A DNA stretch of 64,000 bases from Psammoneis japonica (Eukaryota). The notes beneath the pieces were generated by a model, which saw only the letters and a program-made list of their open reading frames with translations, searched no databases and was not told the DNA's origin. Positions 1 to 64,000 of the stretch are shown one piece after another (positions within the stretch are counted from its first letter, which is position 1; each line of letters opens with the position of its first letter). The position numbers and the translations under genes were made by a program. The stretch is taken from the NCBI GenBank assembly GCA_008632985.1, contig QPGO01000101.1, positions 186,001 through 250,000 of the forward strand, in the 5' to 3' direction.

Positions 1-289
1 CTGCTTCTGTGTGTGTGTGTTGTGGCACTGAAAAAATCCATCATCACGTTGTGTTTTTGCAGCAATGTCCCACAACATGAGCTCACGGTTGAATAATATC
101 AACACAACCTGAATGACGAATGACGAGCGCACGCATGATCATGGCCGGCTCCAATCACCACCACATGATGTGTGTTTTCAACTGCAAATTGTCCAGCGTT
201 GCATGATGCGCATTTACAGCATAATGTGCTGCAGAAAAAGAACAAAAGCACAAGCGTCTCACAATGAGCGACGGCGCCACGCACCTCCC

Positions 290-2195
290 GCTGCCATCAT
301 GCTACCGGCGGACTCAACCGGTCCCGCTGCCTCAACCGGTCCCGCCGGCTGACTGACGGACGCTCGCTAGAATTAGCACGCACGTAGCCCTACGCACAAG
401 CCGCCGCGATGGATGAGTTTGAGAGTGCCGCCACAACGCAATGATAACGCAAAGCGACTTCTTCTCGAAGGACATGCGATACAATCCTACCCTTGAAGAA
501 AGCTAGAATACTAGAAGCTATACAATCATGTCTCTAAAGAACAACAAAATGCCACAAGTCTGTGAGTCATTTCAATGGATTGCTTGTCGTCGTCAACGGA
601 CAACGCCGAAGATGCCGCGATGAGTCGAAAATCACAAAAAAATTGATCTCTTACCTTTTGCGCCAAGTTCTACTCTAGAGTGGCACTGTAGCACTCTAGA
701 GAGTAGTGGCCCTAAACAGAGAGGCCATCCGCACGCACACCCACACCAACTGACTCTGCCAGCGAGAAGAAACAGCACGTTCGCCCCAACTCCATCTGTG
801 CCCTGGTCCAAATTTCATCCATTGCACTTGCACCTCTCTACACCCGACTAGGAACTGAGTGCTCCAGGATCTGATTTCCCCATGTGAGCAAAGAGTGTCA
901 AAAGACATCTGTCATGTAGAACATGGGCCTGGAAATGCCACTGCAAGCTTCAACGGTCAACGACAGTCACACTGGAAAATGACAGGCAAAATGAAAATGT
1001 GAGTGGAACAACGTGCACAATGATGATCCATTGGGGTTACATGTCACAGCATGCTCACTGGGGCACCTTTTAAATGTAGAGCTGAGTCGCCTTGCTGATT
1101 TTTATGCCCCCAAGCAACATCAGCGGTTCGTGGCATCCGCGCATTCAAGAGGAGGCGATGAACCCGCCAACACAAGCCTCAACCTTCCCATTTTACCCAT
1201 TGCAAAGCCTAGAGTCGTAGTTGCACCACAAAGATCTCCCAAAATAACGTGGACAACATTGTGTCTTGGATGATGATGACAACGCGGTTGAAGGGTGGGT
1301 GGAAAGGGTCAAAAAGGACCAGACACCTGTGCGCATGATCGAGACGCACCAAAAAAGGCTCGTGAGTCATGCAAGTTTCGTCAAAACGAGTCCAAAACTC
1401 AATCAATCACAACATGCTCACAGGGTCACCTTCTTTGGACCATGGAAAGGCTGTCTGACAAATGCCAATGTCGTGAGCATCCCCGAGACTCCATCGCATC
1501 GTTTTGTTCCCACGGCATGCACTTTCAAGAAATTGTTGTCGCCGAAAAACGACATGCTGTGATTGCGAGCCGACCAAGACCTTCAAAAACACATCAAGCT
1601 TGTCACAAGTCCAAATGAATGGCAAAAATAGATGCACCAAAAGATGTGGAGTGGGATGAAGCACAAGGCTCCCAAACGGATGTGCTTTTGTGATGACGAC
1701 GACGTGAAAAAGATGCCAACATTGCAGATGCAACAATCGACCGTACGAGACGATGTGTCCTCCTGTGAAGCTGCAACAAAGCACAAACAACATCTTTGGT
1801 GAGTGGACAAACGGCACAAAATGAGAAAACACAGAAAGAACTTGCCACGGCAACGTTGTCGACCATTCAGATGTCACCCGCACCGCGCAGCAATCGAGTC
1901 ACAAGTCGAGGCACGCAACCGTTTGTGCCGTGTGTCGCCATCAAAGCCCCCAGGAAACCAAACCAATGCATCAACCTCTTTGTGACAACAACAGAAAAAG
2001 ATCCCACATGAAAGACACATCGACCCAATGATGCATGCCATGGCGAGATGCATCAAAGTACAACATGCCGTTTTCAATGCAAAATCGGGACCGGTTGAGT
2101 CCAATCGAATCATTCGACTCTCGTGCTTCACCGTGGTGAAATTTCAGTCACGGACGCCGGGACCGGTTGAGTCCTCCGGTGCCGTAGCATGGCGT
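290..2195. mobile_element. Putative non-autonomous DNA element bounded by inverted repeats
   Basis: GGACTCAACCGGTCCCG at 310-326 (partial second copy 331-344); its reverse complement CGGGACCGGTTGAGTCC occurs at 2086-2102 and 2158-2174, with weaker inverted similarity in the flanks. No recognisable transposase; exact ends and TSD not resolved. Confidence 0.4.
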
Positions 2196-3559
2196 TGTGA
2201 TGAATCTTTTTCATGCTGGTCTGTGTTGGTGCGTGCATCCGCCGGCCAGGCTCATGTTGTGCGATCGATCGCGTGATGTGCGATTCACTTCGATGTGAAA
2301 GCACGTTGAATGTTGGCGGGTGCCGAGGCAGGTGTGGTCCTCTCTCAGTGACAGTGTCATTCCCACATGGACACAACACTGAGGGATGTTGTCAGTCTTT
2401 GACTGTCAACAAGCTTGTCTGCTCTGCACATTGCCTGTCAAGATGCTCTTTTGTGTTGTCTTTGTTTGAGCAGCAACTCTCTCCTCTTTGTCATCACTGC
2501 TCAAAGGTTGGGATCGTTGGAATTTTGCTTGCACAAATCGAGACAAATCGCATCACATGCCCCAGCAGGTCTTGAGCCAAATCAAGCAAATTGGGGTCTC
2601 TGCTTCACTCTTGACCAAGTGTTTGCAAACATTGTCATTTGGAGAAGTCGGTCATCTGAGACGAGGCTTGTGTGCTGCATCAAAATCAAAGAGCTTGGCA
2701 TGGTCAAACAACCCATCATTGAGTTTTTTCCACATGACTCCCTCCAGCACGTGCTTCAAGTCTGCCAACAAAACTTTGCAGTCATGTCTGCCATGTTGAT
2801 GACAGAATTTCCACCCATTTGCTTTTCTCATTTCCATCCTCTGATGAGAATCTGCCAAGAAGGCATTGCAAAATTCTCCGCCTTTTTGCAAGACCTTGAG
2901 TTTGCCCAACCGGAACCAAGCTTTTTTCAAATGCTGCTGGAAAAAAAAATTCATTTGACCCTTGGTGTTGAAACATGACATGCTTTTTCCTTGATGCTCC
3001 TCTGCCATCCCCACCCTTCTCCACGCCTCACACCACAATTTGAGCCAACTGACCTTTTGTTCTTTGAGGTCCACAACCTCTGCATTGGAAAGGTCCAATG
3101 TGGCACAAAAGTGTTTCCAAGCCCCATCTTTGCCATTCTTTGATGCTGTGGTCATCCTGCCACTCCTCTCTTTCTCAAGTGACATGACATGAGCAAGAGA
3201 AACGGGGGTGACAGACTGACCACTGAATGGACATTTTGTTCTCAAATGTGTCCCCCTGCAAAAATGGGGTCATGGGCCAGGAGTGACTTGACTGCCGCTG
3301 CTTTGAGCACAAGCAAACAGGTCAAAAAAGAGCACTTGCATGTCCTGGTGTAATTTTGCAAAGCATGGCAAGACTTGGAGAAATCTGTGTGGGAGATCTT
3401 GGTGACCTGCTCTTGGAAACTGTCTTCAATGCAAAACCATCTTTGTGGCTTCTTCCTTTTGGCACCATCTTGAGCCACAGTCTTGGCTTGCTCTTGGGGG
3501 TTCATGGCAGCAAGCTTGGCATTGATGTGCAGGCCACAAACCATGTTTGATTTCAGAAA

Positions 3560-3960
3560 TTTTAGGATCCCCCAAAATCACCAGGGCACTGGGGAGTTGC
3601 GTTGAACTTTTTTGAAAAAACCAGGGAATGAGGGCAATTTGTGGGAAGGAATGCCCAAAAGGACTCAGGGGGGGGGGACAAAAAATGTGTGGATTGTGGC
3701 AATGTGCAGCAATTCTTGGGTGTGCTTTCAGCCCAATGAGCCATCCATGTGGCACAACTGCAGGTGATTGCCATGACTGATGCATTGACACATTGGCACA
3801 AAGTGCCCCCTTGTGGCAGAGCAAGGGAAGAATTGACTTTGCCGCCAAATCCTCAGCCATGTTGACATTGCTCATGTGCAGCTCCTCTGTTTTCACACCT
3901 TGGTCTTTGCTCCAGAGCCCTTGTGGTTTGCATTTGTGATCACAGCACAATTTTGTTGGC
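3560..3960 (+). repeat. Dispersed repeat family A, copy 1
   Basis: Blocks ATGAGGGCAATTT(T)GTGGGAAGGAA, CACAAAGTG.CCCCTTGTGG and AGAGCCCTTGTGGTTTGCATTT recur at 26140-27075 (+) and 59170-59580 (-). Confidence 0.75.
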
Positions 3961-4030
3961 CACACGAGGTTCTGCTTTTGCCTTGGCCTTCACTCCAGAT
4001 GCCCAATGGTTTGAACAATCTGATTCACTC

Positions 4031-4306
4031 TGACAGAAATTGAAGGCAAATGGCAAGAATTCAAACAACAACTCCTTGCTGCTGTCTAAACAGCAGATGA
4101 GTCTCCGCTCAGAGACCGTCACAGGAGCCGAAGGACGTGCAAGTCGGCACAATCGGGCTGCTGTCATCATTCTTGTGAGCCTTGTGGCTCGAAAGCAAAC
4201 TACATCGCACGTGAACGCGCGGAACTAAAGCACACAAAACTGTGCACGGTGAACTAAACAGTGCGCGATGCTTCGCGCGCACCCAAATCCTGTTCAAATC
4301 CTGTCA
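4031..4306 (-). repeat. Copia 3' LTR
   Basis: Matches 11962-12237; preceded on the minus strand by the polypurine tract at 4307-4312. Confidence 0.95.
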
Positions 4307-4960
4307 CTCCCCAGTTTGCTTGAGGAGCCACAGAAACAGATTCGACTTCGGATGGAATGAAGTTCCAGAACATGAGGGGGCGGAGAAGGTCCCAGATTTG
4401 GGAGTGACCCCAATGCTTGCTGAGAATGTCAGCAGGGTTGCGGGAGCCTTCGATGAAGTGGAACTCAAGGTGACCAGAGGCAATTGCCTCACGCACACGG
4501 TGGAACGACAGTGCGGTGTGTCGCTTGTGCAACTTGGAGTGCGGGATGGTGGCACTGTCTACAACCGACTTGTTGTCACCGAACATGTAACTAACGTTAC
4601 GGATCGGGACGCCAAGGTGGCGCAGGGTGATGCGCAGGTCGACAATCTGCTCAACACAAGTCCTTGCGGCAACAAATTCAGACCCGCAGGTCGCAGTCTC
4701 CACGGTGGCTTGTTTCTTAGAGAACCAATCAGCCGGGAATTTGTTGAGGAAGTGGAGCATTCCCATGACAGAGCGTCCGGTGAGCATGCAATGGTGCAAG
4801 TTTGCATCGACGCAGTGGGTGGCAGTGACGAACTTGCCAAGGGGCGGTGGAGCGTCCTTCGGGATCATCTCTTCTGCTTCACCACACACGGAATGCATCC
4901 ATTCACAGGCCGGAGCAGGGAGATCCGAATGGTCAGGCTCTTCCGTGCGAATGCGGAGAG

Positions 4961-5538
4961 CACCGTGTCGCATCTTGGAGAGGCACCCACAGACGCGCTT
5001 GGCACGATCCAAGTGGCCTTGACGGGGCGCAGCTCGGAAGCTAGAGAGTGACATGACGGCCGTGGCAATGTCAATTCGACCAAGGGACACTGCCCATTGG
5101 AGTGAACCAACAAGAGACTGGAACTTGTGAATGCCATCGGGTCCCAGCAGTTCGGAAGTGTCCAGTTTGGGGTGGTCACCCTTCTCTAGAGGTGACAGGG
5201 CGTTGGTGGTGGGTTTCTCCCCAAACAGTCGGGCACAGCTGTCGACCACTCACCGTGTCGCATCTTGGAGAGGCACCCACAGACGCGCTTGGCACGATCC
5301 AAGTGGCCTTGACGGGGTGCAGCTCGGAAGCTAGAGAGTGACATGACGGCCGTGGCAATGTCAATTCGACCAAGGGACACTGCCCATTGGAGTGAACCAA
5401 CAAGAGACTGGAACTTGTGAATGCCATCGGGTCCCAGCAGTTCGGAAGTGTCCAGTTCGGGGTGGTCACCCTTCTCTAGAGGTGACAGGGCGTTGGTGGT
5501 GGGTTTCTCCCCAAACAGTCGGGCACAGCTGTCGACCA
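4961..5538. repeat. Tandem duplication (290-bp period) inside copia RT/RNaseH
   Basis: 4961-5248 repeated at 5251-5538; I see only two C/T differences. Confidence 0.95.
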
Positions 5539-8133
5539 TGCGCTCGATGTACTTGCCGGAGACAGGCACAAGGTTCCGTCGGGTTCCCGGGAAAAGTCGC
5601 AACCCAGATGGAACTCAATGGGTCCCGCACCCTTGAGCTTGAACTTGTGCTTTTCCGTGAGGGTGTCGATGAAAGATTGAGGGTCCTTCATGGCAATGGC
5701 GAGGTCATCCACATAAACGGCAATGTGTTCACAGTGGTCGCCGTTCCTGCGCATCCAAATGTCGGGTTCGGCGCGGCAGGGGAAGAAGCCTTCAGCTCGC
5801 AGGCAGTCGGCGAAGCGCTCATGCCAGCGGAGACCGGAGCTGCGCAGTCCACACAGTGCCTTGTGGATGACAAGGATGTGTCCTTCGAGTTTGCCGAACT
5901 CGGGTCCAGCTACAATGTAAAGCTTCTCCTTGGTGGTGGCTTCAAGGTGGCATTGCCAATGTCGGTGGCCCATGTCTCCAACTCGTTGAGTTCGGCCAGG
6001 AAAATCATCAGCCGAAGGCCACGGAGGGAGACTACTCCGGAGCAGACACTGTCGACAGGTGCATCCGTGAGGTGCCCGTCGGCTACGAGTCGTGCCTTGT
6101 GGCGACCGTCGTGTTTCACGTCGCACACCAGGTGCACTCGGATCTTCTTGTGTCCCGCAGGAGGAGTGGAAGACTTGAAGGGCCCGCAGTCATGGAAGAC
6201 TTCGTATTCGTCGAGTTGGTCCATCTCGAGATTGGTTGCGTCTCCCCACTTGCGGTTGCCGTTGCGTTCGTCTAGTGACATGGCGTGTTTGTAGTTCCGG
6301 GGAACTTCGCATCCACACTTGTGGCGAGGTGCAGTGCGGAAGGAGCGAAGCTTGGCTTGGTTGGCCATGCGAAATGGCTTCTTTTGGCGCCTCGCGATGG
6401 TGCGGAACCGCTTCCAGCCATCCGTGTCGAGGAGTCCGTTCTCTCGTGCATGGATGGCACAGGTGACGGGGTCGTCCTTGGCGATGATGGCAAGAGGCTC
6501 GGACGTGATCTCCTTGCTTTCCCATTCAAGCATGATGTTGTAGCTGGAGCCTTTCCAGGTTGGGTCGTGAGGCTTCAGAGGTCCTTCGTGTGACACGATG
6601 CGTCGAAATTTCCAAACAGTGGTGTCTTCGTCTTCTTGCTCAATGTGATTCATGATGTCATTGCAGGCAAGGACTTCCTCGTATTCGTCATTGTTGACAG
6701 AGCAGACGAACTTAGTGAGCTCGGGATTGCCGTTCACTTTCCATTCGTGGTCTTCGACGGCCTTGACGATGCGAGCTCTGTGGCGTTGTCCATCCTCTTG
6801 TGGCTGCATGAGGAAGGCACGTCCAATGATGTCTTGCGGATCGAAAACTGGCATCTTGGGTGTCCTGATCTCCCCATCAGGAGAGTCGACGGGGTTGTCG
6901 TCATGGCGAGATTTGATGATGGGTTCAGGTGGCTCCCCATCAGGAGGATCAAGACGCAGGTTTCGGATGGCAGGATCGGGGGCAGCGGAGCGGACGTTGG
7001 ACCGGTGGAGGATCTTCTGAGTCTCGTCAGATAGAATCTTGAAGGTCATCTGGTGGCCGACGTGCTCAGCAATGCCAACGAAGCGTCCACGCAACTCACG
7101 GGATTCGGACGGCCAATCGGAGTCATCGAGGTGGAAGCACACGGGTTCCCACCAGTGAAAGCGAAGCAATGGGCTGATGTCCGGGGTGGAGCCAGTGAGA
7201 GTCTCGAGGGGCGTGCACCAGTGGAGACGTGGGGACGCTGTGTGGTTGAGCATGAAGCACACGCACATGAGCGCCAGCAGCCATGCATGGGCGGGCGAAC
7301 CAAAACGATCCATGACAGTGTTCGCCATGCGCTTCACGGTCTGGCATCGACGCTCGGCAAAGTTTTGGTGTTGCTGGTGAGGCTCACTTTGCCAGCTAGA
7401 GATGAAGAGGGCGCGCAGGATCCCGAGCACTTTGTTGCTGATCTCAACTTGAGCACGGTCGCTAATGAGTTTGGATGGGGCACCACGTTCATGGATCTGA
7501 TCCTCGAGTGTGTTGACAAACTCTTTGTCCGTCTCAGTGCCGTAGACGTCAGTGATGGTAGACTCGGTGCCAACAAACAGTTGGGCGCTGGTGCAACCAG
7601 AGTCGACGGCTGGGGTGTCGGCATGAACGGTGTCAGTGGCGACAGGCTCGTTGCGGCGGTGCACATTAAGGGCGGGGTTGGGTGATTTGTGGGCCTTGCG
7701 AAGGTGTGTGCCGGTGGGCATGCGGGCGTACTGCGTGGTGCAGTCAAAAGTACGACGGACCGCATCGGCAGGTAGGAAGCCAAAGCAAGGCCGAAGAGAC
7801 TCGAAGGGGGGGTCCTTGGGCTGTACAGTGCGCTCCGGAGGTGGAACGTCATCGCCCTGGGGGCCAATCGCATGCAGATGACACTCGTAGAACACGTCGT
7901 CGTTCGGAATGAGGTGATCATCGAGGGCGGACGCGTGATCAGCAGACAAGGAAGCGGACATGATGGTCTCGTTGACAACGACACGATGACGGCAGTTGCC
8001 GCATTCGTCAAACAGGTTGGCAGTGGGATCGTCCTGTGGGTCAGAGATCGCGTCGCACCACTGGTCGTCGTCAGTGACAGAGTGATCGAGGACGGAAGGG
8101 TCCCATGTGTCATCACCGGTGAGGATGACATGG

Positions 8134-9753
8134 GGCAGGGTGTCCCATTCGGCGTCAGTGCAAGGTCGCATGGCAACATGAGGCAGGCCAGCCTTGATGT
8201 CAATGGGGATGACACAGCCATCAGGAGTGGCAATGCATTGCAAGCCGTTGGGCACCTTGACAGAGCGATCGTTGACATCCTGTTTGTGCCATTCGAGCTG
8301 GCCGCAGGAATGGATGGTCTTGCCCTTGCCCGTGCATGCGCACTGATGGAGCATGGCGATGACGGGACCACGCTGGGTCTCAACAAGGCGCCAGCGGTGA
8401 CAATGGGGATGTCCACCAATTGATGATCGTCAATGCCCTGAACGTCGACTTGGCGAGAGGTGCGTGCAATGACACGAACGTCGTCGCCAGCAATGCCGCC
8501 GTTGGCCCCACGATCGACTGGAGCGCCAGTGCATGTGGAGCGATGAGCGGAGCAGAGCAAATGACATTGTGGTTGTCACGCGGCGGCAAGTGCGCCGTTG
8601 AGTTCCATGTCATCTGCAGGAGCAGGCGAGGCAGAGGGAGCAGCGGATGGCCCCGGTCGACTGGCATTGGGGGCTTGGTTGGGAGACAACAGACGTTGCA
8701 GATCACCGGGTGGCAGTGGCTTGCGCTTGGTGAGGTGCGCCAGGATGGGATCATCCGAAGTGGCGTCCACATGTGGAGCGGAGTCACCAGAGTCAGCAGG
8801 AGTCGTGTTGGACAAGTTGACATCACCGTCACTCCCAAGGCGTTGGTCGTGAAGGTTGGCCGTAACAGACTCATGGCAGTTGCTGGCTCGCGGGTTGCGG
8901 GGAGGTGGACGAGAATGCTCAAGGATGATCGCCTTGGAGGTCAGGCAGGGTGTCCCATTCGGCGTCAGTGTGAGGTCGCATGGCAACACAAGGCAGGCCA
9001 GCCTTGATGTCAATGGGGATGACACAGCCATCAGGAGTGGCAACACGTTGCAAGCCGTTGGGCACCTTGACAGAGCGATCGTTGACATCCTGTTTGCACC
9101 ATTCGAGCTGGCCGCAGGAATGGATGGTCTTGCCCTTGCCCGTGCATGCGCACTGATGGAGTGTGGCGATGACGGGACCACGCTGGGTCTCAATGACGGC
9201 ACCAGCGGTGACAATGGGGATGTCCACCAATTGATGATCGTCAATGCCCTGAACGTCGACTTGGCGAGAGGTGCGTGCAATGACGCGAACGTCGTCGCCA
9301 GCAATGCCGCCGTTGGCCCCACGATCGACTAGAGCGCCAGTGCGTGTGGAGCGATGAGCAGAAGCAGAGTGAATGACATTGTGGTTGTCAATGCGGCGGC
9401 AAGTGCGACCGTTGAGTTCCATGTCATCTGCAGAAGCTGGCGGGGTAGAGGAAGCGGCGGATGGCCCCGGTCGACTGGCATTGGGGGCTTGGTTAGGAGA
9501 CAACAGACGTTGCAGATCACCGGGTGGCAGTGGCTTGCGCTTGGTGAGGTGCGCCAGGATGGGATTGTCCGAAGTGGCGTCCACATGTGGAGCGGAGTCA
9601 CCAGAGTCAGCAGGAGTCGTGTTGGACAAGTTGACATCACCGTCACTCCCAAGGCGTTGGTCGTGAAGGTTGGCCGTAACAGACTCATGGCAGTTGCTGG
9701 CTCGCGGGTTGCGGGGAGGTGGCGAGAATGCTCAAGGATGATCACCTTGGAGG
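8134..9753. repeat. Tandem duplication (about 810-bp period) covering the copia gag end and protease
   Basis: 8134-8940 repeated at 8944-9753 with many CA/TG differences and a few indels. Confidence 0.95.
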
Positions 9754-11961
9754 AATCGGGCAACGAATCCCAGAGCCGTTGGTGGTCGGGAGGGAGACGT
9801 CTCCATTGGACACCGGTGAGGCTGGGACCGCGGGTGTAGGCAGCATTGGCTTGAAGGACGTCAACGTCGCTGTCAATGTCGTAGAACACATCGTCGGACG
9901 GTTCCTCGGAGCAGACGTCGTGTGCGCACATGGCGCGTCGGGGAGCTCGAGGTGTCGTCTTGGGTTGAAACGTGCTGTCGCACTGAGCTGCCGCGGAGAG
10001 GAGCAAGCCACAGCATTGATCGCATGTGAGGCTCTTGCCACTCTGCATGCGATGCTGATCAGCTTGGTTCTTGACAGCACGGAGTTCCTCGACAGGGTGC
10101 ACGGCATTCTCGAGCATGACGCGCTTCTGTCCTTCAGAGAAGTGGTCACTGGCCGGGATGAGTGCCTTGCACTTGCGCAACTGATCTTGCCAATGAAGGA
10201 TGAACCCGTGGGTCGGACCTTTCCAAGTGCCATCACCAAGACACGCGGTGGTGAGGTGCGTGAGCAGGGTGGAGGACTCGATGGATGCGCGGGTGGAGGC
10301 AAGCGCGCACTCAGACAAGGAGCGGCAGACGGTCTGTGCGTCAGAAGACCCCACATTTTCGCGAATGAGAGCCTTGCCCTTGTCGGTGAGAAGGATGCGT
10401 TCGAAGACGGCGAACATGCACTTTTGCTGTTCAGCAAAGAGCAGTTTGTCTTCGGGGCTGGTCGGTTTGTACGACGAGTCTAGAGTGCACTCAACGTCTT
10501 GGGCACGGGCTTGTGCCACAAGTGAGGTGTGCCAAGTGTGCCACTGCTTGTCGGATTTGAGAGCCGTGAAAGCGGTGGGATCACGCTTGATGCCTCGCTT
10601 GAAGTCCCGCACCGGGTCGCGTGCCTTGGTCGGGTTGGTGACATGTGGAGGTGCAAGGGGTGAGCTGCCGATGGACACAGAAGACATGCAGTCGGGGCTG
10701 AGGCGGAAGGCAAGGAACTCGTCATGCGCAAACAAAGAGGAGTCGTTGGCAACGTCAAGACCTTTGTGTGCTTTGACAATGTACAGACTGACTGGTGCTG
10801 CTAACATGTTCTTATAACCACGGGGCAAAGGGATTGCATCAGTGCCGTTGTCGCACTCAAGCGAGTCGATTTGGGACGGCATGAACGTGAATGGTTCCTG
10901 ATGCGAGTCCGTGCCGTCTTGGGCCAAAGCCAAACGAAGAGGACTCCCAGCACCTTGGGCAGGCACGGTTCCAACCACGTGCTCGAAACCATCGGTTTGT
11001 TGCTGACGAGTGAGAACCATGACAGACAAAGGTGGTGTCAGGACAATCAATTCTGGTTGGGAAGCGAAGGTAGACTCGAAACTTGGGTGAGAACAGACTT
11101 GACTTGAAATGGACTTGACTTGAAATCTTGAACTATCTTAAAATCAGAAGTCGCCGGGCTTTGTCATCCCGTTCGTTGTCAAGTGCTAAACTTCCCATCC
11201 GGTCCGTAGAGTTGTGCCGGCACGTCCGAACCCGCAGCTGGCGGCGCTTTGGGTTGCTTGCAAGCGGAGTAGCGGGTTGTAAACCCCTGCAGGTGAGCTG
11301 ACCAGAGGTGGACAAGACCCCCGAACCGTTCTCATTTTATGTCGGTTGGATTTCCCGATCAGGCTGGCCAGTTGACGTGGGCGTCAGGCGCTGTGGACGA
11401 ACGAACAAACGCGGGAAAGCACCCTCGCCCCAACACAGGCTGTAATCACGGCTGCCTGCTCTCACAGTCGTCCTCGTGGACCTGGCAGAACTGCAGAGCA
11501 CCAGCAGTCCGGGGTAGATCAGGTGCAATGGACTCGGTGTGCTTGTAGAGTGGTGGCAAAACCGCAGTCCGAAGAGTGGACAAAGGTTCTTGGCCGTGAA
11601 GATGTGTGTGCATGTGCACATGTCTTCAGCGACTAAGATCCTTGAATGTGCAGGGTTCTTGACCGTCAACCGAGGAACAGGCATGTCAAGGGATGTTGAT
11701 CAAGGACAGACTTGGATGTGACCGTTGAACACAAGTCTTCAGCGATCAAAGGTGGCACAATCAATCCAGACATCCAGCGGTGAGGAGACTTGACGGTGAT
11801 GTTAACTTCCTGCCGATGCCCTGGCATTGAATGCGCGTAGACTTGCCGATGTATGTAGAATGTATACGGAGGTCCACGTAGAATTGAAATAGCGTCGTTG
11901 GTAAATCAACGACGACGATGGCGGTTGCTCAATGGGTTGACAATGAGCAAGACTGTCAATC

Positions 11962-12237
11962 TGATAGAAATTGAAGGCAAATGGCAAGAATTCAAACAAT
12001 GACTCCTCACTGCTGTCTAAACAGCAGATGAGTCTCCGCTCAGAGACCGTCACAGGAGCCGAAGGACGTGTAAGTCGGTATAATCGGGCTACTGTCATTA
12101 TTCTTGTGAGCCTTGTGGCTCGAAAGCAAACCACATCGCGCGTGAACGCGCGGAACTAAAGCACACAAAACTGTGCACGGTAAACTAAACAGCGCGCGAT
12201 GCTTCGCGCGCACCCAAATCCTGTTCAAATCCTGTCA
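11962..12237 (-). repeat. Copia 5' LTR
   Basis: Matches 4031-4306; retains more TpA than the 3' LTR. Confidence 0.95.
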
Positions 12238-12242
12238 CACTC

Positions 12243-15200
12243 TGCACGTGTGACATGCATCAGTTGGAAGAAAAAGCATGGTTGTTCAACCTGCCATGTT
12301 TTCACCAGCCTTGTGAGCAACACTGCTTTTGCAGCTGTGGACACCACATGTCTTGTGTTGCACTTGTGACTGTGCAAACAAAAGAGCAAGTGAAAAGATC
12401 GGTGCACCAGTTTTCTGAACACAATCCATCACACTTTCATTTCATCTTTTCTCTTGTGCTGTGGATCACAGCAAAGCAGCATCCCTCGCCAACACGTTGA
12501 TGGCGCTGTTGTCATTTGACAAAAGCCATCATGGGGGAGCTGCCAATGCGACATGCACACAAGGAAGTGGTGCTCATGGCAACTCCTCAGGAGCTCCCAC
12601 TTCCTGCATGAGAGCATGGCAAAAGGTGGCAAGAATCACAGGAATTTTGGAGAGTCCTGCAGCAAAACCAAGCCAAGGCATGGTGGCAGTGACTCAAGCT
12701 TGACTTGGTCAGTTGTGCACTGAGTGACTGTGGTTCCCACAAATGACAAAAGTGAGATGACAGCGAAGTTTGCTGGCAGCACATGCACTCCTTCTTTTTT
12801 TGACAGATCCAGTGCTGATGGTGGTGGCCCACTCCAGAGTGGGGCAACCAAAAGTGTTGCCTGACCAAGAAGCTCAATGCACTGGGTGGCTGCACTCTGG
12901 ACACCCTGTGGCAACTTTGCTGTCTCTCAAGAGCTGTCACCCCCTCTCCCTGGTGTCAAGATGCACTCTGAACTTCTTCTCCAGAAACCCAACAAAATTT
13001 CTCACCAGCATCAGATCAGCTTGGGTGAGCCTGCACAGCTTGCCAAAAGTTGTTTGAAAGCAAGTCAGGCTGTGTGCTGCTTGCACCAGCTCCCACTGCA
13101 ATGGGATTTTTGTCAACACCTGGTGCGCTTCTCCGACGTGTTTGTTGTTGGTGTGCACAGAGATGTTGGCCACACAAGAGGTTCAAGGATTTGCCTGGGC
13201 TGTTTGTCCCATTGCTTTTCCTGAGAAGAGTTGAGAAAGCATTTGGCACCAGCCTCAGCTTTTTTTAATCAACAACAGGTGCAAGATGGGGGGCATTGAG
13301 AGATTCCTGAGATCACCTGAAGATCATTGCCTTGTCTCAGATTTGCGGAAATCTTTCAAAAAAAGACTCGTGAAATGTGCACAAAAATTGGTTGAGAACA
13401 CCAGCAAAATCTGCGTGTCACTGCACCAAAGCTGTTGTCTTGGTTTTCACAGTTTGTGCAAAAGCAGACTTGACCATTGTCTGAACCGGCACACTGTTGC
13501 AAGTGTGGTTTTGCAAAATGCACCCGATCAGATGACTGTCAAGTCCATTTTCTACAAAGACAAAATTTCACCATCATGGAAGACAGACAGACAATTTGAT
13601 GTTTTTCTCAGCACTGGTCCACACAATTGCTGTGCAATTGCTCTGCACAGAGCATGAGAGCAAAGGTTGTCATCTGCAATGTTGCAGGTCCCTCCTGCAG
13701 TTGATCTCTTTTTTCTCAGACCCCAGCCCATTGGGGCATGTGATCCATGGCAAGGAGAAAGTTTAGAGCACAGCACAATGCACAGTGCATGGCACAGAAG
13801 AAAAATGCCATTCCAGCATCTGCACATTTGAGGAGACAAGTGCCTCAGCTGCAATTGACAAGCTTTGTTGAATGGTTCATGGGCGCAGCACAAGCAGCTT
13901 GACTTGAGCCAGAAGTGCATTTTGGGTGGAAAGAGACAACAGACAAGTGAGAGAGCAGTGGCTTTCTTTGAAGAAGGAAGAATGATCACATGATCATGCT
14001 CATCTGTGCAGGCTTCATCTTGACCACATTGTGAAAGAACAGCCAACAGGAAGCTCAGGGATGCTGTTTGACCTCAAAGCAGAGCACACCAGCTGGATCC
14101 TTCTGTGTGTCTCAAGCCACTCTGAGCATGACATCATTTTTCCTTTCTTTGGTGCAAGCCCCAATGTGCCAAACAAACGTGTTTTTTAAACTGCAGCTCC
14201 ACAATTCTTTGGCAGCCACCCACCAAGAAACCCTGCGTGTGTTTCTGCATGCGCTCTCGCACGAATGCCGCAGTGAACTCCAAGCGTCATTGTGCTCTCC
14301 GAACCAACTGTTTCCATTGGGCATCTCCTCAGGGAGATGTCAAGATTCAGGCCAATCTGCCACATTCCACTTCTGCCCCACCCCTTGCAGGGTGTGCCGG
14401 AGGTGTGGGTCAGCTGGTGCCGGCATTGCTGGGCAAAGGTGCAACAGCACTTTTTGTTTTTTATTTTTTTTTTAACTGCTGCAGCTCCATCACCAAAAAA
14501 AAGAGACCAAACATCTTTGACTGAGCAAGCATTGCTCTCTTAATGTCATCAATGCATCAGAACCAATTCGAACTTTCTTGCTGTGAGGAGGGCTGAAAAG
14601 GTGCTGTCAACTGCCCTTGCTGGCATGAGCACTTGTTGCTTGAAATGGGCAGTTGTGAGCAAGGCAAAGGGCAGCCCATGGGAGTGACAAAGATTGGCAA
14701 TGCCACAGCAACCATGGCTTCATTTGCACACTCACCTCTGGCTTTTGGCTGGCCAAAAGTGGTGTGCCACCCTCCCAGAGCTGGCTGAGCAGGCAATGAC
14801 AATTGACGAGATTGTGTTTGGACACTTGGCCAGGCAGATCCAGGGGCACTGCTGCTGTGCTGTCACTTGGCCAATGAAGCAGCTGCTGATGTTTCATTGA
14901 CCTTGGTGACTGCACCTTCAATGGCAGCTGATGCTGGTGTCTCTTGGCTGCCATGCCGTGCTCTCTTGCTTGCAAAGAGTGCAGCCCTTGATGCCACTTG
15001 GCACAGTTGCTGGGGATCTTGTTGATGCTGCAGGGTCTCAATGTGCATTTTCTTCATCTCAGAGAGATGGGTGCTTTTTCTTCACATCAAGATGTTTGCA
15101 GGACAGCAGGCTGTGGCCCTCCTCATCATTCCCACCCTTCTCGTTGGCGTCATTTTTGGCCATCGTCAACCTGCCTCGTGATCCCCAACCTCGTTGCTTG

Positions 15201-15480
15201 GGACTCAGATGGTGGGAGCTGAGCCCTCATCATGTGCTGGCTCTGTGAGTGTGCAGGGTGTGCACCCATGCCAGCACTTCACCTGATTTGAGAAAGTGCT
15301 TGGTTGGCAAGAACATGATTGGCAGCAGCTTGCCAGCTCCTGTCCCCTTTGAGGCCAGCCAGTGCTTCACACCCAAGAGATGAGAAAGCATTTTAGGCAC
15401 CCAGCCACAGTGGCAGTTTTTTGTTCTTGCAACATCAAGTGCCTTTCATGCATTTGAAGAAGAAGATTTGAAAAAGAGTT
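12243..15480. other. Highly degenerate TG/CA-rich sequence (old repeat or decayed gene), origin unrecognised
   Basis: Almost no TpA and few CpG; only short Cys/His-rich ORFs without recognisable motifs. Confidence 0.55.
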
Positions 15481-15980
15481 GGAAGCAAGATGGCATCAAG
15501 AGATTCATGAAGATTCCCTGATCATCATCTCTCTCGTCTCAGATTTGATCTGCAGCATTTTCGCCTTCTTCAACATTAGCAGCTCACCCTGTCAGCAGTT
15601 TTGTCAAATCTACGACGAATTGCACGTGGTGTCTGTATGCGATACCGGATTTGAAAACTCGCAGATATTTTTTGGAAGATTGCGATCGGCAATTGAAAGG
15701 GCAATTGACAAAAAGCTGGGCAACAGATCAAACTTTTTGTCGAATCTACGACCACCTAACGGAGGACCCCGTATTGTAGACCGAATTTGGAAACTCCCCA
15801 CATTTCTTTTGGAAGATGGATCTTTTTGACGCCGACATCAGCCAACTTCCGTTAGAAACGGTTGAGGTTGAACTTGTAGGTACCAGTTACATCATGATGA
15901 TGTTGTAGTTAGTCGTAGACTCACAATCTCAGTCTGATCTGCGTTGAGATCCTCACCAAGACACGCCGGCTGGCGGAACC

Positions 15981-18754
15981 ATGAGGGTACCAAACTGGAT
16001 CGTCGCTTACCCATGTCTCGTGACTCTTGCCTCTGCTCAGCGATTCAAGGAAGGCTGCCATGATCGCTACGAAATGTCGTGTGAATCGAGAGGGCAGGTG
16101 TTTGATACGACGACAAGTCCTGAAGACATTTGCACGAGACTCGGTCTAGAGGTATTTCCCAGCGAGGATATCCTTCGGAACCCAGAGCAACATGCCGGGT
16201 TTCTGAACAGTTTGGACGCCGACGACGAGTTCTGTAAGGCCATTCAGCAGGTCTATCACCAATGTATCTTTTGTGCTGACGAAGATACGATTGACGAATG
16301 CGTGACAAACGCTAGATGGGTCAAGTGCGGGGACCAGCCATCCAAAGAAGAGATCCTTGCCAGCGACGACTATCCATCCTTTCAGACCGAGGCTGATATT
16401 AATCAAACATGTGCTCAACTCGATGCCGCGTTTGCTTTGGACGAGTTCATGAAAGATGTCAACTGGGGCATCCCGTCCACTATTGATCTCTGCGAGAAGC
16501 AGACGCTGATGAAACACTTATGCCCTGACCAATGCCTTGGAGGGTGTTTCGACGGGCCCTCAGGAAGAGCCCCTACTGCGAGCCGCATCCAGGTCCAGCC
16601 ATGAATTTGAGTAAACCGGCGTGGCGCATTTGTGATACGCTGGACTACGACTACTTGTTTTGGATGGGTCTTGAAGAAATGTTGAATATCTCGAATCATC
16701 AAGACTATCTCAAGAGCATAACCGGTAACACAACCGAGTGCGAAGAATCTCAGCGCGCCTACTCGGAATGCTACTGGTGCGCAACGGATCGCTGCTTCAA
16801 CGACGAGCATCCAGTGTCCTGTGACGCCCCCGACTACGTGGATGACTCCCTCAATGCGCATGAGATCTGTGAAGTACTCTATAGTCCCATTCATAACAAG
16901 CTTGAAGATGGATCGAGGGACTTCTACAACATTTCTCTTCACGCTGATGCGTTGTACTTTGGGTCAAACAACTCATTCTGTGACATGGCTCAGCAAGTGT
17001 ACCACAAGTGTTTGTTTTGCCACCAGACTGAATATGTGGAAGGGTTTTGTTCCGTAGGTTCATGGTGCGAGTCAACGGCAACCATTCCCGATGACTTTGT
17101 CTTACCACCTGGCTTTGAAGCTTTGAATCTGTCTGCTCCCGAGGGGTTGGATTGCGACCAGATTTACGACCTGTGGGAAGAGATATGGGAAGACCCGTAC
17201 ACCCTACCCGGCTGCTACCGAGACATTTGGGTTCATCGGCAGTGCTCAGAACGGTTTTGCAACTTCAAACCAAATGAATTGAACGAAGACTACCTTGGTG
17301 CCGACACGGCCAACAAGAGACGGGCTCTGGCATGGACGTCAAGAGCTGCTGCAATCTTGTCGTTTTTGGGCGCTGGCTACATTATGAAGGTAACACTCTC
17401 AGACCCCAAGAACGGTCTTTGGTCTATTATCGCTTTTGTTTGCAATGGCTGTGTTTGATATCGTCACCGCAGCTGCCTGGGCTTTTGCAACGGTTCCAAT
17501 CAACAAAGACACAGCTGACCATGTGTACGGAGCCGAGGGGACCGAGGCAACTTGCACAGCGCAAGCGTTCTTCATTCAGCTCGGGTTCACGTCGGTCTTT
17601 TACAATGTCTCTTTGGCAATCTACTATGTTATGGTTATTGCTTACAACAAGAAGGAGTTTCAGCTAAAGAAGATGCAATGGTTCTTGCACGGTATCCCTC
17701 TCTTGTTTGGGTTGGGACTGGCCCTAGGTGCTATTCCAATGTATCGTTCGATCGAATATGGTTGTCATCTTCTTCCTCCACCGGATGGTGATTTGTGGGC
17801 GGTCTTGGTATTTGTGGTGTGTCCACTGGGATTCTCGATTGCGGCCATTACGGCCGCCAATCTCGTAGTGTATTGTAAGGTGCGACAGCAGGCAGCAAAA
17901 GCCAAGAAATGGCAGCTCAGTGGAGGCCACATCAGGTCACTTGAAGCTGACGTGTTTTGGCAATGTGTATTCTACACTCTGGCTTTCTACATTACATGGC
18001 CGATACTCTTCAGCGTGTACTTGGTACGTGAGGCGTGTTTTGTTGACGCTCTCACGATATACACCATTCTAATTATTTTTGAAATGTCTTCTGCTAGGCA
18101 TCAGTGGATGTGAGCGGACCGTACGGATTGGCCGTGGTTGTGGCATTTGTGGCTCCATTGCAAGGATTCAACAATTTCCTTGTCTTCGTCAGGTTACGAG
18201 TTAAAAAGTACATGAAAAAACATCCTTCCCGATGCCCGTCTTTCTCATCGTTGTGCCGTATAAGTCTTTTCAGAAAGGCCAGAAGGGAAGAATCCAATGC
18301 TAACGAGCTTGACGAGAGCCCGAGGAATGACGAAATCAATGATTCTCCCTCGCCGCATCAGCGGTCAGAAGTTGTATCGCAGGACGACTCTTATTCAGGC
18401 AACTTTGTTGTGCAACTGCCCAATGGCGAGATGCAGACGCTGGAGCATGATAATGATTTTGATCCCTCTGCTCTTCTGCCCCTTCGTACTTTAGAATCCG
18501 AAAGCGAACATACCGCAAGCGATGTAACCAAGAGCGAATCTATCGGATTTGGTTTACCCAAGAGCGAATCAATTGCGTTTGATGCACCCAAGAGCGAACA
18601 ACCAATTGAAAGCGATGTAACCAAGAGCGAACAGCCAATTGAAAGCGATGTAACCAAGAGCGAACAACCAATTGAAAGCGAGCAGCCTATTGAAAGTGAT
18701 GTAACCAAGAGCTCACTCACCAAGAGCGATCCCTCCGAAAGCGAACTCCCTTAA
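15981..18754 (+). CDS. 7TM GPCR-like receptor with signal peptide, Cys-rich repeated ectodomain and acidic repetitive tail
   Basis: Signal peptide MRVPNWIVAYPCLVTLASA; repeated C-x-Q-VYHxCxFC modules; TM region with TCTAQAFFIQLG...YNVSLAIYY, QCVFYTLAFYITW, PLQGFNNFLVFVR (cAMP-receptor/Git3-like class). GT-AG intron 18024-18097. Frameshifts near 16570 and 17400-17435, probably assembly indels. Confidence 0.85.
18515..18745 (+). repeat. Coding tandem repeat (SDVTKSEQPIE, 33-bp unit) in the receptor C-terminal tail
   Basis: AGCGATGTAACCAAGAGCGAACA(A/G)CCAATTGAA repeated with variants. Confidence 0.9.
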
Positions 18755-20101
18755 GTGATCACAGCAGGATTGAACCGTGTCACGATTTTGAATTTCCTTT
18801 TCCCCACCCTCTCTCACTGTATACCCCCATTCAGTGCGGCGAAACATGTACATAGATTGAATTGTAAATTAGTTTGTAAATACCATTCATTTGATTTTGA
18901 CCTGCTGGAAAAATTCAGAACCACCAGAAAACTGCCTATACGGTACGAAAAACAAATAGCTCCTGCCCCCGTTCAAATCCTAAAACAAAGAGAATACCGC
19001 AACTGTCACAAGCGTTTCGAATTCCACACAATAGAAAGCTGCAATACAAGATGAGAAACGAGGAAAATGGCCAACATACGACAAATATCTGGCAACCGGC
19101 AATCGTAATCGAATGCATCAAATGCGGATTACTTCCAAAGTCGATCATTTATACCTGAAAATGAATGGCAGCAACGAATCCCGCACACTCATCGCCTTGC
19201 AGGTTAATTATAATGGGATTGAATCACGAAACGAAGAAATTGAAATCAAAAGTTGAGCGCGGCGACCTCATTTCGCCGACGAGCACGCCTCTTAAAGATG
19301 CATGTGACAAAACAACAAAACAAGTCTGACACATTCCTGTTGAAACAACGCGAAAAAGAAGTGAGAAAGTAGGACGAAAGGACATTGATCCATGGCCGAC
19401 GCCGCAAATCCCATCCGTCCCATCATGGTGTCTTGCCGTTGTTGCTTCGGACTTCGGATGTATTGCAGAATGAGTCGTTCCACGACCAAACTGTACATGA
19501 TTCAATACCACTTCAAGTCGTGTTTGATCGTGCGTTGAGTTTTGAATAACTCAAATGAAGTCTGTATAAATCAATGCATCGAGTCGTTCCACGACCAACC
19601 TTGTAGATTCAATGCCGTTTCAAGTCGTGTTCATTTCTTGCGTGTTTGTCCACCTGTCTGTATGATACTGACGTTTGCGTTGTTCTCACGCAAACACGTG
19701 CACTTTCATTTGACGCCACGTCATCACGTGCGTTTCGCGCGGGAATCTTTGTACTTTTTCTACATAATTCTACATACATCTTTCTACGATGGATTCTACT
19801 GAAAAAGGTTCAAATTTTCGACTGTCCTCCACTCACTTTTTGAAGCCGACAGCCCTCCACCACGCAAAAAGATGTACGTACTGTTACCACGTGACTCTAC
19901 CTGATATCTACATGTGATTGGACTGTGTTGATTCGTGTGCGTCGATATACAGTATTGCATTGCGTCATCTTCTTGACCAACTGTTCGTTTGTCTCTCACG
20001 CCACCACTTTGTCTGCCACTTAAAACAGTCAATCAGTTGTTGCTGTTTGTTGTTTTGTTGTTTACCTCTTTGTGTTGAAACAACTACATCAAGAATCAAA
20101 A

Positions 20102-21578
20102 ATGATCTTTACTCGAATTACCGTTCTCTCCATGGTGGCAACCGTCATGGCTGCAGATGCTCTCATGACCAATCCCGTCAAAACTGATATCAAGACAAAT
20201 CTTCCGTAAGTTTTACCATTTGTATAAAGCCTTGTGTGCTCTTGATAATCACGCTCTGCTCGGAATAACTCTCCGCAAGTGTGTCTGAACGATAGTGTCC
20301 TTTCTAACGCAGCTCTCCCAATCTCTACTTTTTGTGTTTTTGTTATAGTTTGAAAGATCGCGCCTATGTAACTCGCGATATCAAGACCCCCGATCCTGTT
20401 CCCGTCGAGGGTCAAGAAGAGGCATTGGAGTTGATGCAATCGGGTCGATTGTATCGGTACAACATTGGTCCCAACGAGGAGAGTGTTGTTTCGAAATGTG
20501 AAGTCGAGATTGCAGCCTACACGGGACACAAGTATTGTGTTGCACTCAATTCGTGTGGTTCCGCACTCATGCTTTTGCTCAAAACGACCGGTCTAAAGCC
20601 GGGTGGTAAGGTATTGAGCAATGCCTTTACCTTTGGTGCTGTACCCAGTGCGATTGAACACGCCAATGGCAAGGCTGTTTATGTCGAATCCAATATGGAT
20701 ATGGTGATTGATCTACAAGACATGGAACTCAAGTTACAAGAGAATCCCGATTGCAAACACGTTTTGTTATCCCATATGCGTGGTAAGCTTGCCGATATGA
20801 GTGCCATCAAGGCGCTGTGTGACAAGTACGATGCCATTCTTCTCGAAGATTGTGCCCACTCGTTGGGTGTCCGTACAAGGACGAGCACAGTGGTCATGTC
20901 GGTGTGGCGTGTGCCATTTCGTCTCAATCGTACAAAATGATCAATTCCGGGGAAGGCGGATTCCTCTTGACGGATGATCCCGTGATTGCCGCCAAGACGG
21001 CTGTCTATGCCGGTGCGTACGAAGCGCTCCATGGCAAACACATTACCGTGCCGGGACCGGAATACTTTGAAACACTCCCCACCGAGATTCCAAATTATTC
21101 ACTCCGCATGAGCAATCTTGCTGCCGCTGTGATTCGTCCTCAAATCAAAACGTTGGATGAACGTATCGAGAAATACAATGCTCGATACTACCAGTTAGAA
21201 AAGACCATGCAAGACAAAATGGGCAACCATTTGAGTATTCCCCAACTATCCAAGGGTGTGACACGAATGGTTCATGATTCGTTTCAATTCAATTTGGATT
21301 CCAAGTTTACACCCGAAATGGTGGAAGAATTCTTGGTGGAATGCAAGGATCACGGTTTGCCCGTGGAATTGTTTGGACACCATTCCAATGCGAGAAATTT
21401 TGTCAATTGGGGATTTGCACCCGCCGACCAGCCTCTTCCCAAAACGGCAGCCATGCTTTCAAGGGCATGTGATGTACGATTACCACTCATGTGGGATGAT
21501 GAAGACTTTGATGACATGGCCAATGTATTGATGGAAAGTCTTGAAACCGTCATGGCAAAGCATGGTATTGAAAACTAA
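20102..21578 (+). CDS. DegT/DnrJ/EryC1/StrS-family PLP-dependent aminotransferase with N-terminal targeting peptide
   Basis: CVALNSCGSAL, AFTFGAV, LLEDCAHSLG, SSQSYKMINSGEGGFLLTDD, NYSLRMSNLAAA. GT-AG intron 20206-20348 restores the frame from ATG 20102. One-base frameshift near 20873. Confidence 0.92.
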
Positions 21579-22087
21579 TTGAGGTTTGTGTTTTTCTTTC
21601 TGCGACATTTTTGTGGAAGAGGGACCGGTGCAAAATGCATTTGTTGGCATGCTTGCGCAAACTCACTAAACATGAATAGAGCTACATATTATCATCATCA
21701 TTGTCACGAGCTTTCTTTGCGTCTGCATTCTAGAGTAAAGAAAGTATTATTGATGCATATGTAGAGAGATGTATTGACTAACATGGCTAGTACAGCGCAT
21801 ATTCCGAATTTGTGTATCTCACTAGACATATAGAGCTACATATTGTTGTCAATCATCATTAAAAGCTATGTTTGCGTCTGCATTCTAGTAGACAGGGCAT
21901 TATTTGTGCATCTATCGGTCGACGAAGAACTATTCGCGTACGAGAGTATGCTAACATGGCTTGTAGAGAGCTACTATTGTTACATCCTAATTACAAACTC
22001 TCTCGAAGCACTCTCTTTACACCTTTTCTAACTCGGTCGATATATCTACAGAACTGTTTCCGGAAACAACGCACCAATATTACAAAC

Positions 22088-23320
22088 CTATCGTTTTCGA
22101 TCCTGTTGCTGCGTCATCCACCGCCAATCGCAATAGTTCGAGTCGGCAGCCATATTCTCAAAGGCCTCTTCAATTTCAACTTTGTTGTACACATTGACGA
22201 GAGCGCTACTGTGCTTGCGAATGTTAATGCCCTTGTTGCTCATTTCGTCAAGGATAATTTGTTCCTGCGGCTCGATTCCCCACCCCAAAAGCAGAGATTT
22301 CCAGTCGGCCAAGCTCTTGTTGAAATCGTTGGAATACATTTCGGAATATTCGAACGCCTCGAGACTTTCAAGCGCAAGCTTTGGGTACTGGGGGATGATC
22401 TTTCCGCTCCGAATCATTGCCTCCTCCAGTTGGTCTACCAAGTCTTCGGCTTCTACCGCACCTTTACAGCCCCACGTTTCAACCAATTCGTGCGTTTCCC
22501 TTTTAAAATCTTTAATGTCAATCTTGGCATAGGTCTTGGATTCGGGAAAATGGCGCCTATGAAAACAAAGAGAGGACTGGTACCGTTTTCAAACACGGGA
22601 TAGTGTTTCAGGTAGTCCCGTTGAAAGCAATCTCGAATCCTACACACTGTCCTCTCAAGCAGATTCCTTCGGTAGATCAGAACGAAGCGAGCATCAAACG
22701 ACATGAGCGCAGAAGCAATACCCTCGGAGAATTGATGATCAAGGATCTTTGGCATCATGACTTGAGACGATTCTCGGCGACGGGCATGTAATTGTCAATG
22801 ACAAACTGAGCATCAGCCTTGACCTTGTTTTTCTCGCCAAGCTTTCATCGTAGAGCTTCACGTACTGTTTGTTGTTTTCGTTCAATTTGAACATTTCGCC
22901 TCGAGTTCCGTGCGGGTCCAACCCCGTATGGCGCTCCACAAGGGTCTTGACAAATCGAATGAGAAAGGTTGAACCAGAACAGCTTCTCGTCAGCAAAACC
23001 AAGGGTGGGATTCTAACGTTTTCAACAACCTGTTGGCCGGCTTTGCGTGTCGCCTTGGCCTTGCACATGTGGTCTACGTCCTTTTGATAAATCCATAGCA
23101 GTGTGAAAGAGTACAGCAACAAAAGCAAAGAACCGAGCAACCATCGTCGCTTTTGCAGACCGCCGCCACTTGTCGATGCCGACGAATCATCGTTTGGTTT
23201 GTCAATGAGCTTCTCGATTTCTTCATCATCGTGCTCATTGCCAAGGCTCTTCTTCGAAGTGGTGTCCTTCTCTCCATAGCAACTAAGCTCGGAGTTCTGC
23301 CTCATTTCCGGCTTCATCAT
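22088..23320 (-). CDS. Type II membrane sulfotransferase-like (P-loop) protein, paralog 1
   Basis: Single N-terminal TM helix; PAPS-loop-like LVLLTRSCSGSTF and 3'PB-like FVLIYRRNLLER; split over several ORFs by frameshifts near 22800, 22630 and 22490. Confidence 0.65.
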
Positions 23321-24129
23321 TCTATGAGGGGGTGCAGCACTTTGTTTTATGGTGTGACGATCTCACAAACTGACGGATGCACCCCGTTTTTCTCTGTAGG
23401 GTTTTGTCGCACACAAAATGTGGTGGCTCGAACATTTATGTCGTACGAGTTCTACGACAGAAAACAATATGATAGACAATCAACACTTATGGGTTGAGCA
23501 AGGCAAAACTGTTTCATTTATTGGAAATAATACATAATTAGGGGTGTTAAATGCAATAGTTTGTCATTGTAAATTATGACATATATATTGTGTTACCAGT
23601 CATATTGTTGGCGTTTTGGCGGTCATTTGATTTAAAAGTGTTCGCCGGGCATTACAAATAGCATTATATAATTTTTAAATTTGTCATACTCTCTAGAGCC
23701 TCAAATTTTCACCTGGAGCCGAAAGGACCAAACAGGATAGCCTCCTCGTACTGTATGCACAGGACGTACTCTCTAGTAGCTACTCTAGAGGGCTACATGA
23801 AGTAAATGCTCTTTCTTTGATCAAGCGAGGCTCTACTTACCGTACTTCTATTAAGCTGAAATGGCTCTAGGATCAACAAGTTTCTCCGAGCACCACGAAA
23901 AAAGAGGTGAAGTTTTGACTAAGGATGTGGTGCATCATTGGCTCTAGAGATCACCACACGTAATTTCAAGAAGTTCATCACGTAACAAAGCATGGTCTTT
24001 CGTTTCAACACCAACAACGTATAATTGGTGTATGAGTACAGCAACCTGTAAAATCCAACGTGACTTGTAGCATACGAGCGATCTTGAATGCGCCTGCAGC
24101 TTAGCTGCAAGACATTAGAACAAGTCAAA

Positions 24130-25307
24130 TCACAAAGTTTCCAGATCCATGTTGTTGCGTTGCTTCATCATCCATCGCCAATCACAATAGCTTGCATTAT
24201 CAGCCCATTGAAAAATCACGTCCTTTGTTTGGCGCTTGTTGTATATATTTTTCAACACACTTGAATGCTTTCGAGTCCCTATACCGGTCAGCCGCATTTC
24301 ATCCAGAATAATACCTTGCTGCGGTTCAATACCCCATCCTAACAGAAGAGCCTTCCAATCTTCCAAACTCTTGTTGAACTCGGAAGAAAACTCGGACGAA
24401 TATTCAAACGCCTCGAGGTCTTCCAGGGCGAGTCTAGGGTGATGCTTTGTAAGTTTCTTGCCATTCTCGAGTATGGCTTGATTCAAAAGATATTCCAGAT
24501 CCGCCGATTCGATAGCACCTTGACAGCCCCACGCTTTCACCAAATTTGTTGCTTCCTTGTCAAAATCTGCTTGGTCAATAAAGGCAAGCGTTTTCACATT
24601 CTTGTAATGCCGTCGATCAAAACAAAGGTCCGATTTGGTACCGTTTTCAAACACGGGATAGTGTCCTCTGTAGGTTTTTTTCTCAAAACAATCTCGAATC
24701 GACAGACGCGTCGTTCTAGGAGATTTCGTCGATATGTAAGTATGAAACGAGCATCCAATTCAAATAGCTCAGCCGCAATACCCGGTCGGAACTGATTGCC
24801 CGACAATACTTTGGGAACCATGACTTGAGATGAATTCCGGGAAATTCGGTTGTACACATCTCGCACCATTTGTCGATCCGCAAGGTACTTGCTCGTTTTG
24901 GCAAGACTGGAATTATACTCTGTTTTGAATGGTAATGTTGCATCGCTTTGTAGTATCTTGAACGTTTCGCCCTGAATCACAAACGGATCCAATCCTGAAT
25001 GACGCTGTACGAGCCTCTTGGCAAATCGAATGGAAAACGAACTACCGGAACAGCTGCTTGTGAGCATCACCAAGGGTGGAAATAACGTCGTTGTATAGTT
25101 GTTGATGTTCTTTTCATCATGATGATATCCACGAATCACAATTTCTTTCTTGATTTCGTTATTGTTACTCTTGACAGAGGATGGCGTCTCTACACGATCC
25201 ACCACGGAGAACCAGAACAATACAAAGGCCAACACCAACAATGTCACTGCAGATATTCTTTGAGAGGGCATACTATACAATGACTTCTGTGATTTTCGCT
25301 TAAACAC
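24130..25307 (-). CDS. Type II membrane sulfotransferase-like protein, paralog 2 (tandem duplicate)
   Basis: LVMLTSSCSGSSF, FILTYRRNLLERRVC and a C-terminus (LEAFEYS...WKALLLGWGIEPQ...YCDWRWM) shared with paralog 1; frameshift near 24690; start codon uncertain. Confidence 0.65.
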
Positions 25308-26139
25308 TCTTTGCTCCTCATCCTATTGTCGACTCGGGTGTATACACGCACAGAAAATAACTTATGCAGAAACTACTCTGGGATAGCCACGGCCTTTTAT
25401 TCAGAAATTGAAACAGAGCAAACGATTGCACATTTAGTCCTCACAATACTGTCGTGAATTTGGTTTGATTGGGTCGTTGCAACGTTGCATGGGCTTTCTC
25501 CTCGGGGTTTTAATGTTGCTTGTTGATGTTTGATGTCATGGTGATGGGCGAATCATTGGTTTTTGTGTCTTCACTGCGGCGTTCAGCGTGCGTTGAGACG
25601 CCGACGAAATTTTGATTAATCCGACTGCAAAAACTGCAACATGAAAAAAGCACACCCCCGAATGTCAACTTTGCTCTGCTCGCATTTCCCTTTTTCAACC
25701 AAACTTCACCTTCTCTTCTTTTTTCTTGCAAATGTGCCAGCAGCTGCTTTCTGATGTGCACTTGAGCTTGCTGAAGATTGCAGCACTTCTTGCAGCATGT
25801 CACAGCTGGTGCAGCTCCAAGGCAAGAAAAGCCACACAGAGTGTTTGTGGCATGCCAGGTGGGTCACAGCCTGTTCTTGCATGAGCAGCACAGGTGACAA
25901 CAGTGGCACAAAGAAGCAAGGTGTGAAGACATCAAAACTTTGAAAATCATGCTGCTTTTGTGGTGGAAAAAGTTTGGGCAAGGGATTTTGTCATTCCTTT
26001 TGAAGAAGTGCGAAACTTTTGTGCTCGCCTGCCACTTTAAACAGCTGCCTGTTGTGGCGCCTCTGGGAACCACAACATCCAAGTTTTTGATGTCCCATGC
26101 TCATCATTTCTCTGCTTGCAACTGATGCAGCCACCTCAC

Positions 26140-27075
26140 CCTTTGGGGAACACCCGGGAAATGAGGGCAATTTTGTGGGAAGGAACAACTGAGCGGGCTC
26201 ATGCGAGGAGAAGAAACAATGAGCGGATTGTGGAATCCTGCGTCAATGGTTCACAGGCAGTTGTGCTTTGTTCCAACAACTGCGCATTCACACACACCAC
26301 ACACTTGTGGCAATGACCATCATGGTGCATCAACACATTGACACAAAGTGGCCCCTTGTGGTGAAACAAGGGAAGAACAAGAGTTGTCCTTGTTGTTGAC
26401 ATTGCTTGTGCCCAGCTCTGTTTTTCCTTGGCCTTTGCTCTGGAGAGCCCTTGTGGTTTGCATTTTTGACCACACCACACAAGACGGAAAAATGATCCTT
26501 CTCACAAATGTTGAGAGTGTGCAAAACAATTTGCATGGAATTTCACACGCAGAAATGCATGTGCGCGACATGTGACGTGATCCAAAAAACTGTTGATGTC
26601 ACAGTTCAGTGGTGCAAGGTCCCACTCAGGACTGGAACCCCTCTGAATGGGCTCATGCAACGAGGAGAAGAAAAAATGATTGGATTGCAGGAATCCTGCC
26701 TCGATGGTTCACAGGCAGTTTTGTGCTTTGTTCAACAACTGCCCATGCCCATGCACCACACACTTGGGGCAACAACCTTGACTGCTGATGCATCAACAAG
26801 AAATGATGAGCGGATTGTGGAAATCCTGCGTCAATGGTTCACAGGCAGTTGTGCTTTGTTCCAACAGCTGCGCATTCACACACACCACACACTTGGGGCA
26901 ACGGCCATCATGATGCATCAACACATTAACACAAAGCGGACCCTTGTGGTGAAAGAAGGGAAAAACAAGAATTGTCCATGTTGACATTGCTTGTGCCCGG
27001 CTCTGTTTTTCCTTGACCTTTGCTCTGGACAGCCCTTGTGGTTTGCATTTTTGACCACACCACACAAGACAGAAA
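26140..27075 (+). repeat. Dispersed repeat family A, two to three tandem partial copies
   Basis: 26215-26490 is repeated at about 26803-27078 (plus a partial copy near 26645-26775); homologous to 3560-3960. Confidence 0.85.
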
Positions 27076-27079
27076 AATG

Positions 27080-27290
27080 ATCCAAGGGTGGAAATGACAT
27101 CAAGTTGTTGTTGATCTTTTTGTCACGATGACATCCACAAATCACAATTTCTTTCTTGATTTTGTTGTTGTTGCCATTTGCAGAAAATGGTGATGGCATC
27201 TCCACACAATCCACCACCGAGAACCAGAGCAGTGCAATGAAAAACATTGATGGCACAACAACAATGATTTTGCAACACTCACACAAGTCT
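27080..27290 (-). pseudogene. Degenerate 5' fragment of a third sulfotransferase-like paralog
   Basis: Aligns by eye to 25070-25230 (LLWFSVVDCVEMPS...IKKEIVICGCH vs LFWFSVVDRVETPS...IKKEIVIRGYH). Confidence 0.85.
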
Positions 27291-28773
27291 TCTCAGTGTT
27301 GAAAAACATTCAAATTTGAGTGAAGCCATGCTTTTGGTGGTGAAAAACCTTTCGCAAGTCAGAGACTGCGCAAAAAAATGCGCAAATGTCATTTTTGTGC
27401 ACGATTTGGGTCACGTGTGGCTGGAACACGTCTTCATTGTGACAAACGAATCACAGCACAATGGATGGTTTTTGGCGAAATCATTGCCATCATTCAGATG
27501 CCACCCAAACACATCTTTCTACGATGCTTCTTGCTGGGTTTTCCACCTGCAAAGAAATCTCAGCACAAAATGCACTGACGCACAATCAGTGTTGAGTCTG
27601 CTGAGGAACTTTGTGACACATGTCCCATGAGGACTTTAACACCCCACAAAAAACCATTTAAATGCACATGCTCTGGACGCCCATGAAATCCAATCCGCTC
27701 AAGCATTTTACATGAAAATGCTCCACACACTAAAAGACACACAATTTGCACTCAAAATTGATTGTCGTTTTGTGTGTCACCTCGGACAAAACACGTCGGC
27801 AAAAGGTGGCAGTCCTGGAGAGCTCTGAAAGAGCCCCCCAGCACAGCAAAACTAAACTGAGCTGAAGAAGAAGAGAAAAAAAGCACACCAAAAATGCCAT
27901 GATCAACAAAGCTGTCCACAAAGCACAATGGCTGCTGGCCGTTGGCTTCAGAGCAGGCGGGCGAGTTCATGGCACGGTGGCGTGGCACGCCATTTTTGGT
28001 GCTTGCAGTTGGCGGTGTGGGACATGAAAAAACATTTCTTTGTTGTGGAGCTTGACATTGACACAGAGATTTGGTGCCAAGTGCATGTCTTGCATGGAAA
28101 CACACACAAAAACTTGTGACTTTTCCAAAAGTTGTTTCTCAACTGGGATGAGAAAGCACATCGGAGGTGGCAGCCAAAGCAAGGGGGAGGCAGCAATGGA
28201 AGAAAAAAGGAATTTCAAAAAGAAAGGAGGCCACGGTGGTGGGCCGGGAGGCCACTTTGTGAGGTGCAGTCAAGCGAGCGCTTTTCGTCGGGGACATGCC
28301 GCCGTTTTGCAGTCAACATCAGTTTCTGATTAAAACGACTAAAACGTTTGATCGGAGTTGAGAATTCTCGCAAGCAAAGCAAATTCTGTTCTCTGACGTC
28401 TGCGCTTCAACTAAAAAAATCGAAGTGAAGCTTTAGCGAATTCTCGAGTCACGCGTGAACACCCTCGAGAAAATTAATACCGACAGCTAACTGCGAAATC
28501 TGTCACTCTATTTTCCGCGCGTACCGTACAGTACGGTACTGTACGTACGTGTGACGTCAATGACATCAAGATTTTGGATTCATTTTTTTTGTTCTTCTCA
28601 CACTTTTTCCGCAACAAGTGATCTTGGTCGTTGGTCGTGTGTGGATCCTCTTGCCAACGAAAAAGAACAACAAGCTTGAACTCGAGAACTTTCAGAGAAA
28701 GTCCAAGTGAAAACGTGGATCGACTAGCACATCTCTCTTTGCTTTGTGCGAAAGAAGCCCACCGATTGATGCC

Positions 28774-31700
28774 ATGAGTGGCCGGAGCGGCCGGGAGCAG
28801 GAGCCGCTTCTTCGGTTGTCGCAAACCGCCCTGAGCCACTTTGCAGATTCGCCTGGCGTGCCCCATCCGTTCGATGTCTTTATCATCCACACGGGCGCGC
28901 AGAAGCCGACAGAAGTCGCCGTACTGCGCGAAAGGTTCGACTCTATTTCCTACCGAAGCTTCGTCGACAATGAAGAAATGAAGCCATCCTCCGGCAACCC
29001 ACAACAGTGCATGGCCGAGGCTCTGGAATCCTGTCGGTACGCCGTCGTGGTGCTCTCCAAGGAATTTCTCTACTACAGCAAGGATGCTTGTGCCGAGCTC
29101 ATCTACGCCTACCGCCGTATGCAATGGATACGAGACCAAGGTGCCGCGCTGTCTTGGCAGTCTCTTTGGGTGGTGCTGTATGACTTGCGAGTAGAAGATT
29201 ACAAGGATATTCGCAAGAAGACTGGGGATAAATTGCCTCCGTTAAACGAGCATACACAGCTGATCAATTCTAAGGACTACAAGACTTGGACGCGATTGTG
29301 CGATGATCTGATTTCGCAAATCGTCGAGCACGACCAAGCCCGTGCCTTGCGGTGCTGGTGCTTGCTCTTGGAGCAATGGCCGGAGCGTACCAGTACCACC
29401 GATTTTCCTCCGGCTCGAGCCATTTACGGCATGAGCAAGGAAGACACGGGATGCCTACTACGTCGCAGAAGCGATTCGAATGCCATCGATTCACGTGACC
29501 TTCCTCTTGCTGGCGTGGCGGCGACCAACCTGCCTCCGATTCTGAGCGATGCGATTATACAGAGTTTCCTGAACCAGCTGCAACCTCTACCTGGCTCGGA
29601 CTTTGCCTACGGACTGGGTCAGCCCAGAATCCGTAGCCATCAAGGCAGCATGCGAGGCGATGACGACGGGTCTACTACCTTTTACACTGCCCACGATACG
29701 TCCTTGGCAGACGACGACGACGACGACGAGGGCTTTACGTCACTTGAAGATCTGAAAAGTTGGGACCATGATGTACTGCCTCGGCCTGGGGACCTTCTTA
29801 CCTTGTTGCGACTGCCTGATGAAGCTCTACATGGAGAGGCCGGGCAGGAACGGATTCAAAATTCCATGATTGGTGTGCATAGGCATACGGTTGAGGCCAT
29901 CGACGGTTGTGGTGGTTTGCAAGTCACACATGCACTCCATTATGACATGTCGTTTGTAATCCAGGCCGCCATATTCGATTCTGTGACGGTATTGAGAACA
30001 TGGGTCGAAAAATGGGGTGTCGAGATTCTCAACCATCGACTGGACGACCTATGCAGTCCACTCGTGTATGCGATTGCCTGCAAATCGGAGAAATGCCGAC
30101 AATACATCCTCGAGAAACGTTCTGAAGGAGTTCAAATATGGATTCCTGAAGCTGCAGCTTTGAGAGAGCGAGAACTTACCCGCCAACTTGTCAATGAATT
30201 CAATCGTTCCCCGCTTAGCAGAGCCGAGTGGCACGGACTGAGTGGCGAAGAGATTGCGTTTCTCTTTTCAGCACTTTCAGGGGACACTGAGTGGGTTTTA
30301 GAATGGATGGACAAAATAGACAATATCCACGTTGGCGTTGATTGCTGGGCAAATGCACTTTTCTTTTGCGTTATGAGCGGCAGTACAAGCTTAGTGTCAC
30401 AATTGGTTGAAAAGAAGCTCTCCCTAAATCCCCTAGACTCCCCATCACTATCTCTTGTTTGCCATGCGCTTGGCGACCTTGCTATGTTGAAATTTCTTGT
30501 GGAGGAATTGGGACTTTCTATCGATGACGCAGGGGCCAAATGTGAATCGACAATTCTGGACGAAGCTCTAACATGGGGTGATCCGAGGGATATCCACTAC
30601 TTGATGGAGTTGAGATGTGTTCACGATTGGACAAAAGCTGGATTCAAACATCCTATGCTCACCAATATATCCAGAAATACTCCGCAAGTTATCTCTTGTT
30701 TCCTCGAATCAATGAGTCAGGGTGACCGGCAAGTCGTTCTGCGCCATTGCGTAAGCCTTGGCCGCCATGAAGTCTGTCGCGTATTGCTGGATGGAATGCG
30801 CAATGTCGTTGAAATGGATCCACCGGTCGGTGGCGTGACCTTGCTTGAAGCCGCTGTTTTTTCCGGTTCCCTAAAGACGGTCAAACTTCTACTGAAAAGA
30901 TATCCGTCTTTTGTAGAACACACTCATGACAATGGATACAATTTTTTCGTTGCATGCGTTCAAAATGGATCTGCCAGAGTCTTCAAATACCTTGCCAAAC
31001 GGCATCCTAGCCTCATCAACTCTACCCGATGCGAAGACAGGAATCTTTTCATGGCTGCAGCGCAATATAAAGCCTGTGCGATCTTTGATGCAATCCTCGA
31101 CAAGGATTTTTACGAAATGCATTGCCGAGGAAAGCTCATGGATGCCAACACAAGGATCGGTGGCTATACAGTGCTCAAATATTCAGTTAGTTCTGGCGCA
31201 TGCGAGCTAGTCGATGAGTTGTTGGAGCAGCGACCCATGTTGAAATTGCGAGAGTGCGATGACCCATCATCTGTGAAGCAGTTGTTTGTTCTTGCCTGTC
31301 GACAAGAAAATAATGGCGAGCTGCTTGACTGCTTTCGTCGGCACGGATTAGAAATGACTGGACGCCACTCAGTATGCCTTAGCATGACGGCAGCTGAAAG
31401 TGGGAGCTTGTTCTTGCCAATTCATCTGATTTATCTCAGTTGGAGTGCCTCGACACGCGATCCGGAATTCCTGATATTCGTGAAGAGGATTTGCTAAGTA
31501 CAATCATAAAGAAGGCACCAGAGTGGGCCGTTTCAGAAGGCGCGTTGTTCCAACTTGTGGAAGAGAGATTTGGTAGAAAACAATGCAGGTTTTCAGAGTC
31601 TGTTCGTGACGAAGCACTCGCCAAGTGTGACATTTCTTTGCTGCGTTTGATATATGAGTCTTCACTCATTGCAAACCCGACGAGGACTATCACCAAAGCC

Positions 31701-34700
31701 CTAAATGGACCTTCCGTTCTTCATCCTCGGGGATCCGAACAAAACACGATTTACAGCCAGCTTCCTCATCCTACTGTGGTCCGCAGACGACGCAAATTTA
31801 TTGCATGGATAGTGCGACATGCAGGGGCGGACAACGCAGATGAAAAGGATGCTTTTGAGATGGCCAAGGCCGTGATACGATCCCACATTAGCTTGGCCCT
31901 ACTCGAGGACCTGCTCCCGCACCCTTTCCAGTTCACCGACGAGCAGTTTTGTACACTCATACGCACAGCCGTCGAGAGTTGTCAGCTGAAAAACCTCAAG
32001 ATTCTGTTGCCATTCGTTGGCGATCCGAGCCTCCTTGAAGGTTTCACGCCCAACTTGTTGCTGTTGGCACTCTCATCATCACGCATTCGTGTTGAAAGGG
32101 ACAGGCTGCCCATGGTTGATTGGCTTGTAGCGAAATGTCGGGGTTGATGCAAATGAGTGGGAGGAGAAAAGCGCGTTCGTCGTGCGTGCTGCCGCTCTCG
32201 GAAATTTACCCCTTTGGGAATGGACGGTCAGCAACGACCGCTTCGATTGCTTCAAGCCTTCAGATGTGGAGAAGTGCGGACAGAAGCTCATTGCGAATGC
32301 GTGTCAAGGTGGACATCCGCGCATCATTGAGCGTGTTCTCTCCTTTATGGACGACTCCATGCCACTTGGACCCGATGGAGAGTCCCCCCTTCATCTTTCA
32401 TCGCAGTGTGGTCACTGTGGAGCATTGCGACATTTGGTCGAAACGAAAGGAATGGACGTGGATACGGCGGACGCAAATGGGCAAAGCGCTGTCACTCACA
32501 GCGAACAGCAGGCAGCCCAATGTCCAGGAATTCGCGAGGGCGATGAGCAGGCGGTGGCTGCCATCTCGCAGTTCTTGGCATGTCGTTGACAATTGTTTGC
32601 AACAAATTGGAAACTCTGTTGGAAAGACTTTTCTGCGATTGAACCCAAATGGCATTTCTGCATTCAAACATGATGGCCACAAATTTGTGATTGAAGTTCG
32701 CTGTGGCGGCAAAACTTTTTTGTCATTGCTCTTTGGACGAGGTTGCCTGCGATGCCATTTAGCGGAAGAACTGCTTCGTCTTGGAAACCTGACCATGGGG
32801 CCCGAGATCTCACCTTCGCTAGAGAAAAAAGCAGACGGTTCTAGCAGGATCTTGGTTTCTTGTTCCGAGAGCATAGAGGTGCTCACTGTGAAGTCGTTAA
32901 GGAACATTTTGGAGGTTTTCATTGACGCAATGTCGGGAATTGTTCAAATGATAGAAGCGCTCCAGAAGCGAGTCGCATTTGTGGAAGCCCTGCAGTCTTT
33001 TGTGGCAATGGACCAGTTGTCTTTAAAGGAGGAGGCAACCGATGCCATCAATGAAATCGACGGTTTCATCAAGAATGCATTTGAAAACAGCCAAATGTCG
33101 GCTGAGGACCAACGCATGTTATTTGCGACCTCGAACTGGCGAAGAATGAGGCTGCGGAAAAATGGAAGGAAGAAGAGATCTTGGCAAAATTGAAACCAGC
33201 AGTTGATTGTTTTGAGTCATTCTTGGAAAAGCCACGCACTGCATCTCTTTATCGACCATGCAACACCCTCTCTCAACCCCAACTGGACAACTTCAAGGCA
33301 AACATGACACCGTTTTGGAACGAGCTTGCCAAGGCAATCCAAAAGCAGCTCGACATGGATGGTTCAGGAAGAGTTTCTTTTTCGTACAATGATCTGATGT
33401 TTGAAACGCTGCCACTTTCGCCCGACGATTTCCTGATTAAAACCGCTTTGACTGATGCACTTGATCCAGAGGTGCTAGACAGGGCCTTGCAATTGAACCA
33501 TTTGTCTCAATCAACTAGAGGAGGTGTCATCTGGGCCGAGAACAAGGAGCTCATAATTGGATGCAGTGACTCGCTCACAGGCTTGAGACCAGCACAATTT
33601 CGAAACATTCTTGAGAACTTTGTTGACACAGCGCTGACTGTACAACGATTTCTTCTAGATGGCGGGGAGCCGATCTATGCCGGTCCCAATGAGGATCAAG
33701 TCCAACCATTGGGCATTGTTCGCTCAAAACCAGAAGCAGTTGTTGAATCCATCCTTGGGCTCTCTTCTCCTGATGAGACGGAGGAGCAGTTACGAAAAGT
33801 GCTCAGACTTGTCGCGGGATCTGGCGACCAAGAGCTCTTCAAAGATTTGTCTCGTCGCTTTGCAATTGCTTTCGGCAACAAAGACGACACGCTAAAGCGA
33901 AAGTGCTGCAATGCCATCATTGAAGTTGCGTTGAAGAACGCAATCATTGACCGAGACCTCTTTTCTCTACTCGAACAACATTTCAAAGGCTTTCTTCGGT
34001 CAAGCTGCCTTGCCAAAGCATTTGCGTCAGACGACCTGCTTGCAACAGAGCGGGCGCGGTCGACCACAGAAATGCTCCTTGAAATTTCGCCCAATCACGC
34101 TGATGAAGAAAAAACAAAGGATTGGGAAACGCACGCTGTGACTTTGATGGACAAGGCATCAGACAGCAAGAACGTTTCGGAGGTCATCAAATGCCTTGAT
34201 CTACTGTTCGCTACGATCGTTGTCGAACATGTCGAGGCTTTCCAGTCACAAAGCTTTCTTCACATTGCAGCCAGTCAAGGATCAACTCAGCTCGTCAAGT
34301 GGATCCTAGATCGTTTTCCGAGGCTTGAGCTTGATGAAGCATGTCTCGAATGGGCGTGCCGCCAAGCTGACATTGGACTCTGTCAATTCATTCTTGAGGC
34401 TGCACCAAGTCTTCCTCGAGACGGCGCGATCCTCGCTGCTTCATCACAAGGCAATGTGGAACTGTTGGAGATGCTCAACACACGAAAAGTCCGTAGACCA
34501 ATCGTGTTTCAAGCTGCGAAAATGTCGATTTCAAGTGACAGCTTGGAGTGCCTCGAGCACCTCACTCGTGAAGAGCGCATGTCCGAGCATGTCGAAGAGC
34601 TGCTTGAGTTCGCCGCAACAGCAACTCGCGATCCAGACAATGCCATCAGGATTCTTGTCACTTCACATGCAGCGGCGCATGACGCCGAAATGCTCAAGAT

Positions 34701-35499
34701 TCCGTGGCAAGCTGCTCCCTTTGCCAAGAGGCATGTTACATTCAATGCTGACTTTGGAGAGTCGCCCCCGGTTACGAATGCCGACGCTTTCTGGAGCATC
34801 TTTCGTGTGCCTCTCGAGAAGGACCCCGATCTCGGGATTGGGAATGTTGAGCGGGATCGAGATGACACACGAACATTCCGCCTGGGAAAAGGTGCACTCA
34901 CCTTCAAAACAAGCAACTTCGTACAGCTCCAGAGCAGCTTTAACATGGATGGTGTTTCACTCAGCGACACAAATCTGCTCGACTTATCAGCGCGTCTTGG
35001 AGGCTGTTTTGTTGTGAAAGAAACAAGCAAGTCCTTGTCCAGCGATGTGCACTTGCGACGAAGCATGTCGCTGAGCGTCCTCTCAAGCCATGACGAGCTT
35101 CGCACAGCTTTGCAGAGCTTTTTCGATTGTCACAATCTCTTTGACAAATTGCTTTCACATTTCAAGGAACAGAAAAAAATTTTGAATCTCGAGCAAGTTG
35201 CACACGCAATGCCGGAGGTGCTTCGACATTTGAGCAAGGATGTGGCAATTGTGATTGACAAACCGTGCCGAATGGAAGAGTGTGCGTTTGTCGAGCTGCA
35301 GCTTGTCCAGCTGCTCCGGCCATTGCATGGCTGTTCTAAGGCACAAGACAAGCTGCTGCTTCATGCCAACCGGGAGCGGACCGATGACATTTTCTATTGC
35401 ACTGTCGATGGCGGCTGCCATGCCTGCATCTTCTACCCCGGTCGCGCCTCCCCCGATGAATGTCGAGAGCGTCTTGCATCGCACACGCTGTGCGTTTAG
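28774..35499 (+). CDS. Large TIR-domain / ankyrin-repeat protein with internal CesT (type III chaperone)-like domains; frameshifted, possibly pseudogenising
   Basis: TIR: FDVFIIHTG, SFVDNEEM, ALESCRYAVVVLSKEF, CAEL. Ankyrins: TLLEAAVFSGSLKTVKLLL, GESPLHLSSQCGH, FLHIAASQGSTQLVKWIL. CesT-like segments about 32580-32960 and 33290-33657. Consecutive ORFs overlap at about 31435, 32140, 32580 and 33185. Confidence 0.8.
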
Positions 35500-38279
35500 A
35501 CCCATTGAACCCTGCGGATGGTGGAAGTTCGTCTTTCGCTGTTAAACTCCGGGGTGCCATTGTTGTCAGCCTTTTTAGCTTTTCATGTATGAATGCACAA
35601 GTGCACACTTTTCCGCATCTCCGTCATTGGACATCCAGTGTTGTAGCAGTCCCAGGACAAGAGTGTGAAGAAAGACAGCAGTGTGGTTGTTGCTGGGCAC
35701 ACAAAGAAATTTTTGGGTCATGTTTCCGGAGCCGCAGTGCATCTCAGCACATCCATGTTGCCAAACATGCGCAAAAATAGTTGCAGCATTGTGCCGCCAT
35801 CAAATAAATCTGCTCTTAGCTGCCGGCACTCTCTGGCAGCTAGCTGCGCCCTGCTGCTTAGAGAGCAGATGGTTAGAAAGAAATCGCCAAGAAAGAAGAT
35901 GGGTCCAATGGCAATGCTGATGAAACCCGGACGAACAAGTGAAACAAGCTGTCAGCTGTGATGCCATCAGCTGAAGGTGCTTGACAAAAAAAACATTAGC
36001 GATTCTTGACAGACCCACATCGGCAGTTTGCACTGGTGGTTGACAATTGTTCTAAGTCAGCCGAGGAAGCACTGCAGGTGTTGGACATGTGTGGGGCAAG
36101 TGAGAAACCTGAGAACGCAAGTGATGCACAGCAAGAGAATGGCCAGATTGAGTGCTGAAAACACAACAGAGTTGGGCATGTGAAGAAGGATTGTCCTTTG
36201 CTCAACAATTGTTGGAGAGAAGCAGTCAACAGAAAGTGGACGATGTTGCAATTTTTTGTGTCAGAGGAGCAGATAGACACAAGCTCTCAAGGTCAAGCTT
36301 TGAAGCACTTGTGGATCCAACAAAACACTTGGGAGTTTGGACATCAATGACAAGACTCGAATGATCAGCAGATGCACCATTTGCTTGACAGCTCATTGAG
36401 ATCCTGCATCAAGAGCACAGTTGACACAACACAGGAGTTTTTGCACAAAGTTTAAAAAGGACATCAAGACTTTCTTGTCTTTGAGCTGCAAACCCAAGTT
36501 GGCCACATTGTTGCTGGGCAGTGTGCACCGGCACAAGTGTGTCAGAAAAAGAACTTGCGGGCTGCACAAATGAGCATTTGACAGCAACTTTGGGCTTTGT
36601 TGACAGGCTTTTTTGTTGCTTGGCACCTGTCATCAACTGAACAGTGGTGCCATGAGAGATGCTGCTGATTGCTTGGTGAGACGGCTCTTGCTCATTGCCT
36701 TTGGCTTGCAGACAAGGCAGTCTTTTGGGGTGCATTTGTTGTGAAGCACAAGCAACAAAAATTTGCGTGTTTGTTGACCAAGCTTGCTTGCATGTGCAGC
36801 ACCATCACTCAAGCAACTTGCAGGTGCAGCTGAAGTGGTCAAGCCCTGGAACTTGGAGACCAAAGCTGACAAACAGACAGACTTTGTTGGGGGGGGGGGG
36901 GTGCAATCATCCACAACAACAAGCTGCCGTGCAAAGTGTTGAGAAAAGAAGCTGTGGCAAGGCTCATCATCAGAAATGATCAGCTGATGTTGGAAGCCAA
37001 AGCAGCCTTTCAAAGAATCTTTGCATCCAGCTGGAGCTCATTTGGGTGTCTTGCCCAAATGAGAAGATGAGACAGGGCTGCATTGCTGGCCCTCTGCTGA
37101 GCAGCTTGCCAAGTTAATTTTTCACCACTGGCTGGAAACAAGGAAAACAAGCAGTCAACGGCAAAAATGGTGCAACAAAGACAAATCTAAACAGCACTGC
37201 AAGCAAGCAATTTGTTGCTGCCAGCAGGGCAAACAAGCAGCAAAGGCTTTTTCTTTGCTTCAAGAAGGACACTGCACCCCACCTCACTGTGCCACACAGC
37301 TGGGAGATGGGTGGGTGTGGCCGCAGCATGCTGGCTGCTGCAGCAGGAGCCAAGGTAAAAAAAAAGAGCAAGTTCTTGCAAGCCAGTTGCACCTGCAATT
37401 TCTGCTCAATGATGCTGCGCCACTGAAAGTGTCAACAGGTGCTGCGTCATGTTCAGGCTGGTGCACAAGAGGAAAAAAAGTTCCAAAGTGCGCGCTCGGG
37501 CTCCGGGGGTCAGAGCACCGGACGGGAGAGTGTGTGGCTCATGATGCTGTCAACATTTGTGCACAAATGTGCATTTGAATGAAGCACAGCACATGCAACC
37601 ATGAAATGCATGATGTGAGCATGATGTCACTGTGCCAAAGCAACCAGCCGTGCTCTCCACTTGCGAGGGCGGTTGACCACAGCAGGAATTTTCTTGCCTG
37701 GCAGCTGGCTCTGGCTGGATGACAGGGTTGAAAGGAAAAGGATCAGACTGCTTTGTCACAACCACTTTCCCTGACAGAGAGCATGTGGACCCCTGCAATG
37801 AATTGATCTGTGCGAATCTTCGGGTTTTGTGTTGCCACTCTGCGGTGCTGGCCATCCTGCCTGTGCGCACATCATTGCGAAGACCTTGAAACTGACCAAT
37901 CTGACTGAGAAAAGCCTGTGCAGTGGCGGCAAAGATCAGACTGCAATTGGCTCCTCCTCTTTTAGGTGGAACTCTCTGGATCGAAGTCTGGGGCCAAAAG
38001 ATTTTGGATTGCCGCCCTTGCCACTGTCAGAAAATGGAGCCATGACGATTGCCGGCACCAATCATTTTGCTGCATTTTGCGCCGGGCGTTCGAATTAATT
38101 GTGACACACAATGGTCATTTTGGTGCGCACTTCTGCGCAACCCACGCGACATGACCAACATGTGTCAGTGCGTGGTGCTGGTTGTTTTGCTTCTCTGACT
38201 GTTCTGTCTTCTGTGAGGTTTCATGAGGTTGTCTTTGCACATTGATGTTGTCTGGCTGTGCATGTTGATGTTGTCCAAG

Positions 38280-38890
38280 GCAAGCTGCGTTGGATCAAGT
38301 GAATGTGCAAATGCACGAAATTTGTGCATTGTTGCAGTTTCTTTGCCAAACAGTCAGTCCATTGTTTGTGGCCACACTCAGTCCACGGCGGCCCAAGTGA
38401 AAGTCCACATGCATGAATTTTGCGCATTGATGCTGTTGTCTTTGCTGAGTGGTCATTTGCAACTTGCTCAATTCCATCATTTCTGGCCATGCTTCTTCTG
38501 AAGGGCCCTTGCTTGCTCCTTCTCCTGCTCTGCCATCTCCTCCTTGGTGAAAAATCTCCCCGACCGCTGTGGAACTGCCGCTGCACATGCTGCCTTTAGC
38601 TCCTCCATGGTTGAATCATCCTTGGGCGCGACTGTTGTTTCCACATGATGACTGTCTGCTGTCGTGTTGTCTTGCACAAGTGCGGAAGTGACATCAAAAT
38701 TTCCCAAGGTGAGGTCAAACGCCACTCTTGCTTCTTCCAAGGTAATCTCCTCTTCGTCTTCCTTGTTCATCAATGACTGAAGAAGTTCCGCATGTGTCTG
38801 CACCTTTTTCTTGTCCTCACCAGTTTTCTTTGGCTCGTCTGCCTTCTTTGTTCATTGTTGCAAATCCATGTTTTCTCCATTGCTGCATTT
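38280..38890 (-). pseudogene. Small degenerate ORF with a UBA-like segment downstream of the Helitron helicase
   Basis: Lys/Glu-rich stretch followed by ITLEEARVAFDLTLGNFDVTSALV; frameshifted; TpA-depleted. Confidence 0.35.
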
Positions 38891-41549
38891 TCTGTGATGG
38901 CTGCGTTCGCATTTCTTGGTTTGTTGGTTGAAATCCATTTGACGTTGTGTGACGCATGTGCAGATTTCTGCGCAATGTGCTGATCTAATCGAAATGTTTG
39001 ATTTTACGAAATTTCCGCATTTTTGCAGTTGGGGTCGCCAAACAGTTGTGCAGTGGTTGAGCATCCTAATCTGATGTTTGCGCACTGCATCGATGTTTCT
39101 GCGCACTGTTGCTGAGAAAAATGCGTGGCGCTTCTCTCCTTCATGAGTCTTGTCAAGGCTTTGTAGCCTTCTGGGACCTTGCATTTTTGCAGGTCCTTGC
39201 TTGGTGGCTTTTGCATGAACAGCCCTTCTCTGGTCTTTGCTCTGGAGAGCACAACGTACACCCAATTCTGAGTGTAGCTCCAAGAGTGTACAAACAACTG
39301 CGGGACTCCACTCCCTTGCAGTTTGTGCCCTGCAGTGGCATTGTTGATAACAAACGGCAGCTGGGTTGCCTTCAGTTGGAAAGTGTGCCTTTGTTTGTCG
39401 CCTTCTTCTAAAATTAGGTTGGTCTTGGCGATGCAAGCCCTGAAAGTGTTTGTTTTTGGCTCAACTGAAAACTTCGCGGGGTCGATGCTTTTGTTGCAGT
39501 GTTCCAACACAACGTGGTCTACCTGACTGGCAAGTGCAGCAGGAATGCTGATGTTGTTGTCTAAAGTCACTGGTCTTGGTTCCTGTCCTGGTTTGAGAAC
39601 AACCTTGTCAACAGTGGCTTGCGTTCCGTTTGCTTGACCGTTTGCTGCATTTTCGTTGAAAGGTGTCATGACTCTGCATCTTCTGTAAATTCTTAAGACT
39701 GGATCCATTCTTCCTGATTGCATGATGACGTCTCCTTCACCACAGTTGTTCCAGAAGCCATTGCAAACCGGAAACGGTTGGCAGAGTCTCATGCCATTCT
39801 GCACCTGCAAGTCGTCACTGAAAATCAACATTGAGTCAAGGACGTTTCCATCTCTTCCATGCAGTGTTTCTACTCTTTTTTCGAATGGGCCAGTGTCAAC
39901 TGCATCTCTGTCCTTGTTTGCGCATGCAGCACAGCAGAGGTCACTGGGCAGATCATCTTTGTTCTGGACTGCTCGTTCGTTGATGTGCTGTGTCATCAAC
40001 TGCAATCTTGCCAGTGCGGAATCTCTTGAGCAGTTTTCCCCATGATGGATTGTTTCTAAACCTGTGCACACCACGAAGTTCTATGTGGCAGTTGATCCAC
40101 TCGTGAAACTCGGGACATGCATCTTTGCACAGTGGTTTCACTCCTTTTCCGACTGGCTCTAGTTGCCTGAGGTCACCTGCGAAAACAATGTTGACACCAC
40201 CGCATGGCTTGCTCAATTCGCTCTTCAACACTGTCAAATTCTCATGGAGTTTTTCCAGTTCTCTCTTGCTTGCAAAAGATGTCTCATCTGCCACCAAAAG
40301 TCTCGTGTCTGACCACGCTTCAATTTGCTCTTCGGTTGTTTGCTTTCTTCTCATGAGGCATGCAACTCAGTGGATTGTGTCCCCTTTGAGAATGGTTGCA
40401 GCCACTCCGGTCAGTGCAGTCATTCTGATTGTGCTTGTTGTAAACGGCTGCTCAACAAGCAAGCAATGCTCTCTTCCGCATTCCACGACAAGGTCTGTGG
40501 TGGTTGATTTGCCGCTTCCACCTGCACCATGTAAAAAACACACAAGTTGCAATGTTCCACGTCTTTGCACTTCCACGAGTTTCTTCAATCGGCAAAGGTT
40601 TGTTGCGAATTCATGTCTGCCATTTCTCCTGTTGGGTCCATTGCGTGACATGTCATCTTGAAGAGCGTCTTGGGCAGCAAGTGAGCACAAAGGTTCCTGC
40701 TAGAATTTCAAAGGCACGCTGCTGTTGCCCATCCAGCCTTGCTTTCCCAGCCCAGTCTACAATGCTTGCTGCAGATCCGTTTGCTTGCCGCACATCGACA
40801 TGTTCTTCCAAACCTGTTGCGTCCTCAAACGACCTTCTTGTTCTTTGCGTTCTAGTCAGCACAACTCGAACAATGTCGTCTCTTGACAGAGGTCTGCTGT
40901 GGATGTCTTGTTGCACTCCTTCATTCTGGTCTTTCTCATCGGTGTCATCGCCGCCCTCTAGATTCTCAAAAAGTTGTCGTTCATCAACCTGGCTTTCCTC
41001 ATTTGGTGGGTCAGTGTGCGTGTCTGCCAAGCATTTGCAACCACCCATGTGTGAACCTTTCTGCCTTGCACGTTCACCACTCAAATGCACAGGAACAACT
41101 GCTTGGTCGCTCAACCCAATGTCAGCGTCTTCTGGCTGCTCTGCCATTTCTTCCAAGAGTGCATCCAGCAGTTGACCCTGAATGGCGCCTGAAAGACCTT
41201 CTTCCTTGTCACTTTCGCAACAGTCAAATGCAACGTCAGCAGGTTTAAATTGCTCCGTCTTTCTTTGCAGCTCGTCAGATGTGCTTTTGAGACGAAGGCA
41301 GTTGGACTTAGCATCCTGTGGGTTCTGCAAGAAGTTCAAGTTTTCCTCTGCAACAACACCGGCTGCTGCGGAGAGTTGGAATTCATGCAGGTGTGCATGG
41401 GTTGTTGGTTTGAGTTCCGTCATTGTTCTGCAAGGCGCAAACAAGGCCAATGCCAACTTGCAGTGCAATTCTTTGTCCAGCATTGTTGGTTGCTGTGGAT
41501 CCATGAGGCAACCACCAAACTTGGCTGCATCAGGAAAATCACGCTGAAG

Positions 41550-41928
41550 TGCAACATGCGTTGTCATGTGCGCATTGTGTGTGCATGTCCACATGTTAAA
41601 TAAAAGTGTGTTTCAATCGCACGTCAATCGTGGGTTCGTACGAAGTGCAGATCAGTCACACAGAAGTGATCGGATGTGGAGAATCGCAAATGCGATCGTA
41701 CGATGATGTTGACATCTCATGTGTCAATGTCAATCGCATCCGGACAATCTGTCGTCACGATCACATTCTCCGAAAGGCCTTTTGTCTGCAGGAGCAGTGC
41801 AAAAGGTTTGGGCTGTTGAGAACCCGTTCGGAGAAACCCAAAATGATTGCGCAGAAATAATTCTCATAATTTTCACCTTTTGAACTTCGTTCTACTTTCA
41901 TTTGCACTCGTTCTTCGAGCACAGTGCA
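41550..41928 (+). repeat. Gypsy 5' LTR
   Basis: Matches 46325-46703. Confidence 0.95.
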
Positions 41929-41964
41929 TTGTGTGTACACACCACAGAAGGCAATGAGTTCAAG

Positions 41965-43119
41965 ATGAAGCTTTCACCTCATGCAGCCAACGCCAAAACT
42001 TCGTTAAGGCAGGAGAAAATCGTCCCTCAACCGCTGGAATCGAACTCCGAGCCGAAGAGCCTCAAACCGAGCCAGCACCTCAAGATGGAGCAACGTTTTC
42101 ATCCCGAGAAGAAGGATGGCCGCACCTGCACCATCAATGTTGAGCACTGCAAGAAACAAGGTGTCCCCAAGTTCATCAAATTTCTCAAGAGCTACGATCA
42201 ACTTCCAGTGGGCCAGAACATCAGGAAGCAATCTGACAAGTTTCGTCTCATGCGCATGTTGCTCCAAGGAGATGCTCTGCGTGCTTTCGAGAATGCGGCA
42301 GCAAACCTTGAAGACGAATCTGCGGAAGGAAGCTTCGAGAAATGCCTGCAACATCTCACGAGGCATGTGTTTCCCAAGAACGCACTTTCGGTGCAGAAAC
42401 GTCATTTGCGTCGTGATCTCAAGAAGCCGGAGTCCATGAAAGTGCGCGAAATTGCTGCTTGGGTCCAGGAAGTCAACGAAGATCTCAAGTTCTGTCCCCC
42501 CTTTGGGAAGGAACAGAAGATCGAGGACGACGAGCTCAAGGACATCCTCTTCAACCTTGCACCTCGTAAGTGGCAGCGTCAGTCGACCGTCCAGGGTTTC
42601 GAAATTTTGAAACACACCCATGACGAGTTGGTTGAGTTCTTGGAGCGCCCAGAGGTCGCAGAAGACACATTTGATGGCATTCATGCCAAGGCTGATGGCA
42701 GTGGCGGTGCTGCATCAAAAGCCAAGAGTGGTTCCCAACGTGGTTCCAAAAATGGTCACCAACATGGTGCCGAAAAATCTCAGTCCGAGAAGTGGTGCAT
42801 TTCATGCGAGAAATCCACTCATGACACGGACAAGTGCTGGTCGATCAAAAGACTTGCGAAAGAACGCCGTGGGAACTGTGAACCTGACCCGAAACGGCGC
42901 CGTTCAAATGGCAATCGCACGTGGTCTCGTCGCGACAACGATGACGCCGCTTGCAAAGAAGAGTTGAATGCTGTGGCGATCCAAGCAGTTCAAAAAATGC
43001 TCAAAGCGAGTTCTTCGAACAATGACAAAAAACACAAGAGCAAAGATTGTGATTCTGACACCCTTGACGAGGAAAATCATCAGTTTGAAAAAATGACGCG
43101 CAGTGATTCTGAGGAATGA
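41965..43119 (+). pseudogene. Gypsy gag
   Basis: LLQGDALRAFE, VFPKNALSVQKRHLRR, and a zinc-knuckle-like CISCEKSTHDTDKC. Confidence 0.85.
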
Positions 43120-46100
43120 CTTGCACCGCAAGAGGAGTCTTGCGCTCTGCTGGATGTTAGGAAGCCCAGAAAAAGGGCCAAAGTAATTCATGCTAGTCCA
43201 GCAGTCGTCGCCCATGTGAACACTTCATTGGGCAAGGCGAAAAACAAGCCTCTGCGCGTTCTCCTCGACAGCGGAACATCGTCAACCATAATTTTGCGCA
43301 AATTCACGCGGAAACTCAGAACAAAAGCATCCGCCACCAAACTCTGGGAAACCAAAGGAGGGCTCTTCACGACTGACAGTCGATGTAAGATCCAATTCTC
43401 CTCACCCGAATTTGACAAACACAAGATGATTGAAACAACGGCACATGTTGACAACTCCCCTTCTTCTTCGAGTCGTCATGACATGATCATGGGACGCGAC
43501 TTAATGTCAAGTCTTGGGACAACATTGGACTTCTCGAATGAAGAGATTAAATGGGAAGATGCAACTGCTCCCATGAAGAATGTTGATGCACTCTTCGATG
43601 CCGATGTTTTTAAGTTGATTGCCGATCACATTGAGGAATCTCATGCAGTGACCAGTCTTAATGACAGGGTCAATCGGATCCTTGACTCAGACTGTCACGC
43701 TGCAAACCTCAACAATGTGACCGCAGCAGCTGCTCATCTAACTCCTGAAGAGTGGAAGCAGCTGAACTTCCTCTTAAAAAGATTTGAAAACCTTTTCGAT
43801 GGTTCTCCAGGCAAATGGACCGGGAAACCGGTGGATTTAAAGTTGAAATCGGGCGTGAGTCCACATCATGCCAAACCATTTCCCATGCCACAAGCCTTGG
43901 AGGCAACTGCTTGTAAGGAGGTTGAAAGACTGTGCAAGTTGAAAGTCTCAAGAAAAACAAATTGTTCTGAATGGGTGGCTCCAACCTTTATTCAACCCAA
44001 GAAAAATGGTGGAGTTCGGTTCTTGTCCAACTTTCGTGAGCCAAATAAGAGGTTAATTCGCACTCCGTTTCCTCCACCCAACATTCAGGATGTGCCACAG
44101 AAGCGCGAAGGCTTCATGCATGCAACGTCCCTAGATTTAAACATGGAATGCTGTCATGTCAAATTGATGCCGCGTGCACATCGCTTGTGCACAATCGTCA
44201 TGCCTTGGGGCAAATGTGAGTGCTGTAGACTCCCGATGGGAATCTGTGGAGCTCCAGACATTTTCCAAGAGCACATGAGTGAGCTCATGGCAGGTCTGGA
44301 GTTCGTCAGAACTTACATTGACGATGTGTTGTGTCTTGCAAAAGGTGATTTTCAAGACCACCTCCAGAAGCTTGAAACGGTGTTCTTGCGCCTAGAACAA
44401 GCCGGGTTGAAGGTCAACGCCGAGAAGTCCTTTTTCGCTAAACCCGAAGCAGACTATCTGGGCTTTCACATCACCCGCAAGGGCATCAGTCCGATTCCAA
44501 AAAAAAGTAGAAGCGATTCACGCGATCGCAACTCCTAAAACTCGCAAGGAATTGCGACGCTTTATCGGCATGATCAACCACTGTTGAGACATGTGGCCTT
44601 GACGATCTCATGTTTTAGCTCCTTTGGCCAAACTCACTTCTACCCAAGTAAAGTGGCAATGGACCGAAACAGAACAAAAAGCCTTCAAAAACATGAAGCG
44701 CATCATCTCCAAAGACATGCTGTCATCATGCCCGAATTTTAACATGCCCTTTGAGACATGTGCCGATGCCAGCAATTCTCAATTGGGGGCGGTCATTGCT
44801 CAGAAAAACCGACCAATTGCCTTCTACAGCCGCAAGCTGAATGGAGCGCAAACGCGTTACACTGCAACAGAAAAAGAACCACTGTCCACAGTGGAGACGT
44901 TAAAAGAGTTCCGCAATGTGCTGTTTGGCCAACAGATGAACATGCACACGGATCACAAAAATCTCACACACAAAATTTCACAACGGACAGAGTCATGCGT
45001 TGGCGTCTGATGATGGAAGAATGCAGTCCCAAAACAATGTGCCTTGAGGGCAAGGCAAATGTTGTCGCAGATGCGATTGGCCGACTTGCTGTGAAGAAAA
45101 TAGAACCTGTGGAAACCCTCAGCACAGAAGAGCCAGCTGAAAAGGTCCTGCCAAAATCCTGCGACAATGTCGTTCCGTTAAATTACAAAGTTCTTGATTG
45201 TGAACAAAAACGGGACAAAGACATTCTCTCCCAATTGTCAAATGAGACGTTTCATGCAAAGACTTTTCGTGGAGACGAGCGAGACCGGTTGCTCACATGT
45301 CACAAGGACAAAATTGTCGTCCCGAGGACGTTGCAAAAGGCAGTGATAGATTGGTGTCATGCGCACCTTCTTCACCCTGGCATAAATCGAACAGAAGAAA
45401 CAATCTCACAACACCTGTGGTGGTCCACCTTGCGTGAAGACATGCGAAAATACGTGTCGAGATGTGAGACGTGCCAAAAATTCAAAAAGAAACACAAGAA
45501 ATGTGGACATTTACCTCCCAAGTGCGCAGAATCCACACCATGGGAATGACTGTGTGTGGACCTTGTTGGGCCATACAAAACACGTCGCAAGGGAAAGAAA
45601 AAACCCCTGGTCCTGAAATGTTTGACTGTGATTGATCCAGCAACCGGATGGTTTGAAGTTTTGGAAATCCCAAACAAGGAGTCCACAACTGCAGCTGGAC
45701 TGCTAGAACGAACATGGTCAAGCAGATGTCCTTGGCCATCGTCAATCACATGTGACCGTGGAAGTGAGTTCATCGGACACCAATTTAGAGAAATGGTGCA
45801 AGATGATTGTGGCATTGAAGTCAAGCCCACAACTGCACGAAATCCACAAGCAAACGCAGTTGTTGAACGCGCACATCAAGTGCTGGGGAACATGCTCCGT
45901 GCACTTGATTTGCAACATGCACCTCTAGATGCTGAGGATCCTTTTGCTGGAATGCTGTCAGCGGCAGCGTTTGCGGCACGTTCTGCGCACCAGGACAACT
46001 GGTCTTCAATGGAGACATGATGTTTGATGTCCAACATGTCGCAGACTGGAAATTGGTCCAGCAGCAAAAACAAGAAATCACAAATAAAAATGACGCTCGA

Positions 46101-46298
46101 GAGAATGCTTGACGCACTCCTCACACGTTCAGAGCAGGAGAAAAGACACCACTCAAGAAAGACTCGCAAAAATTAGAACAGCCCCATGTTGGACCGCATG
46201 TGGTGACAACGGTGCACACCAATGGCACAGCACAGATCAAACGCGGTAACGTCATTGACGCTGTCAACATTCGTCGAACAATGCCGTTTAACGACTGA
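43120..46298 (+). pseudogene. Gypsy pol (PR-RT-RNaseH-IN), frameshifted and mutated
   Basis: LLDSGTS protease; RT RLPMG and TYIDDV; RNase H DASNSQLGAV, TDHKNL; integrase HLLHPG...CETCQ, DRGSEF, NPQANAVVER. Confidence 0.93.
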
Positions 46299-46324
46299 CT
46301 CTAATGTGCAGTTGGGGAGGTGAA

Positions 46325-46703
46325 TGCAACATGCGTTGTCATGTGCATGTTGTGTGTGCATGTCTGTGTGTTAAATAAAAGCACATTTCAATTGCACGTC
46401 AATCGTGGGTTCGTACGAAGCACAGATCAGTCACACAGAAGTGATCGGATGTCGAGAATCGCAAATGCGATCGTACGATGATGTTGACATCTTGTCTGTC
46501 AATGTCAATCGCATCCGGACAATCTGTCGTCACGATCACATTCTCCAAAAGGCCTTTTGTCTGCAGGAGCAGTGCAAAAGGTTTGGGCTGTTGAGAACCC
46601 GTTCGGAGAAACCCAAAATGATTGCGCAGAAATAATTCTCACAATTTTCACCTTTTGAACTTCGTTCTACTTTCGTTTGCACTCGTTCTTCGAGCACAGT
46701 GCA
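46325..46703 (+). repeat. Gypsy 3' LTR
   Basis: Matches 41550-41928. Confidence 0.95.
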
Positions 46704-47786
46704 GAAGTGCTTTTGACAATCGCGGTTGCTGCCGCTGTCTGACACCTTGAAGAAACTTGTTCTTCGTTGAATTGCAAGACGGGTGCCTGTGCGCTCTGTT
46801 GTTGAACATCATCATGCCGTGTTCATTTTTCCTTGTGTTGCAAAGAACTTCGTGTTCACTGAAAAATGCAAACGGACTGAGATTCTCCAGTGCTGTTGGA
46901 CGACATGGGTGGTGCAAGGCCTGGCATTGGAAGAACGGTGCATTGCCAAAACAGGCTACAGTCGCAGACACTTCGTCTCTTTCTAGTGTGCTGACAATGT
47001 CTTTCAAGGGGCACCATGTGGTCAAATGAGATTCGATGAAACGGCTTCCATTCCTTGTTGTGTAAGACGCAAGTGGTGGTCCAATGACGTTCGTCTTGTC
47101 ATGCAAGCAAGCACCCCATGTGAGACGTCTGATTGCTTCTGATGCATCAGATGCGTGTTTCCGTAATTCCATTGCTGTCCTGTTCGTAGTTCGAAGCACT
47201 TTGTCGTACGATGCAGCATCATCTTTCTGGGTGTCTTTTAGGATGCACTCAATCGTGTGTTGAGCAGACGGTCCAGGCATCAACAAAGCAATGTTTGTGT
47301 TGCATGTCAGTTTTGATCTGCTTGTTGCAGGGCACGACACGCTTTGAAAAGCATCGCACTTTCTCCTCTTTGGAACGACTTCCTTCACGCACCGATGCGC
47401 AAAAGTTCCATCCCAGCTGAACCACTTTGTCTGAGTGTCATCTGCATTCCTTGTCAAATTGTTTGGACACAAAGCAGCTGGTTGCCTGTGACGGCAGTCA
47501 CCCAGTTTGAGCTCTTCTCGTTTCCTTTTCCTTGACTGCGTGTCCAGTTCCTCGTGTGGGGTTTTTTTACGCATTTTACATGACTCTGCACATTTGGGAA
47601 AACACAACTTCGTAACGTGCATGTGATGGTTGTAAGCTGCGTCCGGTGTGTGTGCCTCCATTGTCCCTTGCAGACCACTTCACTGGTGTTGTGCACACAT
47701 TGCTTTTAGCTGCTTTGCATGGTCATCTGGACAGCGAGTCAGGCCAGGTGCACGGTGCTGTGACTGTAAAAAGCTTTCTACAAACT

Positions 47787-47918
47787 CGACGTTTGTCCAG
47801 TGCTTGGTGCAGTGACAACAACAAGCAAACATCCCGTTCTTTGACTGCTGGCCGACGTTTGTCCAGTGCTTGGTGCAGTGACAACAACAAGCAAACATCC
47901 CGTTCTTTGACTGCTGGC
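47787..47918. repeat. Perfect 66-bp tandem duplication within Helitron Rep
   Basis: CGACGTTTGTCCAGTGCTTGG...GACTGCTGGC twice (GQQSKNGMFACCCHCTKHWTNV x2). Confidence 0.95.
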
Positions 47919-50029
47919 CGTCTTTGTGCCTCAGGTTTCTTAGCTGTTGGTTGTCTGCTGCTTTTGGAGAGGTGCAACACATTTTTGGCACTGCACAGTC
48001 ATGATCAAATGCTTTGCGTAACGCGTCAGTGCTGAAGTCCTCGCAGCAGATTAATTCCATGCTGCAGATCTTCTGAACTGTGTTGGTGAGGTGCTCAGCA
48101 CCTTTGCGTTGGATCTGTCTTGTTGGCGAATGCAGTTTCTCTCTTGCGTTGTTGATTGATGCGAACCAGATCTGCATGTGTCCGTGTGCTGTCAGACGTC
48201 CCTGCTCCTCAACTGCAGCTAAAAATGCGGCTTGCCCGCCAACGTGGAAGTTAAAGTTTTCTCTTGGTTGGTTGGCACTCAGATCCCAACCCACTGCCTC
48301 TTCGATTGCAATGTCAAACAAGCACTCGAATGCAAAGGCTGTTAGACTGGGAAACTTTAGACACAGTTCATTACGTTGCTTGGCCCTGCCAGCAAGAATT
48401 TCATCCGTCAGTTGTGTCACGTCTTCGTTTGGGTCCAGGATGACACCCGAGTGCTGCAGTTGCACAAGAAACAAGTTTGCATCGTCCGGACTGACGGTTA
48501 AGAAAATGCCACCCTGACCAAAGTGATGCTGATGAGTTTCGGCGTTTCTCCTCATTTTCTTTGGCAGAGACACAGACACAACGTCGAGTGCGCGCAAAAA
48601 GTGGTGCCCGAGTCCACAATCTCTTCTCTCGCCCAAGTTGCAATCACAAACAGCTCTGTCCACATCGTCCACTGTCAGTTCGTTTGCAAACTGTGCAGCC
48701 TGCTTCTTGTCCCTGACTTTCCACCCTGCGCTCTGCAGCATCCTTTGCTTCATTGTCAAGTTGTGGCATGTTAACACGAAGAGCTGCTTGTGGAAGTGAG
48801 GCTGGGAAATCCGTGCCAAGTGGTTGGCACAGTGTGCAAGGTTGGTGCCATCTGTGAGACTTCCGTCTTTCTTCATTCTCGTCTCATTGATTCCTCCTCT
48901 GCCAAAAGGAAACTGCAGCAGACATGCGTCAATTAAGTTGTTGCCTTTGAAATCACTCGCAGATTCTTTGGACAACTGTGCTTGCACCTCTAAATCAAAT
49001 CCATTGGCAGTGGCTTCGTGTGCAAGATCTTTGAAGCAGTCCAGGTTGCGCTGACCACCGGTCGCAGGAGACATGGTTCCATCAGGAAAGCAAATGTGAA
49101 ATGACTCTGAGGTCTCAACATTTGCATTTTCTCCTTCTTCACTGGTGCTGTCGACAAGCACGGGATTCCGCAGATTATGCCTGGCTTTGTCTAGATTTGT
49201 CTGTTGGCACACCCACTCTTGGTCATGGTGCAACAGCCATTCCATCGCCCTCAGCATGTGGTGCATCCTAATTCTTTTCTTTGAACGCGCAAGTTGTCTT
49301 TGCTCCAGAGTCATCTTTCCAGTCATCAGTGCAATCACATTCTGATGTAAATTCAGCACATCGAAGTGCACAACAGTTCTTACGATGCTTTGTGTCTTGA
49401 CTTTGTAGTGTGTCAGACTTCCCTGAAGCTTCTTCTGTTTGCCGCCAAGGCAACTGAAGCAGCACCCGCATTTTTTCACTGGCGTGAGCATTGCCAGTTC
49501 TACTTCAGTTAGAGACAACAGTTTGTGCGGCGGGGCACCAAAACAGCAGTTGTTTGCCATCACGTACATTGGCGTGACGGCTCTTCCCAGGCTTCTTTGG
49601 CATTTGCTGCAGCAAGTGAATCCATCGGCGCGTCGTCTGTCTTCCTGCACTGCGCATTGGGCGTGGGGAGAAAGTGGCAGGGCTTTGATCCAATCAGCAC
49701 CTTCATGCTCTACAGTGCAACAGGACTTGAGATGATCAGATGCGCTGTTCCAGTCTGAAGGGGTGAGCAAGTTTCTTGCTGATTCCAATGTTTCGAGTGG
49801 CAAGTGGCAAACTTCTCTAGGTTTCAGCAGAACGTCACAGACTGAACATGCGTGTGGCCTAAATTCTCCATCTCTGTGTAGATGAAGCATCTCAAACTTT
49901 CTGTTGATTGCATTGCAAACACGGGAGTCGGCCTCGTCCATCTTAATTTAAGCTGTCACTTTAACTCAACAAGTTTCAAGAAGTTGCTCAGTGAAAACAG
50001 TTGTTTTTTCAGTGCGATCACCGTGAAGC

Positions 50030-50760
50030 TGTGATCGGTGCCATCCGATCACCACAGCGATGTGTGTTTTCTCACCACCTGTGCAATCAGGTTGCTGTGA
50101 GCACTGCGACTGGTGTCGTCCAGTCACTGCAGTGGTTCTGTCTAGTTGATCAACGAACTGCGTCGGTGCTGTCCATTCACCATGGTGCTGTGTCGTCTTC
50201 TCACAACCTGTGCAATCAGGTTGCTGTGAGAGCTGCGACTGGTGTCATCCAGTCACTGCAGCCAAGTAGTTAGTTGCTTGACAAACTGCTTCGGTGCCAT
50301 CCGATCACCGCAGCGTTGTTTCGTGTTCTCACAACCTGTGTGATCAGGTCTCTGTGAGAGCTGCGACTGGTGTCGTCCAGTCACTGCAGCTGAGCTTGTG
50401 CGTTGTCTCACAACCTACGTTGTGAGGTGCAGCGTGTCGTCCAGTCACCGCAGCTGAGCTTGCGCGTTGTCTCACAACCTACGTTGCGAGGTGCAGCGCT
50501 GTTTTGTTTGCTCACAACCTGTGCAATCAGGTTGCTGTGAGTGCAGCGACTGGTGCTGTCCAGTCACCGCAGCCAAGTTAATCAGTTGCTTGACGAACTG
50601 CGTTGGTGCCACCCGATCACCGCAGCGATGTGTTGTGTTCTCACAACCTGTGCGTTCAGGTCACTGTGAGAGCTGCGACTGGTGTCGTCCAGTCACTGCA
50701 GCTGAGCTTGTGCGTCATCTCACAACCTGCGTCACTGGGTCACTGTGAGAACTGAGAACT
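50030..50760. repeat. Minisatellite-like array (about 120-bp degenerate unit) upstream of RepHel
   Basis: Core CTCAC(A/C)ACCTGTG...CAGG...TGTGAG...GCGACTGGTG...CCAGTCAC(T/C)GCAG recurs about five times, plus partial units. Confidence 0.9.
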
Positions 50761-51588
50761 GCAATCGGTGTGGTCCAATCACCGCAGTTGGATGCTTTTT
50801 GTTTCCCTTTGCGCAAAGGTTCTGGCACAAAAAAGTGAGACGAAAGTGTGCCTCTTTCCCCCAGCAGAAGAGTGACGTGTGCGTTCCTCCCACGTCCTTC
50901 TTTGTTCCAAACGCACGACACCCTGCTCAGTTTTGTCGACGTTGAACATCCCATGGGATGAGATTTGGATCTTGCTCAAGTTGTTTCAGCCATCTGCTCT
51001 GAACATTCCATGGGGCAAGATTCGGATCTTGTTCAAGTTGTTTCGGCAATCTTGGTGGTGGGTGCAGCTTTGCGTAAATTCCACAAAATTGTGCTTTAAC
51101 AAGTTGCGGGGCAGTTGAGTCAGTCGTGTGGCAATGACAATGCGATTGACGTCATTCGTGTTTCCAAAGCGCGCGCGAATCCTCCAAATGGGTGATGGGC
51201 CCACCTTAGCCAGCCACCGGCACAGCAGTGACAGCGATGGCATCGACCGTTTGGCGACTAGATTTCATGCGCGATGGCCGCGCGGCAGCAACGGCTGAAA
51301 CACACACGAAGCACGGACGGAATTGCACATGATTCTGCGCATTTTCAGCAAACTGACTGCGACTTTGCATGCTCCGATCCTTGCATCTGTGAGGTTCAAA
51401 TTGAATCCATGCACCACTTGCAAGTGCTGACACCTGGAAGGTCAGCTTGTTGCAGTTTGACGTGTTTGGATCTAGTTGCTGATGTTGCCAGTTCTCCTTG
51501 GCATGATGCACGCAGCTCTGCTGGGTCTTTCTTGGCACTTCTGAACGATGGCACTTTTTGTTCCCTCAATTTCTCTCCGACTGATTTG

Positions 51589-52458
51589 ATGGCACACAAA
51601 AGAAACACAACGACCTCCCCGGCCGCGAAAGCCAAAGTCGCCGAAACCAAACAGAAGAAGGCAAAGACGAAGTTTTCTGATGCTCTGTTGAAGAAACTAA
51701 GTCCGCCCCGCAAGACCAACGGCTTGACCAACGATGACCTTAAACTGGAAGACTGCCTTGCCAAGCATGGGTTCAAGCTTTCCAAATCTGCCGGTTCTGA
51801 CGATGGCAGCCATTCCGACAAGGACGCCCTCCAGCACTGCGCCACCATCACTGTCGGCCGCAAGAAAGGCGTCGTTTTTCATCTCCAAGCCAAGAATCCC
51901 CTTTCAACCAATGTTTGGTCGGAGAAGGTTCTGTTTGATGACCTTTGCAGCAGGACTCCGTGGGTGGTTCAAGTCGGATTCCACCCTTGCGCTGGCAGGT
52001 GGGTTCACGAAGGCGAGTTGCAGATGAACGCCAAGAACTGTGCCGTGCATCTCTTCTTCATCTTCCTCGAAGAAGTCCCAACCAATGCCAAAGTGCGCGG
52101 CCTCGGGAAGTGCATTGCAAAGCAGCTCAACAATGACCCTGAGAACAACACCAAGGTCTTTGTTGAAGATGACTTCTTCTGGATGAAGGATGCTGTTTGG
52201 TCCAAAGTGATCGGCAACGAGGCGGCACTCACCAAGCTTCAGAAGGAAGGTGGTCAGTTTCACATCGGTTGGCACGCCCAAAACAAGAACTTGCTTCACA
52301 GTTGCTTCTGTGAGGGGTCACTGCCCATGGAACTCTGTCGTCTCATTGGAGCTCTGGAAGAAGAAGCTGGAGAAGAGGCCAATGATGATGTCAAGCTCAA
52401 CTGCGAAGTTGACCTGAACGTCGATGACGACTTGGTGCTTCAGGACAGCGACGACTGA
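51589..52458 (+). CDS. Unknown protein (basic N-terminus, acidic C-terminus), TpA-mutated; probable TE cargo
   Basis: Uninterrupted coding-like ORF MAHKRNTTTSPAAKAK...VLQDSDD; lacks Tyr. Confidence 0.55.
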   Translation: MAHKRNTTTSPAAKAKVAETKQKKAKTKFSDALLKKLSPPRKTNGLTNDDLKLEDCLAKHGFKLSKSAGSDDGSHSDKDALQHCATITVGRKKGVVFHLQAKNPLSTNVWSEKVLFDDLCSRTPWVVQVGFHPCAGRWVHEGELQMNAKNCAVHLFFIFLEEVPTNAKVRGLGKCIAKQLNNDPENNTKVFVEDDFFWMKDAVWSKVIGNEAALTKLQKEGGQFHIGWHAQNKNLLHSCFCEGSLPMELCRLIGALEEEAGEEANDDVKLNCEVDLNVDDDLVLQDSDD

Positions 52459-52543
52459 GTTGTTTTCATTTGCCGGTGCAGTGTAAATTTGCAAATGTTC
52501 AGCAAACTAAGTGTCGATTACAACTCAGCTTTCCTCTGTCTCT

Positions 52544-53446
52544 TCAAGCATGTGCCAGCTCCGACAACAACTTGTTGTTACCGCGAAGCAATGGTGAATT
52601 GAGCAGAGCAACTGGCGTGTGACGTCTGGCACAGTGACAGTAAAAAAACAGTCCAGTTGAGTTCTTAAGCAAAATTGGCTGTTTCGCGACGGGTGAATGC
52701 TTCCGTTCCAAGTGTGTCGGAGTGGGACGTTGCATGTGCTGGCTGGTTGACTGAGAAGCATGTTTCATGTCTCTGCTGTGCCACAAAAAGTTGCCCTCAT
52801 GGTGATCCGCTGTGAAGGACTCGCACATCCACTCTCCCGTGTGCGACGCAAACAGCAGATCTAGCGACACCACTGCAGTCCCAGCACAACACAACTTTGA
52901 AAGCATCGCCTCTGCCTTCTGCTGTGTGTTCTTGTCGTCGACCATGCGGGAGTTGCAGTTGTTGAAGAACACCTTGAGTCCTTTCTTTTTCCACAAAGGA
53001 GCCAGGCTCTCATCCAAGAATGACTTGTTGATCAACTCTAACCCGCCGTTCGAGCAAAGGCCAGCACAATGAGCCCAACGTACAGCCTCTTGGTGACAAT
53101 CGTGGTCGGACTCGATGCTCACCACGGTGCAACGGCGACGAAGTAACTTGAGCCGGATGCTGGGTCCGGCAACTCCCCCGCCCATGTCGACAGATGTGTC
53201 GCAGGTGTGATTCATGCCAAGAAGGCATTTGTTCAAAAACACTTTGCTGCTCAAAGTGAAGCCAACTTCGCTGCCGTGCGAAGATCCGCTTCCGTCTCCA
53301 GAGACACGCCTGCTCTGGAATGCGGAGTCCGGAGCCGTTTGAAGACAAAACTCCCCAACACTTCTGCAACGATGGATCATCGCATCCAACTTTGTGGCAA
53401 AATCAACCTTGCTTGCAGCGGGTTCATCCAGACGTCGCGTTTCCAA
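52544..53446 (-). pseudogene. DOT1-like class I SAM-dependent methyltransferase, TpA-mutated
   Basis: Motif I VDMGGGVAG, VVSIESD, ELINKSFLD, KVFFNN, GTAVVSL in the order of DOT1 motifs (DLGSGVG, GIE, GxFL, VIFVNN, GxRIVS). Confidence 0.65.
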
Positions 53447-56400
53447 ACCAAACTGTGACGTGCGCAGAATGCGTAAATTTACCGTCGCGCCCTCTGTGCA
53501 CGCAAAATTTTCAAACGCGGCGTGCCACCTCTACCTGCGTGTGGAGCAACGTACAAAGTAATTCAAACAGACATGTGGATGCGTTCATTTAATGAGACGC
53601 CTTTGGGTGATGAAATTTGTTTTGAATCTTGGCCTGCTTCTCATCGTTGCCACACTTGTGTGTCCGTGTAATTCAAATGCACGAGCTGGCACGGCACGTA
53701 ACGCACTTCCACACGAGAACTCGTGCTGAGATTGCCGTGGGATGATCCTCCCTCCACGGACACAAAAACAACGCGACAACACTTCCGTCATCATTTTGAA
53801 ACACATTTCAAATTGAGACACACCATGTCGCAACTGCCTCGTGCCTCGCTGCATCGTCCTGCCAACCACAAGCACTTGTTGCGATCTAGTTACAACCGGT
53901 CTCGACAGTGTGGGGGTTTGGGACGTGCAGCTTGCAGCCCGACAACAAGCAAATGCTTCTCGCGATTGGGTTCGACCCCACTCCCCTGGAGTCCGCCGGT
54001 CCCTGTCAACAGAGTTTTGCTTTGGGTGCTGTTGAGGCAACGGAAAGCAGACACATCTCTCGATCAGGTTTTGACCCCACTCCCCTGGAGTCCGCCGGTC
54101 CCTGTCGACAGAGTTCTTCTTTGGGCACTGTTGAGACAACAGTGACAGTGTCAAGCAGCGGAACATTTGCCGGCAAGTTTGCACACACGTTCTCTGCAAA
54201 CACCGCATCATCCATGTGCACCAGGATGTACGAGAATGTGTTGAGGGCTCATCCACCACTTCGCAACCGCACTTGTGCATCCGTGTGATTCAAACGCACG
54301 AGCTGGCACAGCACGCAACGCACTTTTGCGCGAGAACTCGTGCTGAGATTGCCGTGGGATGATCCTCCCTCCGCGGACACAAAAACAACGCGACAACACT
54401 TCCGTCATTGTTTTGAAACACATTTCAAATTGAGACACACCATGTCGCAACCACCTCGTGCCTCGCTGCGTCGTCCCACCAACCACAAGCACTTGTCGCG
54501 ATCTAGTTGCAACCAGTCTCGACAGTGTGGGGGTTTGGGACGTGCAGCTCGCAGCCCGACAACAAGCAAACACTTCTTGTGATTGGGTTTGACCCCACTC
54601 CCCTGGAGTCCACCGGTCCCTGTCAACAGAGTTTTGCTTTGGGTGCTGTTGAGGCAACGGAAAGCAGACACATCTCTTGACCAGGTTTTGACCCCACTCC
54701 CGTGGAGTCCGCCGGTCCCTGTCGACAGAGTTCTGCTTTGGGCACTGTTGAGACAACAGTGACAGTGTCGAGCAGCGGAACATTCACCGGCAAGTTTGCA
54801 CACACGTTCTCTGCAAACACCGCATCGTCCACATGCACCAGGACATGCGAGAACGTGTTGAGGGCTCATCTGCCACTTCGCAAGGCCCACCGCAGCCGCA
54901 GGCGAATCCGCAGCCACACCAGCAGGAAAACATCCAAGATTGCTTGCCTCGTTCCACTCGCACCGTGCGCCACTGAGAGTCTCTCCATGCACTGTGTAGC
55001 TGACCGCACTCTGGTTTACAATGGCGACTGCACTCAGCCTGCACCACCTTGTCTTGCTGACATTGACTTTGCCGAATTGGCTCCTCTGGTCATCTGTGAC
55101 CTGTGCTCGATCTGAAGCCTTTCTTTGGCTTGGACGGTTGCCGCTGCGACAACACCTGCAACCTGCTGCCGCGTTCTGCTGTGGTGTTCAGCTCTCCCAA
55201 CCCAGCAGAACCAGTTGCTCAGTGCCGGGCGCTCAAAGCACTAGAAGGCTGCACCGCCCAGTCCACCGTGCGTGGTCCACCGTGCGCGGCAAACAACGCA
55301 TTGCCTTCATGGAGACGGACAGGAGCAAGTGTTCCACGATTGGCCTGGCTGCCACGAGAGACGCTCGTTCCCATTTTTCGAATGACAACTTGATGCTCAC
55401 CACGGTGCAATGGCGATGAAGCAACTTGAGCCCGATGCTGGGTCCGGCAACTCCCCCGCCCATGTCGACAGATGTGTCGCAGGTGTGATTCACGCCAAGA
55501 AGGCGTTCGTTCAAAAACACTTCGCTGCTCAAAGCGAAGCCAACCTCGCCGCCGTGCGAAGATCCGCTTCCGTCTCCGGAGACACGCCTGCTCTGGAATG
55601 CGGAGTCCGGAGCCGTTTGAAGACAAAACTCCCTCACACTTCTGCAACGATGGTTCATCGCATCCAACCTTGTGGCAACATCAACCTTGCTTGCAGCGGG
55701 TTCGACCAGACGTTGCGTTTCCAAACCAAACTGTGACGTGTGCAGAATGCGCAAAATTGCCGTCGCACCCTCTGCGCGTGCGAAATTTTCAAATGCGGCG
55801 TGCCACCTCCACCTGCGCATGGAGCGACGCATGAAGTCATTTTAAACAGATGTGTGGACGCGTTGAAATAACAAGACGCCTTTAGGCGGTAAAATTTGTT
55901 TTGAATCTCGGACTGCTTCTCATCGTTGCCGTGCTTGCATGTCCGTGCAATTCAAACGCACGAGCTGGCACGGCACGTAACGCACTTCTACGCGAGAACT
56001 CGCACTGAGATTGCCATGGGATGATCCTCCCTCCGCGGAGACAAAAACAATGCGACGACACTTCCGTCATCACATTTTGAAACACATTTCAAATTGAGAC
56101 ACACCATGTCGCAACTACCTCATGCCTCGCTGCGTCGTCCTGCCAACGACAAGCACTTGTCGCGATCGAGTTACAGCCGGTCTCGACAGTGTGGGGGTTT
56201 GGGACGTGCAGCTTGCAGCCTGACAACAAGCAAATGCTTCTCGCGATCAGGTTTCGACCCCACTCCCCTGGAGTCTGCCGGTCCCTGTCAACAGAGTTTT
56301 GCTTTGGGTGCTGTTGAGGCAACGGAAAGCAGACACATCTCTCGATCAGGTTTTGACCCCACTCCCCTGGAGTCCGCCGGTCCCTGTCGACGGAGTTCTG

Positions 56401-57018
56401 CTTTGGGCACTGTTGAGACGACAGTGACAGTGTCAAGCAGCGGAACATTTGCTGGCAAGTTCGCACACACGTTCTCTGCGAACACCGCATCGTCAATGCA
56501 CACCAGGACACACGAGAACGTGTTGAGGGCTCAACCGCCACTTCGTAAGGCCCACCGCAGCCGCAGGCAAATCCGCAGCCACGCCAGCAGGAAAACATCC
56601 AAGATCACTTGCCTCATTCCACTCGCACCGTGCGCCACTAAGAGTCTCTCCGCACACTGCATAGCTGACCGCACTCTAGTTTACAACGGCGACTACACTC
56701 AGCCTGCACCACCTTGTCTTGCTGACTTTGACTTTGCCGAATTGGCTCCTCTGCTCGTCTGTGACCCTGTGCTCGATCTGAAGCCTTTCTTTGGCTTGGA
56801 CAGTTGCCGCTGCGACAACACCTGCACCCTGCTGCCGCGTTCTGCTGTGGTGTTCAGCTCCCCCAACCCAGCAGAACTAGTTGCTCAGTGCCGAGCGCTC
56901 GAAGCACTAGAATGCTGCACCGCACAGTCCACCGTGCACGGCAAACAACGCGTTACCTTCATGGAGACGGACAGGAGCAAGCATTCCACGATTGGCCTGG
57001 CTGCCACGAGGGATGCTC
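53113..57018. repeat. Nested segmental duplications covering the DOT1-like 5' half, the intergenic region and the TET/JBP-like 5' half
   Basis: 53113-53660 resembles 55393-55940; 53660-54270 resembles 54275-54870 and 55940-56550; 54870-55365 resembles 56550-57018. An internal roughly 80-bp unit GACCCCACTCCC(C)TGGAGTC occurs twice in each block. Confidence 0.9.
55393..55832 (-). pseudogene. Truncated second copy of the DOT1-like gene
   Basis: SVDMGGGVAGPSIGLKLLHRHCTVVSI, then breaks off. Confidence 0.7.
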
Positions 57019-57539
57019 GAATTTCTTGCAAGCAGCCTGGCACAGCCGACCAACACACTCACCACCTCACCAGACTTCTTTCACGCATGGAGCACCTTGT
57101 CAATGAGTGCGTGGACTGTGCCATCCTCAAGGGTGTCGCTCGTGTCAAAAAGTTTCACAACTGGAAATCCCTGGTGCGGTCAGATGGCATTTTCTCCTCT
57201 CTGGCGGCTGGGCGCAATGTCTTCCTCAACGCCCATCGGGACCAGGACTTCTTCCTGTCAGTGGTCACCGTGGTGGGAGTCCCTCCGTCCGGCAGCTACA
57301 ACATGAATGACGGGATTGTGGCGTGCTTCTGCTTCCCCACCGAAGGCATCTCCGTTGCACTCCGGCTTGGTGATGTCATCATTTTTAACCCCACCAAGTG
57401 CCACTGCATCTCCAGCAGGACAAACTCAAACGACGAGTTCTTCTGCGTGTCTCTCCACCTGAAGAGTGCTGCAGTGGGCAAGAACAACAATTCAATCCCC
57501 CTTTCTCTAGAGGAAGAGACCATTCTCAGGCGACTGTGA
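56106..57539 (+). CDS. 2OG-Fe(II) dioxygenase, TET/JBP-like, partially TpA-mutated
   Basis: C-terminal DSBH signature: IFSSLAAGRNVFLNAHRDQD (HxD) ... FCFPTEGISVALRLGDVIIFNPTKCHCIS (distal His) ... CVSL[H]LK. Confidence 0.65.
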   Translation: MSQLPHASLRRPANDKHLSRSSYSRSRQCGGLGRAACSLTTSKCFSRSGFDPTPLESAGPCQQSFALGAVEATESRHISRSGFDPTPLESAGPCRRSSALGTVETTVTVSSSGTFAGKFAHTFSANTASSMHTRTHENVLRAQPPLRKAHRSRRQIRSHASRKTSKITCLIPLAPCATKSLSAHCIADRTLVYNGDYTQPAPPCLADFDFAELAPLLVCDPVLDLKPFFGLDSCRCDNTCTLLPRSAVVFSSPNPAELVAQCRALEALECCTAQSTVHGKQRVTFMETDRSKHSTIGLAATRDARISCKQPGTADQHTHHLTRLLSRMEHLVNECVDCAILKGVARVKKFHNWKSLVRSDGIFSSLAAGRNVFLNAHRDQDFFLSVVTVVGVPPSGSYNMNDGIVACFCFPTEGISVALRLGDVIIFNPTKCHCISSRTNSNDEFFCVSLHLKSAAVGKNNNSIPLSLEEETILRRL

Positions 57540-57761
57540 TGGTGCAAAATAACTTGCTAAATTTGCATAAATTTGCTGACTTTCTGCACTCAGGTGACTG
57601 TGCAGACACCTGCCAATTCACCAGATTTGCGCAAATTTGCCGACTTTCTGTTCTTCCTCATTCCCATTTTTCGAACCACAACTGGGGCTACGCCTTTCCA
57701 ACCAATGCTGCACTTTCGCTGAAAAACACCAACACACTGTGCTGCTAATTTACAGAGCACA

Positions 57762-58400
57762 CTACACGGCAAACGTTTTGCCAGACGCAGAGCTTCTCCC
57801 CCCTGACTTGGGGAGCAGACGCGATTTCTTCTTCCGATTCATGGCACCCGACGTTGCCTTCCTCTTCTTCTTCTTCTTCTCCGATTCGTCCAAGTTGCAT
57901 CTGCAGAGAAATTCCTCCCCGGGCATGATTCGCTTCATGACTGCCAAGCACCCGTCGTTGTAGAACTCGCAGTTGTTGTCCGCGTGTTGGCTTGCCTTGA
58001 TCTTCTTCTTGTCCTTGAACGACTCGGTGGCATCGTTCACGTGGTGCATTCCGAGGTAGAGTGGGTGGGAATTCTTGTTCCCTGGACCGCTAAAATCAAG
58101 CAGTTTTGGCTCCACTGTGACACAGTGGCCCTCGCTGTCATGGATGGTGGAGCAGCACACGCTGTGGTCTTCTCCAAACTTGCTGTCGTGGTTGTACCAT
58201 GAGCAGCTCCTTGTCATACCGGGCACCCTGGGGCCCATGTAGATTCCAACCGCGCTGCCTTTCTGGAGCTGGCGCAAAGCAAAAAAACCAATGCCTGCGC
58301 CCCTCCGTCGTGACACGCACAGCTCGCCCACCTCCACCTCCTTGGGGCCTGCGGAGCGAGCTAACTTTTCGAGGCAAAACAATGCAGGTTGAAGTGACAC
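57762..58400 (-). CDS. SET-domain lysine methyltransferase-like protein, TpA-mutated
   Basis: GAGIGFFALRQLQKGSAVGIYMG, LGMH[H]VND, KRIMPGEEFLCR[C]N, followed by a basic NLS-like tail. Confidence 0.8.
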   Translation of the reverse strand: MSLQPALFCLEKLARSAGPKEVEVGELCVSRRRGAGIGFFALRQLQKGSAVGIYMGPRVPGMTRSCSWYNHDSKFGEDHSVCCSTIHDSEGHCVTVEPKLLDFSGPGNKNSHPLYLGMHHVNDATESFKDKKKIKASQHADNNCEFYNDGCLAVMKRIMPGEEFLCRCNLDESEKKKKKRKATSGAMNRKKKSRLLPKSGGRSSASGKTFAV

Positions 58401-59169
58401 GGCGCCTCACCCAAATCTTAGTTTGGTTTTGCCGTGTTTTTGAACAAAATTCCCCGGGATTGCCACCTTTTACCCTGTTTTTCTGTGGAAAGGGTGAATT
58501 CCCGGGGAATCGACACGAGTTGCCCTTCGTCATGTGTGTGCTTGGTGTGCGAATAAAAAATTGTGCGTTGGCAATTCCCCGTTCTTCCCCTCTTGTACAT
58601 TTCTGCGTGTTCTACGTGCCGGCACGTACGGAGCCACACATCAGAATTGAAAATCAACAATCACAACAAAAATGGGCAACACGCCATTGAGCGGCTCGCA
58701 TCCCATTTGTGACGGCTTTTGTCAAACAATGATGACACCAGTCAATCTAGTGAACGACATTGCGATTGACAGCATAAAATGTAAAATGAGTGGATTCTTG
58801 ACAGATCATGTTTAGAAAAAAAAGGTGCACTGATGGATCGTTGCACTTGTTCTTTTGTCGTGCGGTCACAAATGCAAGCCATGCGGCGTCTGTGGTGAAG
58901 TCCAAAGCAAAAGTAGAACTGTCCATGGCAAATAAAAATGTGGCGGATTGAATGGCCTTGCTTGTTTTTCCAGTCGACACATCTCATGTTCAGAATGAAG
59001 TGGGTCGTTTAGAATCGCTGTTGTCGTGCAGCTGCAAATGCAAACCATGAGGTGTCCAAAGCAAAGGCTCAGGCAAAAGCAGAACCTCACAAGGCCAATA
59101 AAAAACATGTCAGATTGAGTGTTCATGCTTGTTCTTTCCTTTGAACTGTCTTGTTTGCAGAATGCAGCG

Positions 59170-59580
59170 TGTCATGCATTCCTTCTTGTGTCGCGTGGTC
59201 ACAAATGCAAACCACAAGGGCTCTAGAGCAAAGGACAAGGCAAAAATAGAACCTCACACAAGCAACATTGATGTGGCTGATCCAATGGTGAAGTTTCTTC
59301 TTTCCTTGCTCCACCACAAGGGGCCGCTTTGTGTCGATGTGTCGATGCAATCATTGTCGTCGCTCGGTCATGGTGATAAAAGCACACCCGCCTAACTGTG
59401 TTTTCCGCACATTGCCGCATTCCATTCGTTTTTGTTCCCCTCCCCTGAGCCCTTTCAGGCGTTCCTTCCCGCAAAATTGCCCTCATTTCCTGGGATTCCC
59501 CCAAAAGAGCAAGGTAACTTCCCCTTGCCCTGGCCATTTTGGGGAATCCCCAAATGGGTAAAACCAAACTAAGATCCAAA
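59170..59580 (-). repeat. Dispersed repeat family A, inverted and less decayed copy
   Basis: TTCCTTCCCGCAAAATTGCCCTCATTTCC and AAATGCAAACCACAAGGGCTCT are reverse complements of blocks at 3640-3930 and 26150-26460. Confidence 0.8.
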
Positions 59581-60388
59581 TGTGCACACTTCTGCACTTG
59601 CTCTCTTCACGAGGCAGACCAGTGCGAGCGACCACCCCGCTTCGAAAGCCCAGGCGGCAGTCTTGAACACTTTGTTGCTCTTCGGCATCAAGTCTGGGAT
59701 GCCCCTCTTGCCGACTTCCGTGCGGCACCTCCACACCCACTTGCAGTGTTCGCCGCGAGCATTCACGATGGCTCCAGGGTCGCTCCTGATGCACCCCAGT
59801 TCTCCCAGCGCGGGGAACCAGAGGTCGGGATGATTCGGCGCATCCTTCATCAGGCACATGGCCTCCTGGAAATTATCGGATTTTTCGTGCCGCCACACCC
59901 AGCCCCACAAGTCGAGTGACGGCTCGTTGGGGTCCGGAAATTGCTTTCCTTCTTCTTCCTCTTCTGCCGTTGCTTTCGTGACCACTTTGGCCACGGGCTT
60001 GGCTGCCTCCTCGCTTTTGCCGCTGCAAAAAGGCAGGAACTCCGGTTTCACAAAGCTGGCCTGTTGACCCACCATCTTGATCTTGCAACCAGCCTTGAGG
60101 AGCTGCTCGACGGTGCAACCCAGCTGCTGTGCTTCTTTCCAGCCACAAATTTGAAAGGTTGGCTCTGGCGGCTCGGATTTCTCCCTGTTTTCAGTTTGGG
60201 ACTGCGCCGGCACCTCCAACATCCTTGCACGTTCAGACTCAACGGACACACCCTCGGCACTTCCCTCGGCGCCAAGTGCAGTCATGGCAGCTGCCGCCGC
60301 GCCTTCGGCGCCCGTGAGTTCTGCCATGACTTCCGGAGCTGCTGCATCCTCTGCTTTGCCAGACGCAACGATGTTCTCCTCCACCATT
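59569..60388 (-). CDS. Unknown protein (Ala/Glu-rich N-terminus, Trp-rich C-terminal domain), TpA-mutated
   Basis: Continuous coding-like ORF from MVEENIVASGK; no Tyr; no family recognised. Confidence 0.4.
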
Positions 60389-60870
60389 CTGACGCCGTGA
60401 TGACAGAGCTGCACTGACTGCTGTGTGGTGTGCTGCTTTATTCCAGCCGTTGGCGATCCACATCCTTCTGCGCACGTAAACGTGTGACACTTCGTGCCAA
60501 ATTCCACGTGCCCAACGCACCCTACAATGCCTGCCGCACGCTTCCGAGTTCCTCAACGTGCCGCCTCCACAACTTGTATTGTCGTCAGGACGTGGCGCGT
60601 CTGTACCTGTCTACGTCCGTCTTCACTACTGTACGCACTACGGTGCTGCAGCGCACCCTATCAAAGCCTCATTAATGTTTATTTTTTCCTTCCTTTTCCT
60701 TTTCTCTTCTTCTTCTATCTGGCTGGGAGGAACTGCTGGATAGCCTGGGTATGTCAAAGAATGGCAGAGCTCCCGAATAATAACTTTCCTGTACTGTCAT
60801 TGCACCTATTTTACCACATAGAGTCACAATTACACAAAAGCGACGAAAACGAAGTCACCATTGTAGCACA

Positions 60871-63134
60871 CTAGTTTAGACTATCTCGTAGCCGTTGCAA
60901 TAGAATACGCCTGTTCTCCCATACAAGTCGCACATCCCTGCCGTTTCTCAGTCTTAGAGTTCTCCACCGAATATTTTCACCGTCCTGGCTGCTTGGCTGC
61001 CGCCGAGGATCATGCCCAAGTCCTTGCACTAGCTTTCGTCGAAAGCCTTCGTCCTTTGACGTTCGCTCCCACCAATTCTTAAACTCTTGCAAACTTACAT
61101 ACCCGTCTTTATCCTCATCCCAATTTGCAAATATCTCGTTAAGGCTAGTATCTGAAGAATCGTCCCAGTTCTTTCCCAAAACTGCATTTGCACCACGACG
61201 GACATCCTTTTCGTCTAAATATCCGTCTCGATCCAAGTCGATAGCATAAAAGACCAACTGTGGATCTCGAACCCTTTTGAGGAGCTCGCGCTTGAACAAT
61301 CCGATTCGCTCACGAGGCTTTAATGCCCTGTACACGCAAAAGCTCAAAGAAAGCATGGTGGCCGTGACAAGAGCTCGTGCCTTTCGTCCAAAGGCATCTC
61401 GAGGAACCAATACGAGCTTGCCCATGGCTATAAATTGTTGAATAAACCCCGCCGCAAAGCCCAAACCACCACCCGCAAGAATAAGCGTGAGCTCGTCTTC
61501 CTCAAAAATGGGATGCAACACTCTCTCAAATTGTTGTGAGCTCATGGCCATCATTCTCGTTCCCAACGTGTTTTCAACATCAAGAACTTTGTCGACGTAG
61601 GGATGCAAGTCTGTAAGGTACTGCGGCAGTGCTTTCGTAGCCTTTCTGGATGCAAAATAGAGCTTTTTTGGATCTCGATTCAAATCCACGAGACCGCCCG
61701 ATTCTTCGAGAACGATTTGTGCCAAGCTCTTGGCAAATATAGCAGAAAACTGCGGTGACGTCGTCGGGTCCGTGAGTATCGAATTCCAAATCTGTTCCGA
61801 AGTTAAAACCTTGGATGCAAAAAAGCTTGAAAAGTCAGCAGATACTTCTGCCTGTCGTCGTAGAAACAAACCTTGAAGCACAAAAGGACCGACGCGCGTC
61901 GGATTGACCGGCTCAAAGATCCATTTCAAGGCAAGCCAATTGGTGGCCAATCCCACAATGAGTCCACCGACCGACATGGTCCAGGGGTTGTCCCAAAACA
62001 CGGCAACTACGAGCTGCAAAAGCCCCAGTAAAAAACCAAACCACAATCCACTGTCGGTAAGAAAGGCCAATTCCTTCTTTCCGGAGATCTGAAACAGCTT
62101 CCCCAACAGGGACCGATCTGCCATCATTTGTTCCACAACACAATTTCGTAAACTCAGAACACGATCAATATTGTCTTGTACACTTATAGTCAATACCTTG
62201 AGAAACTTGAATCGTATTCGTTGTTGCCAATCCGATTTGGTAGCGGCAGCCGTCAAGACGGCGGAGCGCATCCATTCTGCCGGAAGATCCGACGTTAAAT
62301 CTTGAAGGATGGGATCAATCATTTCATCGACTTGTGGTAATAGTATATTGGCAACTGTGGAAGGATCCACACGCTGTATCATTTCTTCCATGGACAAAAG
62401 TTGTGTCACTGTGTGATTGCGGAGTGCGTGGGGAAATTGTTTAGAGCTGTACGCCGACTACTGCTGGTTTGCACTGCAATTTCAGAATCTACTTACGCGT
62501 GGTGTTGACCATGGCTTCCGTCATCTTTTGCGTCTTTGCAGGAACTACAAAACATATAAGAGAACAAAGAAAATGGATGAGAATGCGCAAGTTTTTTCTT
62601 GAGGTTTGCCCTCACGCAAACTTTAATGCTAGTTGCGTTCGTTTTGTTTTGCGAGGATAGAAACACAAACGTACCAATACCCTGCCAACCAATAAATCCC
62701 AGAGGTTCACCTTCTTTTTTCCAAAAGGGTATACCACGCCATCGTATCGGTTTGAAAATCATTTGAACCGCCAAGTAATTTGTGAACCATCCGACAAATC
62801 CTGCAATGACTGGAATCAACGAGAAAGTTCTCCATCTTGATCGAAACGTCAGAGATCCATGTGCTATTATTCTCTTGCTCAGGGAAACGGCCTGGATGAG
62901 TGTCGGAAAGGCGTGTAGAGTCGTTATGCTGCTGCTACTGCTGTACCTGTGTCGTTGAAAGTTGTTCGTTCGAGTAGTACCAACCGAATGTGATTTTGTG
63001 GGAAATGTTGTTGTATGGTATCGAGAGCAAGATGCAGCATGATTCAACGTACTACTACAAAACGCGTCTGATGTACCAATCGCCAATGCAAGAACAGATA
63101 CAGGAACACAAACAATAGTATAGCAAGTCCTCAT
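60871..63134 (-). CDS. DUF445-like membrane protein with C-terminal EF-hand pair; probable plastid targeting
   Basis: Signal peptide ending SDA-F plus a Ser/Thr-rich transit peptide; IAGFVGWFTNYLAVQMIFKP, GWQGI|VPAK, GLATNWLALKWIFEP, FEEDELTLILAGG; EF-hands DLDRDGYLDEKD and DEDKDGYVSLQE; GT-AG introns about 62545-62674 and 62409-62496. Confidence 0.88.
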
Positions 63135-63339
63135 TTTGTAGCATCAATTACACACGTCACACACAAGTCGTTATAGCAGACGTCTTTCTCATATCCTCAA
63201 CAAAAACCATCAACAACACGCAGCGATCATCGTGCTTCAACTTTGTGTCAGCGGTCATCATAGCGGGGCGCAAAAATCGAAACGGCGACTGACGTGCGCG
63301 CCAAAAAATAGAGACCCGGAAATTAATTTCCTTTAGCTC

Positions 63340-64000
63340 ACTCGACCATCAATGATCGAAAACAATGGATCTCATGGGGTCACGCATGTTGCTTTTTGGT
63401 GGATTGACAAATCCAGGGACTTTGGATTAGCCACATCACTTGGTGTGGGTGTGGAGTTGCCATTCAACCACACTTTTTTCTGCATCTCTGACAGTTGTCA
63501 CCATGGTTCACTCTGTTTCTCTTTGTGGGGCGGCGCTTGTGCATTGCTCGGCAGCAGCACGGGCGCAGTGGTCTGTGCCCCCCCCTGTGCAAGTGTGGGC
63601 TTTCTTCCACAAATCTGCTTTTCCATCAGAAGACTGACACAGAAGCAGTGTGCGAGCCAATGAGAGCACCGCACAAGCTGCAGCAAGCTTGCTCCGCCCC
63701 TTGCAGAGCTGTCCAGCCAGAGCTCCAATTCCGGATTCCCTTGACATTGGTTGCTTCAGGCTCAATGCCTTGCACTTCTGGCTTGCGCCACAGTCATCCA
63801 GAGAGCTGGTCAAAGAGTGCATCAGATGCCGGAGGACAGCAATCAACAACCCATCAAAAAAATGGCTCCGCACAGAGATGAGAAAGTCCTCACACCGCTG
63901 TGTTTGTGCTGCAGAAAAAATGTGGCACAAAACAACCAGCACACACAGCTGTGACTGGCCTTGTGCAGAGTGGGAGGAATTTGATGGCTTTGGAGGCTGT
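63340..64000. other. Start of another TpA-depleted repeat block
   Basis: No TpA seen after about 63430; no recognisable ORF. Confidence 0.55.

Follow-up and report, generated by a model that had tools for sequence, protein, structure and literature searches.

Localised TpA to TpG/CpA hypermutation as the probable origin of TpA-poor transposon and repeat blocks in the diatom Psammoneis japonica

In the nuclear DNA of the diatom Psammoneis japonica, transposons and other repeats appear to have been rewritten at a single dinucleotide, TpA, often to the point of near disappearance, beside genes that keep an ordinary composition. The sample is one 64-kb window (the whole stretch of DNA analysed here), and the process is read from its sequence rather than from mutations watched as they happened. 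TA occurs in the window 1107 times, against 4026 predicted by base composition (observed/expected ratio, O/E, 0.27), and the corresponding ratios for TG, CA and CG are 1.46, 1.42 and 0.78. The explanation favoured here, to which a probability of roughly 0.75 can be attached, is a localised TpA to TpG/CpA hypermutation of transposons, repeats and at least one silent block outside any transposable element (TE): TpA would be converted to TpG or CpA on either strand, with no effect on expressed host genes at a distance of a few hundred bases.

Distribution of TpA along the window

The window was divided into 128 bins of 500 bp, from which TA-poor blocks were delimited at 1001-15500, 25501-28500, 32001-60500 and 63501-64000, all of which include a few bins with weaker depletion, and normal islands at 15501-25500, 28501-32000 and 60501-63500. 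The pooled blocks (44,000 bp) have an O/E of 0.13 for TA, 1.53 for TG/CA and 0.70 for CG, with a GC content of 50.9%, against 0.57, 1.20, 1.00 and 46.5% in the pooled islands (16,500 bp); this agrees with a preliminary description of the same DNA, which had reported TE blocks nearly free of TpA beside normal gene islands. TA O/E descends to 0.03-0.05 in some sub-blocks, the switch between the two states is sharp (about 200 bp wide at the boundaries), and over the 128 bins rhoTA is negatively correlated with mean rho(TG,CA) (r = -0.69). The poor blocks lack 32.6 TA and 9.1 CG per kb and carry an excess of 42.2 TG plus CA per kb, and TA is depleted in all three codon phases in every one of their ORFs. 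Pfam analysis assigns copia, gypsy and Helitron elements and unclassified repeats to the poor blocks, and host genes to the islands, where TA O/E is 0.54-0.58. The host genes are themselves mildly short of TA (0.57).

The first block opens with hypermutated, unclassified repeat DNA (1001-4024; sub-block 1401-4000 at TA O/E 0.03 and CG 0.48) that weakly resembles 26.1-27.1 kb and 59.2-59.6 kb at the nucleotide level. It is followed on the minus strand by a copia-type LTR retrotransposon (4025-12238, TA O/E 0.21) with an RVT_2 match and 704 homologues, whose LTRs (4025-4307 and 11956-12238) are 94.7% identical, whose pol ORF spans 5910-8429, and which contains tandem duplications at 8134-8940/8944-9753 and 4961-5248/5251-5538. 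The claim that every TE block is nearly free of TpA holds overall, but the copia end with its LTR, at 11001-12238, is far less depleted than the remainder of the element. Near-saturated unclassified repeat DNA then extends over 12239-15500 (TA O/E 0.04, CG 0.17), where six of the eight leftover TA lie in a YTAR context. The island at 15501-25500 (TA O/E 0.58) holds a DegT/DnrJ aminotransferase gene with one intron (20308-21575), and a GT..AG joint at 20205-20349 is present in sequencing run X2. A near-saturated multi-copy repeat family occupies 25501-28400 (TA O/E 0.05, CG 0.40); in run X1, for which 1183 contigs were placed on a 20-kb stretch, summed word depth reaches 1794-14072 in three bins over 26006-28006, and 47-87 in the other bins. 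A second island, 28401-32000 (TA O/E 0.54), carries a TIR plus ankyrin gene on the plus strand (ORF 28711-31497).

The block at 32001-35500 is moderately hypermutated (TA O/E 0.17, CG 0.92) and contains two plus-strand ORFs, 32120-33193 and 33106-35499, with weak ankyrin matches; a homologue search with these ORFs found none, and the block matches no identifiable TE, which corrects the earlier picture of affected TE blocks. Beyond near-saturated unclassified repeat DNA at 36001-38900 (TA O/E 0.05, CG 0.34) lies a minus-strand Helitron in two parts, severed by a plus-strand gypsy-type LTR retrotransposon nested within it. The distal, helicase-side part (38901-41544, TA O/E 0.15), through which the alignment consensus of full-length Helitron proteins runs on, has ORFs at 39004-40080 and 40653-41612 with 1.1% and 0% Tyr. 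The gypsy element (41545-46703, TA O/E 0.19; RVT_1 and Integrase_H2C2 matches) has LTRs at 41545-41928 and 46321-46703 that are 94.3% identical, a PR-RT region at 43120-44538 and an integrase zinc domain within 44755-45546. The Rep part of the Helitron (46704-49947, TA O/E 0.20; Helitron_like_N and DUF6570 matches) contains the Rep ORF at 47680-49947 and, at 46648-47679, an ORF with the Rep Tyr motif. Hypermutated unclassified repeats and tandem arrays fill 50001-60500 (TA O/E 0.12-0.21), with a 617-bp unit at 53650-54883 and 55934-56548 and 128/129-bp units at 50035-50732. An island with a minus-strand DUF445 plus EF-hand gene (60501-63400, ORF 60871-62457) precedes the start of another TA-free block at 63401-64000, which has no TA at all in 63501-64000 and continues past the window end.

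Direction, timing and context of the change

The copia pol product was aligned to 40 homologues, and a leave-one-out run on the homologues served as control. Conserved Tyr columns are altered in 16 of 21 cases (8 to Cys, 4 to His, 2 to Thr, 1 to Phe and 1 to Trp), as compared to 44 of 406 columns for other conserved residues and none of 15 for conserved Cys or His. In the control, 141 of 1260 Tyr cells are altered, just 35 of them to Cys or His, so that the excess of Tyr to Cys/His changes (12/21 against 35/1260) is highly significant (Fisher p = 3e-13). Of the 755 residues of the Helitron Rep ORF, 2 are Tyr, 43 are Cys and 43 are His, where the homologue medians are 3.2%, 3.0% and 3.1%; both Tyr of the Rep motif have been replaced, by His and Cys, and the gypsy reverse transcriptase has Cys or His at four positions that are Tyr in Ty3. 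Relatives of the Helitron and copia families elsewhere show normal TA and 3-4% Tyr, and 66 of 71 environmental Helitron loci have a rhoTA of 0.38-0.89, which indicates that TA poverty is not inherent to the TE family; one environmental Helitron contig does carry the TA-poor signature, as do public proteins. Judged from these comparisons, the direction of change is shown to be from TA to TG or CA, that is, T:A to C:G on either strand, and the replacement of Tyr by Cys as well as by His within one ORF implies that both strands are affected. Much of this had been anticipated: the T:A to C:G direction and the equal involvement of copia, gypsy and Helitron are upheld, all eight of the peptide motifs quoted earlier are present, and the Rep ORF does have two Tyr, although the earlier figure for its length was 753 aa. 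No stop codon can arise from TA to TG/CA changes, and dead elements therefore retain very long ORFs.

Differences between copies provide the timing. Among the 15 mismatches over 283 bp between the copia LTRs, 8 oppose TA to TG or CA, 4 form two TG-versus-CA doublets, 2 affect CpG and the last is of another kind; the 23 mismatches over 384 bp between the gypsy LTRs comprise 14 in seven doublets, 1 TA against CA, 4 at CpG and 4 others. In nine paralogous pairs, TG/CA accounts for 55 of 68 adjacent double mismatches, where CpG decay alone predicts about 8.3, and the copia internal tandem duplicates have diverged by 8 doublets since duplication. A three-copy repeat displays {TA,TG,CA} at four columns and {CG,TG,CA} at two, placing CpG decay behind two of the six resolvable doublet columns. 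The effect is uneven, since the gypsy LTRs retain 6 TA in both copies alongside their seven doublets, and the copia LTRs retain 10 in one and 4 in the other. Per base, TA sites have changed 86-162 times as fast as other sites in the two LTR pairs, a rough figure that rests on 1 and 4 background differences, and CpG decay in these LTRs lags behind them by a factor of some 13-15. The LTRs of an element differ almost solely at TA-derived sites, and the Helitron shows the same effect as the retroelements although it is a DNA transposon; the change is therefore shown, as far as comparison of copies can tell, to occur in DNA after integration and in each copy independently. It acted on both strands and without long strand-coordinated tracts.

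A slower process, probably ordinary 5mC decay at CpG, runs alongside. Like 5mC decay in methylated transposons generally, it feeds the TG/CA pool, and it makes up about a fifth of the TG/CA gain in the poor blocks (9.1 of 41.7 lost dinucleotides per kb); paralogues differ 114 times at CpG and 42 times by single TA-against-TG/CA mismatches, and CG O/E is as low as 0.17 in the oldest blocks. As had been argued earlier, neither RIP nor 5mC decay alone accounts for the pattern: 5mC decay leaves TA untouched, whereas TA is the main loss here, and the loss of CG is too small.

The TA that remain define a context. Relative survival is lowest for ATAT (0.00, with none left of about 165 expected), ATAC (0.03), ATAG (0.06) and GTAC (0.08), intermediate for CTAC (0.16), ATAA (0.21) and GTAA (0.26), and highest for CTAG (0.44), CTAA (0.52) and TTAA (0.90), and the bias is repeated in 11 of 12 poor sub-blocks. 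At GTAA/TTAC sites, 12 of 14 polarised single events fall on the TTA*C strand and 2 on the GTA*A strand (p = 0.013). In these sequence counts, a preference for a pyrimidine after TA is shown, in the order TAT >= TAC > TAG >> TAA.

Comparison with known systems

Searches of the literature found no report of TpA to TpG/CpA hypermutation in diatoms. It had been stated earlier that no matching characterised pathway was known; a precedent for the pattern is now in print for the chlorarachniophyte Bigelowiella natans, in whose mutation-accumulation lines integrated NCLDV and virophage DNA underwent TpA hypermutation de novo (Mettrop et al., bioRxiv 10.64898/2026.01.13.699255). New mutations in two integrated viral regions number 231, of which 230 are reported as A>G or T>C, with all GC-biased mutations on TpA and a rate about 1000 times the background; the long-term footprint consists of 1-kb clusters poor in TpA and rich in CpA and TpG, and RT and DDE domains are over-represented among coding sequences low in TpA (bioRxiv 10.64898/2026.01.13.699255). 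The same T:A to C:G change at TpA, giving TpG or CpA, is seen here in Tyr columns, LTR differences and mass balance; in both cases foreign or selfish DNA is affected beside host genes of normal composition, at a rate orders of magnitude above background (here the imprecise 86-162-fold), and the single-copy, transcriptionally silent NCLDV target recalls the apparently single-copy block of the window. The two cases differ in that the host there is a rhizarian and here a stramenopile, that the viral region is 1.8-fold depleted whereas the present blocks approach saturation (TA O/E 0.03-0.21), that the targets are viral there and here mainly LTR retrotransposons, a Helitron and satellite-like repeats, and that the Bigelowiella process was observed in culture lines, the diatom one solely in its sequence footprint. 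The preference for TAY is seen here, and the main text of the preprint makes no mention of wider sequence context, diatoms or stramenopiles (bioRxiv 10.64898/2026.01.13.699255). By analogy, the two processes are probably of the same kind; so far, the pattern has been reported once before, in an unrelated alga, and the present case adds a diatom.

Fungal RIP likewise wrecks transposon genes by dense, dinucleotide-specific transitions, spares nearby genes and acts on integrated DNA copy by copy. However, RIP turns C:G into T:A, chiefly at CpA, with new TpA and stop codons and a lower GC as the outcome, whereas here TpA is destroyed, no stops arise, ORFs stay open and GC rises from 46.5 to 50.9%; RIP was rejected on account of the opposite direction, the higher GC of affected blocks and the open frames. 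RIP is also premeiotic, dependent on RID/DIM-2 and triggered by duplication. Most targets in the window are repeats, but the 32001-35500 block is spanned by two long X1 contigs at a word depth of 63-65, like the adjoining gene contigs, a single-copy appearance that reflects contig word depth, which is not a copy number. The earlier label of repeat-targeted mutation thus goes beyond the evidence, and silent chromatin fits at least as well as repetition once this block is considered: the process is probably guided by a silencing pathway or by the silent state of chromatin, and not by the number of copies.

Mechanism and meaning

The process is probably enzymatic. In the likeliest chemistry, for which the odds stand about even, the adenine of 5'-TA-3' in DNA would be deaminated to hypoxanthine and then copied as G. 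An improbable alternative is that a TET/JBP-type dioxygenase oxidises the T of TpA to 5-hydroxymethyluracil (5hmU) or 5-formyluracil in silenced DNA, with a G mispair fixing T to C; 5-formyluracil does mispair with G, and at a palindromic TA the outcome would be identical to that of adenine deamination, and the present analyses do not separate the two. Dinoflagellates, also members of SAR, possess 5hmU made by a TET/JBP enzyme, mostly on repeats, where it helps to silence TEs, and older work gives TA and TC as the preferred dinucleotides (PMC11572971). The likeness lies in a chemical targeting of T:A pairs, preferably at TA and on repeats and TEs, but 5hmU is an epigenetic silencing mark rather than a mutation, and it sits at TC as well (PMC11572971), whereas the poor blocks show no shortage of TC/GA (TC 1.05 against 1.12). 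Neither 5hmU nor a TET/JBP enzyme was found on record for diatoms in the literature consulted, and the Bigelowiella authors favour adenine deamination, as stated without direct evidence (bioRxiv 10.64898/2026.01.13.699255).

Very unlikely is a by-product of error-prone repair, in which methylated, silent DNA would undergo repeated mismatch or base-excision repair, with the patches filled by a polymerase-eta-like enzyme that misinserts G opposite T at WA. The A:T phase of somatic hypermutation in antibody genes offers a model, and polymerase eta has a WA to WG preference; T:G mismatches arise from CpG decay, which operates in the poor blocks (the 114 CpG differences), and the sub-blocks most depleted of TA are also those most depleted of CpG. 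However, AA, itself a WA step, shows no depletion (O/E 1.26 in poor blocks against 1.15), the changes are nearly pure transitions that have almost emptied the favoured contexts, blocks with near-intact CpG (CG 0.86-0.92) still have TA at 0.17-0.21, and the Bigelowiella events are, as reported, transitions on TpA in 230 of 231 cases (bioRxiv 10.64898/2026.01.13.699255).

The prospect that a modified base at heterochromatic TpA was miscalled during sequencing or assembly, the true DNA still being TA, is fainter still. Some modified bases are miscalled by long-read base-callers, and the platforms of the assembly and of run X1 are not on record. The check on reads proposed earlier was carried out in part: contigs assembled from X1 alone, a separate run that is short-read-like (word depth about 50-65, contigs of 1-5 kb broken at variants, as expected of short reads), reproduce the TA-poor sequence, with 4 other letters over 33944-36000, 13 over 32774-33942 and 4 over 27752-32706. 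This argues against a base-calling artefact, although X1 may be the assembly's own source and hence is not independent proof. Furthermore, identical copies would be miscalled alike, yet sites in the two LTRs of an element are found in different states (TA against TG/CA, TG against CA), and the signature recurs in public proteins and in environmental contigs from other projects.

Fixation of ADAR-like A-to-I hyperediting of retroelement RNA through reverse transcription and integration is scarcely credible. We know of no ADARs outside animals. Animal ADAR (on dsRNA) and APOBEC3 (on cDNA) also hypermutate selfish elements by deamination, and ADARs, which change A to G, are known to prefer T or U 5' of the edited A (bioRxiv 10.64898/2026.01.13.699255), but the action of both comes no later than integration and is limited to one strand and to retroelements, and APOBEC changes C rather than A. 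Here, the two LTRs of an insertion, which derive from one cDNA, differ at TA-derived sites, the copia duplicates gained their 8 doublets after duplication, both strands are affected, and the Helitron and non-coding repeats are affected equally. That there is no mutator at all, with TG/CA coming from CpG decay and TA poverty inherited by TE families or selected, is hardly tenable: CpG decay is real here and host genes are mildly TA-short, but CG loss (9.1/kb) falls far below TA loss (32.6/kb), relatives elsewhere have normal TA and Tyr, LTRs diverged at TA sites after insertion, and selection on a working element would forbid the loss of conserved Tyr seen here, among them the pair of the Helitron Rep motif.

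Localised hypermutation of TpA remains the preferred reading, and a broader suggestion, offered tentatively and at somewhat less than even odds, is that one dedicated genome-defence pathway is common to diatoms and chlorarachniophytes, in which a DNA-acting enzyme specific for T-A-pyrimidine attacks silenced DNA, be it single-copy or repeated. Such an enzyme would most simply be an adenine deaminase that a chromatin or silencing reader recruits, and would go on converting TA to TG/CA until the transposons and integrated viruses it acts on are dead, with their reading frames still open. If so, the pathway, whose TA-destroying pattern is the opposite of that of fungal RIP, would be at least as old as the SAR clade and widespread in marine protists; its traces would show in environmental contigs, and it would have shaped the TE landscapes and gene predictions of these protists unnoticed.

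Composition of the window and direction of the change

Within the window, 1107 TA dinucleotides were counted against 4026 expected from base composition. The preliminary description had reported that transposable element (TE) blocks are depleted of TA relative to the gene islands, and this contrast was confirmed: in the TA-poor blocks (within 1001-15500, 25501-28500, 32001-60500 and 63501-64000; 44,000 bp) the observed/expected ratio (O/E) is 0.13 for TA, 1.53 for TG and CA, and 0.70 for CG, whereas the host-gene islands between them (16,500 bp) show 0.57, 1.20 and 1.00, respectively. The lowest sub-blocks reach a TA O/E of 0.03-0.05, and the switch between poor and normal sequence spans approximately 200 bp, as exemplified by the ratio TA/(TA+TG+CA), which is 1/39 at 15401-15600 and 8/34 in the adjoining bin. 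Per kilobase, the poor blocks have lost 32.6 TA and 9.1 CG and have gained 42.2 TG+CA; the gain is thus balanced by the losses, most of it coming from TA and a minor part from CpG.

Pfam searches identify three elements in the poor blocks: a copia element (4025-12238, minus strand) with an RVT_2 domain at 5910-8429 on the same strand, a gypsy element (41545-46703, plus strand) with RVT_1 at 43120-44538 and an integrase zinc domain within 44755-45546, and a Helitron with Helitron_like_N and DUF6570 domains at 47680-49947 on the minus strand. The hypermutated region also carries tandem arrays (617-bp units at 53650-54883 and 55934-56548, 128/129-bp units at 50035-50732 and 99-bp units at 56239-56417) whose copies are 75-95% alike and differ largely at TA- and CpG-derived sites. 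The host genes encode a DegT/DnrJ aminotransferase, a TIR and ankyrin protein, and a DUF445/EF-hand protein, also by Pfam. The latter (ORF 60871-62457) is the best-conserved host gene, with 655 relatives; those with names among the top matches are nearly all from diatoms (Seminavis, Cyclotella, Thalassiosira and others), and the closest is only 65% identical, which places the source organism outside that collection. The TIR-ankyrin ORF (28711-31497) runs uninterrupted for 928 residues, has an N-terminal TIR domain in an immune-type architecture, is of normal composition, and is spanned by a 2.8-kb contig of sequencing run X2. Another X2 contig omits 143 nt of the aminotransferase gene (20205-20349), a segment that ends in GT..AG and looks like a spliced intron, although X2 is recorded as 'DNA?'. 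Contigs from this run lie on gene islands and none was seen on 26-28 kb or 32.7-36 kb, a distribution that has no bearing on expression.

The direction of the change can be read from the proteins. Eight peptide motifs had been quoted as showing conserved tyrosines or leucines replaced, and all were present where described. For the copia polyprotein 704 homologues were found, and the alignment used the top 40 of the 120 that were listed; a column was considered conserved if at least 70% of homologues agreed. The window copy differs at 60 of 427 such columns, with 16 of 21 conserved Tyr changed (8 to Cys, 4 to His, 2 to Thr, 1 to Phe and 1 to Trp), as opposed to 44 of 406 non-Tyr columns and none of the 15 Cys/His columns. 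In a leave-one-out control, with each homologue serving as query, 141 of 1260 Tyr cells were changed, with Phe as the usual replacement and Cys or His in only 35 (Fisher p = 3e-13 for the copia Tyr test against this control). The Helitron Rep ORF, of 755 residues, holds 2 Tyr, 43 Cys and 43 His, where homologue medians are 3.2, 3.0 and 3.1%; only 2 Tyr columns qualify as conserved in the column test here, in part since certain homologues lack Tyr as well. In the neighboring ORF, aligned to a 1911-residue homologue, both Tyr of the motif '...Y..KY..K.TQ', which we take to be the catalytic tyrosines of Helitron Rep, have become His and Cys, and comparison of the gypsy reverse transcriptase (RT) with the Ty3 RT structure reveals four Tyr replaced by Cys or His and one Leu by Pro. 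Tyr amounts to 0-1.1% in every poor-block ORF, and TA is absent from all three codon phases. The changes at conserved Tyr and the absence of TA in every phase therefore indicate that the loss is mutational, rather than a codon or amino-acid preference, and that it runs from TA to TG or CA.

This type of change removes two of the three stop codons and cannot create any, TAA becoming TGA or CAA and TAG becoming TGG or CAG. It thus accounts for the many long ORFs that overlap one another on the two strands of the poor blocks (44 in the whole window reach 200 residues or more), as well as for TE genes that look intact and yet are dead.

Timing of the changes

The two LTRs of an element are identical when it integrates, and differences between them record what happened afterwards. 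The copia pair (283 bp) displays 15 differences, of which 8 are TA versus TG or CA, 4 lie in two TG-versus-CA doublets, 2 are at CpG and 1 is of another kind; the gypsy pair (384 bp) displays 23, with 14 in seven doublets, 1 TA versus CA, 4 at CpG and 4 others. A TG-versus-CA doublet is expected when a single ancestral TA or CG is hit twice, independently. Adjacent double mismatches number 68 over the nine paralogous pairs compared, and 55 of them are such doublets, while CpG decay alone, as gauged from observed CpG singles, predicts approximately 8.3; among the columns resolved by a third copy, four hold TA, TG and CA, and two hold CG, TG and CA. Doublets thus arise from both sources, and TA dominates. 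These LTR and paralogue differences at TA-derived sites establish that the changes came after integration, separately in each copy and at the level of DNA. The per-base rate at TA is 86-162 times that at other sites and 13-15 times that at CpG, figures that are rough, being based on two LTR pairs with few background differences. At the LTR ends, as placed by BLAST, no target-site duplication could be recognised.

The gypsy element sits inside the Helitron (38901-50000), whose minus-strand ORFs resume on both sides of it, and the two are similarly depleted (TA O/E 0.15-0.20), which implies that the process continued beyond at least two successive insertions. The copia LTRs have been unequally hit, with 4 TA in 4025-4307 and 10 in 11956-12238, and at 7 of the 8 sites with a single difference it is the latter that retains TA; depletion is also weaker over the neighboring 1 kb of the element (within 11001-12238; TA O/E 0.38), and the flank immediately outside, from 12239 onward, has zero TA. 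Two tandem duplications lie within copia: 4961-5248 and 5251-5538 are 99.3% identical and differ solely at two CpG sites, and 8134-8940 and 8944-9753 are 95.6% identical with 8 TG/CA doublets. Either the first duplication is younger and the second older than the hypermutation, or parts of the element were differently exposed.

Sequence context and candidate mechanisms

The survival of TA in each tetranucleotide, measured relative to the gene islands, varies widely: 0.00 for ATAT (none remaining in the poor blocks against approximately 165 expected), 0.03 for ATAC, 0.06 for ATAG, 0.08 for GTAC, 0.16 for CTAC, 0.21 for ATAA, 0.26 for GTAA, 0.44 for CTAG, 0.52 for CTAA and 0.90 for TTAA. Such values alone cannot separate the effect of the base 5' of T from that of the base 3' of A, a distinction provided by polarised single events among paralogues (n = 36). 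At GTAA/TTAC sites the TpA adenine was edited on the TTAC strand 12 times and on the GTAA strand twice (p = 0.013); overall, the base following the edited A is C on 17 chosen versus 6 unchosen strands, and A on 7 chosen versus 18 unchosen strands. These strand choices therefore identify T-A-pyrimidine (TAY) as the target, TAA being nearly immune. Two side effects agree with this: the poor blocks have 20.8/kb fewer AT dinucleotides, as TAT to TGT would give, and 18.6/kb more GC, as TAC to TGC would. Product-side trinucleotide gains were left out, since effects of CpG decay and TE composition are mixed into them. Surviving TA is enriched in YTAR in 11 of 12 poor sub-blocks, the orphan block at 32001-35500 included (31-78%, versus 13-18% in islands), the exception being sub-block 1401-4000, where only 6 TA remain. 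A runs test of TG versus CA yielded no signal in eight poor blocks (z from -1.65 to +2.49) or three islands (-1.73 to +0.92), and long single-strand tracts were not found in the poor blocks by this test.

The data thus show a TAY-specific T:A to C:G process that acts on DNA after integration and is limited to TE, repeat or silent blocks, with ordinary CpG decay running beside it. The earlier proposal of T:A to C:G hypermutation is supported, with the corrections that CpG decay contributes and that dependence on repeats is unproven. A rate approximately 100 times background and a tight three-base context would be hard to obtain other than through an enzyme, and the process is therefore probably enzymatic. 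The favoured chemistry is deamination of adenine, on either strand; the tRNA substrates of TadA/ADAT carry U33-A34, matching the T that precedes the target A. Deaminase-SAM-Tudor proteins, described as exclusive to stramenopiles (Iyer et al. 2011, PMC3239186), offer a lead toward a candidate enzyme, and nothing more. Oxidation of T in TpA is equally compatible with the present data: 5hmU has been described as marking TEs in dinoflagellates, with a preference for TA and TC (PMC11572971), but TC is not depleted in the poor blocks, which speaks against oxidation of the 5hmU type. A by-product of polymerase-eta-like repair fits less well than either, since AA is spared and almost all changes are transitions. 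ADAR editing of retroelement RNA prior to integration is excluded because the changes postdate integration and a DNA transposon is equally damaged; biased gene conversion was rejected since the change is TA-specific and AA/TT are not depleted. Selection for TA avoidance, RIP and APOBEC were also rejected as explanations of the poor blocks.

A base-calling artefact is contradicted by the LTRs of one element differing in state, and cannot account for the same signature in data from other projects. Contigs assembled by Logan from sequencing run X1 alone (word depth of approximately 50-65, in 1-5 kb pieces split at variants, the pattern expected of short reads) match 33944-36000 except for 4 letters and 32774-33942 except for 13, and bridge 27752-32706 with 4. 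This agreement is not independent proof, as the platform of X1 is not on record and the run may represent the assembly's own data.

The orphan block (32001-35500), directly downstream of the intact TIR-ankyrin gene, contains long ORFs with weak ankyrin and CesT-like matches and is moderately depleted of TA. Its ORF 33106-35499 had zero homologues at E <= 1e-5 among 8000 scored candidates, displayed no similarity to the neighboring TIR-ankyrin protein and, like 8 other ORFs, had no match in PHROGs. The block is possibly a silenced gene or a foreign insert rather than a TE. It is spanned by two long contigs at the word depth of neighboring genes, a gene-like depth which hints that silent chromatin, and not repetition, guides the process.

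Occurrence in other genomes and significance

Environmental loci carrying relatives of this Helitron mostly have ordinary TA levels (66 of 71 at rhoTA 0.38-0.89, the O/E of TA), and TA poverty is therefore no trait of the family. One metagenome contig, L005, stands at rhoTA 0.02, with 9 TA in 7302 bp, 8 of which are followed by A on one strand; its element, 42% identical to the window Helitron, retains an open ORF of 1752 residues with 2 Tyr. Its fingerprint is the same as that of the window. Three further Helitron loci (L027, L028 and L030; rhoTA 0.11-0.18, rhoCG 0.00-0.08) have ordinary residual TA contexts, and may reflect a different process or the same process in a heavily CpG-methylated host. 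Among the public-protein matches listed (at least 300 residues), Tyr lies below 1% in 6 of 132 for Helitron and 1 of 120 for copia. Proteins with 0-1% Tyr and raised Cys and His include P0243 (0 Tyr in 866 residues), P0260 (0 in 1355), P0381, P0353 and P0244 for Helitron, and P0200 for copia; these are probably hypermutated, dead TE copies that have been called as genes.

In eukaryotes, the known mutational defences of the genome are chiefly of the C-to-T kind: RIP, APOBEC and 5mC decay. The preliminary description knew of no characterised pathway for the opposite change, but a precedent now exists: in a 2026 preprint on one alga, Bigelowiella natans, an A:T-to-G:C counterpart is first reported (Mettrop et al., bioRxiv 10.64898/2026.01.13.699255). 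In its mutation-accumulation lines, 230 of 231 mutations in an integrated giant-virus region and a virophage region are A>G or T>C; these GC-biased changes reportedly all fall on TpA, and the hypermutation runs at approximately 1000 times background and in only some lines. The same source describes 124 clusters of TpA-poor, CpA+TpG-rich windows, with RT and DDE domains enriched in low-TpA coding sequences, and suggests, though not from direct evidence, an ADAT2-like adenine deaminase with DNA as its substrate; its main text contains neither 'diatom' nor 'stramenopile', and neither 'context' nor 'trinucleotide'. A literature search, with subscription journals outside its scope, yielded no diatom report of the pattern and this preprint as the sole match. 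The process in the window is filed as being of the same kind as that described once in this other SAR lineage, from which it differs in its far higher saturation, in having transposons as targets, and in the TAY preference defined here.

The TAY fingerprint is a recognition mark in any genome; candidate enzymes can be tested against it, and it may help to decide if Bigelowiella is subject to this same process. For base-editing research, an enzyme found in nature that performs A:T to G:C conversion on double-stranded genomic DNA would be of interest. Dead transposons that present themselves as long, seemingly intact ORFs with little Tyr and much Cys and His, such as that of L005, already occur among public protein entries and can lead gene callers and estimates of TE activity astray. 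Finally, this near-saturated diatom case extends the phenomenon to at least two SAR lineages, so that it is no longer the curiosity of a single strain.

Follow-up and report, generated by a model that had tools for sequence, protein, structure and literature searches.

How did two long terminal repeats of a single retrotransposon, expected to be identical at insertion, come to differ only by transitions within pyrimidine-purine steps? This question is raised by positions 4031 to 12237 of the window, by which we mean the whole 64-kb stretch of DNA that was analyzed. The interval and its borders were annotated as follows.

4026..4030, left target-site duplication CACTC, read directly; the same 5 bp as 12238-12242.
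4031..4306, minus strand, left LTR, the 3′ LTR in element orientation; 276 bp, TG...CA ends, 4 TA and 18 CG.
4257..5249, minus strand, C-terminal pol ORF piece with the RNase H region, aligned to full-length homologues.
4307..4330, minus strand, putative polypurine-tract-like stretch, ..AAACTGGGGAG on the minus strand, adjoining the 3′ LTR; taken from the flank letters.
4961..5538, internal tandem duplication of 288-290 bp with two mismatches, each CG versus TG.
About 5476..6189, minus strand, reverse transcriptase ORF piece, copia-type RVT_2 (PF07727), E = 3.8e-14, 53.3 bits (cutoff 31.6).
5913..8429, minus strand, ORF of 839 aa spanning the putative integrase region and the beginning of the reverse transcriptase, aligning end to end with copia-type polyproteins.
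8134..9753, internal tandem duplication of about 810 bp (8134-8940 and 8944-9753) with 31 mismatches, including seven reciprocal CA/TG doublets.
9332..11137, minus strand, gag-side ORF of 602 aa, without a Pfam family.
11962..12237, minus strand, right LTR, the 5′ LTR in element orientation; 276 bp, 10 TA and 20 CG.
12238..12242, right target-site duplication CACTC, read directly; 5 bp.

Direct LTRs that are 94.9% identical and bounded by TG...CA, a 5-bp target-site duplication and an RVT_2 domain assign the element to the Ty1/copia group. The 839-aa ORF has 11979 database relatives (E<=0.001), the best named being from the diatom Fistulifera solaris (56%). Its own RVT_2 match, at residues 757-829 where the ORF ends, is sub-threshold (18 bits), and PF07727 is present in its relatives. 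At E<=0.01 the element matched no Pfam integrase family, and the C-terminal pol piece no Pfam family at all. Directly beside the 3′ LTR lies the purine run GGGGAG; a tRNA-complementary site adjoining the LTRs was not recognised from the letters alone. In the source reads the family amounts to roughly a thousand copies or more. We read the locus, with a probability of about 0.72, as a Ty1/copia-type retrotransposon on the minus strand, intact at its ends and broken inside, recently inserted in a diatom-like nuclear genome and surrounded by a transposon-rich domain under targeted TpA hypermutation.

Alignment of 4031-4306 with 11962-12237 was ungapped over 276 bp each and gave 14 mismatches and 0 gaps. 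All 14 are transitions in pyrimidine-purine (YR) steps; transversions and indels are absent. TA faces CA or TG at eight sites (LTR positions 4, 110, 118, 120, 130, 138, 171 and 221), as in GGTATAAT versus GGCACAAT and GCTACT versus GCTGCT. CA faces TG in two reciprocal doublets (positions 39-40 and 47-48), and CG faces CA or TG at positions 179 and 232. These counts and examples are those claimed in the preliminary description, which had obtained them by manual alignment. YR steps cover just 52% of LTR positions, and all 12 independent events fall within them (P = 4e-4). The TA state is in the right LTR at seven of the eight single sites (binomial P = 0.07), and five changes are packed within 29 bp of one LTR; this bias and this cluster are not predicted by simple independent decay.

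At the LTR sites themselves the direction of change would, by analogy with the coding parts, be from TA to CA or TG. Scans of sequence collections for other LTR copies, which could polarise these sites, returned 0 matches, and no third copy of the 276-bp LTR is present within the 64-kb window. For the two reciprocal doublets we infer an ancestral TA, unlike in the coding parts of the element, where direction could be read from homologues and from other members of the family.

In an alignment with 18 homologues, tyrosine was kept in only two of ten conserved-Tyr columns, the others having become Cys (four), His (two), Trp (one) and Thr (one). All other conserved columns of that alignment kept their residue in 213 of 244 cases (P = 6e-6 for the contrast with Tyr), among them Arg in 16/17 and His in 5/5. 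When four ORF pieces were compared with 30 homologues, some of the pieces being misaligned, Tyr was kept in 3/32 fragment-columns and replaced by Cys in 12 and by His in 6. Conserved Tyr columns had likewise changed to Cys or His in the C-terminal pol piece (4257..5249). Overall, Tyr makes up 0.5-0.7% of the transposon ORFs versus 3-4.4% in homologues. Single residues illustrate the change. Residue 703 is Tyr in 13 of 16 homologues and TAC at 81% of family read depth among the matches listed, and the window has CAC. Residue 796 is Tyr in 14 of 14 homologues and TGC in the window; among the matches listed, family reads hold a further TA state there, and a second change at 12% of depth would give CAC if both co-occur. 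Outgroup and family states together support the direction from TA to CA or TG in the coding parts.

The preliminary description had proposed that the comparison be repeated for all LTR pairs, and the same spectrum was found in seven further pairs of the window, including a second LTR pair. Two loci were of particular use.

41545..46703, plus strand, second LTR element, Ty3/gypsy-like, with protease, RVT_1, integrase H2C2 and rve; LTRs at about 41545-41928 and 46321-46703.
53650..56548, unit of 617 bp in three copies (53650-54266, 54267-54883 and 55932-56548), allowing three-way polarisation.

The eight pairs, some of them overlapping, gave 40 TA singles, 51 CA/TG doublets, 108 CG singles, 42 transversions and 23 other transitions. 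The 21 mismatches of the gypsy-like LTR pair comprise seven CA/TG doublets, four CG, one TA and two transversions. CA, TA and TG occur together at four sites of the 617-bp unit. States common to both copies across the eight pairs were 19 TA versus 257 CG. Per site, TA changed at about 174 times and CpG at about 21 times background, as relative rates from six non-overlapping repeat pairs and not as per-generation figures; the earlier claim of a process far faster than background mutation is upheld. CpG decay, which per site lagged behind TA loss by a factor of about 8, is a real second process beside it, presumably through methylation.

The reciprocal LTR sites could be explained by this second process, with CG ancestral at positions 39-40 and 47-48 and lost on different strands, TA loss being a separate matter. 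CG versus CA or TG is indeed the biggest class among the pairs (the 108 events). Among the matches listed, family majority polarised at least eight window-specific changes from CG to CA or TG, such as that at residue 313, which is Arg in the family and the outgroup and His in the window. Moreover, CA, CG and TG coexist at two sites of the 617-bp unit, and where older tandem arrays have both CA and TG at a site, the third state was CG in four instances and TA in none (the third set is mis-oriented). We nevertheless consider the explanation improbable. With 18 CpGs intact in both LTRs and two single losses, about 0.03 double losses are expected (S squared over 8H), and a homogeneous CpG model, by arithmetic on the eight-pair counts, accounts for about 6 of the 51 doublets. 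All five alignable doublets of the element, in the duplication of about 810 bp, map to outgroup Tyr/aromatic or Ile columns; Arg, Thr and Val, needed for a CG ancestor, are absent or a minority there. A 5′C or 3′G flank was found at 3/31 doublets versus 24/79 CG singles (P = 0.027) and 263/639 shared CA/TG steps (P = 2.5e-4). This avoidance agrees with the context ranking of TA loss, which is strongest where an A precedes or a T follows the TA (ATA/TAT) and weakest at CTAA and TTAA. An ancestral TA hit twice is thus favoured over CpG decay at the doublets. Doublets exceed the predictions of homogeneous two-hit models about twofold overall, and for the gypsy-like LTR 0.1 were expected and seven seen; site heterogeneity must be invoked.

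It is also conceivable, and in our judgment still less probable, that the LTR differences were imported, either by ectopic gene conversion or by assembly and polishing that mixed reads of about a thousand near-identical copies. Copy-specific LTR letters were taken from the assembly alone. Read depth was 20,000-190,000 over the element versus roughly 60-300 in the flanks, and 1803 read contigs fit two places. The 29-bp cluster would suit such an origin, as would the single-base indels between assembly and read contigs at 3637 and 3853 and a 1-nt frameshift in a host gene. That the second LTR pair and low-copy tandem duplications show an equal spectrum argues against it. Imported variants would still be products of the same TA and CG processes, and the spectrum would therefore hold even if dating failed.

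TA loss was not uniform. The observed/expected ratio (o/e) of TA is 0.27 window-wide and 0.02-0.3 over transposon and debris stretches, where CA/TG reaches 1.4-1.9; CG is at 0.1-0.4 in transposon debris. In a 1-kb map, depleted and normal stretches meet at sharp edges, and three islands of near-ordinary TA content stand out.

16000..25000, TA o/e 0.48-0.72, host-like ORFs including a DegT-type aminotransferase (20308-21575).
28500..32000, TA o/e 0.47-0.73, ORF with TIR and ankyrin (28711-31494).
60000..63000, TA o/e 0.46-0.60, EF-hand/DUF445 gene (60874-62457).

Host genes have a TA o/e of 0.46-0.73, silent positions included, and retain their conserved tyrosines. At codon junctions the ratio is 0.56-0.67 in three host ORF stretches and 0.28 in the second DegT piece, versus 0.11-0.32 in transposon ORFs. 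Named relatives of the EF-hand/DUF445 gene are almost all diatoms, and from protein matches the host genes look diatom-like. Since TA is low in transposons and debris and near-ordinary in host genes, the process is targeted.

Two further explanations were weighed. The first is a cytosine process akin to fungal RIP, in which CA or TG was ancestral and C-to-T change at CpA made TA in one LTR. Position 4 of the LTR fits it: in the left LTR, TGACAG exactly mirrors the CTGTCA end, and on this terminal symmetry C is favoured as ancestral with C-to-T in the right LTR, so that the change there may have run opposite to TA loss. Site 4593 inside the element fits as well, being TA in the window and TG at 80% in the family among the matches listed. 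A process that enriches TpA is, however, hard to reconcile with repeats at 0.02-0.3 of expected TA, with Tyr codons lost and not gained, and with TAA and TAG about five times rarer than TGA; we regard it as very improbable.

The second, which has equally little to commend it, is that the TA deficit arose because base calling or assembly misread a modified base at TpA, or because RNA underwent ADAR-like UA editing before integration. Repeats, in which one might expect double-stranded RNA or modification, give the strongest signal, and sense-strand Tyr-to-Cys changes (12) exceed Tyr-to-His (6), although not significantly. Conserved tyrosines and near-ordinary silent TA in host genes speak against an artefact, as does a separately built read contig that agrees with the TA-poor flank 3500-3934 without a single differing letter. 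Given how reverse transcription works, no RNA editing could leave one insertion with two unlike LTRs, as is seen here. TA is also depleted in non-retroelement DNA: a Helitron-like ORF, tandem repeats and a low-copy flank.

On our reading, targeted TpA hypermutation proceeds as follows. TA becomes CA or TG in the domain by A-to-G change on either strand, probably through enzymatic adenine deamination or, equally, through modification of thymine to a base that mispairs with G; we infer an enzyme and a signal, in chromatin or RNA, that directs it. With the process near saturation, the same ancestral TA is often hit independently in two copies. Such hits fall on opposite strands half the time and leave reciprocal CA versus TG doublets. 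Presumably methylated CpG decays more slowly to TG or CA in the same domain.

Fungal RIP changes C to T at CpA, enriches TpA and creates stop codons. The present process resembles it in fast, context-specific transitions that are confined to transposon-rich DNA and ruin coding capacity. The TpA depletion of the repeats and the loss of Tyr codons speak against RIP itself. Here TpA is destroyed, and with it two of the three stop codons, and hence the damage is by missense (Tyr to His or Cys, Ile to Met or Thr). A flank of about single copy is depleted too, which gives no sign of a dependence on duplication. It is an even bet that diatoms, or this lineage, have a RIP-like genome defence of opposite chemistry: targeted, near-saturating TpA A-to-G editing in transposon-rich chromatin, strongest at ATA/TAT, disabling by missense and quick enough to make the two LTRs diverge in a very young insertion. 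If so, TpA editing would be a major hidden influence on repeat composition, LTR-based dating and gene calling in these genomes and, taken with Bigelowiella, an old defence common to the SAR supergroup.

The signature matches the TpA hypermutation described, in the available text of a preprint, for the chlorarachniophyte Bigelowiella natans, here on retrotransposons of another lineage. In mutation-accumulation lines of that species, 230 of 231 mutations in two viral insertions were A>G/T>C, all at TpA (Mettrop et al. 2026, bioRxiv 10.64898/2026.01.13.699255). They arose de novo in propagated lines, episodically between lines, at about 6e-7 per site per generation in the viral insertions, and an ADAT2-like DNA adenine deaminase was put forward as a proposal only (bioRxiv 10.64898/2026.01.13.699255). 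As far as that text goes, the two cases share exclusive TA to CA/TG transitions, a focus on regions of foreign DNA with ordinary rates outside them, mutation orders of magnitude faster than background (a relative figure only, in our case) and long-term TpA loss with CpA and TpG gain; reverse-transcriptase and DDE Pfams are enriched among low-TpA genes of B. natans. They differ in that our host is diatom-like, that LTR retrotransposons, a Helitron-like ORF, tandem repeats and debris, together most of the 64-kb window, are the targets, and that o/e falls to 0.02 versus 0.45 in its viral region. The ATA/TAT preference and the accompanying CpG decay are visible here, and our evidence is a comparison of sequences, whereas theirs is de novo mutation. 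By term search, the preprint text makes no mention of LTRs, retrotransposons, diatoms or trinucleotide context (bioRxiv 10.64898/2026.01.13.699255).

CpG decay as seen in methylated transposons has its counterpart in the CG versus TG/CA changes (2/12 LTR events besides those of the other pairs), but such decay cannot remove TA. ADAR and APOBEC editing acts on RNA or on reverse-transcription intermediates and is copied into both LTRs alike. The present case differs from it, with two unlike LTRs in one insertion and non-retroelement DNA affected. The likeness to editing of animal retroelements lies in clustered deaminase-type transitions, and ADAR prefers to edit an A that is preceded by U (as quoted in bioRxiv 10.64898/2026.01.13.699255).

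Ungapped alignment of the two LTRs of the Ty1/copia element (positions 4031-4306 and 11962-12237), which are direct repeats of 276 bp each, revealed 14 mismatches and 0 gaps. All 14 mismatches are transitions and all 14 lie inside pyrimidine-purine (YR) steps. These steps cover 52% of LTR positions, and the probability that 12 out of 12 independent events fall there by chance is P = 4e-4.

Differences between the two copia LTRs
TA vs CA/TG: 8
Reciprocal CA vs TG (doublets): 2, at LTR positions 39-40 and 47-48
CG vs CA/TG: 2

The preliminary description had given this count, these classes and the examples it quoted, and had reported the absence of transversions and indels; all of this proved correct in the alignment, and the difference spectrum is confirmed. 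Its interpretation as a fast, TA-destroying transition process is supported. The three TAs kept in both LTRs are all found in CTAAA. Modelling with approximately 16 ancestral TAs and a loss of about 0.5 per copy predicts 4 shared, 8 single and 2 reciprocal sites; the observed numbers were 3, 8 and 2. ORFs spanning the LTRs were inspected by hand; in the only long frames, both doublets divide such that one residue is encoded by CA and TA alike, and one by TG and CG alike. At LTR position 4 the left LTR has TGACAG, the mirror of the CTGTCA end, and this favours C as the probable ancestral base. At single TA sites the TA is in the right LTR in 7 of 8 cases (P = 0.07), and five changes are bunched within 29 bp, which suggests a burst, a conversion tract or an assembly effect. 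Read contigs of either LTR fit both LTRs, so the 14 sites are not polarisable from such contigs. No third LTR copy was found within the window, and searches with two YR-degenerate LTR patterns produced 0 matches in metagenome contigs and 0 in viral contigs.

The copia LTRs start with TG and end with CA, a 5-bp duplication (CACTC) flanks the element on both sides, and a purine run adjoins the 3′ LTR. The coding strand is the minus strand. The following features were located inside the element.

5476-6189, minus strand: copia-type reverse transcriptase (RVT_2, E = 3.8e-14)
5913-8429, minus strand: 839-aa ORF, aligning along its length with copia-type polyproteins
8134-8940/8944-9753: tandem duplication
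4961-5248/5251-5538: tandem duplication

The 839-aa ORF has 11979 relatives at E<=0.001, the best named one being from the diatom Fistulifera solaris (56%). Same-family copies were not found by protein searches, where top identity was 60-65%. The element is defective; its pol region is broken across several frames. The family is very abundant in the source reads, with a summed contig depth of 20,000-190,000 vs roughly 60-300 in the flanks. Read depth is approximately halved over the internal duplications (8134-9753 and 4961-5538), which suggests that most family members have these segments once and that the duplications are private to the window copy or to a subfamily. One read contig (depth 70) links 4015 to 12251 and omits the whole element; it may come from an allele without the insertion or from a paralogous site that is likewise empty. 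Rfam and tRNA scans of the window were both empty.

The comparison was extended to eight repeat pairs within the window, three of which overlap in the 53-57 kb region.

Events in the eight repeat pairs
TA vs CA/TG: 40
Reciprocal CA/TG doublets: 51
CG vs CA/TG: 108
Transversions: 42
Other transitions: 23

A second LTR pair belongs to the following element.

41545-46703: Ty3/gypsy-like LTR element, intact-ended, with protease, RVT_1, integrase H2C2 and rve

Its LTRs have 21 differing bases, 14 of them in 7 doublets, the remainder being 4 CG, 1 TA and 2 transversions. The element is apparently bordered by a 4-bp GAAG. GC-biased gene conversion as a source of the spectrum was rejected because A/T-to-G/C changes are rare outside TpA: non-YR transitions of all kinds number only 23 across the pairs.

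The pairs share 19 TAs vs 257 CpGs. If CpG loss is taken as uniform (p about 0.17 per copy), approximately 6 doublets are expected; a TA model near saturation predicts most of them. Doublets still exceed the predictions of uniform models by a factor of about two, with a particularly large excess in the gypsy LTR; flanking context appears to explain this gap. When observed over expected (o/e) values were computed for flank contexts over the TA-poor 45 kb, the lowest were found for ATAT (0.01), GTAT (0.03), ATAC (0.04), CTAT (0.04) and ATAG (0.06), and higher ones for CTAA (0.25) and TTAA (0.32). Flanks with 5′C/3′G were present in 3 of 31 doublets vs 263 of 639 shared CA/TG steps (P = 2.5e-4) and vs 24 of 79 CG singles (P = 0.027). 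This avoidance fits an origin of doublets from TA in susceptible contexts.

Four lines of sequence evidence (tyrosine loss, comparison of the family with outgroups, coding doublets and a three-copy unit) point to TA as the probable ancestral state. In an alignment with 18 homologues of ordinary tyrosine content, Tyr is conserved in 10 columns; the 839-aa ORF has kept it in 2 of these and shows Cys in 4, His in 2, Trp in 1 and Thr in 1. Of the remaining conserved columns it has kept the residue in 213 of 244, with Arg at 16/17 and His at 5/5 (P = 6e-6). When the comparison was widened to 30 homologues and to four pieces of ORF, some of them misaligned, Tyr was kept in 3 of 32 fragment-columns (12 Cys, 6 His). 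In transposon ORFs, Tyr makes up 0.5-0.7% of residues, and His and Cys make up 3.4-5.6% each; some relatives are Tyr-poor (P0160, P0200, P0258 and P0262).

At residue 703, homologues have Tyr in 13 of 16 cases and family contigs have TAC at 81% of depth; the window copy has CAC. At residue 796 all 14 homologues have Tyr and the window copy has TGC. Family depth at this residue shows T at the first position in about 1/4 and G at the second in 12%; if both changes co-occur, as in the one X2 contig, this corresponds to about 13% TAC and 12% CAC. The same comparison makes CpG decay visible at residue 313 (Arg in 15 of 18 homologues, CGT in 100% of the family, CAT in the window copy). For the 811-bp duplication, five of seven doublets fall in the alignable ORF.

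Coding doublets of the 811-bp duplication (residues in the two copies; homologue column)
Residue 48: His / Cys; Tyr 6, Phe 6 of 16
Residue 84: His / Cys; Tyr 11, Arg 3 of 16
Residue 90: Cys / His; Pro 8, Tyr 4, Phe 2 of 18
Residue 26: Met / Thr; Ile 8 of 16 (ATA)
65-66 junction: Cys-Ile / Arg-Val; residue 66, Ile 11, Val 1 of 16

A CG ancestor would require Arg, Thr or Val at these five doublets. In the 617-bp three-copy unit, CA+TA+TG was found at four sites and CA+CG+TG at two. Had such sites started as CG, the third copy would be expected to retain CG in most cases, given that CpGs mostly persist and TAs are mostly lost; CG was present there at only 2 of 18 CA+TG sites. Against TA origin, the third state at CA+TG sites in older arrays is CG and not TA (a third set in this comparison had one copy mis-oriented and was left out). 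Internal site 4593 is also polarised against the direction of TA loss.

In the window as a whole 1107 TAs were seen vs 4026 expected (o/e 0.27), with values of 1.42 for CA and 1.46 for TG. The deficit is patchy, and its domains have sharp edges, located at about 16, 25.5, 28.5, 32 and 60 kb. Values of 0.02-0.3 were obtained for the copia and Ty3/gypsy-like elements, a Helitron-like ORF, tandem repeats and unannotated debris, and values of 0.46-0.73 for three islands bearing host genes. Selection keeping TA in genes was ruled out as the source of this contrast, because the same contrast is seen at largely silent codon junctions, where three stretches of host ORF have TA o/e values of 0.56-0.67 (0.28 for the second piece of a DegT-type aminotransferase gene) and transposon ORFs have 0.11-0.32. 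The contrast is therefore one of targeting. A blanket base-calling artefact was likewise ruled out, because the DegT host protein keeps every conserved tyrosine and an independently built read contig shows 0 substituted letters relative to the TA-poor flank. The Helitron-like ORF (47683-49947, minus strand) has DUF6570 and Helitron_like_N matches and contains 0.5% Tyr, 5.6% His and 5.6% Cys; TA loss therefore reaches a DNA transposon too.

Six non-overlapping pairs were used for quantification. Per-copy loss was approximately 0.70 for TA and 0.13 for CpG, with a background of 0.0069 per site. TA sites thus change about 174x faster than background, in agreement with the earlier claim of a process far faster than background mutation, and about 8x faster than CpG. 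Overall divergence of the copia LTRs is 5.1%, which greatly overstates the age of the element because 0 changes are present outside YR steps.

The host genome appears to be diatom-like, and the genes allow nothing more specific. Named relatives of the EF-hand/DUF445 gene (60874-62457) are nearly all diatoms (51-59% identity), including Seminavis, Cyclotella, Thalassiosira and Stephanocyclus, and its best matches overall have 65%. Intron-less long ORFs fit such a genome. A protein-atlas search yielded no taxonomic assignment. The DegT-type aminotransferase has its closest relatives at 85% and a Polarella match at 58%. A dinoflagellate affinity, suggested by the latter, was dropped since no spliced-leader relic was found and the EF-hand/DUF445 gene points to diatoms; the link of 5-hydroxymethyluracil to dinoflagellates was dropped as specific support. 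The DegT reading frame has a 1-base shift after ...CAHSLGV (20866-20880), where homologues stay in frame; either the gene is a pseudogene or the assembly has an indel here. At 3637 and 3853, read contigs and assembly disagree by single-base indels. A 928-aa single-exon ORF (28711-31494, plus strand) with a TIR domain and ankyrin repeats occupies a TA-normal island between two TA-poor stretches. A 797-aa open frame (33106-35496, plus strand) has weak CesT and ankyrin matches and TA o/e of 0.11-0.21 in all codon phases; lying in TA-poor DNA, it is perhaps not a functional host gene but one that has decayed or is of foreign origin.

Two known processes were considered and rejected. RIP enriches TpA, which is depleted in the window. 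RNA editing before integration is unable to make two LTRs of one insertion differ, as those of the copia insertion do. In duplex DNA, adenine deamination and thymine modification would lead to identical changes, and the window sequence does not tell the two apart. A literature search on TpA-specific hypermutation found one 2026 preprint only, on viral insertions in a chlorarachniophyte, and nothing on diatoms or retrotransposons. That preprint describes 231 mutations within two viral insertions of Bigelowiella natans, of which 230 are A>G/T>C, all at TpA, arising in some lines only at about 6e-7 per site per generation; the genomic trace is a decrease of TpA with an increase of CpA+TpG, and the proposed cause is an ADAT2-like deaminase (bioRxiv 10.64898/2026.01.13.699255). 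A term search of the preprint gave no mention of LTRs, retrotransposons, diatoms or trinucleotide context. Signature, targeting and speed are common to both systems, whereas host lineage, targets, depletion depth, visible flank preference and accompanying CpG decay differ. The window provides a new case of this very recently described targeted hypermutation, here affecting retrotransposons of a diatom-like genome. The process here is apparently far more pervasive, which is suggested by its presence in LTR retrotransposons, the Helitron-like element and repeat debris. Relative to the preprint, the window adds a flanking-base preference, near-saturation yielding reciprocal CA/TG doublets, and CpG decay alongside.

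The copia LTRs diverge by 5.1% with 0 changes outside YR steps; in genomes of this kind, LTR divergence can serve as a clock only once YR steps have been masked. Protein-domain searches weaken because Tyr and Ile codons erode. Stop triplets are affected as well: the window contains 287 TAA, 251 TAG and 1349 TGA, the first two each about five times rarer. Because TA loss removes TAA and TAG stops, long open frames arise in non-genic DNA in all six frames. Gene callers would be misled, and over-prediction is likely in such TA-poor DNA: the 64 kb contain 81 stop-to-stop frames of at least 150 aa over the six frames, most of them without a family match.
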